Shown: piece by piece, positions 1-64,000 of the stretch | Layout: each line of letters begins with the position of its first letter | How positions within the stretch are numbered: position 1 is the first letter of the stretch | Assembly: GCA_963713145.1 (NCBI GenBank) | Contig: CAVQKI010000002.1 | Location: 119,278-183,277, forward strand | Length of the DNA: 64,000 bases | Direction: 5' to 3' | Source: an uncultured Thermoplasmata archaeon | Lineage (GTDB): Archaea; Thermoplasmatota; Thermoplasmata; Lutacidiplasmatales; UBA184 | Translations under genes and position numbers: made by a program | The notes under the pieces: generated by a model | The model's database searches: none | Seen by the model: only the letters and a program-made list of their open reading frames with translations | What the model was told of the DNA's origin: nothing

Positions 1-644
1 GCCCCATCCTCGACGCCAGGGCAGTGTAAAAGAAGAATAGGTCTTCGCCAGCGGGAGTTCTCCTGAGGTAGTCGATTGTGTTCGTCGCGACCTGCCGGAG
101 AATTGCAATGCAACTGTCGTTATCGCCGGGATCCCATAACCCCGCCAGCGGATCGCGGACGGCTGCGGCTCCGTTGGGGTAGTAGACACTACCACGATAT
201 GATAGGAACGGGAGGCGGCGGTGGCCCGCGAGCTGAGGAGCGGGCTTCCCAAGAGCGTCGACGTAGACGAGGCTGTGGCGAAGGTATCCGAGATTCGATC
301 GTTCGTGAAACCGGTTGATCACGAAACTAAGTTTGCCGGGTCGCCAGACATCATCATCGTTCAGGAAGCAAACTATAGCCCCCCGACACACTTCGACACC
401 CCTCGCAAAGAACTGGCCCTTGACAGGCTCGTTTGCTTGAATGACTCTAATCCTCCGGTGATTTGCGTGCGACGGCCCTTTGGGCTGCGCTAACTATGTC
501 AAGTGCATTCTCGAGGTTTGAGACGAGTACCACCTCGTAGCTCGACGGTGGAAAGTCCTGCCTGAAGACCGACTCTAACGAATCCTGCAGAAACCGGGTG
601 CGACCGTAGGCCGTCACAAGAACTGAGATCGAGGGATCACCCAT
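1..644 (-). pseudogene. Glycosyltransferase family 2, partial at window edge and frame-disrupted
   Basis: ORF 447..644 reads ISVLVTAYGRTRFLQDSLESVFRQDFPPSSYEVVLVSN, a GT-A/GT2 N-terminus. My hand translation of the neighbouring minus frame below ~490 reads PVKGQFFARGVEVCRGAIVCFLNDDDVWRPGKLSFVINRF (DxD region). That frame stays open as far as I translated it (to ~233), so the gene probably runs off the window at position 1. The frames differ by 1 nt near 450-490. Confidence 0.6.
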
Positions 645-1231
645 TGTCCAGGGCCCCCTGGACCGTCTCCCTTCTTAAGGTTCCCCACTCCGTCCGCACT
701 GCGTCGCTCCGCCAGGCTGCCGGGCAAAGAGATCTCCTAGTGGTGCAAACCCGGTCCGACCTGACCTTGGTTCAGAGTCACTGATTGACAGTGGACCTGA
801 GGATCTCCCGGGTGCGGCGTAGATGGAAGTCACTCGCCGGCCCTCAAACCGCCGCAGCGAACTGGATCCCGAAGTGACGTGCGCTGCGTATTCCGTGATG
901 AGCAGAGAGAGGGGCCGCCTAAGTTTAAATCTGTGGCAGGATCATATGGACCCTCCCATTTGTGTTCTGGCCAGCGTGTACTTGCCGACGAGTTGTGCTT
1001 CCGCAGTTCGAACTTTGGATGGCGAACCCATGCCGACCATGAAAGGTCTGAGTCTTCCCAGGAGTAGTCAGACAATCGCTGATGATTCGACCTGCCCAGA
1101 AGGATCCCCTCTTTTCAAAGCTCTTGGGGCTAGCGTTTAATGCTCGACTAGTCCAAGCCGTTTTCACGCCGGCGTCCCAACTACAGAAGCATGACTAGCT
1201 ACGCCTCAGAAGCTGAGCGAAGTCGACATGA

Positions 1232-2499
1232 GTGTCTTGCCCAGGGCACACGTTAAAGCTCCACAGGAGCCTTTCGTTCAAGGAGATGGTGACTCATCGC
1301 GCCCCCGACGTTCTTGTGGTCGTGATGGACTGCGTTAGCGGGGTGGACTTTCTTGGAGGCGGGGATCCCGTTGAGGGCTTGCGGGCTGCCAATTCCCTCG
1401 CCAGCGAGGGGGTAGTCTACACCAAAGCGGTCGCCCCCGCATCATGGACGGTCCCATCGCATGCCAGCATGTTTGCGGGTCTGTACCCTTGGGAAACAAC
1501 TCTTGACACCGTCCGGGGGACCCTCGGCAGCTGCACCAGGAAGCCCTTGCACAACGACTCCGAAAGAGGGGGTTCCGAACCGCCGCCTTTTCGGCGAACC
1601 CGCATATTGGACCAGCGCTGGGTCTCAATCGAGGATTTGAGCGTTCTGAATGGGGAGACTTCTCCGATTGCTCGCTACGGAAGCTAACCAAGTGGGTTTC
1701 TGCACATCACTCGAATTCCGGAGGTCTGCCATCTCTACGAGCGAGCGATGAACTGGCGAAGTCGGTCCGCAGGTTACTTAGGGACGGAGTCATCGGCGCA
1801 CCGCTCGCCGCCGACATACTTACTAGGCTCGTCTCAAGACTGCTTGGGATAGGCAGACCCTCGGAGCCAAGGGTCGCACCTTGGATCGAGTCCTCAGTCC
1901 ATAACTGGCTTTCGAGCCTGCGCGAGACGGAGTCTGCTTTCTGCTTTGTCAACCTCCTCGACGCCCACGAGCCGTACATTGGACTCCCGGGACGGTTGTC
2001 TGAGCAGAGCGGCTGGATCGACCTCCTGAAATTTTCGCAGAAGGACCACCGCCGAGACGGTACCCCTCTTCACCTAGACGCCCGACAAGCCGCGGCCCTC
2101 CGTTCGCTCTATCGGATGACGGTAAAATGCTTGGATGTTCGGCTCGGCGCGCTGTTCCGAGTCATTGAGGCCACGAGAGACTGGGATAGGACTATCGTAA
2201 TTGTCACGAGTGATCACGGCCAATCGTTCTCAACCGACCGCGCCGCGTTCCACCGGGACGGAGGAGTCGATTCGGTTCACCGCGTACCGCTCATTGTGAA
2301 GGCAGTTGGAGAGTACCCGACCGGGTCGAGATCAGTCCTGGATTTCCCTCTCGAGTCTCCCACAGATCGTCGAGGCAGCTGGACTCGACGGCTTCTCCCA
2401 ACGGCCATCCTCCAATCCAGTGCAGTCGAACGATTCGTCCTCTATCGCTCTATCGCTCTCGGAAGAGGTGCCAATCGCCGCGTCGGTATCATCCGCTAA
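1232..2499 (+). pseudogene. Sulfatase-family (alkaline phosphatase superfamily) hydrolase with one frame change
   Basis: ORF 1232..1687 has PDVLVVVMDC and ASWTVPSHASMFAGLYPWE. Hand translation of the frame of ORF 1996..2499 is open from ~1507. It reads RKRGFRTAAFSANPHIGPALGLNRGFE ... CFVNLLDAHEPY ... TIVIVTSDHGQSF. The frame change lies near a G5 run at ~1507-1520. The likely start is ATG 1286. Confidence 0.7.
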
Positions 2500-3132
2500 A
2501 CTCCACAGGATTTCCGGGGGTTCGGCGGTCGATCGTTGGCTATTCGGCAGACACTCGAGTGGTTGTCAATGCGGACACGTTCGAGTGTCGCTTCACTTCG
2601 CTCACGGCTCGGGATGCGAGCGCTCCTGAGGCAAATGACCCGGGAGGATCCGATTTGCGCGCGTTGAGAGCCGCAGCAATGAGGGCCGCCAAGCTCACCC
2701 AAACAACACTTGCGAACAGGACCTTCTGACCGAGTGGCTTCGAGGCTAACCGGGTGGGGGTACCGCTGACACCGCAGCACCAACGGGAGCCGTCCATGAT
2801 TCAATAGCCTGGTACGACCTGCGGTCCTTTAGACAAGGTGTGGAGACTCCCCTCCAATCTATCGCCCTGTCGGACGATGAGCGGGCCGCCTCGAAACTTC
2901 GTTCCGTCGCACGATGCCGCTCATGAGAGCCTTGAGCCAGATCGATGGCGAATACGGTCGGTTGGGCTCTCGTCGGTTATCAGGGATTGAAGTAACCTCG
3001 CAACAGGCTCCTCCAAAGCGTTGCAGTTCGAACTGGGCTCCCGTCTGGCCACCCTATTCCGATCGGTGTCGGGCGATGAACGACACCGGCTCCGTGGAGA
3101 AGGGGCTACGAAAATCAGGCGGGGTTTGTAGC

Positions 3133-4024
3133 CTATACAAGCGCGCCATGCAGGTGCTTGTGAATCCAGGTGGCACAACTGCGAGTTGTCCTCGGGAAGA
3201 TTTGGAGGCTCATCAACCGAATCCCGACTAGGGAGAGGAACATCGCGGGGACAGCTCTCTCGAGCCGGAGCTTGGAATCGCCATCATCGCTCCAATCGAC
3301 CGGCACCTCAGAAACAGTAAATCCACCGCGGGTGAAGTGGAACAGAAGGGAAGCATCAAAGGCCCAGTTTGTCAGAGTAACCTGGTCCAGAACCCGCAAC
3401 ACAGCCGCTCGTCGAAGGAACTTCGCTCCGCATTGGGTATCGTGAATGTCCAAATGCAGAATCGCCCTCGTAAGCAGATTCCAAGCGCGAGAGAACACTC
3501 TTCTTGAGAAGGATTTTCGCCGATGCGGGGCCCTAGAATCAATCCAACGAGATGCAATCGCCCCGTCAGACCTCGAGAGCTGGGCGAGTAGGTAGGCGAC
3601 TTTTACTGCGTGATCGGAGCATCGGCGTCAAGGAACCCGACTACGTCGAAGCGCGCCCTCCGGAACCCTTCGATGACCGCACCCCCCTTCCCAAGCTTCC
3701 TATCGAATTCCAGCACCGTTACCCCCCGATGGGCATACGCGGCCGCGACTGGGCGGTTCGATCCGTCACCCCATCGGCAACCACGATGACCTCGAATGGT
3801 CGACCGTAAGACTCGAACAAGCCGAGGTATCTGTCCAACGTCTTGGGAAGCCGGAACTCCTCGTTCCATGCTGGAACCACGACACTCAGACCATCAAGCC
3901 CTCTCAAACCATCGGGCTTATCCTTGATTCTGCCGGAGTGTTGTGCCGATGCGATGACCGTCAACGAGCCGAGGGAGACCGTGGCAGGATGGCAAGTGTA
4001 CAGCTGCTCTACCATGCTGAGCAA
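3133..4024 (-). pseudogene. Dpm1/GtrB-like family 2 glycosyltransferase split over three frames
   Basis: ORF 3719..4024 reads LSVVVPAWNEE...FEVIVVADGVTDRTAQ. ORF 3603..3869 reads LGKGGAVIEGFRRARFDVVGFLDADAP. ORF 3133..3498 reads DTQCGAKFLRRAAVLRVL. These are consecutive GT2 segments, with frame changes near ~3755 and ~3600. Confidence 0.7.
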
Positions 4025-4570
4025 ACCTGAGGAGTCATTCTACCTACCTGTTGAGCCACTAGGCGTCGAAAAAATCTATGCTGGCGAATGGTCCGGTGGC
4101 AGTTCCCTCTCAACAGATCGAGCCAGCCGAACAGTTTGAAACGGGAATGACATGCCGTCGCTCTCTACCCGATTCATCAGCTCTGCCTTCATGAGAACAG
4201 CGATCGCCCATATACCCTCCGGCCGGGAAACGTTGTTTGACGTGCTCGATTGGCGGAGCCCTAAGGACGCCACCACCCTCAGATTGGCGAGCCAATTCCC
4301 GAGCGACTGATGCGTCCTCAGCCACCTGGCCAACTCGCGTTGAACTGGCCGACAGGGCGACTTGAGGCCTTGACCGTTGAGGCGAGCAGCTTCTTCCCCC
4401 TAAGTGCGGGGAGAGAGGCCCCCCCGCTGAAACCATGGGTACAATTCATATTGTGCATACTGACCCCGCAGCTCGCGGGTCGTACCCAAGCTGAGTCGCC
4501 GTTTGAAAACGCAACGGCCCGTTCTAAACCCAGTTTCGGTTAGGGTTCGCCTGTTTAGCGAGTAATTCAG

Positions 4571-4578
4571 TATATATA
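4571..4578 (+). promoter_or_regulatory. TATA-box-like element for a leaderless transcript
   Basis: tatatata lies in an otherwise GC-rich context, centred ~27 nt upstream of ATG 4602. This is the spacing expected for an archaeal TATA box when transcription starts at or near the start codon. Confidence 0.45.
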
Positions 4579-4601
4579 CTTACGAGCCATATCGAGATAC
4601 G

Positions 4602-5168
4602 ATGAGGTTCGAAACTACGGTTCTTCGGGAGCCGGGGGAGCACCCTCTGCCTCGGAGTTTGGCTATCCCGATTCCAACGCCCAACCACCGCCCGTCGGTC
4701 GAGTATCGGTTCGAGGTGCACTCCGAGGACGACGTCAAGACCCTAAACCGACACCGACTCCCTATCCATTTGCTTACGGCTGAGCGTGTCTCGGAGCTAG
4801 GCTACCCTATCGTTTTCCCGTCGGAAGCCGTAATCGCCCGGCCCCTCCTGCCACTCGTCGATACGAATCTCGGGGTGATTCCATTCTTCTCGGCCCAAGC
4901 CGCCGCGTCACCACGGGATGAGGACGCGATTGTCGCGATGCTCCGATTCGATATGTTCGGGGCGAGGGCGATCTGGGACCGAAACCATGACCGGCTCGAC
5001 TCGTTCTATCTACTTCGACGTATCCTGGAGGAGAAAGTCGAGCGCCGGGCTGCGTTCGTACGGTTCTCGGACGTCCTCCCCGGGATCCCGAAGTCGGAGG
5101 AAGCGCTCGACCCGTACCGGCTCGAACGCAAGCTCCGGAAGCATCCGGCCGCTCGGCCGTTAAGATGA
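4602..5168 (+). CDS. Hypothetical protein, first gene of a two-gene module
   Basis: A 188-aa ORF with an ATG start preceded by the TATA-like box. Its stop overlaps the next start (ATGA at 5165-5168). I recognise no domain. Confidence 0.5.
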   Translation: MRFETTVLREPGEHPLPRSLAIPIPTPNHRPSVEYRFEVHSEDDVKTLNRHRLPIHLLTAERVSELGYPIVFPSEAVIARPLLPLVDTNLGVIPFFSAQAAASPRDEDAIVAMLRFDMFGARAIWDRNHDRLDSFYLLRRILEEKVERRAAFVRFSDVLPGIPKSEEALDPYRLERKLRKHPAARPLR

Positions 5169-5740
5169 GCCCCGATATCGAGGCTTCCGGGATTCGGGCG
5201 GTAGCCGAGTGGGTTCGCTCCGAGATCGGAGTTCCGTTCGTCATCGTCGGCGGATCAGCGATCGAGGCCGAAGTTCATGTCGCGACGAAGGGCGTCGACA
5301 TTCTCGTTTCGGGTCCGGACCTTGAGAAGGTCGATTCGGCGATCGAGGGTCGAAAGGACGCCTACCCGCTCGACCCGGCGACTGGGACAATCCGAGGGAC
5401 CGAGGTCTCTATCGGGGGTTCGAATATCCAAGTCGACTTTCTGTCGGCCGGACCTTTCGGAGGCGACGAGTTCCTCCGTTACGTGCGGGGAGGAGGCTCC
5501 GTCCGGCACGAAGGAACCCGCCGAGCACGACCCGCCGTCGTATTCTATATGCGGCTCTCACTCGACGATTGGCGAGAGAACGTTCCGAGCATCGAGCGGG
5601 ACCTCCGGGTCGGCATTCCAGAATCGACCCTGGACGGAGCTATCTCGGTCGCCCGAAGATTCGGCCGGGGAGAGCAGATTGGGGACCGGGTTAAGGCGGT
5701 TCGAAAGTTGCTCCGGAACCTCGACCCCCGAAGCGAGTAG
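5165..5740 (+). CDS. Putative nucleotidyltransferase-fold protein (AbiEii/DUF6036-like; weak call)
   Basis: A 191-aa ORF. VPFVIVGGSAIEAEVHVATKGVDILVSGPD resembles the hGGS ... T.D.D strand-loop of Pol-beta-type NTases, but only one acidic residue is obvious. It is translationally coupled to the upstream ORF. Confidence 0.45.
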   Translation: MSPDIEASGIRAVAEWVRSEIGVPFVIVGGSAIEAEVHVATKGVDILVSGPDLEKVDSAIEGRKDAYPLDPATGTIRGTEVSIGGSNIQVDFLSAGPFGGDEFLRYVRGGGSVRHEGTRRARPAVVFYMRLSLDDWRENVPSIERDLRVGIPESTLDGAISVARRFGRGEQIGDRVKAVRKLLRNLDPRSE

Positions 5741-5920
5741 CCGGGTCCTCCGACAGGCGGTCGAAGTCAGGAAGCCTTCGAACCCGGAGGCATTCCGGCT
5801 TGGCACCAGAACCCCGCTTTGTGCGGCGTTCGAACGCTCGACGACTCCGGCATCGGGGTCCACGTTCGTGTTGAATCTCCTCGAATCTCGCGAGACTCGC
5901 GCCTCGGCCCTGGGCGGGTT

Positions 5921-5942
5921 GCGCTCAATTCACATTGAACCC
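5921..5942. repeat. Intergenic palindromic motif, copy A (gcgctcaattcacattgaaccc)
   Basis: TCAAT-N4-ATTGA core with G/C-rich flanks, ~180 nt downstream of the stop at 5740. It belongs to a family of at least 6 copies (see findings). Confidence 0.4.
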
Positions 5943-6029
5943 ACGCTACCTGGCGAATCGACGGGAGCCCCTGGCGCCGAAGCATCTCGTTACTGACACC
6001 TGAATAAGTAGCTTGATATCCGGCCTCGC

Positions 6030-7680
6030 CTATCCCTTGGAGCATGGGACGATGGGCCCAACGGCACCGGGACACCGAATCTCTGGAGGAACGACGCCTG
6101 AATGCTCGTAACAACTCAGGTTTGTGGCCGCGCTGACGGTGCTCCAAACTCCGGGTAGCCCGAACCCGACAGTGCGTCCTTCAGCACCTGCATGAACTTC
6201 ACGTTCCGCTTCCGGCACGTTCGGTAGATCGACAGAAGCCGTTCCAAGGCCCATGCGCCCGACCACGATCTCCGCCCTCCGCTGATCTTCCGGTACAATA
6301 CCCCCTGTCGGATCTGGGTCTCCGCTTCGTTGTTGTGCCAGGCCACTCCGGGCACCACGAGGAAGGTGAACAGGGTCTTCCGACGCTTCCACAACTCCCG
6401 CGCGATGCGCGCCGCCGCAGGGTCTCGCCACTCCTTGCGCAGATGGTCGACCGTCATCCACCGCATCGTGGTGTAGACGTGGCGCCGTTCCTCGTCGGGG
6501 GCGTCCGGATGGCTCTCGGACCACTCGATGGCCTGTCTCAGCAGCGCCCGAACTCCGTCCGCGAACTCCAGGAACTCCTTCGGCGGAGGTCCCGCGCTCA
6601 CCAACTTCGGGGGGACCTCCCTCAGGAGCGGCCGAGGCTCCAGGCGATGCAAGATCTCCTCCCGCTCCAGCCATCGATTCACGTGGAGCAGATCGAGTTG
6701 ATGGCGCGCGGTTCGAATGATGTCGTAGGGCACCCACCCATCGTGCACAAGGGTCCCTCGAGAGCCCTCGAGGAACTCCCGCACCACATCCTGACCCCGA
6801 CTCGGAGCGATCCGATAGACCACCGCGTCGGGGTGAGAGAACACCCACATCCAACCGTTCTCTCCTCCGACACGAAACTTGGTTTCGTCGGCGTGGACGA
6901 CCGGTTGGTGAGCGACCTGAGCTTTCAACGTCTCGTAGAGAGGGCCAAGAGCCTCGGCCCCCCACTGTTCCATCTTGAGCACCGCGGCGGTGGTGAGGTG
7001 CACACCGTGCGCGCCCTCGAGGAAGTCGGCAATCTTCGTAGTGCTCAGCCCGAGTAGGCGCAGTTGGATGACTCGAGCGATGAGGGAGAAACCATACTGC
7101 TGGTGCGGTGGATAGGGCCTCTCGGGCTCCACGCGTCGCTGGCAACCGGGACAGTTGTATCGGGGGATCTCCACTTCGAAGATCAACGGTTGGGGTGGAG
7201 GGAGCTCCGTGATGGTCCGTCGTCGAACCTCGAAAGGCTCTCCGAGCCGGGTGCCACAATCGGTGCACCGTTCGAGGGAGAGCTTGAGCGGAGGGGCATT
7301 CGGGATGGGGCGCTCGCGCCCGTGGCCCGGATGGCCCCGCTGCGCGCCCGTCGGTCGCGGATCGCTTCGGATCGGGCGGCGATAGAAGACTCGGCTCGAG
7401 GGAATACTGCCCGCCTCCGCGGTTCGGTCCGAGGCCGAGAGCATGGGTGCGCAGGCCTTGTAGCGTCGGAGTTCCTCCAGGAGTCGCCCGGTTCTTCTCC
7501 CGTAGCTCACGATTCTCTTGTTCGAGTCGCTCGGATCGCTCGAGCTGCTCACGGATCCGCTTCTTCTCCGGGGGATAGATTGTGACGGGCTCGTCGTCCT
7601 CGGTCAGGGCGAAGAGAACGGTCGCCCGCGTCGAGAGCAAGGTTCCCTCGGCACGAGGGAATACGGTTCGACGCTAAAGT
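6030..7680 (-). mobile_element. IS66-family element (single-ORF type); ends not identified
   Basis: It contains an IS66 TnpC-type transposase. I found no tnpA/tnpB and no inverted repeats. The upstream end abuts the IS630-type element that begins at ~7700. Confidence 0.6.
6116..7640 (-). pseudogene. IS66-family transposase with one frame change
   Basis: The 478-aa frame has CTDCGTRL...YNCPGCQRRV, HADETKFRVGGENGWMWVFSHPDAVVY, GTLVHDGWVPY and WHNNEAETQIR. The coiled-coil N-terminus (PPEKKRIREQLERSERLEQENRELREKN) lies in the frame of ORF 6030..7640. The junction is at the cccgg run at 7487-7491. Confidence 0.8.
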
Positions 7681-7714
7681 CCTTCCGGTGCTGTCGAAGG
7701 GTCGGCCAGTGTCA

Positions 7715-8702
7715 ATGGGGCCGGCCAGAGAGCTGAGCAGTTACGAATGCTCTTGCTCTGCTTCGATCTGGGCTCTCGCAGGCCGAGGTCGCCCGGCGCC
7801 TCGTGGTGACCCCCGCGGCCGTCTCCCTTTGGAAGATCGCCACCGATCAGAATGGAATGGCCGCCCTTCGCGCGGTGCCCCGCTCGGGCCGCCCTACCCT
7901 CGTTCCTCGCGATCGACTGGCGGCCCTTCCGGACCTCTTGGCGAAGGGAGCGCTCGCCTACGGGTTCTCCACCGATCTCTGGACCATTCCACGGATCATC
8001 CAGGTCACCGAGGCGGAGTGGGGCGTACAATACACCGACAGCGCGATGTGGCGCTTGCTCCAGCGCCACGGCCTCTCCTGGCAGCGCCCCCGGCGCCAGG
8101 CGAGAGAAGGATCTCCGCGCCGTGAAGAACTGGCGCCATCGCTCCTGGCCACGGTATAAAAAAAAGCCCGACGGCGAAGGGCAGTCGTAGTGTTTGTCGA
8201 CGAGAGTGGGTTCTCGCTCATCCCCTACGTCGCGAAGACGTGGGCTCCCGTCGGCCACACACCTGTCATTCTCCATCAGGGACGGTGGCCCAAGTTCTCG
8301 GCGATCAGTGGCATCACTCCGGCGGGGCGTTTGTACTTCAACGTACACAAGTCCTCGATCAAGGGCCCTCAGGTGATCGAGTTCGCGGAGCACCTGAAGC
8401 GGCACATTCGACGGCGGCCGATCATGATCTTCTGGGACAGCGGCCCTCACCACCGCTCGAAGCTCGTGAGGGCGTATCTGAGGAAGCAGCGGAGGCTCGA
8501 GGTTCACCGATTCCCGGGCTACTCGCCCGAGCTCAATCCGGACGAGTGGGTCTGGAGCCATCTGAAGAAGCACGAGCTGGCGAGTTACGCTCCGCACGAT
8601 CTGGCGGAGCTCAGCCGAGGGGTCCGTCTCTCGGTCATGCGGATGCGGGTCCGGCCCCAGCTGATCCGCTCTTTCGTCGCGGCCAGCCACCTCTACGATT
8701 GA
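7715..8702 (+). mobile_element. IS630-family transposase gene, read through four frame segments (degenerate copy); element ends not identified
   Basis: The segments are, in order: MGPARELS (ATG 7715); VTNALALLRSGLSQAEVARRL...GRPTL...LSWQRPRRQARE; KDLRAVKNWRHRSWPRYKKK; KKARRRRAVVVFVDESGF...FWDSGPHHRS...PGYSPELNPDEWVW (DDE domain, ORF 8190..8702). Frame changes are near ~7735, near the C5 run at ~8086-8100, and at the A8 run. Confidence 0.8.
8158..8165 (+). other. A8 run at the orfA/orfB junction of the IS630-type transposase (candidate -1 slippery site)
   Basis: tat aaa aaa aag ccc in one frame; slipping back one nt gives K K A R R R R A V V V F V D E S G, which continues the DDE domain. Confidence 0.35.
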
Positions 8703-8807
8703 GCAACTGATGCCGGCGGCGGCGCGATCCTACGGGAACTCCTCGACGGCGGATGTCAAGGTATTTTGTCCGGAGTCAGTAGGATGGCTGGAATCACCGT
8801 CGATAGC

Positions 8808-9134
8808 CTATCGGCGCTTAGTGACCGCTGTCTTGGAGACAGCTCGCCGATCCGGTGGAACCAAGGCATGGAGCCGCTGATATACGACTTCCCGGCGACC
8901 GAAGACAATCATGACAACCTCTGACCCTTCGATCACATAGATTCCCCGGTACGGAGGGATTCGGAGCGTCCAGACATTCCGATAACCGAAGAGCTGATGG
9001 GTATCAAGATCGGCGCTGGTGCCGCGTGGGTCTTTCTCCAGAAGATCGAAGGCGGCATTGAACCTCGTTCTTGCCCAGCGAGGAAGAGAGCTCCAGCTCC
9101 GGACCGCAGGCGGGGCGAGGGTGACTCGAAACAT
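8808..9134 (-). CDS. relE: RelE/ParE-family toxin
   Basis: 108 aa. NVWTLRIPPYRGIYVIEGSEVVMIVFGRREVVY is typical of the RelE/ParE C-terminal half. It abuts the upstream antitoxin ORF with a 1-nt overlap. Confidence 0.75.
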   Translation of the reverse strand: MFRVTLAPPAVRSWSSLPRWARTRFNAAFDLLEKDPRGTSADLDTHQLFGYRNVWTLRIPPYRGIYVIEGSEVVMIVFGRREVVYQRLHALVPPDRRAVSKTAVTKRR

Positions 9135-9361
9135 CAGTTGCCGGGAATTCGGTGCCGCCGTCTAAACTCCTGAAGGCTGAGCCTGGGCCCCATCTCCATC
9201 GCTTTCTGCATGTCTCGACGGAAATAGTCGGGAGGAACCTCGTCCATCAAATCGGAGATTGCGTCCGCGACGCTCTTCCCACCTACCTGATAGTCTCTCA
9301 ACCGTCGGCGCACGGACGTCGGCAGGGTGACGGTCGTCGGAGCATCGACTTCTGCCTGCAC
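9134..9361 (-). CDS. Cognate antitoxin (small DNA-binding type)
   Basis: A 75-aa ORF with a GTG start, N-terminal TVTLPTSVRRRLRDY (RHH-like strand), placed directly upstream of and overlapping relE. Confidence 0.6.
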   Translation of the reverse strand: MQAEVDAPTTVTLPTSVRRRLRDYQVGGKSVADAISDLMDEVPPDYFRRDMQKAMEMGPRLSLQEFRRRHRIPGN

Positions 9362-9382
9362 GGGGTTTCTATTGATGCAATA

Positions 9383-9392
9383 GGATTAATAG
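9383..9392 (-). promoter_or_regulatory. TATA-like box upstream of the antitoxin-relE operon
   Basis: The minus strand reads ctattaatcc, centred ~26 nt upstream of GTG 9361. Confidence 0.35.
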
Positions 9393-9571
9393 ATTCTTGC
9401 AGTGGTGAACACTGAATCATCAGCGGGTCGGACCCGGTGATGATGGGGCGGACGATTTCGGCCCCGATCGACCCGGAAGGTCAGATTCGACTTTGGACCG
9501 TTCAAACGGCCGCCCGAGAGATTCGGCGATCCTTGAGCGCAATGCCGAGGGCGCACCCACGGCTCGCCCGA

Positions 9572-9593
9572 GGGTTCAACTCATGTTGAACCC
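9572..9593. repeat. Intergenic palindromic motif, copy B (gggttcaactcatgttgaaccc)
   Basis: A perfect 9-bp stem (gggttcaac/gttgaaccc) with a 4-nt loop. It is a 19/20 match to copy E at 41569-41591. Confidence 0.5.
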
Positions 9594-9681
9594 AATGTTC
9601 CGGATTGCCGCGGTAAAGACTTCGGCCCATCCTGATTGAAGGAACGAGAGGTGAGCCGAGACGACGCCCCCGGGGGGCAAT

Positions 9682-10099
9682 TCAACGGCCCGCCCTGCTG
9701 CAACCGGGCGCTACGTACGTTTCCGTGGAGACCCCGGGTATTCGTGCGAAGTCCGGGTCGCGAGTAAGAACGACGGCACGGTGATGGCGGGCCGTCGCCG
9801 CAATGAGCAGGTCCAACGTACCTACCGTTTGTCCGCGCCGGACGCACTCGCCGCCCAGCCGTGCTGCGTCCATTGCGATCGGTTCTGTGACGTCCAGAGT
9901 TGACAACTGGGAAACAAAATCCAGTGCGTCCGCCAAGCGCCGGCCCCCTTGACTGAAGGCGCCGACGAGAAACTCAGCGAGCGCTGGGGCCGGGATCGCA
10001 AGCTGATCTCCCCTTTGCTCCAGCTCTTGCGCCTTGGCTCGAGCTGCGGGTTGGCCCCGAGCGAGATCGATACAGTACCGAGGAATCGAGGCAGTGCAT
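9682..10099 (-). pseudogene. vapC: VapC PIN-domain toxin with an N-terminal frame change
   Basis: ORF 9682..9936 has TLDLLIAATARHHRAVVLTRDPDF. My hand translation extends the frame upstream (IDLARGQPAARAKAQELEQRGDQLAIPAPALAEFLVGA). The start (ATG 10099, MHCLDSSVL, 2 nt after the vapB stop) is in another frame. The junction is at ~10070. Confidence 0.7.
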
Positions 10100-10101
10100 C
10101 G

Positions 10102-10347
10102 TCACTCGGAATGGAAACGCAGCTGGTCAGCCCGTCGGATGTCGGCCGCCTTCATTTCGGAATAAACGCGATCGAGTTTCTTCTGCTGCGTGTCCGAGAG
10201 ATCGGACCAGATCCCAGCGAATGCAGTGATGGACTTCCTCGGGCGCGCCAAGCGCTTGACTGCCTCGCTGAAACTCTCCTGACCCCGCTTCTGGGCCTTG
10301 AGCAGCCGGTAAGCTTCGTCATCGAGGGCAACGGTTCGAGTCGCCAT
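10102..10347 (-). CDS. vapB: VapB-type antitoxin (archaeal family)
   Basis: 81 aa. MATRTVALDDEAYRLLKAQKRGQESFSEAVKRLA is the archaeal VapB/COG1753-like N-terminus. It lies directly upstream of vapC. Confidence 0.75.
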   Translation of the reverse strand: MATRTVALDDEAYRLLKAQKRGQESFSEAVKRLARPRKSITAFAGIWSDLSDTQQKKLDRVYSEMKAADIRRADQLRFHSE

Positions 10348-10667
10348 GACCGCACTATGTCATACATGTATTGCTTACATATAGGTCACCCTACCCGAAG
10401 GAAGTGGTCGGTGCCACGACCGCCGGAGGTATGCTCGTCAGTGACGTCGACCCCACTCGGTGAGGTCCGCCAGCCCTCGGGCGTGTGCGCACAAGTCATA
10501 CTGAACACGCCCCGGGGAGGTTCGACGGCGCTGGTACGCTGGGGGAAGATCAGCCCGGTCCTCGAGGTTACGTTCGAATCGTATTGCGCCTACCGGAAAG
10601 CCCACCGCCCCCGTTTCACGAAGCGTTTCGGCCGATCGCTGCCACACCCCTGGGTAAGTGATTCTAC

Positions 10668-10673
10668 TTATAT
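10668..10673 (+). promoter_or_regulatory. TATA-like box upstream of the second antitoxin-PIN operon
   Basis: cttatatgc, ~27 nt upstream of ATG 10697. Confidence 0.35.
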
Positions 10674-10696
10674 GCGAATAGACGGTATAACCATCC

Positions 10697-10915
10697 ATGC
10701 CGAACATGACCTTCGCGGTCCCCGAGGACCTCCATCGGGAGATCCGTAGGCACAAGGATGTCCGATGGGCCGAAATCGCCCGTAGAGCACTCGCTCGCGA
10801 GGTGAACCGCCTCCACATCTACGACCGGCTGCTCGCCAAGTCCGAGCTGACTGAAGCGGATGCCGTGGAACTTGGGCGTTCCATTCGTCGCCGAGAACCT
10901 CGGCCCCGACGTTGA
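10697..10915 (+). CDS. Antitoxin of a second PIN-type module
   Basis: 72 aa. MTFAVPEDLHREIRRHKDVRWAEIARRAL is typical of small archaeal antitoxins. There is a 4-nt overlap (TTGA) with the PIN gene. Confidence 0.65.
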   Translation: MPNMTFAVPEDLHREIRRHKDVRWAEIARRALAREVNRLHIYDRLLAKSELTEADAVELGRSIRRREPRPRR

Positions 10916-11325
10916 AGCAAGTCGTTGTAGACGCCAGCGTGGTGGTGGCTGGGCTCCTCAAGGAGGGGGCCGTTCGCGACACTCTCCTCACTGCAGACGC
11001 AATCTTGTTCCTCGCCCCGGTCTACATCCGAGAGGAGGTTTCACGGCACGCCGGCATGATCTCTGACAGGTCCAAAGTACCTCTGGAAACCGTTCTGGCG
11101 GTTCTCGAGGATCTCCTTTCGGCCATCGAGTTGATTCCAAGCGCAGCTTACGCGTCATCGATTCTTGACGCCCGACGACTTGCTCGCACGGCTGCCGCGC
11201 AAGGAGACGAAGATTACATCGCTCTCTCCCTCGCATTCGACGCGCCGGCATGGACCCTCGACCGAGACATCGCTCGAGTTCCCGGCCTCAGGGTCCTGTC
11301 GACGAGAGACGTGGGGAGGCTCTGA
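10912..11325 (+). CDS. PIN-domain protein (VapC-like toxin)
   Basis: 137 aa with a TTG start. It has VVVDASVVVAGLL at the N-terminus and DEDYIALSLAFDAPAWTLDRD near the C-terminus. Confidence 0.7.
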   Translation: MKQVVVDASVVVAGLLKEGAVRDTLLTADAILFLAPVYIREEVSRHAGMISDRSKVPLETVLAVLEDLLSAIELIPSAAYASSILDARRLARTAAAQGDEDYIALSLAFDAPAWTLDRDIARVPGLRVLSTRDVGRL

Positions 11326-11428
11326 TTCCCGGTTAAGGCTTCTTTGGAGCGCCCCCTTTGCCCCAGCAGAGCCAGATGCACAATTCTCTTTGAACACGGG
11401 CCAAGGGGTGCGCCCTCGCGTCAGGCGT

Positions 11429-11448
11429 GGGCTCAATCTGCGTTGAAC
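11429..11448. repeat. Intergenic palindromic motif, copy C (gggctcaatctgcgttgaac)
   Basis: TCAAT-N6-TTGA core, ~100 nt downstream of the PIN gene. Confidence 0.35.
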
Positions 11449-11480
11449 TAGTGTGAAGGCGTCGGATTCCGGAAGGGGGG

Positions 11481-11909
11481 TCATCGAGGCGTAACAGGAG
11501 CTCTCAGCTCGAGCACCGACCCGACGCTCCAGATCGCTACCAACGCGCCGAGCGTGATGTAGAGGGCAGAAGCCCAGATGGGGAGACCACCCCCGACCTC
11601 AAGGCTGGGCTGAGTGCTAATCGCTAGCCGAAGCCCCAGGCCAACGACACCCAACACCGCGGCTCCGGCAAACCCCCAGATGTTCCGGCGCCAGCAGAAG
11701 TAGATGCACACCGCGGTCAGAACGATGATTGGTGCAACCACGACAGACGCGAGGAGCCTTACGACGGCCGACGTTTCGGCGAGAGTGACCGCTAGGGCCG
11801 CAAGGACGGCCGCCAAGAACAGGTACAGGAGCGTGACAGCAGCCCTCATTCGGAGGGATAGTGGCTCGGGTGGTCGCATCGGTCCATCCCCGCTCACCCG
11901 TCCGTGCAC
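11481..11909 (-). CDS. Small four-helix membrane protein
   Basis: 142-aa maximal ORF with four hydrophobic helices (for example AAVTLLYLFLAAVLAALAV and VVAPIIVLTAVCIYF). The real start may be ATG 11879. A frame-disrupted paralog lies at 27363-27796. Confidence 0.6.
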   Translation of the reverse strand: MHGRVSGDGPMRPPEPLSLRMRAAVTLLYLFLAAVLAALAVTLAETSAVVRLLASVVVAPIIVLTAVCIYFCWRRNIWGFAGAAVLGVVGLGLRLAISTQPSLEVGGGLPIWASALYITLGALVAIWSVGSVLELRAPVTPR

Positions 11910-12131
11910 AATAATGGGTGGGTTGACTTCAGGGTAGTGGCGGGGCGCTCATCGGATAGTTCGTAGACATCCGAACGAATCACCTCCACCTCGGTCCTCC
12001 CGCCTCGACTGACATCGCCCACTAGGTCGGGGGCGGCCTCGCAAGCCGTCTCCTTCTAAGTAGGCGAGAAATCTGCCTTCGACGGGGGATCGGCACCTAC
12101 GAACCCGATCGCCGCGCTCGTCCTCGCTGCT

Positions 12132-13403
12132 GTGTTCGGCGCGGTGATCGCCCGGCAGGTAACCCATCGCGGTCCCCCCATCTGGGCGCTCTTGGTCGCG
12201 GGAGCTGTCACAACGGTCGCCCTCGGGGTTCTGTCCGTCGGGGGCGCCGAGGCGTCCGTGTCCGCCTCGGCACCGACGCTGCTCTTCCTCTTTTCTCTGT
12301 TTCTCTTCGCGGCCGCCCTGGACGGGGCGGGCGCGCTCGATCACCTGGCCCGGTGGATCCTGGGCCGTTCGCAGAAGCCCTCCAATCTCCCGTTCGACCT
12401 CTTTGTTGGGATCGGGCTAGTTTCGGCGGTGATGGTGAACGACGCGCTCGTGGTGATCGGGGTGCCCCTCCTCATCGGGGTCGCGTCCCGGCTGAGGTCA
12501 GATCCCAAACCGCTGCTCCTGGTCCTCGCCTTTGCAGTGACGGTCGGCAGCACCCTGACCCCCTTCGGAAACCCGCAGAACCTGTTGGTGGCGGTGGCGA
12601 GCGGCGTCGCGTCCCCGGTCACGACATTCCTGCGATATCTCGCCATCCCGACCGCGGTCAATCTCCTCCTGGGAGGTTGGTATGTCCGCTGGGTCTATGG
12701 GCCGAAGGTCGCTTCGCCCAACTCCTCAACCCCTCACGCTGGGGAGCGGGTTCGGCTGTTTCCCGAGCACGGCTGGGGCCAGCGCCTTAGGTCGTACCCG
12801 GTCCTTGTCATCTTCCCGGGCACTATGGTCGTGCTCGTCACGCTTGACATCACGTCTGCGATCACCCACGGTCCTCAGGTCCCGGTTTGGGAGACCGCGC
12901 TCGTCGGCGCGGTCATCCTGTTGCTCCTGAGCCCGGGACGGGCGCAGACGGTTCAGCGAGTCAACTGGTCGATTCTGCTGCTCTTCGTGGGCCTGTTCGT
13001 CGTGGTCACCGGGGCGGTCAACGGCGGTGTGATCGCCTCGCTTGACGGCGTATTCCCGGTGCCCGGTCCCGGTCACCCCACTGGTGCGCTCCTCGCGGTC
13101 GTGGGCACGTCGATCGGAGGCTCCCAGGTCGTTAGCAACGTCCCCTGGGTCGCGCTCCAGATCCCTGTGCTTACCGGTCTCGGATACGGAGCATCGTCCC
13201 CCATCATTTGGATGGCGCTGGCGGCGAGCAGCACGCTCGCCGGCAACATCACATTCCTCGGAGCTGCTAGCAACCTCATCCTCGTGGATTCTGCCGAAAA
13301 GTTGGGGATCCGCATTCCCCTTTCGGAGTTCGTGCGCCACGGAGTCCCGCTAGCCGCCGTCACGATCGCCGTCCTGGTCATCTGCCTCGCGCTCGGCCTG
13401 TAG
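12132..13403 (+). CDS. ArsB/NhaD-superfamily (CitMHS-type) anion permease
   Basis: 423 aa and polytopic. Motifs: NDALVVIGVPLLIGV, GSTLTPFGNPQNLLVA, SNVPWVALQ, AGNITFLGAASNLILV. The frame is open upstream to 12060 without an ATG, so the GTG 12132 start is uncertain. Confidence 0.75.
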   Translation: MFGAVIARQVTHRGPPIWALLVAGAVTTVALGVLSVGGAEASVSASAPTLLFLFSLFLFAAALDGAGALDHLARWILGRSQKPSNLPFDLFVGIGLVSAVMVNDALVVIGVPLLIGVASRLRSDPKPLLLVLAFAVTVGSTLTPFGNPQNLLVAVASGVASPVTTFLRYLAIPTAVNLLLGGWYVRWVYGPKVASPNSSTPHAGERVRLFPEHGWGQRLRSYPVLVIFPGTMVVLVTLDITSAITHGPQVPVWETALVGAVILLLLSPGRAQTVQRVNWSILLLFVGLFVVVTGAVNGGVIASLDGVFPVPGPGHPTGALLAVVGTSIGGSQVVSNVPWVALQIPVLTGLGYGASSPIIWMALAASSTLAGNITFLGAASNLILVDSAEKLGIRIPLSEFVRHGVPLAAVTIAVLVICLALGL

Positions 13404-13560
13404 CATGCGACCAGAGATCGCCGTTGGTCTCGGGGGAGAGTGGACCAGGCCGACCGGCCACTCAGCCCGAATCCCGCCCGTTGTGACCAAGGGGGCCGGG
13501 CTCCTCGGCCAAGGGCGTGAGGGCTGGCAGGCCTTCATACCCAACTGCGTTGCCCGGTGG

Positions 13561-14247
13561 ATGGTCAAAAGCGCGCGTTACGTGAGCGGGCGGACGCTCA
13601 TCACTGGCCCCTCTGGATCAGGGAAGAGCACGCTCGCCCGCTACTTCCGCAAGCGTGGCGTTAATGCGGTCGACGGGGACGAGGTCCGAGGCCTTGGCGG
13701 TCCCGTTGACCTAGGCGGGCGCCCTCTCCGGGATGTTACGAAGGAACAGTGGCGGCGAATCGAGGACTGGCGCTTCTTCTGGAATGAGGCCGTTCTGAAG
13801 CGGTTCCTGGCACGGAACCCGAACGTCGTGCTCTTCGGAGCCTCGGACAACATGTTCGACCTGGATTCTGCTCGTCTCTTCGACCGCCGCATCTTCTTGC
13901 GCGCGACGTGGTCGGTGATCCGGGCCCGGCTTAACAGCCCGGCACGCGACAACGATTGGGGTAGGAATGACCACCCGGCTCAACGGGAGTGGGTCCGTAA
14001 GGCAACCCGCGAATGGCCCGTCAGGGCCAAGGCGCGCGGGTTTGAGTTCATCAACGCACAGTGGTCGCCCCGACGCATCTTTCGCGAGGTCTGTGGCAGC
14101 ACGGGATGCACGTCGGGGAGCGAGTCCGGGTCGGCCGGGTCGACATCGTCAAAAAGGCCTCCTAGACCGCCTTCGTCTGGAAATCCAGTCGGCCCTAGGC
14201 GTGGGCCCTCGCGCAGAGCCGATCGCCCCGATCGCCAACGGTCATGA
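13561..14247 (+). CDS. P-loop NTPase/kinase-like protein
   Basis: Walker A motif LITGPSGSGKSTLARYF shortly after ATG 13561 (internal Met of ORF 13405..14247). The low-complexity tail after ~14100 is doubtful and overlaps the convergent MFS gene end. Confidence 0.6.
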   Translation: MVKSARYVSGRTLITGPSGSGKSTLARYFRKRGVNAVDGDEVRGLGGPVDLGGRPLRDVTKEQWRRIEDWRFFWNEAVLKRFLARNPNVVLFGASDNMFDLDSARLFDRRIFLRATWSVIRARLNSPARDNDWGRNDHPAQREWVRKATREWPVRAKARGFEFINAQWSPRRIFREVCGSTGCTSGSESGSAGSTSSKRPPRPPSSGNPVGPRRGPSRRADRPDRQRS

Positions 14248-15508
14248 AAGGACCGGACGGTCGGACGAACGCGGTTCGTACCCGAGCTTCCGCAGTCGAC
14301 CCAGCGAGAGAAAGCCAACGCTCGCGATGAGAGAACCGGCGCCGACCACGAGGAAGGTGAACGGAAGGCCGAAGATCACGATCAAGATCCCCCCCAGAAT
14401 CTGTGAGCCAGGGATTGCCGCGTAACTGATCGCATTGTCGGTCGCCAGGTACCGTCCCTGAAGCTGCTGTGGGACCCCAGCTTGCACAGGTCCTCAGCCA
14501 GGTGACGTTCAACACTCCCTGCCATACCCCGGCTGCTAGCATCAGGGGCAGTGCCACCGCCGCCCATGGGACAAGCACCAGTCCCAGGATTATCGATCCC
14601 TCTACGAACCCGGTGAGCGCCCATAGGCGGCCCGTGTAGCGGGTGAGATGGAGCTGGCCCACGAGAAGCCCGCCAATCCCCCATCCCGCTGCCAAAACCG
14701 CTTCGAGTCCTCCGTAAACCAGCGCACTCCCGTGGAGTACGTTCGAAGTGTAGACCACCAGGAACGTGAGGACAACCGAGAACAGGAAGTTCGTAACGAG
14801 GGCCACGACCGTAAGCTGGAGGAGCCCCAGCGTTCTCCGAAGGTAGGCCAGCCCTTCGTGGACTTCGCGAACCAAGCTGCCGGAAGCCGTTCCGGGCCGG
14901 GGGGAGGTGACGGTGGTGCCGATCAGGGAGATGAACAGCGCCCCCACAAGAAACGAAGCGGCGTCGATTCCCAAGCTTGGAATGGCCCCCACGGCGATCA
15001 CAAGAACGCCGGCCACCGCGCTACCGGCGATTTCGGCGATCGACTCCGAGGATTCGAGGAGTCCGTTCGCGCGGTCTAGGCTGTCGCGTGGGACTATCTC
15101 CGGCAGCAGGGCTTGACTTCCCGGCCCGAAGAACGTTGCGCAAGTCGCGAAGACCGCCGACGCGAGCACTATGATCGTTAGGTCGAACCCAGCGAGATAC
15201 AGCGTGAGAACGAGGGCGCCCATGGCGGCGCTTCGACCGAGGGATGAGAGGACGATGACCCGCCGACGCTCGTACCGGTCGACCACCGCGCCGGAAAACA
15301 GGCCGAAGGCGACCGTCGGGAGAAATTCCGCGAGACCCACATACACCACCGCGAGCGCGGACCCGGTCACGGCGTAGACGAACCAGATGAGGACCACGTA
15401 TCCGAGCGCGGAACCGAATCGAGAGACCACGCGCGCGCTCCAAAGCCGCTGGAAGTTCGAATTGGCGGCGAGGGGGGCTTGGCCGTTCATAGCCGATGAG
15501 CGGTCCAT
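14242..15508 (-). pseudogene. MFS transporter (EntS/MFS_3-like) with a C-terminal frame change
   Basis: ORF 14195..15508 is a typical MFS (FQRLWSARVVSRFGSALGYV, VVDRYERRRV). After VWQGVLNVTWL the sequence stops looking like MFS. The expected last helices (VPQQLQGRYLATDNAISYAAIPGSQILGGIL) are in ORF 14242..14487. The junction is at ~14490. Confidence 0.7.
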
Positions 15509-15821
15509 CTAGCGGTTGGTAAAGCAATTTGTCTGGATGGATGTCAGACATCTCGAGCTTCTGGTTAGTGCTCGGCCGGTGATTGCGGCCCGGTTATCGG
15601 CTGCACGCGGTCCATCAACGGAGCTGTTTGATAAGGGGTGCCTTTCCACAAACTCCCCGGGTTCGCCGGCCTCCGCGCGTCGGGCAGCACAAGTCATCTG
15701 GAGCGTCCAACTTGGGTCGCTCCCCCGGCTCTCGTCCGCGTAGATCTCGAGATTAAGTCACGTCAGGGTGAGGTTATCCTCCTTCGCGCTTGGCGACGTC
15801 ATGCCGAATGGGGGACATGGA

Positions 15822-16535
15822 ATGTCCATAGACCAGGAGACCACCGTCATTCGTTGGGGCGGTATCTCCGGGTTGGTGGGCGGGATCGTTTTTGTCGCTT
15901 CCATCGTCTACCAGGTGGCTTTCATCGGAACGGGGACAACCGGTTCCGGATCGGGGCCGATCATGCGATTCCCGGGGCTCCAGACGCAGATCATCGTGGG
16001 CCAGACTCTATTCCTGGTGGGCACGATTCTTCTGGTACCTCTCTTCCTGGCCCTCTACCGGTCACTCCGAAGCTCGAGCCTCGCCCCGGCCCTCTTCGGC
16101 TTTGGCCTCAGCTTCCTCGGTCTCGCGGTGCTTGCGGTAGAAAGCGAGCCGAACGTCGCAATGGCCCAGATCTCCGCCCAGTATCATGCGGCGGGGGCGA
16201 CCATGGCACAGCAGGACGCAGCCGTCATCGCCTGGCAGGCAACTCAAGGGATGTTCAACGAGTTTGACACTTGTGCGTACATCTTCCTCTCGGTAGGCTT
16301 CATCATCCTCGGGGTGGCGATGCTCCGGGCCCTGGGGTTCGGCAGGTTCCTCGGAGGACTTACCTGTGGCATCGGCGTCGTCGGGCTCATTGGAGTGGCC
16401 GTCGTCCCCGTCACGTCTGCGGTCTTTGCCGTTCCCGCCGCGCTGACCTTTGTGCTGTTCCCCTTGCTCCTGGGATGGAAGGTCTACGCTCTGTCGAAGC
16501 GGAACGCGTCCCCCGGGCCCGTACCGAGCCCGTAG
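15822..16535 (+). CDS. Polytopic membrane protein (DUF4386-like; weak)
   Basis: Internal ATG of ORF 15768..16535, with six or so hydrophobic helices. I see no catalytic motif. Confidence 0.55.
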   Translation: MSIDQETTVIRWGGISGLVGGIVFVASIVYQVAFIGTGTTGSGSGPIMRFPGLQTQIIVGQTLFLVGTILLVPLFLALYRSLRSSSLAPALFGFGLSFLGLAVLAVESEPNVAMAQISAQYHAAGATMAQQDAAVIAWQATQGMFNEFDTCAYIFLSVGFIILGVAMLRALGFGRFLGGLTCGIGVVGLIGVAVVPVTSAVFAVPAALTFVLFPLLLGWKVYALSKRNASPGPVPSP

Positions 16536-16692
16536 CGAGAATCCCGACCAAACTAGAGGATCCAAGCGAGGCGCACCACTCGCTGGAGAAAGGGTGCCTT
16601 TCCAAACGAGGTGGATGAGCGTGGTTCGAATCCGATCGACCTCGGCTCATCCGCTTCGAAAGTACCCAGCCGTCCACTCGGGCCCGGAGCTG

Positions 16693-17454
16693 CTAGTCTG
16701 ACCCGTCCTTGGCTCTCGGATACGCCGCGCCAAGGCGGGTCGCCCATACCAGCCCAACTGCCACGACCCAGATCCAAAGGCGTAAGGGTTCACCCAGAAT
16801 GGCGAATTGATCGAAGATTGGCGCCGCGCTGACTAAGAATAGTCCGGCGGCGAACCAACGGTTTAGCGCCTCGCGCCTGAAGCCCCCGCGGACCCTCTCT
16901 CCCAACGTACCACTCTCGGAACCCGCGACGACCCAAGCGAAGAATCCGAGTATGGAAATCATCACACCGAGGTCGACCGCATATGCTTGGCTGACCGCCC
17001 CGAAGAAGTCCGAGGACAGGCCCTGCCGCACGAGGACGTTCAACAAGAACGGCTCGATCGAGACGCTGAATAGAAGGACGACGTTCAGGTGAACGGTGCT
17101 CTGATGCTCGTGTGCGAGGACTGTCATCAGACGAGTGTACGCAAGCCACACAACCATCAGAATGAGAAAGCTGAAGCCAAAAGTGGCGAGGTCGGAGTAC
17201 AGGGTGGTCGCGTCGTTCGGAGGGTTGGCCACCAGCGCGAACGCTCCGAGCGACAGCGCAAGTCCGAATACAAGGTCGGAGAGCGACTCGATTCTCGGCC
17301 GTCCTCGGACCTGCGCGCCAGCGGGGGTCGCTGACGAGGGCTCGCCTGCGGTCACACCAACGCCACGCCTGCATCTGCGAGTCAAGAGATCATCGGACGA
17401 AGTGAAGTTGTGCGGCCTCTGTCCGACTCCGACTTGCTCGAATCGGGTACGCAC
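16693..17454 (-). CDS. TMEM175/DUF1211-family potassium-channel-like protein
   Basis: RIESLSDLVFGLALSLGAFAL matches the R.E.FSD.V.A signature helix of DUF1211, followed by about five more helices. The maximal ORF is given; the likely start is GTG ~17356. Confidence 0.65.
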   Translation of the reverse strand: MRTRFEQVGVGQRPHNFTSSDDLLTRRCRRGVGVTAGEPSSATPAGAQVRGRPRIESLSDLVFGLALSLGAFALVANPPNDATTLYSDLATFGFSFLILMVVWLAYTRLMTVLAHEHQSTVHLNVVLLFSVSIEPFLLNVLVRQGLSSDFFGAVSQAYAVDLGVMISILGFFAWVVAGSESGTLGERVRGGFRREALNRWFAAGLFLVSAAPIFDQFAILGEPLRLWIWVVAVGLVWATRLGAAYPRAKDGSD

Positions 17455-17636
17455 ACGTAGTTACTCAGATCCATTCCGACTCAGCGGCCTCGCCTACTGG
17501 GTCGGTTTCGGGATTCGCGGTGGTCGCCGTTGGCGTCCGTCCACTCCGCACTCCCCAGGGATCGTACCCGATGACGCGCGCCGGGATCGGGTCTGGTCTC
17601 CCCCTCGGACTCCCGATTCGGTCGGCCGTTGCGCCT

Positions 17637-18489
17637 CTACCAAGGTTCAAGGAGGCTATCGAGGTAGTTCGAAAGATTGACCGCGTCTCGGATTGGTAGC
17701 GGGAAAGAGAGGCGGTCGGATATCTCCTCTGTGAGCCAGGAGACCATCGCTCGGCTTCCACGCAGCGCCCGGGCCACCGAAGGCGGGTCATACCGGGCAA
17801 TCGTTGCGGAGAAGTCGCGAACCACTCGGGGATCTGCCCAGGTCTCGAAGAATCTCGTGCCATGCCACAGATCTTGGTCAGGTGGGCCACGTACTAGCGC
17901 GTGCCAGCGCACGGTTCGGACGAGGAGCGTTCTAAGGTAGCCGTTGGTGGCTTCCACCGCAGTCATCAGTTCCCCTCGGCGAAGCTTCTTAGCTGCCCAC
18001 ACGAGATGAAACCAGTAATCGTTCACCAGGTTCGAGAAGTCGGACAGGCCCGGAGGAACCGATGGTTCCTCCCGCGATGGCGCGGCAATCGCCACGGAGT
18101 CCTTGTTGACAAGGATGCGGAACCCCCGTCTCAGAACGATGGCGGCCTGGGGATCGGCCGTGAGGACGCCCAGAGACTCCAAACGAAACGCGGCGAAGTC
18201 TACATCCTGCCCACTCTCGAACAGAACCCGACGTTCGGTCCCCGACCCAAGCGCGTTTCCTTCGAGGTGTGACGTCCACCAGGGTCCGAGTTGTCCGATC
18301 CACCCTTCATCGCGTAAGAGGAGATCGGGATCGCATGCGAACAGCGCGAGGTCGATGTCTGAGAAGGGGTCCGCCGGCATATTCGCCCGCGCTTGGGAAC
18401 CGACAAGAAGCACTCAGCCGGATGTTTTCCTCGCTCTCGGCCCAACGAACGAGTCGGCCCATCCAATCGCTCGATTGCGATTCGCTCAC
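17637..18489 (-). pseudogene. Aminoglycoside 6-nucleotidyltransferase (ANT(6)/AadK-family) homolog with an N-terminal frame change
   Basis: LLVGSQARANMPADPFSDIDLALF and NDYWFHLVWAAKKLRRGELMTAVEATNGYLR (ORF 17637..18413). The family N-terminus WMGRLVRWAESEENIRLSA is in ORF 18307..18489. The junction is at ~18413-18420. Confidence 0.7.
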
Positions 18490-18757
18490 AGCCCCGTTAC
18501 CGGAGCTGCGGGCATAAATCTAGACCACGGCCTCTCCTCCTAGATGCGGTTTGCAGGGTGCCCTGCGCTTTCGGGTCGGGTCGTTTGCAACGGGCAGCTC
18601 TCCGGGGGCGGGGCCGGGCAATGCCCGGCGGCGCAGGCATCGTGTCCCTTCTTCCCACCCTCGGTCTCGAATGCCCTCGAAACCTTGCCCCGTCCAAGGA
18701 TCGTGTCCCCGCTGGGGGGCCCTGACACTTTCAACCCGCCGATTTCGAGCTCGTTCT

Positions 18758-19207
18758 TTAGCTTACAGCTTTCCTGAGGAGGGCGGCAATCCTTGCCTCT
18801 TCCGGGGCAGTCAGTTCCTTTAACGCGAAATCGGTAGGCCACATGTGGCCTTCGTCCAAGTTCGCCTCGTCGCTGAAGCCTAGCGTTGCGTACCGTGTCT
18901 TGAACTTCTCGGCAGGCCGGAAGAAGCAGACGATCTGGTCCTCCCTGGCATAGGCAGGCATCCCGTACCAGGTCCTCGGTGATAGGGCGGGGGCGCCGGC
19001 TTTGATGATGGCATGCAGTCGCTCGGCCATGACTCGATCCGTCGGTTGCATCTCGGCGATCTTTGCGAGAACGACGCGTTCTCCGTCCGCCTTGCTGGCG
19101 AGCGCTTTGAGCTCTCGAGCGCGCTCCCTCATAGCGGCTCGTTCTTCTTCCGTAAATCCGGCCGCGGACCTTTGAGCACCCTCCGCGATTAGTCGTTTCT
19201 CCGCCAT
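18758..19207 (-). CDS. DUF1801-family protein
   Basis: 149 aa. [18 protein letters not shown]...[23 protein letters not shown]...[18 protein letters not shown]...ATLGF is the pattern I associate with actinobacterial-type DUF1801 proteins. Confidence 0.7.
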
Positions 19208-19288
19208 GAGGCGGCGAACCTTCGGGACCCGCTTAAGGTTCGAGTTTGAGGCACCACGCGCGCTAGCGCGTTTGGCGCGGCGTTGTGG

Positions 19289-20350
19289 CTAGTGCCGCGT
19301 CCACCAGCGGAGTGCGGGTCGTGAATTGGTCACGCAATGGGCGTGGTTGAGCCGACGGATGGATGCCCGTACGACTCGATCGACCTCGCCCCAGTCGGTG
19401 TAGTTCGTCCGAGTGAACGCCCATCGACGGATCGTGCGGAAGTGGGTCTCGATCGGGTTGAGGTGGCTCGCGTTGGTGGGGGTCGGGACGAAGGTGATCC
19501 TCAGCCTTCGAGCCTCCGCCACCGCCGCCGGGGTGGTGTGCGTGGAGAGATTGTCCTGGATCAGGTAAATCCGACCCCCGGACGGATACTTCGAGCGGAC
19601 CCAGCGGAGGAACCGCACCCACTCGGCCCCGGTCTTCCTCCGTGAGAGAAACCCTCGGAGGCGCTTGTGGTAGTAGTCGTAGGCCCCCATCAGGTAGCGA
19701 ACTCCACCGAGCCGCTTGTAGGTCGCCGGGACTCGGTCGGGATGCCCCGACCGAGCCCACGTGTGACCGCCGTAGGGCTGGAGCGAGATCGGCCCCATCT
19801 CGTCGACCGACACAACGATGGGTGGGTTGTGCTGGCGGTTGGTGAGCTCCTCCAACCGACGAAGCTTCTCGGCGAACTTGGGGTCCTTCGAGCTCTTCCA
19901 GGTCTTCACGGACTGGAAGGTCACCGACTCCTCGATGAGGATCTGACGGAGTCGCTCCCGACTGATTGACTCGAGAACTCCTTCCTCGACCAGGCTCTCT
20001 CGGAGGAGGTCGAGCGACCAGCTGGTGGGACCTTGCCACCCATGGTCCTTCGGTCGAGAGAGGGCGAACTGGACGATGACCCGACGAATGGCTGGGGTGA
20101 ACTTCGGCTCGGGCCCGGGGTTCTTCTTCGGGTAGAGGGCGTCCCGCCCCATGCGATTGTAGTCCTTGATGACCTGACGTACCCACGCCTCGCTCCAGAA
20201 GATCATCGAGGCGATCTTGGGAGGAGAGAATCCCTGGAAGGAGTGCAGGACGACCATGGCGCGCTTGGCGACCGTGGCGTCACTGGAGCGCTTCACCAAT
20301 CGGCTGAGAGCTTGCCCCTCCTCGTCGGAGAGCTCGCGGACCCGCAACAT
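19289..20350 (-). CDS. IS630-family transposase, intact
   Basis: 353 aa. It has an N-terminal HTH region and a DDE domain with VVSVDEMGPISL, IYLIQDNLSTHTT and PTNASHLNPIETHF. The stop codon lies inside the terminal repeat. Confidence 0.85.
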   Translation of the reverse strand: MLRVRELSDEEGQALSRLVKRSSDATVAKRAMVVLHSFQGFSPPKIASMIFWSEAWVRQVIKDYNRMGRDALYPKKNPGPEPKFTPAIRRVIVQFALSRPKDHGWQGPTSWSLDLLRESLVEEGVLESISRERLRQILIEESVTFQSVKTWKSSKDPKFAEKLRRLEELTNRQHNPPIVVSVDEMGPISLQPYGGHTWARSGHPDRVPATYKRLGGVRYLMGAYDYYHKRLRGFLSRRKTGAEWVRFLRWVRSKYPSGGRIYLIQDNLSTHTTPAAVAEARRLRITFVPTPTNASHLNPIETHFRTIRRWAFTRTNYTDWGEVDRVVRASIRRLNHAHCVTNSRPALRWWTRH

Positions 20351-20433
20351 CGGGAGAGGGTCATCGCATCCCCCGGGAAAGTACTTGCGCTCGACCGCCG
20401 AAACCTCGAACTACTCAACTAGACGCGGCACTA
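19289..20433 (-). mobile_element. Intact IS630-family insertion sequence (~1.15 kb) with 13-bp terminal inverted repeats
   Basis: ctagtgccgcgtc at 19289-19301 is the reverse complement of gacgcggcactag at 20421-20433. Both ends terminate in cTAg, consistent with TA target use. It carries a single 353-aa transposase. Confidence 0.85.
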
Positions 20434-20507
20434 GTGCCGTGTCTAACGGTACTCTAGACCTTCCACCGAGAGAGGGATCTCGAACTTTCCCACTAGACGC
20501 GGCACTA
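20431..20507. mobile_element. 77-bp miniature (MITE-like) derivative of the adjacent IS630 element
   Basis: It starts with tagtgccgtgtct (left-end repeat, 1 mismatch). It ends with tctcgaactttcccactagacgcggcactag, which matches the ~31-nt right end of the full copy (cctcgaactactcaactagacgcggcactag). It shares the TAG junction with the IS. Confidence 0.7.
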
Positions 20508-20561
20508 GTCAACGCCGAACCAGATCCCCAAGGCTCGCGGGCTAGTGGGAAGGGGTGCTTT

Positions 20562-20969
20562 TCAGGAGCGCTGGCCGAACTGCCAGCTCTTCTTGTCGAT
20601 CACGTCGAAAAGATTGCCGTCGGGGTCGGCAAGAGTGACGAAGTCGTGCGACTCGTCGGCCGGTCGCATCACCCTCGCCCCGAGATGAAGGAGACGTTCG
20701 ACCTCTGTTTCGGGTTCTGAAGAATAGAGGTCCAGGTGGATTCGATAGTCGTCCAACGGGCCCTCCGAAGTCCGGGAAAGGGAGAGATTGGGACCCTGGC
20801 CCTTGGGGTCCTTCAGGACCACTCCATCCGCATCCGGTGAATCCCGGGGCACGTAGTGGAGGGCCTCCTGCCAGAAAGCAATCATTCGCGGTAGATCGCT
20901 GCAGTCCACAACGATCGACCCAAGCCAGATTTTGCCCCCTTCCTCCGCCGAGATGCGGGCGCCCGACAT
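20562..20969 (-). CDS. VOC-family (glyoxalase/bleomycin-resistance fold) protein
   Basis: 135 aa. LGSIVVDCSDLPRMIAFWQEALHY ... IHLDLY ... VTLADPDGNLFDV. Confidence 0.7.
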   Translation of the reverse strand: MSGARISAEEGGKIWLGSIVVDCSDLPRMIAFWQEALHYVPRDSPDADGVVLKDPKGQGPNLSLSRTSEGPLDDYRIHLDLYSSEPETEVERLLHLGARVMRPADESHDFVTLADPDGNLFDVIDKKSWQFGQRS

Positions 20970-21133
20970 CGCAACGTCCTCTGGAGCGGGTACGAACGCC
21001 CCCTAAATCAGTCTTGGCCGGGTTCGCGCCCTTTGCGCTTGCCCCATGCCTTGCGCGAGTTACCAACGGGTGGGTAGATTGTACCGGCAGGCTCCAGAGT
21101 TCGCCGCCGGTCCGGCCGTGTTATGCCGTGAGC

Positions 21134-21421
21134 TCAGTGGGATGCAGTCCAGGTTGCCGCACCGAGTCCGGTAGCCTCGCAGAGTCCGATCACAAAAAGA
21201 AATGGGGCAAACGAACCCGGGATGAGCGGCATCGTCGCGAGATACGAGTACACGATGAAGCCACTCTGCACCACAAACGCCCCTGCAAACACGAGTAACG
21301 CGAGCCCGAAGCCGGTGCGTGTGTTCGCATACAGGCGACGATACAGAGCAAAGAGAACTCCCGCGAGAACGATGCTGACCAGCCCAAGCAGGACGCTGGC
21401 TTCCATCAGCCAATCGCTCAT
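21134..21421 (-). CDS. Small three-helix membrane protein
   Basis: 95 aa with three hydrophobic helices. Its start overlaps the stop of the upstream wHTH gene by 4 nt. Confidence 0.6.
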   Translation of the reverse strand: MSDWLMEASVLLGLVSIVLAGVLFALYRRLYANTRTGFGLALLVFAGAFVVQSGFIVYSYLATMPLIPGSFAPFLFVIGLCEATGLGAATWTASH

Positions 21422-21774
21422 CGGAGGGCTCCGGATGACCTCGGTGTCGCTGGCCGGGGCCCGCGTCGGTCGGCTGGACGGCCGGCCTGAGTCGACCCAG
21501 ACGGAATCTCAAGGGTCTCGAGGTACGCCGATGTCGAAGCGCAGAGTTCGTACGGCGTAGCGTACGCATCGCCCACCGGCCTGGTCACTGCACCGCTCCG
21601 TTCAAGGATCTTTAGATGGTGGCGGACCGTCCGGTAATCAAGCCCGAGGGTCGCGGAGAGCTGGTGTGCATTGGCCGGGCATCGGCCGAGTTCGTCGAGG
21701 AGGCGGCGCCGGTTCGGCCCTCCACGGGTGCCGAAGAGGAGGTACCACATCAAGGAGCGGAAACCGGGGCTCAT
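21418..21774 (-). CDS. ArsR-like winged-helix transcriptional regulator (archaeal type)
   Basis: LLFGTRGGPNRRRLLDELGRCPANAHQLSATLGLDYRTVRHHLKILERSGAV. Confidence 0.7.
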   Translation of the reverse strand: MSPGFRSLMWYLLFGTRGGPNRRRLLDELGRCPANAHQLSATLGLDYRTVRHHLKILERSGAVTRPVGDAYATPYELCASTSAYLETLEIPSGSTQAGRPADRRGPRPATPRSSGALR

Positions 21775-21840
21775 GGGGCGCCCCGGTGGACTCGTCCACT
21801 CCTTATCAGCCGAACCCCCTCCTCGACTGGGCTGGGGACC

Positions 21841-22989
21841 TCAGAATGCCGCGAGCCCCTCCGCGGCCGGCGGCAACGAGGAGACGCTGTAGGTCGAAGT
21901 GAGCGTCCCGCCATGCCCGATAGTGAATTCCTGGATCTCGCCGGCGCCGGCGTCATAGATCAGGAGGTACTGCCCGTGCGGGCCCGCGACCGCCATGTCC
22001 GTGTCGGCCGCCCCAGTCGTTGCAGCGACCACGTCGACCAGCGAGACCGTTCCCCCCCATCCGATCTGATAGGTAGAGATCGTGTTCCCATGCGCGTTTG
22101 TCGTGAACGCATAGTACCCCGACACCGCGACCCAGCACGGCGCTGCCTGGCCGTCCGGGACCGAACCGCTCACGACGCTCAGCTCACCGTTCCGCGCGAC
22201 CGAGTAAGACGAGAGGGCTCCGATCGCCGCATCGCTAACGATTAGTGTACCTTGCGGGTCGAACGCGAAGCCGTACGGGGTGCTCCCGTTGGAGGGCGTG
22301 ACGATGGGTGAACCGGCGACTCCCCAGAAGCTGACCGCGTAGGTATCGATGAGGCTTGTGTCCTTTTCCGTTACCACGAGGGCGGTTCCCGAGGGGTTGA
22401 ACGAGATCTGGGCCGGGCCGGTAGGCGCTCTCGTGCTAAGCGGCCGGCTCGAGCCAGGAATCGAGAAGAGGGTCCCCCAGAAGCCCTGATAGAAGCCGGC
22501 GATGTTGCCGGCCGTCGTCGAGTTTCCGGCGTTGAGGACGTAGACGAAGGGACCGTGCACGGTAACGCTCACCGGTTCCACACCGCCCGAGCCGACCCGA
22601 TCGACGAGCATCAACGCGGGGCCCCAAGAACCCGGGCCATGGACCGCGAAGACCGAGACGGTGTTGTCGCCGGCGTTCACAACCAGCAGGTAGCGGTGGT
22701 CGGAGGTGAGCGCGAGGGCCCCGGAGTCTGCCAAGCTCGACCCGGTCCCGGTCCCGCCGGTGGAGAAGTTGCCGGCGGGTGTGAGTTCGCCGCTCGGCCC
22801 AATCGCGTAGGCAACAACAACGTTACCGGCGACCGCGTTCGACATAGTGAATGCCGCTCCTTGGTCTCCGCGGAGCCCTCTCGATTCGTAGGTGTTCGGC
22901 GACTGGGCGAAGGCGGCGGCCGGAACCAGCAGCAGGAGCACTAATGCCCCTGCCGCCGCGATGGCCCACAGGTGGCTGGGTCGCTTCAT
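21841..22989 (-). CDS. Secreted lactonase-type seven-bladed beta-propeller protein
   Basis: Internal ATG 22989 gives the signal peptide MKRPSHLWAIAAAGALVLLLLVPAAAFA. It has repeated blades (YLLVVNAGDNTVSVFAV, FVYVLNAGNST, ALVVTEKDTSLIDTYAV, GTLIVSDAAIGALSSYSV). Confidence 0.6.
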   Translation of the reverse strand: MKRPSHLWAIAAAGALVLLLLVPAAAFAQSPNTYESRGLRGDQGAAFTMSNAVAGNVVVAYAIGPSGELTPAGNFSTGGTGTGSSLADSGALALTSDHRYLLVVNAGDNTVSVFAVHGPGSWGPALMLVDRVGSGGVEPVSVTVHGPFVYVLNAGNSTTAGNIAGFYQGFWGTLFSIPGSSRPLSTRAPTGPAQISFNPSGTALVVTEKDTSLIDTYAVSFWGVAGSPIVTPSNGSTPYGFAFDPQGTLIVSDAAIGALSSYSVARNGELSVVSGSVPDGQAAPCWVAVSGYYAFTTNAHGNTISTYQIGWGGTVSLVDVVAATTGAADTDMAVAGPHGQYLLIYDAGAGEIQEFTIGHGGTLTSTYSVSSLPPAAEGLAAF

Positions 22990-23346
22990 GGCAGTCGCCC
23001 ACGGCCTGCGCGAGGTATATGGGTGGGCCGTAATTCCTACCCAATCCCACCCCAATGGAGCCCCAGTCCGGCCCGAAACGGACGGTTCTAGACCTGTCTC
23101 CCGAGAGCTTGCCACCTTCTCGTGAGTGAGGTTCGATCGTCACTCCCGGGTGGATAACGGGTGGGTTTCCGGACCATCCCGGTCATGCGCCCGGAGGCTA
23201 CTGGGCTTAGGGACATAGTGACCCCAACGACCCTACCGCCGCAGATAGACGCGGGTGGGCGCGTAGGCCACCGTCTGCTCCGACGATGGGGTGGGCCGGC
23301 GGATGTGGCGGATCAGAAGTTATGGCCAGCCCGCGGTTAGTCCGAC

Positions 23347-24413
23347 GTGGCCACTGTTCCGGCCCCTGACGTCCGGTTCGATACCGCAATCCGCCTGACC
23401 TCGGTCGTCGCGGGCACCGCATCTGTCGTGGCTTCGGTCATCGTTCTCGCGAATCCGCTCCTCTCCGTTCGAACTCTTATCCTGCTCCTGGCCTCCGCGC
23501 TCGCGTTCGACGTAGTCCGGTTGTTGATCTCGGAGGGGATGCGGTCAACGTGGTGGAGGCGAGTCCGCCTCGACCTACAGTCGACGCTACATTGGATCCG
23601 GCGATTCGGGCCTATCGGGGTGGGATTGATTGCGGTCGGGCTCGTCGTAGCCGTGATCCTGAGTCCCGAGTTCGGGCAAGCGACCCTGCTCTATCTGCTC
23701 GCGTTCGCTGTTGTCCTTCTCAGCCTCGACCGGATTCTACGCGCCGTTGGTCGGGAGGCGCCCGTTTGGCTCCGGAGCGCCTCGGCCGGCACCGGCCTGC
23801 TTGCGCTACTCTTGGTCGGGTTGGCCATCGCCGTTCCGGCCGTCGGCCTCGCAACGTTCGCAATCCTGATCGCCGTGTCCTTGCTCTTGGGCGGGATTCA
23901 GAGCGTGGTTTCGGGGTTACGACCCACAGATCCTCGGCAGATAGTTCTGTTGAAGCTCGGTACCTGTTCTCGCTCTCCTACGGTCTCGTCCTCATCAACT
24001 GGATCGACCTGTTCGGGAAGAGCGTCCCGGCGTACGGATTCTGGCTCATACTGACCTACTTCGCGCCCTTCTGGGTGCTCCTCGTCTACGAAGGGTATTC
24101 GGAGTGGCCCCTGGCCCTGAGCCTGGGACTCCTCGTCTCCCTGGCGAACGACGTGGGGTACTACTTCATCGGAAACCTGCTCTTCGGCTTTCACCAAGAC
24201 CTACTTACCTGGACCGCCGGTCAGTTAGGTTTCTATGGAAACCGGCTCGTGACAGTATTCGACGCAGGCTCGTTCTCGATTCCAGTCGATTCCTGGCAGA
24301 TGGGTCTTTCCATCTACTTGAGGGGCGTTGTCGTCACTGTTGGTCTATACTATTGGTGGAAACACCCAGCCCGAATCGTCGCACGAATCCCGGCATCGAC
24401 GCCTCCGGCGTAG
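23347..24413 (+). pseudogene. Polytopic membrane protein, apparently one gene in two frames
   Basis: ORF 23347..24054 is helical up to SVVSGLRPTD. ORF 23550..24413 becomes helical only from YLFSLSYGLVLINWIDLF onward and has no start codon near that point. The junction is at ~23940. Two separate genes cannot be excluded. Confidence 0.4.
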
Positions 24414-24455
24414 GGGCCGGATGCCCTGGAGGGCGCCGGGCGGCCGGCGCGCGGC

Positions 24456-24731
24456 CTACGGAGGGGAGCGGGGCGCCGTGGGGGTACCGTCAGCTGGAGC
24501 GCTCGATCCGACGGACGTCATGACCATTATCGCATGCGGGTGACCCGAGATGCCGGCGGCCAACCGGTCGAACCCCATGAATAGCAACGCGATCCCGAGC
24601 AATAGCACGAGGGTTAGGATCGCAACGCCCGGGAAGAGCAGGACGAAGACCGCGGCGGCGATCGAAAACACTCCGACGATGATGGCCAAGAGACGTGCCC
24701 ACATTGGTAGAGTCCCTTTCTGTTCCGTCAT
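24456..24731 (-). CDS. HdeD/DUF308-like small membrane protein
   Basis: MTEQKGTLPMWARLLAIIVGVFSIAAAVFVLLFPGVAILTLVLLLGIALLFMGFDRLAAG. Confidence 0.55.
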   Translation of the reverse strand: MTEQKGTLPMWARLLAIIVGVFSIAAAVFVLLFPGVAILTLVLLLGIALLFMGFDRLAAGISGHPHAIMVMTSVGSSAPADGTPTAPRSPP

Positions 24732-24924
24732 ATGCGCAACCCTTCGCTCGTGATGCACGCAGCCCCGATAACTGCTCCGATAGTGCGGGGTACAGCAGGC
24801 TGCTCGTCATGAATCGGGAACGGCGCATCGCCCGGCCGATTTCGAATCCGGCCGGCCGCCGAGGCTTTCCACTTTTGACCGCCGGGCAGGGTCGCCGGTC
24901 CTGCCAGTCGTTGCCGGGGTTCCA

Positions 24925-25368
24925 TTACCTTGGCGTGCAAATTTCGCGTAACCGTTTCCGGAACAGGCCCCATATCTGGAAGCCGAAGGGCGTTCGCCAC
25001 ATCGTTGTTCCCCGATTGTCGTGGTAATGAGCCCGGTGCGGTCCTAAGACCATTCGGACCAGAACCGGTGGGTTTCCTGCGCCCCGCCGCCGGCGGGCGC
25101 GAACGAAGACGCGGCCAAGTCCTCGGGAGCGAACCGGGGGAGCCACTTCGACGGGGCGGTTGTGGTCGACGAGGAGCAACCGGCAGGCACGGCACCGCCA
25201 GGCCGGACAATTCTGAGCGGTAGTGATGAAACTCCTGCCTACGGTCTCCCCGTCGAGCATCAACCGACTTGCCTTCTGCTCCCAAGCGAGCTTCCCGTTC
25301 GTTCCGATCATCCTGGATTCCATGGGCTGCGCGCAGCTCGGACAATCGGGTTCGAAGGATCGAGCCAT
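24925..25368 (-). CDS. Possible small zinc-ribbon protein
   Basis: From internal ATG 25368: MARSFEPDCPSCAQPMESRM...CPAWRCRACRLLLVD (CxxC ... CxxC). The long basic tail is not convincing. Confidence 0.3.
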   Translation of the reverse strand: MARSFEPDCPSCAQPMESRMIGTNGKLAWEQKASRLMLDGETVGRSFITTAQNCPAWRCRACRLLLVDHNRPVEVAPPVRSRGLGRVFVRARRRRGAGNPPVLVRMVLGPHRAHYHDNRGTTMWRTPFGFQIWGLFRKRLREICTPR

Positions 25369-25628
25369 CGCTCCGGATAGGCGGTGCCCCTCGGGAAAGG
25401 TTCTGAGTTCCTTCCAGATCGACCGCTGCGGAGACGGCTGCCAATCTGGGCGGAATGGGACGCGTTGCCGAACGGGGCCGGGCCATCCTCGCGACCGGGT
25501 CATCGGCCGCGCGCGCCCCGTAACTTGGGATTGCTCTCCGGAGACTGGTCCATGTTTCCTGGTAGGCGGAGACGGCCGAAGGTCTCGCAACGCTAGGGTC
25601 ATGTACGTTCAGCCTCGTCCTCGCGCCT

Positions 25629-26600
25629 ATGTCCGGCGATACGGTCTTGGATTGGTTGCTCGAACCCGAGCAGCCGTCTATCCGCTACCTCACGTTGACC
25701 CAACTCCTAGGAAAGAAGGAGAACGAGGCGGAGGTTCGCAAGGTCAAGTCGCGCATTCCGACCATCGGGTGGGTGGCCGATACGCTCGCGCGCCGAAACG
25801 CCGCCGGATGGTGGGAGCGGGACAGAGGTTGGATGGAACCCCGGTTCACCGCGACCCACTGGACCATGCTCGCATTGGCCGATCTGGGGGCGACGCGCGC
25901 CATCCCGGAGGTGGCAGCGTCGGCGGAGTATTGGATGGCGAAGTCGCCGCTCGAGGGAGGGGGCGTTGGAGGGTTCGGCAAGGGGAAGGGGCACCACTGC
26001 TACACTGCCAACATGGCGCGCGGCCTCCTTCGCATGGGTTACGAGGCCGACCCTCGGGTCCGCAAGACCCTCGACTGGCTGGTCCAGACCGCCCACCCGC
26101 GGGGCGGCTGGTCCTGTCGTTACGCCAAGAACGGGCCAGCCACGAGCCGTTCGCTCGACGCGTGGGAGGGATTGGGCGCCTTCGCCGCGTACCCTCGTTC
26201 CAAGTGGACTCCGGCGATGAAGGCAGTCGTGGAGCGGACTGCCGAGTACTACCTCGAGCACGAACTGCACAGTCAGGGCGACCGGTACGAGCCATGGTAC
26301 CGCTTCCACTGGCCCGTGCACTACTACTACGACCTGTTGGTCGGACTGGATTGCCTGACCGCGCTCGGCTACGGCAAAGACCCGCGACTGAGATACGCAA
26401 TCGACCTCCTGCGCAAGAAGCGGCGGCCGGATGGAAGGTGGGATCTCGACGCCTTACAACCGGATCCCTACCAGGAGTTCGTCGACTGGTTTGCGAAGCA
26501 CCCCGGGAACTGCCCGGTGCCTCTGAAATTCGAGACGGAAGGAAACCCGAGCAAGATGATCACGCTCCGCGCGCTGACTGTGCTTTCGCGCGTGCAGTAG
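25629..26600 (+). CDS. Alpha/alpha-toroid protein (prenyltransferase/terpene-cyclase-like repeats)
   Basis: 323 aa with repeated W-rich helical hairpins (GWWERDRGW, THWTMLALADLG, HPRGGWSC, PDGRWDL). The family assignment is tentative. Confidence 0.5.
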   Translation: MSGDTVLDWLLEPEQPSIRYLTLTQLLGKKENEAEVRKVKSRIPTIGWVADTLARRNAAGWWERDRGWMEPRFTATHWTMLALADLGATRAIPEVAASAEYWMAKSPLEGGGVGGFGKGKGHHCYTANMARGLLRMGYEADPRVRKTLDWLVQTAHPRGGWSCRYAKNGPATSRSLDAWEGLGAFAAYPRSKWTPAMKAVVERTAEYYLEHELHSQGDRYEPWYRFHWPVHYYYDLLVGLDCLTALGYGKDPRLRYAIDLLRKKRRPDGRWDLDALQPDPYQEFVDWFAKHPGNCPVPLKFETEGNPSKMITLRALTVLSRVQ

Positions 26601-26753
26601 TGGCCGACCGCTCCCCCTCATCGCGATAGCGTGAGCGGCCTCGCGTCCCGCACCAAACCAGCGATCACCCGCAGCGCAACTTGCGCCTGGCTCCGGAAAG
26701 GGGTGGATTGTTCGATGTTGGGTGGTGTCCGAGGTCTTCGCCATTCCCCGGGG

Positions 26754-27197
26754 TCAGGCCTTGTAACCCCTCAGCCGAATCTCTCCGTTGGCTAAGTTCG
26801 CCATACCGGTCGCCCACACTTGAATCGAGTTCACCCAAGCATGAGCGGGCGAGTTGGACCTCAACGTCACACTTTCCCGAAGTTGGAGGATCCCGTTCGC
26901 ATCGAGAGTACCCAATCCATCGGCAAACAACGACACCTTCCCCCCGTCGTTCAGGTCGAGCCGGGCGTGGCCGTGGAGCTCGATTCGTCCGTCGGCGCGA
27001 ATGTTGAGGTAGTCCACGGAGTGGAAAGATCCCTTCAGCTGGGGGCCGTCGACCGTGCCTTCGACCCTGCCATCGAATCGGGCGCCCGCGGAGGGGGCAG
27101 CGGTCTTTCCCTCCAGGATGGCTTGGATGCTCGCCCCGTACTCATCCGTCCCCATCATGCGCCCCGTGATGTCGAAGATCAGCTCGGTCGATTGCAT
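26754..27197 (-). CDS. DUF3237-like beta-barrel protein
   Basis: 147 aa. ARFDGRVEGTVDGPQLKGSFHSVDYLNIRADGRIELHGHARLDLNDGGKVSLFADG resembles DUF3237. Confidence 0.5.
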   Translation of the reverse strand: MQSTELIFDITGRMMGTDEYGASIQAILEGKTAAPSAGARFDGRVEGTVDGPQLKGSFHSVDYLNIRADGRIELHGHARLDLNDGGKVSLFADGLGTLDANGILQLRESVTLRSNSPAHAWVNSIQVWATGMANLANGEIRLRGYKA

Positions 27198-27362
27198 GTG
27201 CGTCTCCCAACTGGTTCACGATTAAAGTCATATCGAGGCCCCCACGCCCCCTGGCCCCGTTCCCCGATGCGACGTCCGACACCCCTCCGGTTCGGCCAGG
27301 TCGCTGTTGTGGCAAGCAGGCCGTTGGTGGCTTTTAGAAGGCGTGGGATTCCGCAGCCTGGG

Positions 27363-27796
27363 TCATCGAGACGTGGCTGAGATCTCAACTCGAGTGTTGA
27401 CCTGACGCCCCAGATAGCGACCCAGGTTCCGAGGGCGATGTAGAGGGCAGAAGCCCAGGTTGGGAGACCAGCCCCGACCTCAAGGCTGGGCTGAGTGCTA
27501 ATCGCTAGCCGAAGCCCCAAGCCAACGACACCCAACACCGCGGCTCCGGCAAACCCCCAGACGTTCCGGCGCCAGCAGAAGTAGATGCAGACCGCGGTCA
27601 GAACGATGATCGGGGCGACCACGGCAGACGCGAGGAGCCTTACGACGGCCGACGTTTCGGCGATAGTTACAGCTAGGCCGCAAGGACGGACCTCAAGAAC
27701 AGACAGAGGAGCGTGACAGCAGCCCTCATTCGGGGGGATAGCGACTCAGCGGGTCGCACGAGTCCAGTCCCGCCTACCCGTCGGTACACAATAGTT
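27363..27796 (-). pseudogene. Frame-disrupted paralog of the membrane protein at 11481-11909
   Basis: The nucleotide sequence is collinear with 11477-11925 at high identity by eye. A 1-nt difference near ~27690 breaks the N-terminus. Another near ~27380 removes the homologous stop and extends ORF 27179..27622 into the neighbouring gene. Confidence 0.6.
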
Positions 27797-27943
27797 GGTA
27801 GGTTGCACATTGGTGAACGAAGGCGTGTCGGTCTCGTTGCACTGTGCGCACCGGTCGTAGTCTTCTATCGGCCGGGTGCGTCCCCGTTCTAGTCCTGAGT
27901 TTCGTCGCCGCCAGGCACTCCGAGGCCCGGTGCCGGCGAAGGG

Positions 27944-28750
27944 CTACCAGCGTGCCTCCAAGATGCGGACCGAGCCAACCGCCCGAAACCCGTGGTGCTT
28001 GAGGATGGGCCCCGAGGTGCCCACTCTCGCCGTCGTGAGCGCCAAGGTCGCGCCCCGTCGTAATGCTTCTTCGCATCGAGCGCGGACAAGGAGGCCGTAC
28101 GCCCCGCGCTTGCGGTGCTGAGGGAGCACGCCGGTTCCCCACAGCCGGGCAACCCCTCCAACGATTTCCAGACCGGCACGTCCAATGGGCGTCGCTCCTT
28201 CCCACGCGACGAACCTGTCTGAGTGGCCGGTCTCCCGGACAATTCGCTCAAACTCTCGCTTAAAGGCGATCCGAGACACAGGTGTGGGGACCGGGTCGCC
28301 GAAAATAGGGGTCGAGAGAATCAGGAATCCGTCGTAGTCGCCCTCTGTAACAGCCTCCCGAACAGTGACTCCTTCCGCTGGTCGGAAGTCCGGGAGGCGC
28401 GGCCGGCCGTTCTTGTCGAAGAGTTCCCAAACGAGTGCTTCTGCCTCCTCCGCGACCTTGTATCCCCTCTTGGTGAGCCTCTCTGCCAAGTCCTTGGGAT
28501 GCGAGTCCGGCTGAACGTGGACCCGGACCCCGGTACCTCCCAGAGCAACCACCCGTTTCTCCAACTCCGTCACGACGACTTCGGCGGAAGGGCCGTCCTT
28601 CGCGCGGAGTCCGTACGCGTACGTTAGCGCGTAGGAGCCGGGAGTAACCGCCAGCTCGAAGCTTTCGTGGACGGCTCTCTTCGAACCGGGCGGTATCCAC
28701 CTCCACGCATCGACGGCCTCCCAGATCTGATCGTCAGTCCAGTCGCGCAA
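27944..28750 (-). CDS. GNAT-family N-acetyltransferase
   Basis: 268 aa. The C-terminal half has VARLWGTGVLPQHRKRGAYGLLVRARCEEALRRGATLALTTA (acetyl-CoA-binding Q/RxxGxG/A motif region). Confidence 0.7.
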   Translation of the reverse strand: MRDWTDDQIWEAVDAWRWIPPGSKRAVHESFELAVTPGSYALTYAYGLRAKDGPSAEVVVTELEKRVVALGGTGVRVHVQPDSHPKDLAERLTKRGYKVAEEAEALVWELFDKNGRPRLPDFRPAEGVTVREAVTEGDYDGFLILSTPIFGDPVPTPVSRIAFKREFERIVRETGHSDRFVAWEGATPIGRAGLEIVGGVARLWGTGVLPQHRKRGAYGLLVRARCEEALRRGATLALTTARVGTSGPILKHHGFRAVGSVRILEARW

Positions 28751-28963
28751 CGCGATTGCATGGCCTCACAGACTGAAGAATGTGTCCTTTGGGGCGTCGA
28801 AACGAGGCTGTCCGACCAAGGTATGGGCGAGCGGTTCGGAGATACAACGCACATCCATACCCGCGGTCGACGAGAACTCCCGAACGATTGGGGATTTCGC
28901 TCGCAACGGGTAGGTTTCCCCGCCCCTGCCATGGCTTTGAGCGAGTCTCCCCGTACCCTGCCC

Positions 28964-29461
28964 ATGGCCTCTAAGACCGAAAAGGGGACCGTAGTGGTTC
29001 GGCCATCGACACCGGCCAATGCCCCGGACCTGTTCCGAGTCGAGTCGGACCCGGAGGCCCGCCATATGGCTGCGTTCGGAGGCGAGGATTCGACCTCGCA
29101 AGCCGTCTTCCAAGCTCGTTGGGAAAGGATGCTGAGCGACCAGAAGGTGTTGGCCAGGACCGTTTTGTGGAACGGGCAGATCGTTGGCTCAGTCCTTCAG
29201 TTCGAACTCTTCCAAAAGCCCTCGGTTGCATATTGGATTGATAGGGGGTTTTGGGGTAGGGGAATTGCTACCCGCGCCCTCACGGCACTCCTCCGGGAAA
29301 CTCCCGTACGGCCGATCTATGCCCGAGTCGCCAAGGATAACTTGGCGTCACGGAAGGTCCTCGAGAACTGCGGCTTCCACGTCTGTGGCGAGGAAACGGG
29401 TTTCGCGCGCTATCGCGGAGTCGAGATCGTGGAGCTGGTTTACCAGCTTGGTGGATTGTAA
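28964..29461 (+). CDS. GNAT-family N-acetyltransferase (RimJ/RimL-like)
   Basis: From internal ATG 28964: VVRPSTPANAPDLFRV ... YWIDRGFWGRGIATRALTALL ... ARVAKDNLASRKVLENCGF. Confidence 0.7.
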   Translation: MASKTEKGTVVVRPSTPANAPDLFRVESDPEARHMAAFGGEDSTSQAVFQARWERMLSDQKVLARTVLWNGQIVGSVLQFELFQKPSVAYWIDRGFWGRGIATRALTALLRETPVRPIYARVAKDNLASRKVLENCGFHVCGEETGFARYRGVEIVELVYQLGGL

Positions 29462-29595
29462 GAGTCCTTAACTGCCCAGTTGAATCGGATGGCTTGATTA
29501 TGGACCCTCGGTGAAGGAAGCCCCTCTCCAGGAACTGTGCGGGTGTTTCGCTCGAGATCAGGGGACTGGGACTCAACTGCTGATTACTCGCACGG

Positions 29596-30243
29596 CTAGA
29601 GCGTGCGGTTTCCGAGCTTAGACGCGATGCTGGCGGCAAGGTAGTCGGCGAGCTCCTGGCCCGCAGCCACCCAGTTCGTGGAGGAGCGAATCGTGATCCA
29701 GGCGGTCCAGACATAGGCGGGTGTGATGGACAGCTTGAGCCGGTTGCCCGCCCCGCGGGCGTGGACCGTCAGACTCACCGTGAGCGGAAGTCGGAGCAGG
29801 ATGAGCCCCAGGGGCCCGTCCAGATCTGCGGGCAGAAGCGCTCGCGCTCCGCTCCGAGTGGGCCGGATGAGAGTCAGGCCCAAGCGAGTATCATAGAGCG
29901 CATCGATTGCAGCCGTCACAATCTGTCCGCGGGAGATGTTGAAGTCTAGAATTCGCCGCTCTGAGCCGAGAAGGCTACGGTCCACTTGCCATGGAAGGCC
30001 GGCCTTCTTGAGCCGCCGTTCGCCCTGTCCGACCGATCGCCCGAGGAACACCGCGGCCCCGAGGAAGACCAGCCCGGGAACGAGCATGATCAGTCCGCTG
30101 AGTGGGACAGGTCCGGTTCCCGGAAAGAGCTCGAGGCCCGTTCCCAACGCAAGGAGTAGGGCAGCACCCCAAGCGAACGTCAACGCGTTGCGCCACTGCA
30201 CCTTCAGCGACGCCCGGGTGACTGGGAGCGACTGTGACCTCAT
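29596..30243 (-). CDS. Hypothetical two-helix membrane protein
   Basis: A 215-aa ORF with two N-terminal helices (LTFAWGAALLLALGTGL, LIMLVPGLVFLGAAVFL). I recognise no domain. Confidence 0.45.
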   Translation of the reverse strand: MRSQSLPVTRASLKVQWRNALTFAWGAALLLALGTGLELFPGTGPVPLSGLIMLVPGLVFLGAAVFLGRSVGQGERRLKKAGLPWQVDRSLLGSERRILDFNISRGQIVTAAIDALYDTRLGLTLIRPTRSGARALLPADLDGPLGLILLRLPLTVSLTVHARGAGNRLKLSITPAYVWTAWITIRSSTNWVAAGQELADYLAASIASKLGNRTL

Positions 30244-30565
30244 GGCGGGCTCGGTTTCCGACCCGAAGATCTGTCTTGGGGCGACGAAGCGGAGAGAAAC
30301 TCCACCGATAGATATCAGCTCTCACTTCGTGTGGCCGTTCACCAGCCGGGGACACGGGGCGGGCTGGCTCCGAGGGAACGCCCGCGCACTGTCCCCACGT
30401 ATCACATAGCCCCGTGGCACGGTCCATCAAAGAGCACTCGCTGCGTTGTCTGGTTCGACCACAGGTGGGGGCGTAGAGAACCTGTCCCTTGACAGACCCG
30501 GGGCGTTGCTTCCGGGTCGAAGTCTGGACGCAACGGATTTGACTCTCGCACCCTACGGCGGTATC

Positions 30566-31822
30566 ATGGGGCGGAAGGCGGGCGCGCCCACCCGACCGTT
30601 GCGATCTTGTCCTCATTCCAAGGAAGTGAAGCGCGGGTACCTCGCCGCCGTAGTTAGCGGTCTTGTGATCGCTGTGGGGATCCTTTTGGGAGCGGCCCCC
30701 CAAGGTCCCCTCCTTGCCGGAGCTACCCCTCCCATCATCTTGCCGGCCAGCGAAGGGGTGATTTCGAGCATTCCGGTGGGCGTCGGCCCGTCGGGATTAG
30801 CCTACGACAGCGGGTTGGGAGAAATCTTCGTTGCGAACGTCCTTTCTCAGGATCTCAGCGTGATTTCGGATTCGACCAACACCGTCGACGCGACGATCGG
30901 GGCCCCGGGTGTCGATCCCGCCGTCGCGTACGACGACGGTTTGGGCGAGATCTTCGTCGCGGTCTCCAGCCTGAGCCTCGTTAGAGTCCTTTCGGATTCC
31001 AACAACTCTCTCGTGGCCACGATTCCCGTGGGCCTCGACCCGGCCGGTCTGGTGTACGACAGCACGATTGGAGCGGTCTTCGTGACGGACCTGGGGGAGA
31101 ACAATGTGAGCGTCATTTCGCACGCCCTCAACACCGTGGTGGTGACGATTCCGGTGGGCCAGACTCCTAGAGCTATCGCGTTCGACAGCGGCCGAGGTGA
31201 GATCTTCGTCGCCAACACGGTGTCAAGCAACGTGAGCGTCATCTCAGACGCCACCTTCTCGGTCGTGGCCACGATTCCGGTGGGCGGAGAGCCAACGGGT
31301 CTGGCATATGACGGTGGGAAAGGCGAGGTCTTTGTAACGGACCAGTCGGCGGGGGGGCAGGTTAGCGTAATCTCGGATTCTAACAACTCTGTTGTGGCTA
31401 CGGTCCCGGTGGGCGGTACACCCTGGGGTCTGGCGTACGATGGCGGACTGGGCGAGGTGTTCGTCACAAACGAAGGCTCGAACAACGTCAGCCTGATCTC
31501 GGACAGGACGAACGCTGTCGTGGCGACCATCCCGGTGGGCCATCAGCCCGAGGCCGTAGTCTACGACAGCGGGAAGGCTGAGGTTCTTGTCGCAAACGCC
31601 GGCTCGAACACGGTCGGCTTCCTCGCTAATGAATCCTCCTCACCAGGCGGCGGAAGCGCCCCCGGACTCGCAGGACCCGACGGCTATGCCATCGGGGGAG
31701 GCATCGGGGTCGCTGCCGGAGTGCTAGTCGGGATAGGAGTCGGGTCCAGGCTCAGACGGGGACCGAGATCCGGCAACGCGGGGATGGACCGGCCCTTGTC
31801 ACCACCCCCAGGTCCTTCGTGA
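30566..31822 (+). CDS. YVTN-family beta-propeller surface protein 1
   Basis: ATG 30566 gives an N-terminal anchor (YLAAVVSGLVIAVGILLGA). About 8 repeats of the type GxxPxGLAYDxxxGEVFVxNxxSNNVSVISDxxNxVVATIPVG follow, then a C-terminal TM helix and a basic/Pro tail. Confidence 0.8.
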   Translation: MGRKAGAPTRPLRSCPHSKEVKRGYLAAVVSGLVIAVGILLGAAPQGPLLAGATPPIILPASEGVISSIPVGVGPSGLAYDSGLGEIFVANVLSQDLSVISDSTNTVDATIGAPGVDPAVAYDDGLGEIFVAVSSLSLVRVLSDSNNSLVATIPVGLDPAGLVYDSTIGAVFVTDLGENNVSVISHALNTVVVTIPVGQTPRAIAFDSGRGEIFVANTVSSNVSVISDATFSVVATIPVGGEPTGLAYDGGKGEVFVTDQSAGGQVSVISDSNNSVVATVPVGGTPWGLAYDGGLGEVFVTNEGSNNVSLISDRTNAVVATIPVGHQPEAVVYDSGKAEVLVANAGSNTVGFLANESSSPGGGSAPGLAGPDGYAIGGGIGVAAGVLVGIGVGSRLRRGPRSGNAGMDRPLSPPPGPS

Positions 31823-31994
31823 TGAAGGCAGGGGCGGCAACTCGGGTTCGTGGCCCAACGCGTGTACAACCATCTCTCAGGGAAGACCGAGAGACCGTCA
31901 ACTCGCCGGAAACCAGTGGTTTGTCAAACCAACGGACCCTCTCCCGAGAACCTGCGGGAAAGGAGGGTTGGCTCCGGTTCTCCGATTGGGCGGG

Positions 31995-33917
31995 TCAGCG
32001 TCGCCCGCCCCCCGGGGGCAATCCCACCTTGCGGCAGAAGTCCCCATAGCGAGGGTCCTTCCTCAACCGATCAAATGTCGGGTGGACCCCGATGAGATAC
32101 GGCCAGTTATGGCCCTTCGCGAGACCGGACAACGCGTCAAACGCTCCGTCGAGATCGCCCAGCGCTGCCCGAATATAGAGCTCAACGTGAGTCCCAGAGT
32201 ACTCGTCGGAATCCTTCTTCAATTCCCGGAGGACCTGCAACGCCTCCTTCCTTTTCCCGAGGAGGGCCCACAGAACTCCCAGGTCCCCCCGGAGGGACGC
32301 GTCGCGGGGGTGCGTCTTCAATCCCGCTTCGAGCACCGCGGTTGCCTTGGAAAAATCCCCGGTCAGGCGATAATACTCTGCCATGCCGTCACAGATTCGA
32401 GGGTCATGAGGATGCAATCGGTCAATTCGGCTTAGGATGCCAAGCGCCTCGTCGCCCCGACCGGCCAGCTGGGCCAACCACGCCAAATTCACGGCGACTC
32501 GGATTGCCAGAGGGTCGAGCTCGTGGGCCCTCTGGAAGGCGGCAAGACCTTCGTCGAGTCTGCCTATCGAGGCGCGCATCTGGCCCAGGGTCTCGTATGC
32601 TCCGCACAGGCTCGGGTTGATCTCGATTGCCCGCTGGGCTTCAGCAATCGCCTCCTCGAACCGATCCAGCATGGCATGAATCTCTGCCAACGCCGCATGA
32701 GCGTCCGCCGAATCGGGGGCCAGGGCGAGAGCCCTTCGAGCCGCGGGCTCAGCTTTGGCTATGCCGGAATCCCAGGCCGCCCAGCTCCCCGAGACCAGAC
32801 TGTTCCAGGCGCGAGCGAGACCCGCGTGAGCACGCGCGAAGTTGGGATCCCTTTCGATCGCGCGCTCAAACAGCCGGACAGCCTCCTTCAAGGTGACTTC
32901 CGAGTCCTCGTTCAGCAGCTGGAGCCCACGAAGGAAGAGGGTGTAGGCCTCCAGGTCCGGAGTATCGCCGAGGTTCGCCTTCCCGAACACACCCCTCTCG
33001 AGCGAGCCCGCGACATTCGTGGCCACATCGGCTTGGATTGCGAAGATGTCGTTCAACTCCCGGTCGTAGGTCTTCGCCCACAGGTGCCGTTCAGAGCCCA
33101 CATCAATCAACTGAGCCACGATCCGGAGCCGATTCCCGGCCTTGCGCACGCTCCCCTCGATGATGGAAGTAACACCCAGTTCCGCCCCTATCTGCGATAC
33201 CGTCTTGGTGGTCCCTTTGTATTGCATGATTGACGTGCGAGAGATCACTCGAACCTCTTTCAACCGGGAGAGCTCGGTGATCAGCTCTTCCGTAAGCCCG
33301 TTAGCAAAGTACTCGTCGTTGAGGTCGGGGCTGATGTTGGTGAACGGCAAGACGGCGAGGCCGTTAATCCCATCCCCCGCCCTCGAGCGCCCAGGACGGG
33401 GCCAGGGAAGTACAACGCGGTAGAGGTCAATGGGCGTCTTGACGTTCTTGAGTGAGGAACTCTCGAGCTTTTCGAACTGGCTCGGGACCTTGTTTCGGAC
33501 CTGATCAAACACGGCACTCGACACACAGACCCCACCCGGCGCTGCGCGCGGGCCAATTCGAGCGGCAATGTTTACCGCGTCTCCGAATATGTCGCGCCCC
33601 CGGCGTTCTACATCCCCGAGGTGCACCCCGATGCGAAGCTCGACGGGGGCGCCGCCTGACCGGGCATTGGGATCGCTCATTTGACGCTGGATTTCGATCG
33701 CGCATTCGGTCGCTTCTAAGGCGCTCCCGAATTCGATCAAGGACCCGTCTCCTGTCGATTTTATCTCCCGACCGTTGTAGGTCATAAGAATCGTTCGAAC
33801 GAGTTCTTCCTGCTCCTTGAGCAATCTCAGAGCGTCGGCCTCGTTGGCCTGGGCTGAGGTCGTGAATCCGACCAGATCGGTGAACATGATGGCCGCGAGC
33901 TTGCGAGTGGAGGCCAC
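31995..33917 (-). CDS. Class III adenylate/guanylate cyclase fused to TolB_N-like and TPR domains
   Basis: 640 aa. The cyclase core is AAIMFTDLVGFT ... STGDGSLIEF ... RIGVHLGDV ... DIFGDAVNIAARI. Then comes LAVLPFTNISPDLNDEYFANGLTEELITELSR (TolB_N-like), then multiple TPR-like helices to the C-terminus. Confidence 0.8.
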   Translation of the reverse strand: MASTRKLAAIMFTDLVGFTTSAQANEADALRLLKEQEELVRTILMTYNGREIKSTGDGSLIEFGSALEATECAIEIQRQMSDPNARSGGAPVELRIGVHLGDVERRGRDIFGDAVNIAARIGPRAAPGGVCVSSAVFDQVRNKVPSQFEKLESSSLKNVKTPIDLYRVVLPWPRPGRSRAGDGINGLAVLPFTNISPDLNDEYFANGLTEELITELSRLKEVRVISRTSIMQYKGTTKTVSQIGAELGVTSIIEGSVRKAGNRLRIVAQLIDVGSERHLWAKTYDRELNDIFAIQADVATNVAGSLERGVFGKANLGDTPDLEAYTLFLRGLQLLNEDSEVTLKEAVRLFERAIERDPNFARAHAGLARAWNSLVSGSWAAWDSGIAKAEPAARRALALAPDSADAHAALAEIHAMLDRFEEAIAEAQRAIEINPSLCGAYETLGQMRASIGRLDEGLAAFQRAHELDPLAIRVAVNLAWLAQLAGRGDEALGILSRIDRLHPHDPRICDGMAEYYRLTGDFSKATAVLEAGLKTHPRDASLRGDLGVLWALLGKRKEALQVLRELKKDSDEYSGTHVELYIRAALGDLDGAFDALSGLAKGHNWPYLIGVHPTFDRLRKDPRYGDFCRKVGLPPGGGRR

Positions 33918-34269
33918 GCTTCACAGATTGAATCCGTGGGACTAAGCTCCCGCCCCTGCGATGGACCCTTGGACCCGGGCCCAAACGAGCAGCTTCCGTA
34001 AGCTCCGTGCCGACCTGCGGTCGAGGTGCAGAGAACCTGTGTGGGTTGTAGAACCCCCGGAACGTTTGGGAAGGGTGTGATGGGGGAGATACAGCCCGTC
34101 GCCGGAGTTCTCTTGTTGATTGGTGGGCTCGTCGTGCTTCTCGCCTCCCACGGGGGTTTCGGCTACCGCGAGGGCGCACCGCTCGCTGGGAGCGGGACTG
34201 CCCTGCTGGCGTGGGGATCCGATGCCAGGAATTCCGCCGCTCCGCAGAACTAAGCGATTCGGGCCAGCC

Positions 34270-34447
34270 CGAGAACTCGGTGCCTCCAGAGAGAACGGGA
34301 GCTCATTGGATGGGGGCCCGGACCTCGTCGAACTACATGAACTGGGATGAGGCACAGGAGGCCCTCCGCCTGGCAGTCCGGCGGCTCGATCGGTTCCACT
34401 GTGTAGCAGATTCACGTCCCGTACGCCGCTGGTGGACACGGCAGTAA
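34270..34447 (+). mobile_element. 3'-terminal remnant of an IS630-type element
   Basis: The ORF 34211..34447 tail SSNYMNWDEAQEALRLAVRRLDRFHCVADSRPVRRWWTRQ aligns with the C-terminus of the intact transposase (RTNYTDWGEVDRVVRASIRRLNHAHCVTNSRPALRWWTRH). The DNA end cgctggtggacacggcagtaa resembles the terminal repeat. The 5' limit is approximate. Confidence 0.6.
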
Positions 34448-34657
34448 AGGAGCCTCCCGGCACGGATGACTGGAGTCCCGTCGATCGCGATTTCGGAGCC
34501 GGCGAGCAATCCAGCGCCCCCTGGGCACCCCTGGCTGGGCGGACGAGATTGGAACGCCACGCCACAGAGCGCGGGGCCCCGCGAGGTGGCAAAGTGGATA
34601 TGGGAGGAGTTCATCGCTAGTACAAATCCGGTAGCCGCCGGAGGGCATCGAAGGAAA

Positions 34658-36058
34658 ATGCGGAGCGCAATCGGGGCCACGGTGTTGATCGTGATGGCGA
34701 CGTTGGCTCTCAGCGTCGCTTCGGCGCACGCGAACGGCCCGCTCCCGCTTCCAGTAACGGTGCCCGCCGTCGGTCCGCCCGAAACGTCGATTCCGGTAGG
34801 GACCAATCCGATCGCCGTGGCGTTTGATCCCGCCACCGGCTCCGTTTACGTTGCCAACGAGGGATCCGACAACGTGACCGTGATCAACCCGATAACGAAC
34901 ACGGTCGCTGTTGCGTCGATCGTTGTCGGCACGGGCCCCATAGGCCTTGCCTACGATCCTACCAACGGGTATGTCTACGTCGCCAATCACCTTTCGGGGA
35001 ACATAACGGCAATCAACGGAAGGACAAACAGCGTCGCCGTCCCATCCATCTCCGTCGGGGCCGACCCCTGGGGGATCGCATTCGACAGTTCCAACGGCTA
35101 TCTTTACGTGGCCAACGAAGGTTCGGACAACGTGACGGTGATCAATGGCGCGACAAACGCGGTCGTCGTCCCTTCGATCCCGGTAGGAACGGAGCCGATT
35201 GGCATGACGTTCGACAGTTCCAACGGCTACGTGTACGTGAACAACTTTGGGTCGGGCAATGTAACGGTGATCAACGGGGCCACCAACAGGGTGGTCGTCC
35301 CTTCGATCACCGTTGGGACCGAAGACCAGTTTGGCTCTCTCGACCCGGTGAACGACACGCTCTTCATGTCCAGCTACACGGGCAACAACGTCACGGTGAT
35401 CAGCGCTGCCACCAACAAGGTGGTCGTTTCTTCGATCGCCGCGGGCAGCGGCCCTCGAGCTCTCGGGTTCGATACCCTGAACGGGTACGAGTACGTGGCC
35501 GACTGGGCTGGGAGTACAGTCACGGTCATTAATGCCGCGACCGGCGAGGACGTAGGTGCCGCGATTCCCACCGGGACCTACCCGTTCGGGATTGCTGTCG
35601 ACACGACGAACGGTTACGTGTATGTGCCGAACCAAGACTCGGATAACGTCACTGTCATCGCCCCCAGCTACGTGATCGGAAGCGGGTCCTCCGGAGGATC
35701 GGGCTCTTCGGCGTCGATCCTTGGCCTGAGCGGCGCGGGGGCGGATGTGGTGGTGGCTCTGCTCGTTGTGTGGGGTGTCGGGGGCACGGTCGCCGCGGTC
35801 GTCCTTTCAAGGAAGCACCGCGCGCCCGGAGAGCTCCACCCGGCGAGCCCCCCACTCCCCCCACCCCACCCCCTGGTTCTACCTAGTAGAACTGGTCCGA
35901 GAACATTCCCGGTGGGCAAGGGATTGGGGAGGGTCACCCTTCGCGCGGAGCGCGAGCGGGCGAGTCCGGCCCAAGCCCGTGTATCTCCTGTAGCGGTCCT
36001 TGGTCCAGAACCAGACCGGTTCTGTAGGGTCTACCCCGACGGGTACTTCGAGGCGTAG
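34658..36058 (+). CDS. YVTN-family beta-propeller surface protein 2
   Basis: ATG 34658 gives the signal peptide MRSAIGATVLIVMATLALSVASAHA. About 9 YVTN repeats follow (GxxPxGxAFDxxNGYVYVANxGSDNVTVINGxTNxVVxxI), then a Gly/Ser linker, a TM helix and a Pro-rich tail. The last ~60 codons are low-confidence. Confidence 0.8.
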   Translation: MRSAIGATVLIVMATLALSVASAHANGPLPLPVTVPAVGPPETSIPVGTNPIAVAFDPATGSVYVANEGSDNVTVINPITNTVAVASIVVGTGPIGLAYDPTNGYVYVANHLSGNITAINGRTNSVAVPSISVGADPWGIAFDSSNGYLYVANEGSDNVTVINGATNAVVVPSIPVGTEPIGMTFDSSNGYVYVNNFGSGNVTVINGATNRVVVPSITVGTEDQFGSLDPVNDTLFMSSYTGNNVTVISAATNKVVVSSIAAGSGPRALGFDTLNGYEYVADWAGSTVTVINAATGEDVGAAIPTGTYPFGIAVDTTNGYVYVPNQDSDNVTVIAPSYVIGSGSSGGSGSSASILGLSGAGADVVVALLVVWGVGGTVAAVVLSRKHRAPGELHPASPPLPPPHPLVLPSRTGPRTFPVGKGLGRVTLRAERERASPAQARVSPVAVLGPEPDRFCRVYPDGYFEA

Positions 36059-36123
36059 AGAAGGCGTGCCTTCCGTGAATTGAGGCCCCGACCTCCACGC
36101 CTAATCCCATCGAGGCCTCTCCC

Positions 36124-36891
36124 GTGGCGAGCTTCTCGATGCGTGCCAGCGGTGGAATTGCGCCTGCGTCAATCGCCGTCGGCGTTGCGCTTGGACTCGT
36201 CGTTTCACTGTTCGGGCTTTCAGGAAATTGGACCCCGTTCGAGCACACTGTCTGCAACACGGGATCGATCCTCTCGAATGAGCCCGATCGCTTCTTTCCG
36301 TCTGTTTTCGCGAACTCACCGTACGGCGGCTCTGCCGACGGCCAGAGTGGAGCATCCGGTGTAATCGTCGACAACGGGACGGCCGGAGCCGTCTTCCAAG
36401 AACGTGTCAACGCGAGCCTGTATTCAGCTCATAACTCGAGTTCGTGGGGGCCCGGAGTAAACGACCCCTGTGAAGGGCCGATGGCCCTGGTCCTGCAGGT
36501 GGATATCATTGGAGCCGGCACGGTGCTGGTTCCTACTGTCTCGAATCTGACCGATGCGGGCGAGGCTACCAACGTGTCAGCAGGAGACACACCCTTGAAC
36601 CTGTCCACTCTGGCGTTCTTCAACAATAGTTTCACGGGCGCGAACGCGGCGACCATCTCGACATGCGGTGGTGGCGCGTTAGAGCTCCCAGACCAAACCG
36701 CGCATCTCAAGGTCGGGATTCCATTCGACGTCCACGGTCAGACCGTTGTCGTACCGTACGAACTCCACGCGCTCGAGACTTTCTCCTACACGTTCCCCGC
36801 AAACTTCGGAACCTGGGCCGTCGACAATCTTTCCGAACCGGGAGGCCCTGGTGGTGGCTGGGCGTTTGACTACCTGGGTCCGTGTCTCTAA
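36124..36891 (+). CDS. N-terminally anchored secreted protein, unknown family
   Basis: 255 aa with an N-terminal helix (IAPASIAVGVALGLVVSLFGL) and many N-x-S/T sequons (NAS, NSS, NLT, NVS, NLS, NNS). I recognise no domain. Confidence 0.55.
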   Translation: MASFSMRASGGIAPASIAVGVALGLVVSLFGLSGNWTPFEHTVCNTGSILSNEPDRFFPSVFANSPYGGSADGQSGASGVIVDNGTAGAVFQERVNASLYSAHNSSSWGPGVNDPCEGPMALVLQVDIIGAGTVLVPTVSNLTDAGEATNVSAGDTPLNLSTLAFFNNSFTGANAATISTCGGGALELPDQTAHLKVGIPFDVHGQTVVVPYELHALETFSYTFPANFGTWAVDNLSEPGGPGGGWAFDYLGPCL

Positions 36892-36894
36892 CGG

Positions 36895-37482
36895 GTGGAT
36901 TGGATGAAGGCCGAGGCTGATGCCGCGGCACGAATCTTCGATCTCGAGTCCCTTAGGGCTGCGGACTACCCCCTCGCCAAGCGAGTGACGAGAGCGATCT
37001 TTCTCGTATTCGCTGCGGTTGTTGTAGCACTTGAGGTCCTACCTCCGCCGGCCGGATACACATCGAACACGCTTGCCGCCGATTCAGTCGGGGGAGCATT
37101 TGCAGTCCTGTCCTTGTGGGCATTCTTCGCCCTTGCCCCTGGGCCAGTCCGAATCCGAGTCGGCCCCTCGACAAGCCTTCTCGAGTATCAGAGCGGACGT
37201 GTCCGTGAGATTGACTTCAGGCGATCTGGGGTTCGCCTCAAGGCCCAGGTCTATCCGGACGATCTCCCCCCTCCATTGCACTATATTCTCGGGGGCCTCC
37301 CCTACTGGAACCCTATCTCTCGCGAAGCATTTGAGGAGCTTCTGACGAAGGCCCGGGACTTGGGCCTCCAGGTAAGTGAGCAAGACCTCGGTTCGGACAG
37401 CAGATGGGGCGTGACACCCAAATCCAAGCGAGTCCTCATATCAGGATCGCATAGTGCCGCTGTAGATTATTCAGCGCGATGA
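36895..37482 (+). CDS. Hypothetical two-helix membrane protein
   Basis: 195 aa. It starts 4 nt after the previous stop (GTG 36895 or ATG 36904). Helices: AIFLVFAAVVVALEVL and AFAVLSLWAFFALAP. Confidence 0.5.
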   Translation: MDWMKAEADAAARIFDLESLRAADYPLAKRVTRAIFLVFAAVVVALEVLPPPAGYTSNTLAADSVGGAFAVLSLWAFFALAPGPVRIRVGPSTSLLEYQSGRVREIDFRRSGVRLKAQVYPDDLPPPLHYILGGLPYWNPISREAFEELLTKARDLGLQVSEQDLGSDSRWGVTPKSKRVLISGSHSAAVDYSAR

Positions 37483-38243
37483 GTGTGTGCCGCCTGGGAA
37501 AGGAACGCCAATCGAGCTGACCCCCCGCTGTTTGGCGGATCTAAGATGGACGCACTCCAGACCAAACTAGGCACCCGAGGAGTGACTCGTCCACTCCCGG
37601 TTGAGCGACCCAGATGCGCTACGTCGACGAACCCCCTCGCTCGTAGTCATCGACGTCATGATTGTAATCGGCGTAGTAAGGGGTAGCTTGGCTACCCCTG
37701 AGCAGAGCTGCGCAAGACAAGAACAGAACCCCGCAGTTGGTGCAACGGTATCCGCCGGACCAAGCCATCCCTTGCAGAGTACCAGTGTACGACCCTCTCC
37801 CCCCAGGAGCGATTGTCGAGCATGACTCGTGCCACTTGTCTCCTACGACCGGCGACTCGGCCGCGGCTGACCCTGATTTAGCTGGGGACTTGCAGTTAGA
37901 ACAGGCGGGTTCCGGTGGCACTTCCCAGTGGAGCGAACTAGGCCTATTCTTGTTGGTGGCCGGGGGCAGACGGAACCGTGCCCATTGGATCAGTGAGGGG
38001 TGTCCTCTCCGGTGGCGAGCTGCATGGGGAGTAACCAGGATTTCGCGGCAACCATCCTACTCGTTCTTAGGGGCGCTAATGGGTACGGGCAGACCATTGC
38101 TCTGCATGATGGACATCGGGAATGCTCGATAGGACAGTGAGCTCTTATCGGGGGGCCCGGTACCCGACGGAGATAGCCCCCCTTCCCAAGAGCTGACGTG
38201 TCGCGACACCGACGGCGATGGGCCTACCGCGTAACTTAATGCC

Positions 38244-38688
38244 TTGTGTGACCATAAGATATGTGCCATGCAGCACCAAGCAGCCTGCCTAGCTCTGGGC
38301 GTCGCAGTTGGCATCATCATTGCTGGGGTCGCTGTCACGCTTGGAGGCAGGGCGGCATCGGCTCCTTGGTCGGTAGAAAGGGTCCTCTATCCTGCCGGAA
38401 CAATTCTCCTGGTCCCCGAGTCTCCATTGGCGACATTCGACGTGCCCTAGCCAAGGTGGAGTGCTAGTCGGCTCGGCCGCCGTTGACCATACGTCAGTTA
38501 CTCTTTGGGTCCTACCAGCAAATGTCTCGTTGTCTATAGGCTGTCCGGCGTACTCGGGGTACAACGGGACCGCATGGACTTACTCAGTGAATGAATCTCT
38601 TCAACCCGGCGCCTACGAGTGGGGCGCCGAGTGCGGTGGGTTTGCGAACGTTACGATTACGCAGCCGCTTGAGCTTCTGACCCCTTAG
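38244..38688 (+). pseudogene. Small anchored, sequon-rich protein read in two frames
   Basis: ORF 38244..38450 has an anchor helix (ACLALGVAVGIIIAGVAVTL). ORF 38461..38688 (another frame) has NVS, NGT, NES and NVT sequons and Cys pairs. Whether these are one gene is uncertain. Confidence 0.3.
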
Positions 38689-39138
38689 GATAATAGCGCG
38701 GCCGCGCGAGGGACGTGCGGTCCCGTGGTGGCGGAGTACTACGTCCCGCTCCCGCACAGCGGAGAGCAATCCGATTGGTGCCTCGACCAACGCTGTGGAC
38801 AATCCCACTCTTTCGAGATCGGTGAACTGGGTCACAAAGGATCGCTCGGGTAGTCGGCTGAGCCCTTGGGTTTCGGACGGGTGAGTCATTCTTCTTGATT
38901 CTGGTGATGGAATTGGATCCGATTTCGGACCCAACTCCGTCTGGTCGATTGACACCGGTTCTCAGCGCCGACGAATGAGTAACTGCGAGGGAAAGACGAG
39001 AGCGCTTGGCCAGGGTTCGACCCCCTAGATGCCTAGCCCTAGGGGCTTAGCTCGGCCCAAACGGTTCCCGGGTTGGAATTCCAAGCCAATCTCCCTCGTA
39101 TGTACTTGGAAGGCATCCCTCCGTCGAGGACATTCAAT

Positions 39139-40275
39139 ATGCAACCTTCAGCCATCGAACGTCCCACCTCCTTCGGCAGACCCTTCCGTCTTGCGAAGCC
39201 CCGCTTCCTGCCCAGAACTCTGATAGGAGCCGCTTTGATTGTGGCGGTCGCTATGCTCTCAAACGCAGCGTCGGCTGCGCAAACTGTACCGAACCAAGTG
39301 TTCGGCCCTCCGCCGCTACCTACCGGTGACTACGTCGACCTAGAATGCGTCCACGGCGAGATTACGCTGAATGGAACAAAGGCTTGCCTCGACCAAACCA
39401 TCGTCCAGATTTATTGGGGTCCCGCTGACGGCCACACGTATTGGTATTGGGTAGCTGCTGAGCCGGACTCGGGCTATGTTTTCCACAACTGGTCTGTCCC
39501 AGCAGGCGTCTGTCTGCCGCCCCCTGGGAGCTGTCATGGAACCTCCACGGTCGATCCTGTGAACCTCTCATCGAGCTGCCCGAATGGTCAACACTGCGGC
39601 TCTGGCACTGTAGTAGTCACGTTCGTGACGATTCCCACCCCGAAGACCCAGTATAACTGGGCGGGCTACCTAATAACCGGTTCCACTGGTAGTTTCATAC
39701 AGGTCTCAGGATCGTGGATTCAACCTTCAGTTTCATGCAACGCAACAAATGCTGACGCCTCAACTTGGGCTGGAATCGACGGCTATGTGACGTCAGGAAC
39801 GGGACCGATCCCTGAGCAGGGCGGTACAACCGCATGGTGCATAAGTGGCGCGGCAAGCTACGTCGCATGGTACGAGGACCCCCTCACGTCTGGTTTTGTC
39901 AACATAACGGGGTCCGGTTACACCGTCAAGGCGGGCGACAGAATCACTGCGAACGTTACATACAGTCCGAGCACAGGTTACTTCGTGATTACGGTTATGG
40001 ATAAGAATCAGAGCTGGAGCTACTCGCCCACGGCTTTCACTGATTCGGGAGCGCTGGAGAATTCGGCGGAGTGTATCACCGAGCGGGTTCTGTTGCCAGG
40101 GGGACCACACGACTACGGCTATCTGGCTGACATGGGCACAGCGAAATTCGGCCTTCATTACTCAGGCACATTTGGATGCAGTGCGAACGGGACCACCTCG
40201 TGGGGACCTTTCGGCGGCTTCAGAACTCTTACCGAAGTTGAAATGGTGAGCTATCCCTCCGGTTCCTCCCCCTAG
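39139..40275 (+). CDS. Peptidase G1 (eqolisin/scytalidoglutamic peptidase family) with an N-terminal Cys-rich extension
   Basis: Signal/anchor LIGAALIVAVAMLSNAASA. The G1 core is YNWAGYLITG ... STWAGIDGY ... IPEQGGT (candidate catalytic Gln) ... YVAWYEDP ... AGDRITANV ... SAECITER (candidate catalytic Glu). The preceding ~110 aa contain AEPDSGYVFHNWSV (InlB-B-repeat-like). Confidence 0.8.
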   Translation: MQPSAIERPTSFGRPFRLAKPRFLPRTLIGAALIVAVAMLSNAASAAQTVPNQVFGPPPLPTGDYVDLECVHGEITLNGTKACLDQTIVQIYWGPADGHTYWYWVAAEPDSGYVFHNWSVPAGVCLPPPGSCHGTSTVDPVNLSSSCPNGQHCGSGTVVVTFVTIPTPKTQYNWAGYLITGSTGSFIQVSGSWIQPSVSCNATNADASTWAGIDGYVTSGTGPIPEQGGTTAWCISGAASYVAWYEDPLTSGFVNITGSGYTVKAGDRITANVTYSPSTGYFVITVMDKNQSWSYSPTAFTDSGALENSAECITERVLLPGGPHDYGYLADMGTAKFGLHYSGTFGCSANGTTSWGPFGGFRTLTEVEMVSYPSGSSP

Positions 40276-40596
40276 CGATTCCCACTTCCCTCTCCTATAG
40301 CGGGACGAGTTTTACGGTAGTATGGTCTCAGGGGGCTTGAACTCACTTTCCTAGCAATCGACGTTGAGAGTTTCGGTGGCGGGATTGAATCGAGTGACTG
40401 ATGCGCTGGAATCGGGCCATTTCTGTGCATTGGCTCTCGCATACCGACAATTGGACCGTTTGCTGCGTAGGGGTTTGTCTAAGGCCCCCCTCGCCGGTTC
40501 ATCGGCACGCGCGCCAGGGGCAGCGGGAGATCTACCGAACCCCAGAGGGAAGGTTCAACTCTTGCCGACCTGATATCGAGGGCGGCGCGCCGGACG

Positions 40597-40620
40597 TAGG
40601 CTCAATCCATCTTGAGCCTA
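40597..40620. repeat. Intergenic palindromic motif, copy D (taggctcaatccatcttgagccta)
   Basis: A perfect 9-bp stem (taggctcaa/ttgagccta) with a 6-nt loop, between the G1 peptidase and the collagen-like gene. Confidence 0.5.
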
Positions 40621-40713
40621 CCGGCCGAAGATGAGCCGAGGGGACCTCAGGGTCGAGCCAGAGGACCAGACCCGCTAACCTAGGCCATTATCGGCAGGAC
40701 GTGATGCCGGGCC

Positions 40714-41352
40714 ATGGCCCCAGAAGTCGCCCTGAGACGAGTTAAGCGGAACGCGCGTGGCTGGAACCGGTCCGACCGACGGACCAGGGCGGCAATCGGG
40801 TTGGGGCATGTCGCCCTGATCCTCGGCGTCGTCGCGCTGGTCCTCGGCGGCACTGGCCTCGCGATCGCCCTCACGAACGGAGGCCATACCGGCTCTGCCG
40901 GAGCGCCGGGAGCCACCGGCGGCACTGGACCCGCCGGACCCGGAGCGGTGGTCAACCATACATACTTTGACTCAGGGCAGCTCCTGACGGCAGGCTGCGC
41001 ATTCTATTCCGGGGCAAACATCAGCCTGACGGCCGCAGGTCCCGGAACGTTCGTCGTGACGGCTTCCATAGAGCTCTTCATTACCCACACCTACGCGAAT
41101 TACTCCTCATACGCCGTGGGGCTCGCGAACGCTTCAGCGTCGTGCTCCTTCCTCATCGGTAGCTACGCTACTGGCTACATGTCGTCCGTAGCCCCTTCGG
41201 ACGGCTACTACGCTGACTATGCTCTGGGCGAGAACTTTGCGGCCGGAGCGGCCGGCACTTACACGTTCGGGATCATCGGCAGCGTCAGTTCGGGGGTGGA
41301 CCCGATTGAGTTCTACTGGTCCAGCGTCTCGGTGGAGTTCTACCCTGCGTAG
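40714..41352 (+). CDS. Type II membrane protein with a short collagen-like G-X-Y stretch and a ~130-aa C-terminal domain
   Basis: Basic N-terminus, a helix (AAIGLGHVALILGVVALVLGGTGLAIAL), then GHT GSA GAP GAT GGT GPA GPG (7 triplets), then a beta-rich domain ending TYTFGIIGSVSSGVDPIEFYWSSVSVEFYPA. Confidence 0.6.
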   Translation: MAPEVALRRVKRNARGWNRSDRRTRAAIGLGHVALILGVVALVLGGTGLAIALTNGGHTGSAGAPGATGGTGPAGPGAVVNHTYFDSGQLLTAGCAFYSGANISLTAAGPGTFVVTASIELFITHTYANYSSYAVGLANASASCSFLIGSYATGYMSSVAPSDGYYADYALGENFAAGAAGTYTFGIIGSVSSGVDPIEFYWSSVSVEFYPA

Positions 41353-41568
41353 TTGCGAACCCGACCCGGGAGTTCCGTCGGCGGCCCTCGACTCCCACCG
41401 TCGGAACTGTCCCAATCTTCCGCGAGCCGCCGATCCGGAGTTAACCGTCAATGGAGCCGCCTCTAGGCGGCACCCGTCAGTTAGCGGTCCGTGCGTGACA
41501 TTGCTTCATCTCTGATCAACCAGCGCCGATCCGGAGCAGTCCCTTTCCGAATGGAGCCCGGTTTGCGC

Positions 41569-41591
41569 GGGCTCAACTCATGTTGGAACCC
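41569..41591. repeat. Intergenic palindromic motif, copy E (gggctcaactcatgttggaaccc)
   Basis: Near-identical core to copy B. It lies ~220 nt downstream of the stop at 41352. Confidence 0.45.
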
Positions 41592-41912
41592 GAACTCGAG
41601 CCGATCGAGGGTCCAACCCGTGTTGCACGCATCGCAGGACATCCGTCGTGTGAGATCCCTCTTCGCCCTTTCGCGCCGCGCGGTATCGGGCGGACACCCC
41701 AGGGCCCTCGGCCCACTCCGCCTCTTGAAACACGATTCGAGGGGCCGTTCGCAGGTTAGAGGCCATTCCGGCGGCGAGACGCGATCGGATCGTCAACCGG
41801 AGGCAGCGATTTCCAATTTCACGACCAAACATATTTCAAGGGGGTCCCGATGCATCCGGGTGCAGGCTGGAGTCCCCGAGGGAGTTTTCCGACCTGCGCA
41901 GTGAGACGACAG

Positions 41913-44900
41913 ATGACTCGGAAGGGAGTCGCCATAGCGATCGCCGTGATGACCGTGTTGAGCGGATTGACGCTCGTTGCAGTGGCGCCACGGGCGTCCG
42001 CGACCGTGGCGGCCGCCGGACCGTCGGCGGCGGTCCCATTGGGGCCGGATCTGGCCCCCGCGGTTGCCCCGCCAGACATGGGTTGGCAGACCCCGGCTCC
42101 GCTCGAGTCACAAACTACCGCGACCGCAAATCTCGCCGGGGTCGCGCTTTCGTCCGACGGCACCGGCATGATCGTTTGGCAGAAGAGCGGGGCCCGCAAC
42201 ACGCTGATGGCAACGCACTTCATCCCGAACGGAGGGGGGGATGGCGGCACGGATTGGCAGGTGCCCATGCAGGTCTCGAACAGCGTGAACGACATCGGTT
42301 ACACGTACAACGGTGCGGTGGCGATGGACGCGTCTGGCGATGCCATGGCGGTCTATTATTCCTGGAACGACACCCACGGCTACACCGCGTTCGCGGCTCT
42401 CTACAAGGCCGCCGTGGGCTGGCAGGCTCCCGTGGCAATCGACCAACCCTACGATTGGTCGTTCAACCCGGTCGTTTCGATGAACGCTGCTGGCAAGGCG
42501 GTCGCGGTCTGGGAAGTCTGGAACGGGGCGTACTATAGCATCTTCGCGAACCGGTTCATTCCCGGCACGGGTTGGGGCACAGCACAAGCGATCGAGTCGA
42601 CGGCGAATTACTCCGTCTCGCCCACCGTGGCGGTGGACGGAGCCGGGAATGCCATCGCCACCTGGTACGAGGAGGATGGCAGCACCTACCACGTCTACGC
42701 AGCCCAATTCAGCACCACCCTGGGCTGGCTCCCGCCTTTCAGCGTTGAAACGAGTGCCAACTGGGCCATCTACCCGTCCGTCGCGATGGACGCGGGGGGG
42801 AACGGAGTCGTGACCTGGATCGAGTACGACGGGCAGTACCGACGTGTGGGCGAAGCTGTACAACAGCACCTCCGGCTGGGCTCCCGCGACGATGATCGAG
42901 CCGGGCACCTACTATGCGGGGTACTATCCTGGCCCAGCCGCGGCCGAAGCTGGCGGAAACGCAAGCGTCGTCTGGACGATGCAGAATTCCACCGGAGCTT
43001 CGCAAATCTACGTGAACCGCTACGTTGCCGGCACGGGTTGGGTCGGAGCGCTCGACCTCGACATCTTTGGCCTTCCGTCGGAGGACGGTCTCGTGGCGAT
43101 GGACCCGACGGGCAACGTGACGATCACGTTCATCTATCTGCCCTCCACCAGTCCAGCGAACCAAGTAGTCGACGAGGCTGTTCGGTACAACCACGTGTCT
43201 AGCAGCTGGAGCTTCTCTCAACTCGACTACGGCCGGGTCGGGAGCGGTTCGCCGCTCGTGGCGATCGACGGAAAGGGGAACGCCATCGCGGCATGGAACT
43301 ACAACGCCGGAACGACGGTCACTCCCCAGAACGGGATCCTCTCGAACTACTACACCAACGGATCCGGGTGGCGGTACTACTGGCAGGCCCAGCAGGCCGA
43401 GTGGGAGAACGACATCTCTCCCAGTTGGCTCCAGCTCGAAACGAACGCGGCTGGAGACGCGATCTTCTCCTTCACGCAGAACGATGGCCCCATCTACGAC
43501 GGGTACGCCTCCATCTACACGCCGGGTGGCGGCTGGGGACCCGTCACTCGGATCGAGAACTTCAACTCGAGCGGCGTCACCGAAGAGTGGTCCGCGATGG
43601 ACGGGGCGGGCAACGCTCTGGTCCTCTTCCGTGCCTCCGACGGCACGCAGTTCAATGTCTACGCAACGTACTACTCGGTGAGCACCGGGTGGGGAACACC
43701 GCAACGGCTGGACACGGCAGCCGGGAGCAGCAAGGACTGGCTCCGGGTCGCCATGAACGACAAGGGCGAGGGGGTCGCGATCTGGAACGAGTACAACGGC
43801 ACGAACTACAACGACTACGCTGCGTTCTTCAACGGGACCACCCAAACGTGGGGGGCGCCCGCACCCGTCCAGTCAACGTTCATCTACCTCGGAACGGGCA
43901 CCATCGGCATCGACGGCCGGGGCGACGCGATGGCGGTGTACCAGGCCTACAACGGAACCGGCTATAGCAACTATGCGAGCTACTACCAGCCGGGCCTCGG
44001 CTGGGGCTCACCGGTCCAGATCGCTCGGAACCCGATGGGATCGAACCCTACCTACGCGGTCGAAATGAACGATGCGGGCTACGCGGCCGTAAGCTGGACC
44101 GATTGGAACGGAACCGCCTACCTAGCCGTCGTGAACGTATTCTCACCGACGACCGGCTGGGGGACGGACACGGTCTTTAACACCGGAGCGGGCGACGAAG
44201 GACCCGCCACGCCTTCCCTGGACGGCGCCGGCGATGCTCTGCTCGCCTACGACGTCTGGAACGGGACCCAGTTCACCGCCTACGCCGTCCTGAAGCCCGC
44301 CGGTGGGGCCTGGGGCACGCCTGCCCTGCTGAGTTCGGGCTCGGGTGACGCAACCGAACTGGTATCGGCGCTCGACTACCGTGGGGACGGCTTCGTAGCT
44401 TGGACCCAGTTCAACGGGGTCGGGTACAACATCCTGGCCCGGGAGTACGTGAGCGGCCAGGGGTGGTTGCCACAAGCCACGGTCAACCTACCCGTGCCGG
44501 CCACGCCCGCGACGGACACCGGGAGCGCGGTCCTAGGGATGGACGGTCATGGGGACGCGGTCCTCGGCTGGAACGAGTGGGAGAACGGAGCGCTGCTGCC
44601 GTTCGCCGCGACCTACATCGCTGGCAACGGCCTGCCGACGCTGGCGCTCTCTTCCCCGATCGACGGGACTCTCACGAACGACTCCTCGGGGATCGTCTCG
44701 GGCTCCACCGACCCTGGCGCGACCGTGACGATCGACGGATCGCCCGTCGCCGTCGCCGTGAACGGCTCGTTCAGCGAGTCGGTACTCCCTGCCGGACGGT
44801 TCGCACACCTTCGTGGTCGTCGCGAAGAACGCGGCCGGGCTCACGACCCAACAGACGAGCACGGTTACCGTCATTACGACAGGCCCGTCGCTTACCCTCT

Positions 44901-46801
44901 CCACTCCCACGACGGGGAGCCTGACGAGGGACCCCGTCGCCCAGGTCAACGGCACGACCAAAGTCGGCGCGACGGTCTCTGTGAACGGGGTCCAGGCCCT
45001 CGTATCGGGCACGGGCACTTTCAGCGTCGCGTTGCCGCTCCAGGAAGGGCTGAACACCATCACCGCGATCGCAAAGGACGGCGCGGGGAACACCGCGACG
45101 GACTCGGTCACGGTCACCCTCGATACTATCCCACCCAGCCTGACCGTCACCTCTCCAACGGCGGGGCTGACTAACCACACCGCAGTCGTCGTTTCCGGTT
45201 CGACGGATCCCGGGGTGACGTTGACGGTCGATGGAACCCCCGTGACCGTTGGGATCTCCGGTGCATTCACCACGACTCTGACGCTGCCGAACGGTCCGCA
45301 TACGATCGTCGTGAACGCGACGGACGCGGCGGGGAACCTGGCATCGGATTCGGTCCTCGTCACGGTGGACACCACACCGCCCAGCCTGGCGATCGCGAGC
45401 CCCGTTACCGGTAGCCTCACGAACAACCCGGTCGCCGAGGTCAGCGGAACCACCGACCCCGGGGCCAGCGTGGCCGTCAACGGGGTCCAGGCCGCCGTCT
45501 CGCCCTCGGGCAACTTCAGCGTCCCCCTACCGCTCCAGGAAGGCTCCAACACGATCACCGCGATCGCAACGAATGCCGCGGGGAACACGGCGACGACATC
45601 GGTGACCATCACCCTCGATACCGCTCCCCCCGCCCTGACCCTCACGTCTCCGACCGCGGGGCTCACGAACCACACGGCGGTCGTCGTTTCGGGGACGACC
45701 CAGCCAGGCGCCGCGGTGACGGTAGACGGCACCCCGGTGACCGTGGGAATCTCCGGGGCGTTCACGACCACCCTGACACTCGCCAACGGCGCGCACACCA
45801 TCGTGGTGATCGCGACGGACGCTGTAGGCAATCAGGCGACCGTTTCGGTGATCGTCACGGTGGACACGACCCCTCCGAGCCTGGCGATCTCGAGCCCTGT
45901 TACCGGTAGCCTCACCAGGGACCCTGTCGCCCAGATCAACGGGACCACCGACCCCGGCGCGACCGTCTCCGTGAACGGCGTGCAGGCGGCGGTCTCCGGC
46001 ACGGGCGCGTTCAGCGTTTCGCTGCCGCTCGAGGAAGGCGCGAACACGATCACCGCGACCGCGACCAACGCCGCTGGGAACACCGCTACGACCTCGGTGA
46101 CGGTCAGCCTCGATACCGTGCCCCCGGCCTTGACCTTGACCTCCCCGACGACGAGCCTTACGAACCATTCGGCGGTCGTCGTTTCGGGGACCACGGAACC
46201 CGGCGCCACGGTCACGGTCAACGGGACCGCGGTGAGCGTGGGGGTTTCCGGTGCGTTCACCACGACACTGACACTGGCGAACGGCCCACACACGATCGTC
46301 GTGAACGCGACGGATGCGCTCGGCAATCGGGCCACCCTCTCCCTGCTGGTAACGGTCGATACTACCCCACCGGCCCTCGCGATAACGTCGCCCACGACCG
46401 GGGCCAGCGTCTCAACGTCCACCGTCCTCGTGACGGGCACGGCGGAGGCCGGTTCGACGGTGGTGGTCGATGGCTACGCGGTGGCGTTGAGCAGTGGCGG
46501 GACGTACTCGATCGAGCTGCCTCTCGCCCCGGGCTCCAACACGATCACCGTGACGGCGACCGACGCCGCGGGCAACGCGGCGACTCGGTCCGTCGTCGTG
46601 TCGTACGACGTTCCGGCGCCGGCCGCCCAATCGTCCTCCAGCTCGCTGAGCACCCTGGACTACGTGCTGATCGGTGTAGCGGCAGCCGCGCTCGCTATCA
46701 GCCTCGTTCAGGCTGCCCGCGGCCGCAAGCCGAAGGCGGGGCCCACCGAGGAGTGGAAGGAACAGCCTCCCGCACACCCTCCGGAGCAGCCTCAACCCTA
46801 G
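41913..46801 (+). pseudogene. Giant (~1,630 aa) surface protein: 16 Trp-rich repeats plus 8 Ig-like modules plus a C-terminal anchor; two frame changes
   Basis: ORFs 41850..43202, 42844..45174 and 44813..46801 continue each other's repeat patterns. The first junction is VTWIEYDGQY / VWAKLYNSTSGW at ~42840. The second is NGSFSESV / SLPDGSHTFVVVAKNAAG at ~44785. ATG 41913 gives the signal/anchor MTRKGVAIAIAVMTVLSGLTLVAVAPRASA. Confidence 0.7.
44632..46609 (+). repeat. Coding tandem array of eight ~82-aa Ig-like modules (order A0-B1-A1-B2-A2-B3-A3-C)
   Basis: Type A: DTxPPxLTxTSPTAGLTNHTAVVVSGxTxPGxxVTVDGTPVTVGISGAFTTTLTLxNGxHTIVVxATDAxGN. Type B: DTTPPSLAIxSPVTGSLTxxPVAxxxGTTDPGAxVxVNGVQAAVSxxGxFSVxLPLxEGxNTITAxATNAAGNTAT. 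Module starts, calculated from the translation: 44632, 44876, 45122, 45368, 45617, 45863, 46112, 46358. Confidence 0.8.
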
Positions 46802-46929
46802 GTGCCCCGTCCATCCGCCTCGCCCGGACCCCCGGGGCGGCCCGAAGAACCGGGCGAGGCAACCCACGCCGGCCCAGCCGGCATTGCGGCGAGAGCAGAG
46901 GGAATGGGCCGTCCCCCCGGGCGTGGCGC

Positions 46930-46950
46930 GGGTTCGATCAATATTGAGCC
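46930..46950. repeat. Intergenic palindromic motif, copy F (gggttcgatcaatattgagcc)
   Basis: TCAATATTGA palindrome, ~130 nt downstream of the giant gene stop. Confidence 0.4.
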
Positions 46951-46985
46951 ACTCCCCGAAGTCGCACCGACTTCAGAAGGGACAA

Positions 46986-47013
46986 GCGATTCGACGTGGG
47001 TACGTCGAATCGC
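46986..47013. terminator. Perfect 11-bp hairpin between convergent genes
   Basis: gcgattcgacg (46986-46996), loop tgggta, cgtcgaatcgc (47003-47013). It lies between the giant gene (+) and the DUF3494 gene (-). A termination role is only a guess, and there is no T-tract. Confidence 0.25.
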
Positions 47014-47128
47014 CCCGGGGGCCCCCGGGATGACGTGGAGTAGCTTCGAGTCGCCCGAGGCTTGATGCCTCGGGCCCCTCGACCGACCCTCAACCCGAAG
47101 AGCCCGATGGTGACGTGTTCCGGATGCG

Positions 47129-48027
47129 TTACACGGGCGACTTCGACCGGCCCTTCAACGCTACCGCGGCCAACGCCGCAACACCGGCGGCCACAACAGC
47201 TCCCACGACGACCCAGTCGAGGGGAGAGAGAGGCGTTCCGCCGGAGGTGGCCGAGCCCGAAGCGACGATCGTGTCGTCAACGAGGGTGACATCGCCGGTC
47301 CGCGCGGGCGCTTGCCCGTTCAGGTGAGCGCCGGTGTCCAACGTCACGGATGCATACGCCATGATCGTGCGACCATGGTTGCGGTCGTGCCGATGGTCGC
47401 CGAGCTCCCGACCTGCCAGTAGACGTTGGACGCCTGGGCGCCGCCCGAGAGGACAACACCAGCATCCGACGTGACGGTCAGTCCCGACGCGACCTGGAAG
47501 ATGAAGACCCCTGGCCCGGTGAGCGTGACGGTGCCCGACGAGATCTCCAACGTGGAGGTGGACTTGTACAGTCCCGCGGTCAAGGTCATGCCCTGGAGGT
47601 TCCCGGCTACGGAGATGGGGCAGTTGGAGCGCCCCGCGGCATCGTTGTAGGCCGTGGTCAGGGCTGCCTCGGCGCCCGTGTGCACGATGCCCTTGGTCCC
47701 TGTCTACTTCCCGGGAGGGAAGCCGACTATGGCCGATCCGGGCCCGACTCCGATGTTCCCCGTAATGACGGGTCCGGTGTTGGTAGGGGTCGTGCCCGAT
47801 AGGATGGCATAGCCCGACGCCTGGCCGAGAGCCACGGATGTCTGACCGCAGGCAACGGCCGGCGCGGCGCTCGTGGGGGCGCTGGTCGCGAGGGTGGACG
47901 TTCCGGCGGAGGCGGAGGCACCGTGCGTTGACTGGGCAACCGCCGAGATCGCCACGAACATGGTCGCAAACGTGACGACCACGGCCACGACGATGCTCGC
48001 TGCTCGCTTTTGCTTGAATGCCATCAT
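47129..48027 (-). pseudogene. DUF3494 (ice-binding-like) surface protein with an in-frame TAG and one frame change
   Basis: ORF 47704..48027 has the signal sequence plus GYAILSGTTPTNTGPVITGNIGVGPGSAIVGFPPGK. ORF 47344..47685 is in the same frame after TAG 47704-47706 (TGTKGIVHTGAEAALTTAYNDAAG ... NVYWQVGSSATIG). The last part (GRTIMAYASVTLDTGAHLNGQA...TGDVTLVDDTIV, TM anchor WVVVGAVVAAGVAALAAVAL) is in the frame of ORF 47129..48103. The junction is at ~47375. Confidence 0.75.
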
Positions 48028-48199
48028 TTTCTATCCGTTCGCCTCTTGATCCGAAACATCGACCCGAACGGGCGTAGATGAACCGTTCCTGAACGCGATT
48101 CAAGTCGAATGGGCTTGAAGGCCCACGGCGTATCGACCGTCGGCCCCGCCCGTTCTTCCGTAGCAGCGGCGCATGGCGCGCCGGAAAAGACCCTATTGC

Positions 48200-49032
48200 C
48201 TATCTATTCAGGAACGCCAGGAGCTCGGCGTTGACCTGGTCCTTGAGGGTCGAGCACATTCCGTGCGGAGCGCCGGCAAGTACTCTTAGGGTCGCTCCCT
48301 TGACGAGCTTGGCGGTGAGGAGGGCCGAAGCTCCTATCGGCACGATCTGGTCGTCGTCGCCGTGGAGCACCAGGGTCGGGACGGTGAACTTCCTGAGGTC
48401 CTCCGTAAAGTCCGTCTCCGAAAACGCCTTGATGCAATCGTAGACGGCCTTGTGACCGGCCATCATCCCCTGCTGCCAGAACGAATCGCGTAGGCCCTGC
48501 GAGACCTTGGCGCCCGCCCGGTTGGCTCCGTAGAACGGAGTGGTGAGGTCCTTGAAGAACTGCGAACGGTCGGCGAGGACCCCCGCGCGGATCTTGTCGA
48601 ACGCATCCATCGGTAGTCCGCCAAGGTTGACCGGGGTCTTCAGCATCAACGGCGTGACCGAACCGATGAGCACGGCCTTCGCGACCCGCTTGGTACCGTG
48701 GCGGCCGATGTAACGGGCCACCTCGCCCCCTCCCGTGGAATGTCCCACGTGCACGGCGCTCTTGAGGTTCAGAGCCTCGGTGAGGGCGGCGAGATCGTCG
48801 GCGTACGTGTCCATGTTGTTCCCGCTCCAAGGCTGGTCCGATCGCCCGTGGCCCCGGCGATCGTGGGCGATGGAACGGAAGCCGTGACTGGCGAGGAAAA
48901 GCATCTGGTCCTCGAACGCGTCGCCGTTGAGGGGCCACCCGTGGCTGAACACGACCGGTTGTCCGGTCCCCCAATCCTTGTAGTAAATCCGCGTGCCGTC
49001 CGCGGTCTTGATCGTCGCCGTACAGGATCCAT
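48200..49032 (-). pseudogene. Alpha/beta hydrolase of the non-haem haloperoxidase/arylesterase type; start-proximal frame change
   Basis: FSHGWPL ... HDRRGHGRS ... [12 protein letters not shown] ... [12 protein letters not shown] ... GAPHGM. My hand translation extends the frame upstream to [24 protein letters not shown] without an in-frame start. ATG 49032 (MDPV) is one nt out of frame. Confidence 0.75.
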
Positions 49033-49278
49033 CCTGAGGGACCGTGACCGATCCCCGGGCTCACGCAGAGACGGCGGCTCAGTTAACCACATCGGGACGG
49101 AGCCCGGTCCCGCCGCGCATCCGGATTGGTCAGTTCAATGCCAGTTGAACCCAGTTGGGCTTGTGACGCCGGTGAGGGAGGCACTTCGAGTTCCGACTGA
49201 GTGCCCCAAGGAGCCCGCGTGCGGGTTGCCGCCCGTCTAGGCCAAGACTCTTCGACGCTTCCGATTCGGGAGGCCCCG

Positions 49279-52033
49279 ATGTCTCTACGTGGATCGAGGA
49301 GGTCGATTGTGGCCCTCGGGCTGCTTCTTGCGTTGGTCATCGGCAGCCTTAGTGTTCCTCTTCTCTCCCAAACCACGGTCCTTCACGCGGGCCTCTCGCC
49401 CGTGACCGCGCCCGCGAAGGCGGGGTCCGGGGGAAGACTGGAGTACCTGCCGACGACGTCCGCTGGGGCGCAGCCCGCCGATCCTCCCTCAATCCGATCG
49501 AACGCGATCGCCTTCCGCTCGCCGGATCCCTTCGGTGTCGTGGGGACAGTGCCCACGGGGGGCGCCACCGGAGTCGCCTACGACCCCGGGCGAGGGGAAG
49601 TATTCGTCGCAAACGGCGGGTGCAACTACCCCCCGTTCGAGGGAGGCCTGAGCGTTATCAACGATACCTCGCAGAAAGTGGTGGCGACGGTACACACCGG
49701 GTGCAATGCAGAGCAGGTCGTTTACGATTCCAAGAAGGGAGAAGTGTTCACGACGAACTACTCGAAACTGGTCGGCGTGTCCGATTCCAACAACTCCGTC
49801 GTGGCGACGATCTCGGATCCAGACGGAGCGGTAGGACTGGCGTACGACTCGGGTAAAGGGGAGCTCTTCGTGACGGGGTTCGGGTCCAACGTGACCGTCG
49901 TCTCGGACTCGAGCGATTCGATCGTAGCCGAAATCCCGGCTGGCGCGACCTACAGCAATCTGAACGGTAGCACTCCCGCCTACGACGCAACTCTAGGGGA
50001 GGTGTTCGGTACCGGACTGGACCGCTGGGAGCGTCAGCGTGATCTCGGATTCGACGGACCGAGTCGTGACGACCATCCCCGTCCATGGTTACCCCAACAG
50101 CGCGGTCTGGGACCCCGCGAAGGCGGAGGTTTTCGTAGCCGACGGCTTCGCGGGCAACGTTAGCATCATCTCGACAGCCACGAACGCCGTTGTGGCGACC
50201 GTCCCGATCGGCCCCTTCCCGGTCACTCCGTTCGGGCTTGCCTACGACCCTACGCGCGGAGAGGTCTTCGTCGGAGACTCGTCGAACGGCTTCGGCGGGT
50301 TTAACAACGTCACGGCCATCTCCGACGAGAGCGACACCGTCGTCGGGAGTTGGGTGATCGGGGCGAACCCGATGTCGATTGCCTACGACTCGGGGACTAA
50401 CCAAGTTTACGTCGCCGACAGCTGGGCGGGAAACGTTTCGATCCTGGCCAACGGCTACAGCGCAACGTTTTCCGAGAGTGGCCTCGCCGCCGGCGTCTAC
50501 TGGACCATCGAGATGGACGGCCAGACCCTGAGCACGGCGAGCTCGTCCGTCACCTTCGTGACCGCGAATGGGACCCACGCGTTCGCCGTCGGACGGGGAA
50601 TCGGGTACAATGCGACCCCCAAAGCCGGCAACATCACCGTTAGCGGGAGCGGAGTCTCCACGGAGATCAGCTTTGTCCTCGCGGTTTACGTTATTATTTT
50701 TCAAGAATCGGGATTACCGGCCGGGACCAACTGGTCGGTCAATCTATCGGGATCGTTGCACACGTCGATCGGCGGGTCCATCACATTCGAGAGGTCAAAC
50801 GGTTCGTATCTCTTCGCCGCAAACACATCTCTCCTCAACTTCACGCTGGCGCCGCCTTCGGGTGGGGTGACTGTGACCAGCAACCCGCAGACGATCAATC
50901 TCACGGCAATCCGAAGTTACGCCGTGAACTTCACGGAAAGCGGCCTTGCCCCCGGTTCGGAATGGTCGGTCACGCTGGGCGGAACGCCTCGGGGGTCGCT
51001 TGGCTCCACGATCGGCTTTGCGGAACAGAACGGCACGTACGCGTTTTCGGTGGCCCCGATCGCTGGTTACGTTTGGACTCCCGCCGCGGGGAACGTCACT
51101 GTCCACGGCGGGCCCGACGCGGTCTCCCTCCTCCTCGCGGCGACGTACTCCGTCTCGTTCAATGAATCCGGACTGCCGGCCGGGACCCCCTGGACCGTAA
51201 CGTTGGGCGGACTCCACAATTCTTCGACCGGATCGTCGATGCCCTTTGTGGAGGTGAACGGCACCTACGCGTTCGCGGTGGCGCCGATAGGAGGCTATAT
51301 CGCGTCGTCGTGGTCCGGAAACCTAAGCGTCAACGGTTCGGCGGTCACCCAGAACCTAACGTTCCAGGTAGCCACCTACACGGTCACGTTCAATCAGAGC
51401 GGCCTACCGATCCACTCGAACTGGTCGGTGACGTTGAACGGACTGTCAAAGTACTCCCTCGGGCAGTCCATTTCCTTCGTTCTACCCAACGGATCGTACC
51501 AGTTCTCCCTCTTTTTTGCAGGACCCTACGAGCTCTACCCCGGATCATCCGACCTGCTTGTTTACGGGGCACCGGTCTCGATACCGGTCTTCGCGGAGCT
51601 CGTCAGCTTTGTCGTCTTCACCGAGTCCGGACTCCCTTCGCCGGGGGATGCCAACTGGTCCGTTAGCATCAACGGCCAAGTGTTGAATTATCCAGGACCA
51701 GAGCAGGTCATCCGGGAGCCGAACGGAACGTACTGGTTCACCGTTTCGGGAAGCGAGGGGTACACGGCGACCCCGTCGTCGGGGTTCCTGACCGTCGATG
51801 GCTTCGAATTGTTCCTCGCGGTCAATTTCACTGCTCCTCAGCCGTCGGCCGCTGCGCCGCCCGGAGAGGGCCTCCTGGGAATGCCTGGATACGGCGGCCT
51901 CTTCCTAATCGTGTGGAGCGTGTCGTTCTCAGTCCTCCTCGTGGTCCTTGTCGCCTGGCGAACGCGGACGCCACCGCCCCAGGGTTACCTGGCCGGCCCC
52001 CCTTCGGCACCACGGTATCCTCCTCGAGCCTGA
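49279..52033 (+). pseudogene. YVTN beta-propeller surface protein 3 fused to seven ~85-aa FxESGLPxGxxW repeats; one frame change
   Basis: ATG 49279 gives MSLRGSRRSIVALGLLLALVIGSLSV. YVTN repeats continue across ORFs 49201..50163 and 50039..52033 (junction LGEVFGTG / AGSVSVISDSTDRVV at ~50015-50030). From ~50456 there are seven repeats such as YVIIFQESGLPAGTNWSVNLSG...NGSYLF, then a TM helix and a Pro-rich tail. Confidence 0.75.
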
Positions 52034-52352
52034 GAAGGCGTTCCGGAAGCACCCGGAGGGCCACGCCGCACCCCATTGCCTCACGGGGGCTCTTGGCTCC
52101 CTATGTCCCCGGGCGGGCTCGATAAAGCGCCCCAGGCGGGTGACTACTGTGGGTGCAATGCAAGTCGAACCTGCTCCCATCAGTGCCGTCCCACTACTCC
52201 TGCCGCCTCATCCGGCTTGACGCCCAAGGAGAGGGTTGCTTGCGGCCGAATCATGCGTGCGATGCGCCCACGGGAACTGACCGGTCGCCTGACGAGCGAG
52301 CCACGCGGCTCTACCCCCGAGATTCTCCGCAGCTCCGATTGCCAAAGTAAGT

Positions 52353-52360
52353 TTTATCAT
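52353..52360 (+). promoter_or_regulatory. TATA-like box inside an AT-rich inverted repeat upstream of the Zn-ribbon-MNT gene
   Basis: ttttatca at 52353-52360, ~30 nt upstream of ATG 52387. It is flanked by the 8-bp inverted repeat aaagtaag (52344-52351) / cttacttt (52371-52378). Confidence 0.35.
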
Positions 52361-52386
52361 GCGCTCGTTTCTTACTTTCACCGGCG

Positions 52387-52814
52387 ATGAAAGCTAGAAC
52401 GGCGGCGCGCTGCTACCGGTGCGGGTACTGACTGGTACCCGAGGAAGGCGCGAGTCCGGATGTGTGCGAAGTGCAAGTCGCCGGTACTTCGACCTCCCGA
52501 AGCTCCAGATCCCGTCGTACGGTTCGGGCCTGGGCATTCAGGACATCATCGGATCGAAGCGAGTCAGGATCCTCAGACTCGCGGAAAGATACGGGGCAAG
52601 AAACGTCCGCGTCTTCGGTTCGGTCGCCCGGAAGGAGGCAACTGGGGCGAGCGACCTGGACCTCCTGGTCGACCCTGTCCGCGCAAGATTCGACCCCATC
52701 AGCCTCTCGCTCAGCCTCCAGAAGGTTCTTGGTCGGGACGTCGACGTCGTTTCGGAGAGATCGCTACACTGGTTCGTCCAGCCCCAGGTCGTGGCCGAGG
52801 CGGTTCCGTTGTGA
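52387..52814 (+). pseudogene. Zinc-ribbon fused to a minimal nucleotidyltransferase (MNT antitoxin-type), two frame changes
   Basis: Hand translation gives three segments. ATG 52387 gives MKARTAARCYRCGY, then a stop. The next frame gives DWYPRKARVRMCAKCKSP. The next frame gives YFDLPKLQIPS...RVRILRLAERYGARNVRVFGSVARKEATGASDLDLLVD (GS...DxD NTase motif; ORF 52419..52814). The junctions are at ~52430 and ~52480. Confidence 0.65.
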
Positions 52815-53156
52815 GCGGGGATCGAACGAAGGAACGACTTTCGCTGGCGACCGAGCACCTCCAGATTGCCATCGAATACTCTCGACGGGGTCGGTCGACC
52901 TTCTTTGACCCGGATACTTCCGGATACGCTGCGCCTCGTAGAGAGCGAACTCCGAAAGGCTTACGAGTCCCTCAACCGCCTCGGCGACCCGTTCTACCAC
53001 GCTAACCCGGGGATGCCGCGAGAGAGAATTGGGGAGGTCCGGCAGGCCCTGACCCTTGACTATTCGGACGTCGACTCCGAGGAGTTGTGGCGGCTCGTTA
53101 CAGAAGAGGCTCCACGGCTTTTGCGTCGGCTCGCTCGGATCCGAGCTCCGCCGTGA
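52811..53156 (+). pseudogene. HEPN (DUF86) toxin-type protein, frame-disrupted and lacking the Rx4-6H histidine
   Basis: GTG 52811 overlaps the MNT stop (GTGA). The N-terminus RTKERLSLATEHLQIAIEYSRRGRSTFFDPD is in one frame. LRLVESELRKAYESL...IGEVRQALTLDYSDVDSEELWRLV is in the next (ORF 52866..53156). The junction coincides with ccggatac repeated at 10-bp spacing (52908-52927). Where DUF86 has R-N-x-x-x-H-x-Y, this reads R-Q-A-L-T-L-D-Y. Confidence 0.65.
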
Positions 53157-53594
53157 GAAGGGGTTCAGCGCGCACCTTGCACGTTGGCTATCTGCTATGC
53201 CCGCGGGCGAACGGACTGCTGGGACGCGAGGTCGTCGCGAGGGGGTCTACCCGTAGTGCCTGCGAGACTCCTCAACCCGTCGTATGTTCAATGCCGCTGA
53301 ACGTTCGGCGCTTGGTTTGGAACAACCGGCCGCGCGTCAAGGATCTATCCCCGAAAAGACCGATCCGCGCGTTGCGGAGCCGTGGTGGGCTGCCTTGATT
53401 TTCCTTACGCAAGCTCACGCGAAAGCGGCGTAGTTGCAAAGACTTCGACCGGATCACTCTTTCGAGCGAGAGGACCGTGGAGGTCCGGCATCCCTCGACG
53501 TCCGCAAAAGGAGGTTGGGAAGGCCCTCTTCGGCCCATGGGAGAGGTTAACTCCGCGTGCGGCCCCCACTCGCCTCGAACAGGAGCTGAGCCCC

Positions 53595-54038
53595 GTGACA
53601 GGAAACGTTTCTCAGGCGTCAAATGTCGCCGTTGCTCCGCTCGGCCGAGACACCAGCATTAGGATCCGCGCAGTCGCGATCTTCGTCCTGCTGCTGGCCG
53701 AACTCCTCTTGGGAAACCAACTCGCGGTGGTTGGCACCCCGTACCCCGTCGGGTACCTGGCAACTCACATCGTTCTCTCGATCCTACTCATAGGGCTCGC
53801 CGCCCACGTCGTGGTCCGCTCCACCCGGCTGCCGAGCGGGCCGGCCAAGGCAGTCGCCTGGCTCACGTTCGTTTCCACGCTGGGCGCCACGATTGGGGGA
53901 ACGGTCTTTCTCGTCGCCGGGGGGAGCTCCATCGCCTTGTACGCGATGGAGGGCCTGGGCGCCCTCGCGGTCCTCGGCGCCGTCCTGCTCATCGTGTGGG
54001 GATCCGTAAGGATTCCGAGTCAGCCGACCACGACGTAG
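53595..54038 (+). CDS. Four-helix membrane protein
   Basis: From GTG 53595 inside ORF 53382..54038. Helices: AVAIFVLLLAELLLG, LATHIVLSILLIGLAAHVVV, AVAWLTFVSTLGATIGGTVFLV, LGALAVLGAVLLIVWG. Confidence 0.5.
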   Translation: MTGNVSQASNVAVAPLGRDTSIRIRAVAIFVLLLAELLLGNQLAVVGTPYPVGYLATHIVLSILLIGLAAHVVVRSTRLPSGPAKAVAWLTFVSTLGATIGGTVFLVAGGSSIALYAMEGLGALAVLGAVLLIVWGSVRIPSQPTTT

Positions 54039-54117
54039 GCGACATCGGTCGTCGCATCTCCAGCGTCGAGAAAGGCGTCGGTCGAGCCACCTTCGGGGGT
54101 CGACTCCTGAGAGCCGA

Positions 54118-54957
54118 CTACCTACTCACGAGTCGGAGGTCTAGCCTTCGCCGGAGCACCCGGGTCACGAGAAAGACGGGTCCCAGCGAGGAACTGACAC
54201 TTCGGGAATCGAAGCCGAGCTCGCGGAGGCGATCGCGATTCTCGACGAACGTCGCGGTGACCCGCCGCTCCGACTCTCCGAGCGCGGCCGCCAGAACCGA
54301 AGGGACGAAGACGTAAGGAGAGCTCATGACGAGTCGATTGAGGGCGTAGGCCATCAGGTCCGGTGGGCTGGAGCCTGCCCCAGCCGGGGAGGCCGCGGTG
54401 GAGGCATGGTCGACCGCCGCCTTGCTGTCTCCGTCGCCCTCCTCGGTGCGTACTGGCCGTGGGGCGTGTCCCTCGGCCTCGATGAGGCTCGAGAGTTCTC
54501 GCAGGGTAGCCTCATGGACGACCGGAAGTCGACGGGCCTGGCCGAAACGGTGGACGAACCGGAAGAACTCGGGGCTCGGAACCGCGAGGACATGGACCGC
54601 GCCCTCCTCCGCCACGGAGACCATGGCGGGGCCACCCTGGGTGCCCTGAAACCGCAGGCGGGCGTGCTTCACGAGCTCGTTGTAGAGCGCGTGCGAGGGG
54701 GGCTGGTCCTGGGCCGGAACGACCTCGGCGAGGTGGGCTCGCGCGTGTGCCGTGGTAGAGGCGAGGTCACGAATCCGAACGGGAGGGCTCTCCCCTGGTT
54801 GCACCCCAGCATTCGGAATGCCCGGCCGGATCCGGGGACCGGAGGGTGGGGGTAACCGGGAGTACACCCGAGGAGGTGAGACGGGTTCGGGCGTAGCGGT
54901 CACAGCTCCTCTTCTAGGAGCGAGTCGCGGTACGCAGCCGTTAGCCACGAAACCCAT
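54118..54957 (-). CDS. Hypothetical protein, no recognisable domain
   Basis: A 279-aa ORF. The Pro-rich N-terminal third is doubtful. The C-terminal two-thirds (from MVSVAEEGAVHVLAVPSPEFFRFVHRF) look protein-like. Confidence 0.35.
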   Translation of the reverse strand: MGFVANGCVPRLAPRRGAVTATPEPVSPPRVYSRLPPPSGPRIRPGIPNAGVQPGESPPVRIRDLASTTAHARAHLAEVVPAQDQPPSHALYNELVKHARLRFQGTQGGPAMVSVAEEGAVHVLAVPSPEFFRFVHRFGQARRLPVVHEATLRELSSLIEAEGHAPRPVRTEEGDGDSKAAVDHASTAASPAGAGSSPPDLMAYALNRLVMSSPYVFVPSVLAAALGESERRVTATFVENRDRLRELGFDSRSVSSSLGPVFLVTRVLRRRLDLRLVSR

Positions 54958-55241
54958 CCGACCCCCGACGCGGGTCGGATCTGGATCCTCGGCCCTCCCT
55001 GATTCCGTGCAACGGCGAGCGGTCGCATCGCCTCTTCGAGGGTCTCGGGGGGGTTCCGCGAGGGGGATGCCTTGCGTCGATCGGTCGACGCCCGCGGATG
55101 GATTCGATGTACCGGGCCGCCGGTCACGACCTTGCTGCCGCCGACCCCAGCTTAAACCATGGCTTTGACTCGAAACCCGTGGCCGGTTCGAGCGGTCGCA
55201 GGCACCCGAGGGGGGCGGCGACCGGCTGCGCTAGACGCGGG

Positions 55242-55637
55242 TCAGTCGGGTACGGGGCCGAAGAACTCGACCCAGTTTCCGTCAGGGTCCCGAGTGTACA
55301 CCAGGTTCTCGTGCTTCTCCCGGATCCGCGCAACGATCGGGAGCTTCCGTCGGCGTAGTTCTCGCTCCCAGGCTTCCACATCGGAAACACGGAATCCGAG
55401 GTGGTCGAACTCGGTGCCCTTACGATGCGGCTCGTAGAACCGATTCGATCGGGGGTAGAAGTTGAGCTCCACGAGCTGAGCGGCACCCGGGTACTCGAGA
55501 TGGACCCAGCGGCCGCCGTGTTCCATCGTCCCGCGCCTCTTGACGCGGAACCCGAGCTTCCGGTAGAAGCGAAGCGACCGGGCGAGGTTGCGGGCCCTCA
55601 GGCCGCTGTAGACGAATTCGACCTTGACCTTGGGCAT
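55242..55637 (-). CDS. VOC-family (glyoxalase-fold) protein
   Basis: From internal ATG 55637: MPKVKVEFVYSGLRARNLARSLRFYRKLGF ... FDHLGFRVSDVEAW ... YTRDPDGNWVEF. Confidence 0.7.
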   Translation of the reverse strand: MPKVKVEFVYSGLRARNLARSLRFYRKLGFRVKRRGTMEHGGRWVHLEYPGAAQLVELNFYPRSNRFYEPHRKGTEFDHLGFRVSDVEAWERELRRRKLPIVARIREKHENLVYTRDPDGNWVEFFGPVPD

Positions 55638-55786
55638 CGACAGACCGGAGCCGTGCGCCCAGATAAGCCGGGCGACCGCGGCGAGCGGCTCTTCCCAGGC
55701 GACCGCTACCTCCGGCCCGAACGACAGGCTGGGGGTACCCGGAAAGCTCATCCCGCAGTCACCGGTGACTCGACCCGGAGCTCCTG

Positions 55787-56293
55787 ATGGCGAGGACCAA
55801 CCCGCCCGAGAGCGGTCGAGTGATCCGGTTAGGGGTGAAGTCGAGGGTCCCCGGACAGCGGGGCCTTCCCAAGCCCGAGGTCCCCAGAATCCACGTCACC
55901 CCTGCTGGGGTGGTGGGGGACTACAACGTCTGGAGGCAGGAGGAGAAGGGCGGGGACCCGGACTACGCCCTCCTCGTCATCCCGAAGGAGACCCTGGACC
56001 AGCTGAATCGCGAGGGCTGGCCTGTCCGTCCGGGGGACCTGGGCGAGAACATCACGACCTCCGGGGTTCCGTATGCCGCGTTCCAGCCTCCGTGCCGTTT
56101 CCGGGCGGGATCCGTGGTGGCCGAGGTCTCCAAAGCCTGCACCCCGTGCGACAACCTGAGCCTTCTTCCTTACGTGGGCCGGGCTCGCGGACCCGAGTTC
56201 CTGAAGACGATGATGGGCCGCCGAGGCTGGTATGCGAGGGTCGTCCACCCCGGCGAGATCCAGTCAGGCGACCCCATCCGGCTCGAGGGATGA
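55787..56293 (+). CDS. MOSC-domain protein
   Basis: 168 aa. PGDLGENITTSGV ... AGSVVAEVSKACTPCDNL ... GWYARVVHPGEIQSGDPI. Confidence 0.75.
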   Translation: MARTNPPESGRVIRLGVKSRVPGQRGLPKPEVPRIHVTPAGVVGDYNVWRQEEKGGDPDYALLVIPKETLDQLNREGWPVRPGDLGENITTSGVPYAAFQPPCRFRAGSVVAEVSKACTPCDNLSLLPYVGRARGPEFLKTMMGRRGWYARVVHPGEIQSGDPIRLEG

Positions 56294-56444
56294 GCCAACG
56301 CGCCCCGGGAACCCCCCTTTCGCCGGAGCCGGAGGCATTAATAGACCAGCCTGCGGTTCCTCGACCGTGACGGCCGACTCCGCGTCTTGGAGACAGCGTT
56401 GGAAGGAATCCGGTGGAGCCCCGGAACCCGATACTCCGGGTGGT

Positions 56445-57122
56445 ATGGCCCTCGCCGCGGGCTTCGCGGCGGGCCTGGTCTATCTCGTCCTGCTCGTCGC
56501 CGACTACAACGCGATGACCGCGTTCGCCTGGTCGGTCACCTCACTGTCCCTGATCCTCTCCGTCGTGGGCGCGTTCGCCCTGTCGACCATGCTCGGATCG
56601 GACATCTCGAACTACCAGCGCCTCGAGCTCGACCTGGCCCGGACCGCGCTCGCATACGTCGGGTCCGGTTCCGCGCCCACGCCTGAGAGCCCCCTCGCAG
56701 GAGTTTGGAGGGCGTACGTCGGCGCCTCCGAGGAGTCCCGCCGGGTCGCTCGGGCGCACGCGTATGGCCTGGGGCTGTTCATCCGAGCGGGCATGATCTC
56801 CCTCGCGGCGGTGCTGCTGGCCGCCCTGGGGTTCCTTACTTCCACGCAGAACGTGCTTGGCCTGGCCATGCTCGTGGAGCTGTTCGCCTTCTTCTTCCTG
56901 ATCGTGGGCGCGGGTGCGCTGGTCGCGACCGTCGGCTTTTCCGCGCCGGTGCCGGGATACGAGATGTTCGCGGCCCGACGCTGGAAGCGCAATTCCGGTC
57001 GGGCCGAGGCGGTGCGAACGTCGTTCGCGGACATCCCGTGGCTCGCGGAGTTCGTCCGCGGGGCCGGGGAGAGCCACCTCGACCCGACGGGCCCCTCCGT
57101 TCTGCCGAGCTGGCGCGAGTAA
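56445..57122 (+). CDS. Polytopic membrane protein, unknown function
   Basis: From internal ATG 56445 of ORF 56232..57122, with four to five helices (LAAGFAAGLVYLVLLV, LILSVVGAFALSTML, MISLAAVLLAALGFL, LVELFAFFFLIVGAGALVA). Confidence 0.5.
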   Translation: MALAAGFAAGLVYLVLLVADYNAMTAFAWSVTSLSLILSVVGAFALSTMLGSDISNYQRLELDLARTALAYVGSGSAPTPESPLAGVWRAYVGASEESRRVARAHAYGLGLFIRAGMISLAAVLLAALGFLTSTQNVLGLAMLVELFAFFFLIVGAGALVATVGFSAPVPGYEMFAARRWKRNSGRAEAVRTSFADIPWLAEFVRGAGESHLDPTGPSVLPSWRE

Positions 57123-57253
57123 GCTGGCACCGACGGAACTCGCCCGGGGCTTCTCCCGCCCTAGGCGTCCTCAGTCCAGCGCGGAGACCCGGCGAGGAGA
57201 ATCGAGACAAACGACTAAGAGGGGGTCCTCGGGGTACCAAGTCCCGGGCCACC

Positions 57254-60200
57254 GTGACGCGGAACCTACTTTCGTTGGGCGCGATCGTCGTCGTAGCGAT
57301 TTTCCTCCTGACCACCACCGCTGTGCCGGCGGGTGCCCATCCTGTGGGCGCCCTTAGTTCGGGAGACCACAGTCCAGGCCTGCCGCTCTCTGCAGCCGCC
57401 GCGCCCACAGCGCCTAGAGCCCCGGCCACAGACGCGGTCCAGAAGAGCCAGGCAGCCGAGAGGGCCACGGAAGCCCAGAAGGTTCCCACGGGACTGTACC
57501 ATCCCCCCGATTTCTCCGCGGAAGGGGTGCGTCCCCGCGGACCCGTCGCCCCAACCTATACGGCGGCCCCGGCACCGATGGGCGTCGCGGACCTGGGGCT
57601 GAGGAACTCCGCCGGGACCCTGGTGCCCTACATCCTCAACTCTACCAGCGTGGAGGGGACGATCTCGCTGACCTCGGCCCAATCGGCGTACGTTGACGGG
57701 GACGGACCGGATACCTTCGGAATCCAGCTGAACGCCGTCGCGACGAACGTGACCCTGTTCGGCAACTCGAGCTACGAATTCTGGACCCAGGACTTCGTGA
57801 GCTACACGTCGAGCTCGGGTCAGCTCACCTTCGGCGATAACGTCTGGAACTTCTCGGACCTGGCGGGCCTGTTCCCCTCGAACGCGATCTACTCGCACGG
57901 CGCGAACGGCACTCTGGTCGCGCCGGAGGACTACTACGCGAGCGGCCCGGCCTTCACGGTTCGCTACCCGTTCACCGTCACATTCTTCCTCAACGCGACG
58001 ACCGTGGCGGACCGTCCGGCGATCTACTTCAACTACTCGTTGACCTCCCCGTCCGTTACGAGCCACGCCGGGTCGTTTGACTTCGTGGTGTTCAATTCGA
58101 CCGCTACGACGCCCCTCGACCCGGCCGCGGTGCCCATGTTCCAGGTGAACGGGGCGTCCTACGACCCTACCGGACTCCTGAACGACGTCGAGCTCGTCGT
58201 GGTGGGCAACGGAGGCGGGGACACGACCACGTTCTTCTTGATGAAGGCGACGCTGACCATCGAATTTTGGAACGAATCGGGTGGCGGTTACCAGCGGTTT
58301 CCCTCGGCCTACGATGCGGGCTCCGATACCGGAGAAACCAGCGATGGGATTGACGTCTCGTTCAACGCATCCATCCTCGGCAATCCGATCCCGATCGCGA
58401 ACCTCGACCTCGGACCGTCGTTCCTCTACGGCCTCTGGAACGCCTCCACGAATCCGGGCTCTCGGATCCTCAGCCTAACCCAATCCCCCGCGAACGCGTT
58501 CCTTTTCGTGAACTCGGGAGCCACGTTCAAGCCTCTGGACGCCCAATGGGTCCCGACCGCCCTGCTCGCGACCGCCGGAGCGATGTCCGTGTACTTCCCG
58601 AACAAGGGCACGTACTTCTTCGAGTGGCTTCTGAGCGATTACCGTTCTACCGGAAAGGCGTTCACCGTCCTGCAGGCTCCTAACAACCTCACCACCGCGG
58701 TGAGCACGACGCTCGTCTCGGCCACCGGCCAGGGGGTCTATACCCCGCTCCTCGCCTGGGGCAACGCCGAGCTTGGTGCGATCGTCTCGTCCGGGAACGG
58801 GACCAACGCGAGCCCGTACAACCTGGAGAACGCCGCTCCATCCCAGCTCGGAGCGGAGTTCACCCAATGGAACGATTTCGAGTTCCCGGTCTTTCCGGGG
58901 GTCCTCCTGATCGGGACGACCGACTGGGTCCGCGCCACTCCGGCCGGATTCGCGATCACCTACCCCGCCGTCGTGGCTCCGACGCTGGCCTCCCTAGGCC
59001 TCCCCTCTTCGAACCACCTCCAGCTGGAGTTCTGGGGAGTCTCGAACCTCAGTCTTTCGAATGCCCCTCTGATCACGGGCTGGATCTCCTCGAACTTCGG
59101 CGGGTACCCCGCGGCCGCCGCGACGTTCTGGGACTCCAGTAACAACCTCATCTCCGGCAACACCTTCCTGGACCAGGGGGCTTCGCTCGCTCTCTACGGA
59201 GGGACGAACAACACCGTATGGGGGAACTCGTTCCTGCCCACCCCCGTGGCGGCCTCGAACCAGACCGCGATCCAGGACTCCGGGAACAATACGACCGGGA
59301 TCCTTGAATCGGAGTCCGGCGACCTCGTCTTCAACAACTACTTCACCGTCCCCCAGACCGCCTACACCCCGACCATCGACCCGTTCTCCTGCCAGTACAT
59401 CTGCACCGCCGTTGCCTACTCGGACCGCTGGAACGTCAGCCTGGAGCCCGCCAACGACACCCAGACGGTCCTGGGCCGCGTGTTGACGGGGAGCATCATC
59501 CTCACGTCGTACCAGGGCGGCAACTACTGGTCGAACTACGGAACGACCTCGGACCCTTACGGGATCCTGCCGTACAACGATGCCGGCCGGATCTCGAACG
59601 GGGGCGACTACTACCCCCTCATCCCGTTCTCGCTCTACTCGGTCACGTTCAGCGAGACGGGCCTCGCGCTCGGGGCCGCGGACTGGGGCGTGTCGGCCGT
59701 CGGGCTGAACCAGTCCGCGGCGCCCGGCGCGACCATCACCGTGTTCGCCCCGAACGGCACGTACAACTTCTCGGTGGTCATTCCGGCCGGTTACACGGTC
59801 ACGGCTCCCGCCAACTTCACGGTCGAGGGGGCCAACGTTTCGGTCGACCTCACGTTCTTGCCACTGCTACCGCTCGAATTCATCGAGACGGGCCTCGCTG
59901 AGAGCTGGAGCTGGACAGTCAACCTGACGCCGCTAGCCCTTGGACAGTCGAACGTAACGGGAACCTCGACCAACGGAACGGAGACGTTCGCGCTCGTCGC
60001 GGGGTCGTATCTCTACAACATCACGTCCACGGGGTACAACGCAACCCCCGCCACGGGGACCGTTCTGGTGGCGAGCGGGATCCCTGCGATCGACGTTGCG
60101 TTCTCGCTGGTACCGATCCTCGAAGTCAACGAGACCGGCCTGCCGGCGGGCGTTGCATGGACCGCGGCCATTCACGATGGTTCGAGCTGGTCGAACAAGA

Positions 60201-60862
60201 CGTCCGTTGGGACCCAGATCAACTTCTTCATCTTCGACCTCGCCCCCGGTGCCTACACCTGGCATATCTCGGCGACGAACTACACCGCAACGCACCGCTT
60301 CGGCCACGGGACCTCCCCGACCCCGACCTGGGTCTCGACCACCTTCTCGATCCTGCTGGGCACGCTCGCCGGCTCCGTCAACGCGCCTTCCGCGACCTTG
60401 ACGATCGACGGGAACTCGGTCCCGGTCACCAACGGGACGTTCTCGGTCCAGCTTGGCGCCGGCGTGCACGCGATCTTTGTGACCGCGGCGGGCTACGAGC
60501 CGTACTACAACAACGTGACCGTCGTTGGCGGCACCACGACCAACTTCACGATCCAGATGAACGCCGCGCCCGGTCCGTTGCCGGGGTTCCTCGGCATTCC
60601 GCTGTTCGGGTGGGCGCTCATCGCTGCGCTCGCGCTGGTCGCGCTGATCCTGCTCGTGGTCGCGTTGACCCTCCGACGCCGGGGCGGTACCCCTCCGCCC
60701 GTGGCCGCCTTCAAATCGGTCCGGCCGGCCGCCCCGGTCTCTGCCGCCGCAGCTCCGGCAGCCGCCCCGCCCGCCCCGAAACCCTCCGCGCCGGCAGCGC
60801 CCCCGGCCCCCCCCGCGTGGAGCGAGGACTCCTCCGAGGCCCCGTGGAGCGAGGGCAACTAG
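57254..60862 (+). CDS. Thermopsin (peptidase A5) fused to a beta-helix region, three FxETGL repeats and a C-terminal anchor
   Basis: GTG 57254 gives VTRNLLSLGAIVVVAIFLLTTTAVPAGA. The A5 hallmarks are APAPMGVADLGL, FGIQLNAV, YEFWTQDFVSY and FGDNVWNFS. A mid-region has NLISGNTF / NNTVWGNSF beta-helix-like turns. From 59636 come YSVTFSETGLALGAADWGV, LEFIETGLAESWSWTV and LEVNETGLPAGVAWTA. The gene ends with LPGFLGIPLFGWALIAALALVALILLVVAL-RRRGG and an Ala/Pro tail. The frame is intact over 3.6 kb. Confidence 0.85.
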   Translation: MTRNLLSLGAIVVVAIFLLTTTAVPAGAHPVGALSSGDHSPGLPLSAAAAPTAPRAPATDAVQKSQAAERATEAQKVPTGLYHPPDFSAEGVRPRGPVAPTYTAAPAPMGVADLGLRNSAGTLVPYILNSTSVEGTISLTSAQSAYVDGDGPDTFGIQLNAVATNVTLFGNSSYEFWTQDFVSYTSSSGQLTFGDNVWNFSDLAGLFPSNAIYSHGANGTLVAPEDYYASGPAFTVRYPFTVTFFLNATTVADRPAIYFNYSLTSPSVTSHAGSFDFVVFNSTATTPLDPAAVPMFQVNGASYDPTGLLNDVELVVVGNGGGDTTTFFLMKATLTIEFWNESGGGYQRFPSAYDAGSDTGETSDGIDVSFNASILGNPIPIANLDLGPSFLYGLWNASTNPGSRILSLTQSPANAFLFVNSGATFKPLDAQWVPTALLATAGAMSVYFPNKGTYFFEWLLSDYRSTGKAFTVLQAPNNLTTAVSTTLVSATGQGVYTPLLAWGNAELGAIVSSGNGTNASPYNLENAAPSQLGAEFTQWNDFEFPVFPGVLLIGTTDWVRATPAGFAITYPAVVAPTLASLGLPSSNHLQLEFWGVSNLSLSNAPLITGWISSNFGGYPAAAATFWDSSNNLISGNTFLDQGASLALYGGTNNTVWGNSFLPTPVAASNQTAIQDSGNNTTGILESESGDLVFNNYFTVPQTAYTPTIDPFSCQYICTAVAYSDRWNVSLEPANDTQTVLGRVLTGSIILTSYQGGNYWSNYGTTSDPYGILPYNDAGRISNGGDYYPLIPFSLYSVTFSETGLALGAADWGVSAVGLNQSAAPGATITVFAPNGTYNFSVVIPAGYTVTAPANFTVEGANVSVDLTFLPLLPLEFIETGLAESWSWTVNLTPLALGQSNVTGTSTNGTETFALVAGSYLYNITSTGYNATPATGTVLVASGIPAIDVAFSLVPILEVNETGLPAGVAWTAAIHDGSSWSNKTSVGTQINFFIFDLAPGAYTWHISATNYTATHRFGHGTSPTPTWVSTTFSILLGTLAGSVNAPSATLTIDGNSVPVTNGTFSVQLGAGVHAIFVTAAGYEPYYNNVTVVGGTTTNFTIQMNAAPGPLPGFLGIPLFGWALIAALALVALILLVVALTLRRRGGTPPPVAAFKSVRPAAPVSAAAAPAAAPPAPKPSAPAAPPAPPAWSEDSSEAPWSEGN

Positions 60863-60971
60863 CTTCGCCGTCAGGCGCCGAGTTTTCTACGGACCAGGAT
60901 TCCGTCAGCGAGTGACCGGGCCCGAGGGAGCGGCGACAGCCGTCAACACCCGAGTGTCCTTTCCCGGCCGA

Positions 60972-62096
60972 ATGGGCCGGCGGGCCAGGTTCCTGGGCTG
61001 GGCCGCTGCGGCGACGGGGTTCGCCCTGCTCTTCCTCGCGTTCGCCGACGCGCTCCATCCCCTCCGCGAGTTCTATCGTGGGGGTTTCGCGGGATTCGAC
61101 CCGCCGTTCGACGCGATCTCGGGCATCCTCCTGATCGTCCTGTCGTTCAGGATACGCGAACGTAGCCCCGTGGCGTGGGTCTTCTCGCTCATCGCCCCGC
61201 TCCTGACCGGAGCGATCGCCATCCTGAGCCCCGACCTGTTCTCGATACCGGCCGCACTCGCGGCGACGGCGTACGTCGTGGTGCTCTACCCGTACCGCGG
61301 AGCGTTCTACCGCGGGTCGGCAACTGGACCCGACGCCGTCGGCCTGATGGTGGTCATGGTCGCCCTGCTCTCGCTGCTGTTCGGGGTCGTCGGAGCACGT
61401 CGGCTGGGAGGTGAGTTCTCGCCGCCCATCCAGGACTGGGGGCAAGCGATCTACTTCACCGTGACCACGATCTCCACGAACGGGTCGAACATCAACCCGA
61501 CGACCGGCACGGCGCAGTGGTTCGTCGTCGCCCTCATCCTCCTCGGAGTCGGAACGTTCTTATCCGCCATCGTGGTCCTTTTCCTCCCGTTCCTCGAGCA
61601 TCGGCTCGAGCTGATCGGCCACCGACTCGAGCGCGCACAGATGCAGGAACTCGGACAACACGTGATTGTGTGCGGGGCCGGCCCCGAGGCCGCGGCGGCG
61701 GCCAGGACCCTCCGCGAGCAGGGCGTGCCCGTGGTGGTCGTCTCTCAGGACGTGAAGCTCCTCGAGGCACTGAAGGTGGAGGGACTTAGGACCCATGTGG
61801 GCGACCCGTCGTCCGAGGAGGACCTGAAGCTCGTCGGGATCGAGCGCGCACGGTCGATCGTCGTCTGCCAGGACTCCGACGCGGCCAACCTGCTTACGGT
61901 GATCACGGCCCGCGCCCTCCAGCCCCAGCTGCGGATCGTCGCCGCGGCGATGTCCGACCAGAGCCTCCCCAAGCTGCGGCGCGCGGGCGCGACCGAGGCG
62001 ATCAGCGTCGTGGGCGTTGCGGCTCAGTTGATGAGCGCAGCCGCTCTCGACAACGCCGACCCGAACCGCCCGCACGCCCACTCGATCTCCCACTGA
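60972..62096 (+). CDS. Six-helix ion channel with an RCK/TrkA-N domain and a non-canonical pore loop
   Basis: From ATG 60972. The pore region is WGQAIYFTVTTISTNGSNINPTTGTAQWFVVALILLGVGTF, where K+ channels have T-V-G-Y-G-D. The RCK Rossmann start is HVIVCGAGPEAAAAARTLREQGVPVVVVSQD. Confidence 0.7.
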   Translation: MGRRARFLGWAAAATGFALLFLAFADALHPLREFYRGGFAGFDPPFDAISGILLIVLSFRIRERSPVAWVFSLIAPLLTGAIAILSPDLFSIPAALAATAYVVVLYPYRGAFYRGSATGPDAVGLMVVMVALLSLLFGVVGARRLGGEFSPPIQDWGQAIYFTVTTISTNGSNINPTTGTAQWFVVALILLGVGTFLSAIVVLFLPFLEHRLELIGHRLERAQMQELGQHVIVCGAGPEAAAAARTLREQGVPVVVVSQDVKLLEALKVEGLRTHVGDPSSEEDLKLVGIERARSIVVCQDSDAANLLTVITARALQPQLRIVAAAMSDQSLPKLRRAGATEAISVVGVAAQLMSAAALDNADPNRPHAHSISH

Positions 62097-62121
62097 TCTT
62101 CGGGGTATCGCAGAGCCGGCC

Positions 62122-62733
62122 ATGCCAAAGACCAAGCGAAGGGCGGTGGTCCGGCACATGGCGAAGCGGAGGGCGACCGTCCGGCAAGGGGAGCGACCGT
62201 CCGGCCCTGCCCGGCGGTTCGCTTCCGCCCGCATCGAGTTCGACCTCCGGCACGAGCTCCTGGCCGGCACCCGTATCCCGCTGGTGTGGCAGATCGAAGC
62301 GCTCCTCCGGGAACGGGAGGTCGAGGAGCACGAGAGCCTGGTCCGCCTTGCGGCGGGGGCCCTCCATGCGCTCTCCGGGCTCGGCTACCGGAGGGTCGAC
62401 CACTGGGAAGTGGAGCCCGGAGGCTGGCTTCCCCTGCCCGAGAGGACGCACCCGGGCCTGGTCGAGCCGGTCGGTCATCTGATCCGAGCCCTTGCCAGCG
62501 AGCGTTGGAGCGCCCTCTCCAAGGCACGCCGGTTCTCGGTACGCCTCTCCGCCGCGGACGGACGACGGGCGGACGCCATCCTGCGGCGCATTCACCGGGA
62601 GCAGGACCACACGCTTACGCTCGAGCTGTGGGGGACGGTGACCCCGCACGAGATCCGCAGGACCGTCAACGCCGTCCGGAAGGGTCTCTCGGTCGTTAGG
62701 GCTCGGGTATCGCACGTCGGCGAGCCCGTCTGA
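62122..62733 (+). CDS. Hypothetical protein with a basic N-terminus
   Basis: A 203-aa ORF starting MPKTKRRAVVRHMAKRRATVRQ. I recognise no domain. It begins 26 nt after the channel gene. Confidence 0.4.
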   Translation: MPKTKRRAVVRHMAKRRATVRQGERPSGPARRFASARIEFDLRHELLAGTRIPLVWQIEALLREREVEEHESLVRLAAGALHALSGLGYRRVDHWEVEPGGWLPLPERTHPGLVEPVGHLIRALASERWSALSKARRFSVRLSAADGRRADAILRRIHREQDHTLTLELWGTVTPHEIRRTVNAVRKGLSVVRARVSHVGEPV

Positions 62734-62827
62734 CCCGAACCGCGCAGATCCAGTACGGCCCGCCCTCCGAACCGATTAAACGCCATCGAAGCAACGGGTC
62801 CAAGGAGAGAGGTTCCGCCCTCCGACG

Positions 62828-63550
62828 ATGATCCCGATCTACCTACCGGCGCTGCTGGTCGCGTTCGTCGTCACCCTGCTGGAGCTCACGGAGGTCGTCG
62901 TGCTCGTCTTCGCGCTCAGTGCGGACCATCAAACGGTCACGCACGGGGCGCTGGGGGCGGTCGCGGGGGTCGCCGTGGTCGGCGTTGCGGCCCTCGTCTC
63001 TGGGGCCGCGCTCCTCGCGCTCCCCAGGAGCTACCTCCTCTGGGCCTCGGCCGTCGCCCTGGCCGGGTTCGGCGTCTTCCTCTTCCGTAGCACCGTCAAG
63101 TCGTACCGGCGCCGCGAAGCGGCGCTCCGGGCGGGGGGACCGCCCGCTGCCTCGAAGGTCGCCCTCCAGTTCGCCGGGGGCTTCTCCGTCGGCGCCATCG
63201 AGACGACCGAGGTCGTGGTCGTCCTGCTCGCCCTCACCGCCGCGGGCTACGGCGGAACGGCGGTTCTGGGGGCCGTCGCCGCCGGCGTCGTTCTGGTCGT
63301 CGCGACCGTTCTGGTCCACGAACGGGTCCGACGCATCAAGGTCCCGCTCCTCAAACTCGGGGCGACCGCGATGCTGTTCTCGTTCTCGCTCTTCTGGGCC
63401 GGAGAGGCCGCCGGCGTCTCCTGGCCCGGCTCCGACCTGATCCTCGTGGGGTTCTTCCTGGCCGGCGTCGTGATCGTGAGAGGAGCCGTCGAACTGGTCC
63501 TTCGACGGACCGGCCCGGGCGGCAGCCCACCCCGGCCCGCCGCCGGCTAA
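62828..63550 (+). CDS. Membrane protein with an internal two-fold repeat (COG4280/UPF0016-like; weak)
   Basis: 240 aa. Two halves each begin with an acidic helix motif (LLELTEVVVLVFAL and AIETTEVVVVLLAL), separated by a basic loop. Confidence 0.55.
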   Translation: MIPIYLPALLVAFVVTLLELTEVVVLVFALSADHQTVTHGALGAVAGVAVVGVAALVSGAALLALPRSYLLWASAVALAGFGVFLFRSTVKSYRRREAALRAGGPPAASKVALQFAGGFSVGAIETTEVVVVLLALTAAGYGGTAVLGAVAAGVVLVVATVLVHERVRRIKVPLLKLGATAMLFSFSLFWAGEAAGVSWPGSDLILVGFFLAGVVIVRGAVELVLRRTGPGGSPPRPAAG

Positions 63551-63591
63551 CGGACGCGAAGCGGCCTGCCTCTGCCGGGGGGCGAGCTCCG

Positions 63592-64000
63592 CTACCGGGA
63601 GGACTTGGGCGACGGATTCGCGATGCTCACCGAGTGAATGCCTGGGAACTGATAGGGGACCAGCTTCCAGGTCTTTCCCGCGTCGGGGCTGACGAACAGC
63701 TGCCCGGTCGTCGTGCCAACGTAGATCCCCGCCGGGGACAGGTTGTCGGTCGTGATCCCTTCGCGCTGCACCCCGAAATGCCCGGGGAACTCCTTGGGAC
63801 CCAGCAGCTTGCGCCACTTCCGGGTCTTGTCGTTCCACTCGTGCACCTGGAAATGCCCTTCGCCGGTCACTCGGGCCTCTCCGTCCAACCGAACGAAGTA
63901 GGCCTTGCCCGGAGCGGCGGGGGCCGAGGCGACCCCAAAGCCAAAGTCGTCGCCGAGCGGTTTGCCGATCCGCACCCACTTATCCATGCGGTCGTGCGAG
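63592..64000 (-). CDS. BNR/Asp-box (sialidase-fold) repeat protein, C-terminal part; gene continues beyond the window
   Basis: SPDAGKTW is a canonical Asp-box (S-x-D-x-G-x-T-W). The listed Met at 63987 is probably internal, because the upstream codons that I translated (to ~63999) contain no stop. Confidence 0.55.
   Translation of the reverse strand, partial: SHDRMDKWVRIGKPLGDDFGFGVASAPAAPGKAYFVRLDGEARVTGEGHFQVHEWNDKTRKWRKLLGPKEFPGHFGVQREGITTDNLSPAGIYVGTTTGQLFVSPDAGKTWKLVPYQFPGIHSVSIANPSPKSSR

Follow-up and report, generated by a model that had tools for sequence, protein, structure and literature searches.

Does a 30-kb stretch of an archaeal chromosome crowded with anchored extracellular proteins and acid proteases encode one dedicated envelope system, or does it belong to a kind of variable region already known? 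We examined positions 30,566 to 60,862 (hereafter the span) of a 64,000-nucleotide stretch of an uncultured Thermoplasmata archaeon (GCA_963713145.1 CAVQKI010000002.1:119278-183277), which as a whole we call the window. The host genome is a 2.05-Mb assembly, a MAG that is 74% complete.

Anchored proteins of the span

The anchored or secreted members listed in the initial annotation were all recovered, in place or nearly so, between 30.5 and 60.9 kb: three YVTN propellers, an Ig-repeat giant, a DUF3494 protein, a G1 peptidase, a thermopsin fusion, a Gly-X-Y protein and small anchored orphans (Table 1). They are plausibly envelope components. Sequences and a helix scan bear out that the large proteins close with a hydrophobic helix and, beyond it, a basic Pro-rich tail. 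The described richness in sequons likewise held, at 1.4–4.1 per 100 aa against a genome median of 0 and a 95th percentile of 1.97.

Table 1 Features of the span and its low-GC block, in window coordinates
Feature	Coordinates	Strand	Description
YVTN propeller 1	30566..31822	+	N-terminal anchor, C-terminal TM helix, RLRRGPR...PPPGPS tail
Class III nucleotide cyclase + TolB-like + TPR	31995..33917	-	Cytoplasmic, non-envelope; Guanylate_cyc, TPR (Pfam)
YVTN propeller 2	34658..36058	+	TM helix, long Pro-rich tail
Low-GC block	36047..40415	+	orph36124, orph36895, 139-aa ORF, G1 peptidase
orph36124	36124-36891		Family of at least 72 clusters
orph36895	36895-37482		One paralogue
139-aa N-anchored ORF	38244-38688		Split by C-run length difference at 38445; unbroken in contig L117
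G1 (eqolisin) glutamic peptidase	39139..40275	+	N-terminal anchor/signal, Cys-rich pre-domain, Gln227/Glu315
Gly-X-Y protein	40714..41352	+	Type II anchor, seven Gly-X-Y triplets, beta-rich head
Giant surface protein	41850..46801	+	1,651 aa joined; Trp-rich repeats, Ig-like repeats, TM helix, basic/Pro tail
DUF3494 (ice-binding-like fold) anchored protein	47129..48030	-	Three-frame reading, PF11999 fragment
Alpha/beta hydrolase	48200..48952	-	Cytoplasmic; Pfam
YVTN propeller 3	49279..52033	+	Fused to ~85-aa FxESGLP stalk repeats, TM helix, Pro-rich tail
MNT nucleotidyltransferase/HepT-like toxin-antitoxin pair	52419..53156	+	NTP_transf_2 E 7e-7, HepT-like E 1e-4; non-envelope
Multi-pass membrane protein	53382-54038	+	69-70% identity next to giant orthologue of contig L112 (tblastn)
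Orphan gene orf54118	54118-54957	-	69-70% identity next to giant orthologue of contig L112 (tblastn)
Glyoxalase	55242-55751	-	Cytoplasmic; Pfam
MOSC-domain protein	55787-56293	+	Cytoplasmic; Pfam
Four-helix membrane protein	56445..57122	+	Start of conserved backbone; GC3 0.89
Thermopsin (A5) fusion	57254..60862	+	1,202 aa; profile matches in 56705-60862

All three propellers scored above the TIGR02276 cut-off of 27.85 bits: the first at E 1e-47 (159 bits, 30626-31822; YNCE Pfam match, 6 sequons, GC3 0.74), the second at E 7e-47 (157 bits; Lactonase/YNCE Pfam matches) and the third at E 1.5e-8 (34 bits, 50039-52033; 27 sequons). The third has its FxESGLP repeat in common with the thermopsin fusion. 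Seven Glucodextran_B/Big_13 Ig-like repeats (Pfam) lie in the C-terminal third of the giant. In the 40714-41352 protein, the GHTGSAGAPGATGGTGPAGPG tract is visible in the sequence; a 48% homologue lies near the giant orthologue in contig L112, and L117 carries an identical copy. The PF11999 match of the DUF3494 fragment fell below the gathering score (22.1 bits, cut-off 28.7) because the gene is split. Its orthologue in contig L111, 70–90% identical, adjoins the giant there and carries PF11999 (precomputed table).

Read from domain order, the mode of action of the large products would follow a common plan: a Sec-type signal or anchor at the N-terminus, a head outside the cell, a stalk of beta-sandwich repeats, and at the C-terminus a TM helix whose short tail, basic and Pro-rich, lies in the cytoplasm. 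The head would be a YVTN propeller, a set of Trp-rich repeats, a DUF3494 solenoid, or thermopsin with a beta-helix; the stalks would be Ig-like, FxESGLP or PEGA repeats, and all bear many putative N-glycosylation sequons.

Acid proteases and their background

The G1 peptidase matched PF01828 (Peptidase_A4/G1) at E 8e-20 (71.5 bits against a 22.3 cut-off, 39073-40275), with profile matches to PDB 1y43_B (1.5e-19) and 1s2b_A (1.3e-15) in which the dyad is aligned. Gln227 and Glu315 align to Q24/E110 of the aspergillopepsin II heavy chain, which we take to be its catalytic dyad residues. The protein thus resembles the scytalidoglutamic and aspergilloglutamic peptidases (MEROPS G1; 1s2b, 1y43) in fold-level profile and Gln/Glu dyad. 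Unlike them it has about 110 extra Cys-rich N-terminal residues and a membrane anchor or signal, and it sits in an archaeal host, its gene in a foreign-looking low-GC block. A word search found only 10 relatives. The C-terminus is 22 aa longer in L117, and the true end of the gene is probably at about 40340.

The thermopsin fusion runs from a signal/anchor through thermopsin, a NosD-like beta-helix, FxESGLP repeats and PEGA to a TM helix and an Ala/Pro-rich tail. It covers positions 6-255 of the 256 of PF05317 (E 3e-58, 197.6 bits), has NosD and PEGA matches as well, and carries 37 sequons; its best relatives are 49–52% identical. Of the earlier statement that families G1 and A5 are both pepstatin-insensitive, only half can be kept, as thermopsin is pepstatin-sensitive with a Ki of ~1e-7 M (PMC3842238). 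SsMTP and SsMTP-1 of Sulfolobus solfataricus (PMC3958906), from family A5 (PMC3842238), likewise have a catalytic domain followed by large extra domains. They and their family are extracellular and acid-active, as the present fusion would be, with several paralogues per genome, as here; the fusion differs from them in its C-terminal TM anchor and its NosD-like, FxESGLP and PEGA modules. Thermopsin-domain loci number nine in this 74%-complete genome, this fusion included, against a maximum of seven A5 loci per genome as of 2013 (Rawlings 2013, PMC3842238).

In the Lutacidiplasmatales (GC ~69%, genomes ~2.1 Mb), S53, thermopsin and A4 are the prevalent extracellular peptidases, and Sheridan et al. 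2022 read signal-peptide-bearing thermopsin and A4 as an adaptation to low pH and peptide use (PMC9287336). Those Lutacidiplasmatales and terrestrial Thermoplasmatota have the same acid-soil setting, high-GC genomes of ~2 Mb, and thermopsin/A4; what is given there is peptidase presence per genome, without physical clustering with propeller or Ig-repeat proteins. We regard the host as Lutacidiplasmatales-like and of acid soil, placed by trait similarity to that published description and not by phylogeny. In such a host the thermopsin fusion and the G1 peptidase would digest external protein at low pH, leading to peptide uptake.

Gene layout, composition and mobile context

Non-surface genes, a K+ channel gene among them, are interleaved in the region (Table 1). 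An operon-like layout was not found in the span: both strands are used, unrelated genes intervene and gaps reach 1.6 kb. Close packing is limited to YVTN propeller 2, orph36124 and orph36895 (66-nt and 3-nt gaps), and non-coding or degraded gaps lie at 37.5–39.0 kb and around 52–53 kb. Codon composition is a mosaic of at least four GC3 blocks, running 0.73–0.76, 0.61–0.67, 0.80–0.85, 0.74–0.78 and 0.85–0.90 along the span (genome 0.86 +/- 0.05). One of them is the 4.4-kb low-GC block with the G1 gene (GC 0.55–0.62, GC3 0.61–0.67, z -4 to -5); the near-identical contigs L109 and L110 cover exactly 36047-40415, and L117 begins at 36069. That three other assemblies break off near 36.05 kb is the one hint of strain-level variation. 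The alpha/beta hydrolase is 78–84% identical to proteins of Acidobacteriota, Verrucomicrobiota, Nitrososphaerota and others, has 506 relatives across phyla, and is probably a horizontally spread soil gene.

Upstream of the span are IS630-type DDE_3 genes (8190-8702 and 19289-20350), a broken sulfatase and an ANT gene, and a tRNA-Gln lies 2 kb ahead of the window (C2:117251-117344). A search for an integrase and flanking repeats found none. The families of the span are dispersed through the genome, with 16–17 loci for YVTN, nine for the thermopsin domain, about 30 for FxESGLP repeats, six for orph36124, five for cyclase-TPR, four for the Gly-X-Y protein, three for DUF3494 and two for G1. The cyclase-TPR family has at least 10 copies in congeners, and the other four paralogues in this genome lack sequon-rich neighbours. 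A second mini-cluster at C5:15.6-25 kb holds YVTN, G1, YVTN and an orph36895-like gene.

Comparison with relatives

The picture of a conserved locus fared poorly among relatives. Orthologue-level neighbourhood is mostly not kept, an outcome that the initial annotation had named as speaking against its hypothesis; across 10 congeners, homologues are either missing or spread over the genome. In one of these (G007) they lie at 1.165 Mb (hydrolase), 1.408 (thermopsin), 1.430 (OFeT), 1.508 (K+ channel) and 2.037 (G1-like), and the giant, the Gly-X-Y protein and orph36895 were not found there. Neighbours of giant orthologues change between 88% and 66% giant identity: a few are kept only in the closest metagenome contigs (giant 75–88% identical), and at 66–69% they are paralogue-level or unrelated. 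In contigs L114 and L115 they are family members at 37–45% identity, not orthologues. A YVTN gene nevertheless lies within 10 kb of the giant orthologue in four of six contigs, and L115 has a YNCE-propeller/YVTN, a thermopsin, a cyclase and the giant in a row on one strand. Because family-level neighbours recur above simple chance near giant orthologues, selection for proximity is possible to some degree.

As an observation in its own right, the combination of YVTN propeller, giant Trp-repeat/Ig-array protein and acid protease (either thermopsin or G1), joined in some cases by a class III cyclase-TPR sensor, occurs in the window, in L114 and L115 and in the C5 mini-cluster.

The two protease families differ in distribution, with PF01828 in 27 of the 61 genomes of the order and thermopsin-like matches in 25 of 31 relatives, near-universal in the genus. 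Some 30 G1 loci include two within 10 kb of a thermopsin, against about one expected by chance; genome G056 has a G1 gene within 4–10 kb of each of its two thermopsins.

On the right flank, the series from the membrane protein to OFeT, R1, R2, R4 and R6 is kept in G003, G007, G010 and G001, and homologues of the four-helix membrane protein lie 4–6.5 kb upstream of OFeT in G003, G008 and G004. The G003 backbone runs from the membrane protein through PRTase, malic enzyme and orf62122 to OFeT and lacks both thermopsin and K+ channel; the phosphoribosyltransferase and malic enzyme fill the thermopsin slot. Beside R6, R4, R2 and OFeT, G007 packs five YVTN and four thermopsin loci into 1.335–1.411 Mb, and in G010 this backbone has G1-like, orph36124-like, YVTN and thermopsin loci no more than 100 kb away. 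The left flank was collinear in no relative compared, so the island cannot be bracketed.

Could the span nonetheless be an envelope system of its own, dedicated and co-regulated, whose propellers, Ig arrays and DUF3494 protein capture substrate or surfaces for digestion by G1 and thermopsin? Anchored proteins are indeed locally dense, unrelated heads have the same stalk-and-anchor architecture, YVTN and G1 recur together in the C5 mini-cluster, and the one-strand row of L115 and the presence of G1 near each thermopsin of G056 point the same way. We nevertheless consider such a system unlikely. The span has no operon layout, unrelated genes separate its members, and codon usage is mosaic; congeners lack orthologous synteny, and in L114 and L115 the neighbouring genes match only as paralogues. 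G1 is missing from 34 of the order's 61 genomes, whereas thermopsin occurs almost throughout the genus, the pairing of the two hardly exceeds chance, and the other four cyclase paralogues have no surface-gene neighbours.

Local density of surface genes

Among 372 overlapping 30-kb windows of the 2.05-Mb assembly, the span ranks first for anchored or sequon-rich genes, with 6–7 against a window mean of 1.05 (sd 1.17) and a best of four elsewhere; by coordinates, ~61% of its bases are anchored or secreted genes. These density statistics come from a crude home-made gene call that covers 80% of the genome and counts split genes twice. Sequon-rich genes are clustered genome-wide (72 against 51.8 +/- 6.7, p 0.002), also with the island left out (p 0.001). 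The local concentration of anchored proteins is real and non-random.

Surface families are numerous enough (~70–120 genes in 2 Mb) that one dense window might arise by pure coincidence, and the crude gene call inflates counts through split genes. The Poisson tail is, however, ~1e-4 per window, or ~0.01 over ~68 independent windows (hand computation), the clustering that remains without the island is not expected from coincidence, and neither is the concentration of YVTN and thermopsin beside the same backbone genes in G007 and G010. Chance alone is thus quite improbable.

Frame breaks

Several members had been described as frame-disrupted. The disruptions are present, at least seven in 30 kb, each single-base and at GTAC or C-runs. 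Single extra bases at 42839 and 44781, each adjoining a GTAC, spread the giant over three frames; one extra G at TTCGGTACC (~50013; three-frame reading) breaks YVTN propeller 3; and the DUF3494 gene has a TAG at 47704-47706, which is TAC in the aligned L111, and a 1-nt deletion near 47375. GTAC touches four of the five main lesions of the span. Of the 59 candidate breaks in the whole genome, 20 have a GTAC no more than 10 nt away, where 3.8 would be expected (p ~4e-10); other 4-mer palindromes showed no enrichment at these breaks.

Decay of the region, with the giant, the DUF3494 gene, YVTN propeller 3 and the small ORF all surviving only as pseudogenes of surface proteins, might be read from this number of lesions, from the IS elements and broken sulfatase nearby, and from a roughly two-fold excess of candidate breaks in sequon-rich genes (14/59 in 10.7% of coding length). 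Dead genes do not fit the lesions themselves, all of which are single-base, nor the link to GTAC. Over the 4.95 kb of the giant, alignment with orthologues at 85% nucleotide identity reveals just two frame-shifting indels, and orthologues with an unbroken frame exist at 1,625 aa (88%) and 1,567 aa (75%). Where three further assemblies of this strain disagree with the window, they do so mainly at GTAC (12/32, 5/14) and C-runs, and such assemblies restore the 139-aa ORF and the G1 C-terminus. Moreover, 45 of the 59 candidate breaks fall in ordinary, non-sequon-rich genes. Decay is therefore very unlikely, and the dead genes that the initial annotation named as a possible refutation of its hypothesis do not count against it. 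The breaks are probably long-read errors, which would arise in the consensus at a modified GTAC motif and at C-runs; since they are likely consensus errors, the genes are to be taken as intact.

Mis-assembly, with pieces from several strains or organisms fused in the metagenome bin, is equally improbable. In its favour, codon usage is mosaic, the genome is a 74%-complete MAG and the contigs of three other assemblies all start at ~36.05–36.07 kb. Against it, L117 is unbroken from 36069 to 41941 and on the right leads out of the low-GC block as far as the giant; the giant-DUF3494 and giant-memb53382-YVTN-orf54118 adjacencies have independent support from L111 and L112; and the right end continues into a backbone collinear with G003.

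A probable flexible surface island

Our verdict is that the span is a flexible cell-surface island, a kind already described. It shows surface-gene enrichment, mosaic composition, and mobile elements with a tRNA gene; the marks of a conserved cluster, namely an orthologous neighbourhood, co-directional tight spacing and co-occurrence of the families across genomes, are lacking. The archaeal region of a 2015 paper (PMC4535781) and the wider flexible or 'metagenomic' islands coding for surface structures are likewise rich in cell-surface glycoprotein genes and have unrelated metabolic genes and mobile-element remnants scattered within. They vary in content between relatives while keeping their location and diversify through recombination and mobile elements, as the span may do too. 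Unlike them, the span has no S-layer or glycan-biosynthesis genes, its variation is known between species of the genus and a few metagenome contigs only, and its cargo includes extracellular acid proteases.

The likely explanation is thus a flexible, mosaic surface-gene stretch of an acid-soil Thermoplasmata chromosome in which lineage-expanded glycoprotein families have accumulated. The envelope locus of the initial annotation is supported in its plausible envelope nature and its local density; a dedicated, co-inherited locus is not supported, the span being mosaic, interleaved and without orthologous synteny. By comparison, build-up was probably piecemeal: a 4.4-kb low-GC cassette delivered the G1 gene, a bacterial-type hydrolase and the MNT/HepT pair came in by insertion, and unrelated heads have stalk repeats in common, with IS630 copies upstream. 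Thermopsin and the K+ channel probably fill a variable slot within the conserved backbone from membrane protein to OFeT. The region would then be a hot spot whose location is kept while its content turns over, and its surface proteins would act individually as parts of the cell coat.

It is doubtful, though conceivable, that the combination of propeller, giant and acid protease, sometimes with the cyclase-TPR sensor, marks this hot spot as a selected modular surface toolkit of acid-soil Thermoplasmata. If so, the place beside the OFeT backbone would stay fixed, cassettes (the low-GC G1 block, for instance) would come and go without a recognisable integrase, and populations could vary their coat and their extracellular digestion together.

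Surface proteins and acid proteases

The genome studied here (2.05 Mb in 7 contigs, 74% complete, 66–69% GC), whose congeners are uncultured soil Thermoplasmata MAGs, resembles the Lutacidiplasmatales in the traits of GC content, genome size, habitat and protease repertoire (PMC9287336). Members of that order have ~69% GC and genomes of ~2.1 Mb, and their prevalent extracellular peptidases are S53, thermopsin and A4 (PMC9287336). In contig coordinates the window corresponds to C2:119278–183277.

Profile searches bore out the main protein assignments of the initial annotation for the island at 30.5–60.9 kb. The three YVTN propeller proteins matched TIGR02276 (E 1e-47, 7e-47 and 1.5e-8), the G1 glutamic peptidase carried a Peptidase_A4/G1 domain (E 8e-20), and the thermopsin fusion held a full-length thermopsin domain (E 3e-58) with NosD-like and PEGA modules. 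A remnant of the proposed DUF3494 protein was matched in the window, the assignment also being made through its orthologue, and seven Glucodextran_B/Big_13 Ig-like repeats were found in the giant protein. The proteins are indeed anchored and sequon-dense, with 1.4–4.1 sequons per 100 aa against a genome median of 0 and a 95th percentile of 1.97. A hydrophobicity scan placed an N- and/or C-terminal helix followed by K/R-rich residues in YVTN1, the last third of the giant, YVTN3 and the thermopsin protein; the C-terminal anchors of YVTN2 and the DUF3494 protein were read directly from their sequences.

Single-sequence searches with the G1 protein found no related loci, and phmmer gave no match in the PDB, so a profile was needed. 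Built from the window protein and nine relatives, it matched aspergillopepsin II (1y43_B, 1.5e-19) and scytalidopepsin B (1s2b_A, 1.3e-15), and Gln227 and Glu315 align to the catalytic dyad of known G1 enzymes. The claim that both protease families are pepstatin-insensitive holds for G1 but not for thermopsin, which is competitively inhibited with a Ki of ~1e-7 M (PMC3842238); insensitivity is reported for SsMTP-1 and G1 enzymes (PMC3958906, PMC3842238).

At least 72 clusters make up the Thermoplasmata family of orph36124, which lacks a Pfam or NCBIfam model; its members are secreted, sequon-rich, ~250 aa long and invariant at the C-terminus (FGTWxVDNLSxPGGPGGGWAFxYLGPC). AlphaFold gave a confident all-beta model from 66 sequences (pLDDT 93.4, pTM 0.81; with 4 sequences, pLDDT 41 only), for which Foldseek found no neighbour in PDB or BFVD (best E 0.02, TM ~0.1). 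A YVTN gene precedes the homologue at 3–4 of the six loci in this genome. A YVTN–orph36124 two-gene module was dismissed as a general pattern: in four other genomes the homologues lie beside different genes, often transposases.

Coordinates of features in the window and of related loci elsewhere (window positions unless a contig, C1–C6, is named)
Feature	Position	Strand	Remark
Sulfatase gene	1232–2499		two pieces; upstream of island
IS630-type DDE_3 transposase genes	8190–8702, 19289–20350		two, one partial; upstream of island
Direct repeat, ~430 nt	11498–11925, 27379–27805		82–90% identity; copies 15.9 kb apart
GC3 block	29.6–36 kb		GC3 0.73–0.76
YVTN1	30566 (start)
Class III cyclase + TolB-like + TPR	31995–33917	-
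YVTN2	34658 (start)
GC3 block: orph36124, orph36895, 139-aa ORF, G1	36.05–40.4 kb		GC3 0.61–0.67, z -4 to -5
Low-GC block, 4.4 kb	36047–40415		contains G1 peptidase
orph36124	36124–36891
orph36895	36895 (start)
139-aa ORF, N-anchored	38244–38688		C-run at 38445
C-run affecting G1	40268
Giant protein	41850–46801	+	1,651 aa joined; one extra base each at 42839 (CAGTAC|C) and 44781 (G|GTAC)
GC3 block: giant, DUF3494, hydrolase			GC3 0.80–0.85
DUF3494 gene	47129–48030	-	stop at 47704
Alpha/beta hydrolase	48200–48952	-
YVTN3	49279 (start)		break at ~50013
GC3 block: YVTN3 to orf54118			GC3 0.74–0.78
GC3 block	56.4 kb onward		GC3 0.85–0.90
Thermopsin fusion	57254–60862	+
orph36124 paralogues	C6:129253, C1:415230, C2:199746, C3:64876
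Other surface clusters	C1:670–697 kb, C5:15–27 kb, C6:126–168 kb
Mini-cluster	C5:15600–25100		YVTN – G1 paralogue (split) – YVTN + FxESGLP repeats – orph36895-like gene

Concentration of anchored proteins

The local concentration of anchored proteins noted earlier was upheld. Across 372 overlapping 30-kb windows of the genome the mean was 1.05 such genes (sd 1.17), compared with 6–7 in the island, and the best window outside it held four anchored or sequon-rich genes. Clustering was also seen genome-wide, with 72 sequon-rich genes having a neighbour within 5 kb versus 51.8 ± 6.7 in label shuffles (p 0.002), a figure inflated somewhat by split genes; after removal of the island p was 0.001. Further surface clusters and a mini-cluster on C5 are listed in the table. 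By tblastn against the genome itself we counted 16–17 loci for YVTN, nine for the thermopsin domain, ~30 for the FxESGLP stalk repeat, five for the cyclase-TPR protein, six for orph36124, four for the Gly-X-Y protein, three for DUF3494 and two for G1. The island's families are thus large and dispersed across the genome.

Across the lineage, G1 and thermopsin genes show no genomic linkage. Of the order's 61 genomes, 27 carry PF01828, with 1–7 copies each, and all 27 belong to one family. Only two of ~30 G1 loci from 12 G1-bearing genomes had a thermopsin domain no more than 10 kb away; the two share a genome (G056), and ~1 is expected by chance. In the window the G1 and thermopsin genes are 17.6 kb apart, in different compositional blocks.

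Mosaic composition and interleaved genes

Unrelated genes lie among the anchored ones: the class III cyclase-TPR gene, the alpha/beta hydrolase, a MNT/HepT pair, a glyoxalase and a MOSC protein, with an RCK-type channel directly after the thermopsin gene. GC3 changes in blocks along the island (table), against 0.86 ± 0.05 for the whole genome. Contigs in two ENA assemblies span exactly the low-GC block and the contig of a third begins at 36069, which points to a recurrent assembly-graph junction just past the YVTN2 stop codon. A search for direct or inverted repeats of at least 9 nt at the ends of the low-GC block found none, and no integrase was found. A bounded mobile element was rejected on the lack of terminal repeats and integrase and on one assembly that crosses the right edge; the segment is a compositional block only.

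The hydrolase is non-haem haloperoxidase-like, with 506 relatives, and its 78–84% identity across soil MAGs of Acidobacteriota, Verrucomicrobiota, Dormibacterota, Nitrososphaerota and Thermoplasmata suggests recent and wide horizontal spread. Upstream of the island are the sulfatase and transposase genes and an ANT gene, and a tRNA-Gln lies 2 kb ahead of the window start. The direct repeat pair encloses transporters, TMEM175, ANT, IS630 and a lactonase-like propeller. At least ten cyclase-TPR copies per genome were present in the congeners G001, G003 and G007 (50–63% identity); cNMP-signalling families of this size are unusual in archaea. A role of the cyclase-TPR protein as dedicated regulator of surface genes was not supported, the other four paralogues in the genome having no sequon-rich neighbours.

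Synteny in relatives

We mapped synteny with concatenated protein queries against the genomes of relatives. At its right end the window enters a conserved backbone, with the order membrane protein – thermopsin – K+ channel – orf62122 – OFeT – R1, compared with membrane protein – phosphoribosyltransferase – malic enzyme – orf62122 – OFeT – R1 in G003; the thermopsin gene therefore occupies a variable slot. In G003 (G003:C2:17001-30000) the place taken here by thermopsin and the K+ channel is filled by the phosphoribosyltransferase and an NAD-malic enzyme; possible glycan-synthesis genes, coding for a GHMP kinase, a GT2 glycosyltransferase and an epimerase, are found upstream of the membrane protein. 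G007 (Thermoplasmata archaeon isolate MFD09222.bin.1.12, 2 contigs), from the Nanopore-based Microflora Danica survey (PMC12313526), has five YVTN and four thermopsin loci at 1.335–1.411 Mb, adjoining R6, R4, R2 and OFeT; its homologues of island genes are hundreds of kilobases apart. In G010, G1-like, orph36124-like, YVTN and thermopsin loci lie within 100 kb of the same backbone genes. From these gene orders, the position of the hot spot seems to be kept and its content to turn over. The Trp-repeat region of the giant, the Gly-X-Y protein and orph36895 had no match among the six to ten congeners searched.

The giant has intact orthologues of 1,625 aa (88%) and 1,567 aa (75%), plus others. 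On contigs bearing orthologues, the orders were YVTN(-) – glyoxalase – giant – DUF3494(-) (L111), TMEM175 – ANT – methyltransferase – giant – membrane protein (memb53382) – YVTN – orf54118(-) – Gly-X-Y protein (L112) and YNCE propeller – thermopsin (37%) – cyclase – giant (L115). A fourth (L114) carries a different hydrolase and a cyclase-TPR gene 45% identical, and in two more (L113, L116) the neighbours are essentially unrelated. The nearest relatives have part of the neighbourhood in common, as descent would predict; in more distant ones, recurring neighbours of the giant are of family-level, paralogue-grade similarity only.

Frame disruptions and the GTAC motif

Several members had been described as frame-disrupted; the breaks are seen in the window sequence but are probably artefacts, judging from their sequence context, intact orthologues and restoring assemblies. 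A coding-potential switch detector, which recovered three known breaks within ~20 nt, called 59 candidate breaks genome-wide (29 per Mb), 45 of them in ordinary, not sequon-rich genes. Compared with its intact orthologues in L111 and L112, the giant has exactly two indels of a length not divisible by three (table). YVTN3 is broken by an additional G in TTCGGTACC, and the DUF3494 stop reads GTAG where L111 has TAC. Of the 59 candidate breaks, 20 have a GTAC no more than 10 nt away, versus 3.8 expected (p 3.6e-10); none of the 15 other 4-mer palindromes was enriched there. Three further assemblies with nearly the same sequence (99.3–99.9% identical to the window) differ from it mainly at GTAC (12/32, 5/14) or C-runs, and one post-GTAC position has three different bases across assemblies. 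At the two C-runs, the other assemblies restore the 139-aa ORF and lengthen G1 by 22 C-terminal residues, completing the fold.

Spurious pseudogenes from uncorrected nanopore errors are known (PMC8011154), and systematic miscalls arise from base modifications (bioRxiv 10.64898/2026.01.14.699587). The enrichment of GTAC at breaks suggests a methylated GTAC motif behind systematic long-read consensus errors, which may partly explain the completeness estimate of 74% for the 7-contig assembly.

Just past the GFPPG motif, the DUF3494 lesions differ between assemblies: the window has a TAG, and L111 (9830–9850), 5 nt away, lacks one nucleotide. In the G007 homologue an in-frame TAG stands at another place, and FxESGLP stalk repeats replace the direct anchor. 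Programmed recoding at the TAG was rejected: it aligns with TAC (Tyr) in L111, the G007 TAG falls at a different codon, and the L111 deletion is 5 nt off.

Discussion

Envelope glycoprotein genes are truly concentrated in this span, which lies in a flexible part of the chromosome with a mosaic make-up. The initial annotation saw in it a dedicated capture-and-digest envelope locus; the concentration stands, but unrelated genes lie between the members, GC3 is mosaic, none of the congeners searched keeps the island's gene order and the proteases are unlinked. There is no good evidence for such a dedicated system. Most probably each member works on its own, as a coat component or an extracellular acid protease; a weakly selected, modular hot spot is a less likely reading. 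It is best likened to the cell-wall-associated island of Haloquadratum walsbyi (PMC4535781). A striking gene cluster need not be a system, and this one is a patchwork.

The lesson of GTAC, which applies to this genome and similar long-read MAGs, may outweigh the cluster in importance. Since "broken" genes in this assembly track GTAC, claims about pseudogenes, completeness and recoding in such MAGs need motif-aware checks. What is known of the envelope and feeding apparatus of soil and peat Thermoplasmata, which are abundant and uncultured, comes from sequence alone, and an accurate list of anchored glycoproteins and acid proteases aids the planning of proteomics and enzyme work.

Follow-up and report, generated by a model that had tools for sequence, protein, structure and literature searches.

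Propellers built from four-stranded blades occur in several described repeat families, among them the YVTN/YncE-type, NHL, WD40, Kelch, PQQ and SBBP repeats. The lectins of the PLL family (PLL, PHL, PLL2-5 and CV39L; PDB 6gxs, 8q81 and 5c9o) are soluble, seven-bladed proteins, and their entries in PDB show the lectin bound to a sugar, alpha-methyl-fucoside being one of the ligands. The Pfam family BNR_4 (PF15892), which we take to belong to the sialidase clan and to cover the PL42/GH145 propeller enzymes, presumably represents seven-bladed enzymes. A further described system, the PDIAV motif-containing lipoproteins, is represented in NCBIfam by NF053835, a 458-aa equivalog model whose length suits 8 units. 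A full-text literature search for PDIAV returned nothing relevant, and the literature on eight-bladed propeller lipoproteins yielded background papers only. Here we describe a gene, found in a 64,000-nucleotide stretch of DNA from a Thermoplasmata archaeon (the window), whose product carries sixteen units of a different repeat, here called GW after its motif.

The gene is divided among three open reading frames on the forward (+) strand (41850–43202, 42844–45174 and 44813–46801, in frames 0, 1 and 2). These join cleanly into a 1649-aa protein when single bases at 42840 and 44785 are skipped, and with these two 1-nt corrections made, the 1649 codons contain zero in-frame stops. Positions 41913–46801 would then constitute a single gene, which the archaeon itself most likely has in intact form. 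As read from the sequence, the probable true start is Met22 of the longest ORF, at 41913, where a typical signal peptide begins, MTRKGVAIAIAVMTVLSGLTLVAVAPRASA (41913–42005, with probable cleavage before TV); it is of the AxA type and without a lipobox Cys. Counted from Met22, the first GW falls at residue 57, matching several orthologues. The repeat region is followed by eight Ig-like domains of the Glucodextran_B / Big_13 / Big_6 type (44632–46642), on which Pfam Glucodextran_B (PF09136) scored 364.1 bits (E 2.7e-111, 8 stretches; cut-off 27 bits). The protein ends in a transmembrane helix, LDYVLIGVAAAALAISLVQAA, a basic RGRKPK stretch and a short Pro/Glu-rich tail before the stop (46655–46801). 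An earlier reading of the same DNA, made from the letters alone (hereafter the sequence-only reading), had assigned the repeats to a large surface protein, and the signal peptide, the eight Ig-like domains and the C-terminal transmembrane helix agree with this. Its boundaries also coincide with features of the gene, 41913 being Met22 and 44631 the end of the last repeat unit. The neighbouring genes mostly encode secreted or surface proteins, including YNCE-like propellers, peptidase A4, thermopsin and ice-binding-like proteins.

The sixteen units are 50–57 aa long (42072–44631). They had been recognized in the sequence-only reading as Trp-rich repeats of this period, and all 16 of the motifs quoted there are present, as GW, DW, SW, TW or AW, at joined residues 78–871. 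MAFFT alignment of the 16 units gave the consensus G.GW..P....[8-10]..VAMD..G.A...W...NGT.Y....A..Y, with a mean pairwise identity of 25%. The repeat is far above chance: a unit HMM made from 609 units of other proteins recovered 16/16 units (355.8 bits, with unit scores of 4.3–61.4), and the best of 200 shuffled controls reached 6.7 bits. When the window was searched end to end in six frames, the unit turned up in this gene alone, and the neighbouring YVTN-type genes were unmatched by the unit HMM. Across 29 archaeal sequences, 130 columns were kept in at least 27; nearly all are repeat positions occupied by G, W, D, A, Y, P or N, and they include 0 His, 0 Cys and 0 Lys, and only 2 Glu and 4 Arg (E530, E578, R445, R619, R632 and R864 in the window protein). 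This repeat-structural pattern of conservation, with its absence of His, Cys and Lys, speaks for a module that serves as a scaffold or in binding, rather than for an enzyme.

No named family matched the repeat in the window protein. An hmmscan of Pfam-A with the 927-aa N-terminal part returned 0 families at E<=1, BNR (PF02012) being unmatched and no match at E<=1 being found to the Pfam profiles of WD40, Kelch, PQQ, NHL, YVTN/YncE, SBBP or FG-GAP/VCBS; an NCBIfam scan of the protein likewise gave none at E<=1. Regular-expression searches detected no Asp-box (S-x-D-x-G-x-T-W), strict or relaxed, in residues 75–927, and no DxDxDG, YVTN or WD motif in the repeat region. These searches bear out the earlier opinion that the repeat is not YVTN, WD40, Kelch, BNR, PQQ or NHL. 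Three profile searches against PDB sequences retrieved no relative of the repeat, PLL/PHL/CV39L included. The Ig-like part alone gave matches, to fatty-acid-binding proteins (E about 0.5–0.9), which were dismissed as chance.

The stronger claim, that the repeat cannot be assigned to any family, needs qualifying in view of its relatives. When 51 bacterial homologues (alignment A3) were scanned against Pfam, BNR_4 was the only family that recurred on the repeat region, with weak to borderline matches (17/51 at E<=0.01), and its cut-off of 27.3 bits was passed by P0043 (34.7 bits) and P0112 (29.1 bits). There were weak matches to BNR_2 and GH43, and marginal matches to SBBP in a few relatives. 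The nearest named sequence family is NF053835, which the bacterial 8-unit consensus matched at E 2e-19 (70.3 bits, 7 stretches; below the 90-bit cut-off) and 44/51 of the bacterial relatives matched at E<=1e-3 (best 1.8e-20), all sub-threshold. Its PDIAV motif has its counterpart in P(Q)IAVD, with which the predicted strand B opens and which reads P.VAMD in the window protein. Because relatives match NF053835 and BNR_4, the family has recognizable named relatives. Other Pfam matches were rejected as coincidences of short motifs multiplied by repetition: the family consensus hit TruB_C, Prok-E2_C, DUF4227 and Tir_receptor_M, P0032 hit Hia_Tpr_ring_dom (E 1e-25 as the sum over 15-aa pieces), and P0030 hit Mtf2_C.

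We defined the family by eight consecutive units of ~52 aa with the consensus GxGWGxAxxIE-x8-PQVAxDxxGNAxAVWxQxDGxxxxIWANRY, and the window protein carries this eight-blade GW / P.IAVD module with all 16 units matched. Searches placed 5,513 clusters (50% identity) in the family at E<=1e-3; at E<=1e-10 it numbered 3,764 proteins. The E values of phmmer and hmmsearch matches to its members lay between about 1e-50 and 0. Among 341 homologues, 8 units were detected in 241 proteins and 16 in 68. Intact single-ORF orthologues of the same layout were found at 38–74% identity, and those with a source name are Thermoplasmata; a search for related loci with the single protein retrieved one Thermoplasmata MAG. 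Judged by these searches, the repeat is a member of a widespread bacterial and archaeal family without a Pfam model and no local invention, and the proposal that it is a distinct invention of this locus finds no support, the repeat being common to many bacteria and other archaea. It is a familiar fold in a so far undescribed family, not a new kind of biology.

Small bacterial lipoproteins carry the same module with a single Ig-like domain, the module is present on other surface proteins too, and a lipobox-like motif was found in 103/248 homologues with 7 or 8 detected units. Within one protein, the blades of bacterial members are 47–83% identical among themselves, and these very similar blades contrast with the diverged blades of the archaeal double propeller. 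Members of the family are currently labelled “Ig-like domain-containing protein,” “DUF7151 family protein” or “hypothetical protein,” because annotation reads only the adjacent Ig-like domain. In three bacteria, Marinobacter, Noviherbaspirillum and Thiohalorhabdus, the genes around the homologue had nothing in common that could point to a function.

Structure prediction gave confident, all-beta models. The AF2 model of all 16 units (m32b956396d1c, 852 aa) had a pLDDT of 88.5 and a pTM of 0.76, and that of 8 units (m14d2a419d991, window 43339–44646) had a pLDDT of 90.1 and a pTM of 0.86. The DSSP pattern of the 8-unit model displays eight repeats, each with one split short strand and three long strands, and in the full model all 16 units show this set of strands. 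With both models, every Foldseek match listed at prob 1.00 was a beta-propeller; these matches include the lectin CV39L (6gxs, TMq 0.60), CylK, PL42/GH145 enzymes and sialidases, the listed enzymes being, we assume, 6- or 7-bladed. The PLL-family lectins were the best structural matches of both models (E 1e-10 to 1e-12, TMt 0.63–0.71, TMq up to 0.60, identity 11–15%).

The 16 units are predicted to fold as four-stranded blades of a beta-propeller, in line with the blade-sized length on which the sequence-only reading had relied, and the check by modelling and Foldseek that it had proposed came out in favour of this fold. Two eight-bladed propellers, as it had also suggested, are the best reading of the predictions. 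Blade count and ring closure are based on the DSSP pattern, the unit counts of the homologues and the pTM of 0.86; because homologues come with 8 or 16 units, we take the module to have eight blades and the window protein to have two modules. Propeller 1 would consist of GW units 1–8 (joined residues 75–502; 42072–43356), as indicated by the unit alignment, the independent HMM, AF2 and the homologue counts in eights, and propeller 2 of units 9–16 (residues 503–927; 43357–44631), as indicated by the AF2 model and Foldseek. In each blade, the GW motif would form strand A and P.VAMD strand B, followed by a tight D..GN turn; A.AVW would form strand C, followed by a (D/N)G turn and by Y.VYA..Y as strand D.

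We consider it probable, though well short of certain, that the gene is intact and encodes a 1628-aa type-I membrane-anchored protein in which two eight-bladed propellers on an Ig-like stalk serve as a non-enzymatic binding head. The eight Ig-like domains would keep the propellers off the membrane, and the single C-terminal helix would anchor the protein. The propellers would form an adhesin-like or lectin-like head, most likely for non-enzymatic binding, whose candidate contact surface is the long, variable, aromatic-rich A-B loops. Since the PLL-family entries hold bound sugars, these lectins are a plausible functional analogue of the window propellers; TMq does not exceed 0.6 even for the best structural matches, and none of them is therefore a close template for any specific binding mode. 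We put forward tentatively, as a possibility that is on balance doubtful, that the GW/P.IAVD blade represents a large, undescribed eight-bladed superfamily, with thousands of clusters in bacteria and Thermoplasmatota archaea, acting as a multivalent carbohydrate-binding head, a new lectin/CBM class. If so, such heads would be displayed on lipoproteins and archaeal surface stalks, and the three Trp of the consensus blade would line repeated sugar pockets.

The same layout of C-terminal transmembrane anchor, long Ig-like stalk and large globular head could also belong to a structural protein of the Thermoplasmata cell envelope with no specific ligand, part of an S-layer-like coat or of a glycocalyx scaffold, in which the propellers pack laterally and the Ig-like domains space them. 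This would suit the age of the 16-blade arrangement (blades about 24% identical within the protein, repeat region 38–74% between orthologues) and the many further anchored surface proteins encoded in the surrounding region. We nevertheless hold an envelope role to be unlikely: the small single-Ig bacterial lipoproteins that carry the module would hardly form lattices, and N-glycosylation sequons show no convincing enrichment in the window protein (24 observed versus about 18 expected). Weak resemblances to enzymes in sequence and fold (BNR_4, sialidases, PL42/GH145) count against a non-enzymatic binding role. Catalytic propellers, distantly related to the sialidase, BNR_4 (PL42, GH145) or PL24 type and with an extracellular polysaccharide as substrate, would account for the BNR_4, BNR_2 and GH43 matches of the bacterial homologues. 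They would also account for the Foldseek matches to the PL42 lyase 7esk/7esl, GH145 5mul/5mvh, PL24 6byt and many sialidases (E about 1e-8, TMq 0.4–0.54). However, these enzymes superpose only moderately, the window protein itself has no such family match at E<=1, and the conserved columns, free of His, Cys and Lys, contain no blade-specific acidic cluster. In bacterial members all eight blades are so alike that an asymmetric active site has no place among them, a pattern typical of propellers that bind multivalently. We therefore regard a catalytic function as very unlikely, and retain the non-enzymatic binding head.

This reading presupposes an intact gene, and the two frame changes, the fragmentary public gene calls on the source contig (P0012, 659 aa; P0121, 528 aa) and a first junction that is out of frame in a second assembly as well could instead point to a true pseudogene or to programmed frameshifting, with both +1 changes real and only fragments made. 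Frameshift 1, located by ORF joining and orthologue comparison, is one extra base beside a GTAC site (CAGTAC[C]GACGTG, 42840) and falls inside propeller 1; skipping 42840 restores WIEYDGQYDVWAKLY, equal in length to the orthologue consensus DGxYNVWA. Contig L001, which is 99.7% identical, shows other indels no more than 16 nt from this position. Each assembly thus has its own private insertions, and with these removed both give an identical in-frame sequence of orthologue length; because the region is broken in both assemblies, it is here that we infer an intact gene. Frameshift 2, located by comparison with the other assembly, is one extra G at a GTAC site (TCG[G]TAC, 44781–44785), and it is missing from L001; the 1302-aa product of that contig, P0122, continues across the junction as SESYSLPDG. 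Of the 7 indels relative to L001, 6 are at most 4 nt away from GTAC (P about 1e-8), a clustering that looks like systematic base-calling error. Programmed frameshifting was rejected on account of the in-frame second junction in the other assembly and of the way the indels follow GTAC. In addition, the corrected frame is free of stops, and every retrieved orthologue that matched at full length is a single ORF. Sequence comparison thus indicates that both frameshifts, which the sequence-only reading had reported and which are real in the sequence as deposited, are most likely assembly errors, and the chance that the gene is broken or recoded appears slim. Errors linked to GTAC split several genes in this assembly.

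With about 5,500 clusters at 50% identity, the eight-blade module is unmodelled in Pfam and no solved structure is matched by sequence, making it a useful curation target. Once the family is defined, surface proteins and lipoproteins would be better annotated in many bacteria and in the poorly known Thermoplasmata, and the spurious short-motif Pfam matches that the repeat draws would disappear. The frameshifts are a warning of motif-linked (GTAC) errors in this assembly.

Compared with the systems described so far, the GW units share the predicted four-stranded blade with the YVTN/YncE-type, NHL, WD40, Kelch, PQQ and SBBP repeats, and YncE/lactonase-type propellers are present on neighbouring surface proteins in the window. 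The window protein does not match NF053835 at E<=1 and has no lipobox Cys; instead of a lipoprotein, the archaeal protein is one with a signal peptide and a C-terminal transmembrane anchor, two modules and an eight-domain Ig-like stalk. BNR_4 is also unmatched by the window protein (E<=1), and BNR_4-type PL42/GH145 structures were among the Foldseek matches at TMq 0.48–0.54; in contrast to that family, the window module has eight regular 52-aa blades, no Asp-box and no conserved catalytic-type residues. The PLL-family lectins, closest in predicted fold, are about 340–365 aa long, versus about 425 aa per window module, and, unlike these lectins, the module is part of a membrane-anchored multidomain protein.

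The repeat protein is spread over three forward-strand ORFs that overlap one another (41850–43202, frame 0; 42844–45174, frame 1; 44813–46801, frame 2). All-frame translation over the overlaps revealed that omitting one base at 42840 (junction 1, …WIEYDGQY/DVWAKLY…) and one at 44785 (junction 2, …SFSESV/SLPDGSHTF…) keeps the reading frame open. Correcting these two frame changes, as the sequence-only reading had advised, yielded an uninterrupted product of 1649 amino acids with zero internal stops. The true start is likely Met22 at 41913, the start coordinate of that reading, because a typical signal peptide opens there and the first GW then becomes residue 57, matching its position in several orthologues. 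Residues 928–1597 form eight Ig-like domains (Glucodextran_B, PF09136, E = 2.7e-111, eight stretches; Big_13 and Big_6 also match this part), and the C-terminus comprises a single hydrophobic helix (LDYVLIGVAAAALAISLVQAA), then RGRKPK and a short Pro/Glu-rich tail. The signal peptide, Ig-like domains and C-terminal helix thus give the order signal peptide, 16 repeats, Ig-like stalk and membrane anchor, the arrangement of a protein displayed at the cell surface.

Comparison with a second assembly makes assembly error the most likely origin of both frameshifts. Two fragments predicted on the source contig (P0012 and P0121) are in the public protein collection, together with a 1302-aa protein from the other assembly (P0122; ENA ERZ25039509 contig_75589), in which junction 2 is read through as SESYSLPDG. 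Over 9.6 kb that contig matches the window at 99.7% identity, with seven indels. Six of these (window 42828, 42839, 42843, 44781, 49024 and 49445) are no more than 4 nt from a GTAC site, while only 3.4% of positions are that close (binomial P ∼1e-8, or 6e-6 with clustered indels counted conservatively). At junction 1, each assembly carries private insertions, within 16 nt; removing them leaves the same in-frame sequence in both, of the length of the orthologue consensus DGxYNVWA. We therefore infer that the gene is intact at junction 1, even though both assemblies are out of frame there. Gene decay or programmed frameshifting, which would make the frame changes genuine, is disfavoured because the indels track GTAC sites, pointing instead to a systematic base-calling error at one specific, possibly methylated, motif; a true pseudogene is unlikely. 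As a side observation, the indel cluster suggests systematic long-read base-calling errors at methylated GTAC and, by extension, that this archaeon has an active GTAC methyltransferase.

All 16 motifs quoted in the sequence-only reading were found in the joined protein, spaced 50–57 aa apart. The aligned units share a common pattern (G.GW..P / VAMD..G.A...W / NGT.Y / A..Y) with a mean identity of 25%, and the repeat region is 4.6% Trp. An HMM trained exclusively on 609 units from other proteins recovered all 16 units at 355.8 bits, and 200 shuffled versions of the repeat region scored at most 6.7 bits. Because the model came from other proteins, the test is not circular; the repeat is no chance pattern, and the original observation of 16 Trp-rich repeats was confirmed. 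A six-frame search found no GW unit elsewhere in the window, neighbouring YVTN-type genes included.

The 852-aa repeat region, modelled by AlphaFold2 with a 37-sequence alignment, was predicted with confidence to be all-beta (mean pLDDT 88.5, pTM 0.76). Units 9–16 alone (window 43339–44646), modelled with 117 sequences (pLDDT 90.1, pTM 0.86), showed a short split strand, formed by the GW segment, and three long strands, repeated eight times, a pattern that predicts eight four-stranded blades. Independent support for an eight-blade module came from unit counts in 341 homologues, of which 241 carry 8 units and 68 carry 16, the remainder having mostly 7, 15 or other in-between counts, which probably reflect an overlooked weak unit or a partial protein. 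Good Foldseek matches to the PDB were beta-propellers only, and those to viral predicted structures were likewise propellers (TMq at most 0.61). The models thus support an interpretation as eight-bladed propellers, and two of them, as originally proposed, is the best-supported reading of the 16 units.

The suggestion that the repeat was a distinct invention of this locus proved wrong. Run exhaustively against 1.84 billion cluster representatives, phmmer returned 5,513 proteins at E≤1e-3 (2,813 at E≤1e-10). Intact single-ORF orthologues with the same architecture are 38–74% identical, and those with a named source are from Thermoplasmata; further archaeal homologues occur in Methanomassiliicoccales and other Thermoplasmatota. 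Clear homologues (26–36% identity) are found in many bacteria, named sources being Desulfuromonadaceae, Geobacteraceae, Nitrospirae, Burkholderiales, Marinobacter, Cupriavidus, Noviherbaspirillum, Saccharospirillum and Thiohalorhabdus. Most bacterial members are 450–650 aa long, often with a lipobox, and have one eight-unit module and one Ig-like domain (Big_5, DUF7151, PKD and others), which alone is mirrored in their annotation. The module also occurs in very large multidomain surface proteins (P0130, 7019 aa; P0144, 3677 aa; P0155, 3415 aa).

The propellers may well serve as a non-enzymatic binding head, a role favoured by the conservation and blade-identity pattern, by the surface-display layout and by the lectin-like character of the closest structures. 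Among 29 archaeal sequences, 130 columns are conserved in at least 27, nearly all of them G, W, D, A, Y, P or N at repeat positions; His, Cys and Lys are absent. Blades within a bacterial protein are 47–83% identical, leaving no room for an asymmetric active site, and catalysis is a less likely function. A serious alternative is that the propellers are purely structural parts of the envelope, and gene neighbourhoods in three bacterial genomes offered no functional hint. If the propellers are a binding head, the variable, aromatic-rich A–B loops are the likely contact surface. Archaeal blades are only ∼24% identical within a protein, with repeat regions 38–74% identical between orthologues. An apparently old, differentiated array of 16 blades in archaea contrasts with what looks like recent or concerted amplification in bacteria. 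Median within-protein blade identity is 0.65–0.83 in the bacterial proteins P0030, P0032, P0127, P0260, P0261 and P0282.

The gene sits in an island that encodes secreted or surface-located proteins (YncE-like propellers, peptidase A4, thermopsin, ice-binding-like), with exported-protein genes at 30446–31822, 34466–36058, 39073–40275 and 56705–60862, and that resembles a surface-protein and extracellular-protease toolkit. Its products include two C-terminally anchored proteins with seven-bladed propellers of the YncE/lactonase type, a homologue of peptidase A4 (G1) and a thermopsin-domain protein of >1100 aa with PEGA/CarboxypepD_reg domains. An ice-binding-like surface-protein gene (DUF3494, PF11999, E = 2e-31; 47344–48027, reverse strand) appears to be split into 47344–47685 and 47704–48027, is called as two genes in the other assembly as well, and is probably another frameshifted or mis-assembled gene. 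Overlapping forward-strand ORFs with YVTN/NHL-like repeats (49201–50163 and 50039–52033) have the appearance of a single surface-protein gene interrupted by a frame change; here, the assemblies differ by the GTAC-site indels at 49024 and 49445. Just upstream of the repeat gene, in both assemblies, a 212-aa ORF (40714–41352, forward strand) encodes a TM segment at the N-terminus, a short Gly-rich stretch resembling collagen (GSAGAPGATGGTGPAGPG) and a domain with no Pfam match.

These data indicate that the GW repeat, with consensus unit PGTGWGTATLIETDAGDAASPQVAMDAAGNAIAVWQQSDGTRYNIWANRYV, defines a widespread, predicted eight-bladed beta-propeller family without a Pfam model or a solved structure, a useful target for curation and structural genomics, in which a specialist should find no surprise. 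Scans of the window protein's repeats against Pfam and NCBIfam gave no match at E≤1, its repeat region contains no Asp-box, DxDxDG, YVTN or WD motif, and three profile searches with the family alignments found no relatives among all PDB sequences. Pfam matches to Hia Trp-ring, TruB_C, Mtf2_C and DUF4227 were rejected as short-motif coincidences multiplied by repetition. Such likely spurious matches to P0032, P0030 or the family consensus (Hia_Tpr_ring_dom at E = 1e-25, Mtf2_C, DUF4227, Prok-E2_C; TruB_C at 33.6 bits against a 28.7 cut-off) are present in precomputed annotations of family members.

Among single-domain structures, the module aligns best with the lectin CV39L (6gxs; TMq up to 0.60, TMt up to 0.71, 14–15% identity); its PLL-family relatives PLL and PHL are among the leading matches of the full model, followed by CylK, PL42 and GH145 enzymes, a PL24 lyase and many sialidases. 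The TMq ceiling of ∼0.6 is expected if the closest solved structures, which are ∼340–365 aa as against ∼425 aa per GW module, have fewer blades. The claim that the repeat belongs to no known family held for Pfam but must be softened for NCBIfam, where NF053835 (PDIAV motif-containing lipoprotein) is a recognisable relative. Of 51 bacterial members, 44 match this model at E≤1e-3 (best 1.8e-20), and the GW consensus does so at E = 2e-19, all below its 90-bit cut-off. Pfam BNR_4 matches 17 of the 51 at E≤0.01, and a few members exceed its gathering score. The GW family appears to be an unmodelled branch close to the PDIAV lipoproteins, perhaps with a distant link to sialidase-like propellers, though it lacks their defining motif.
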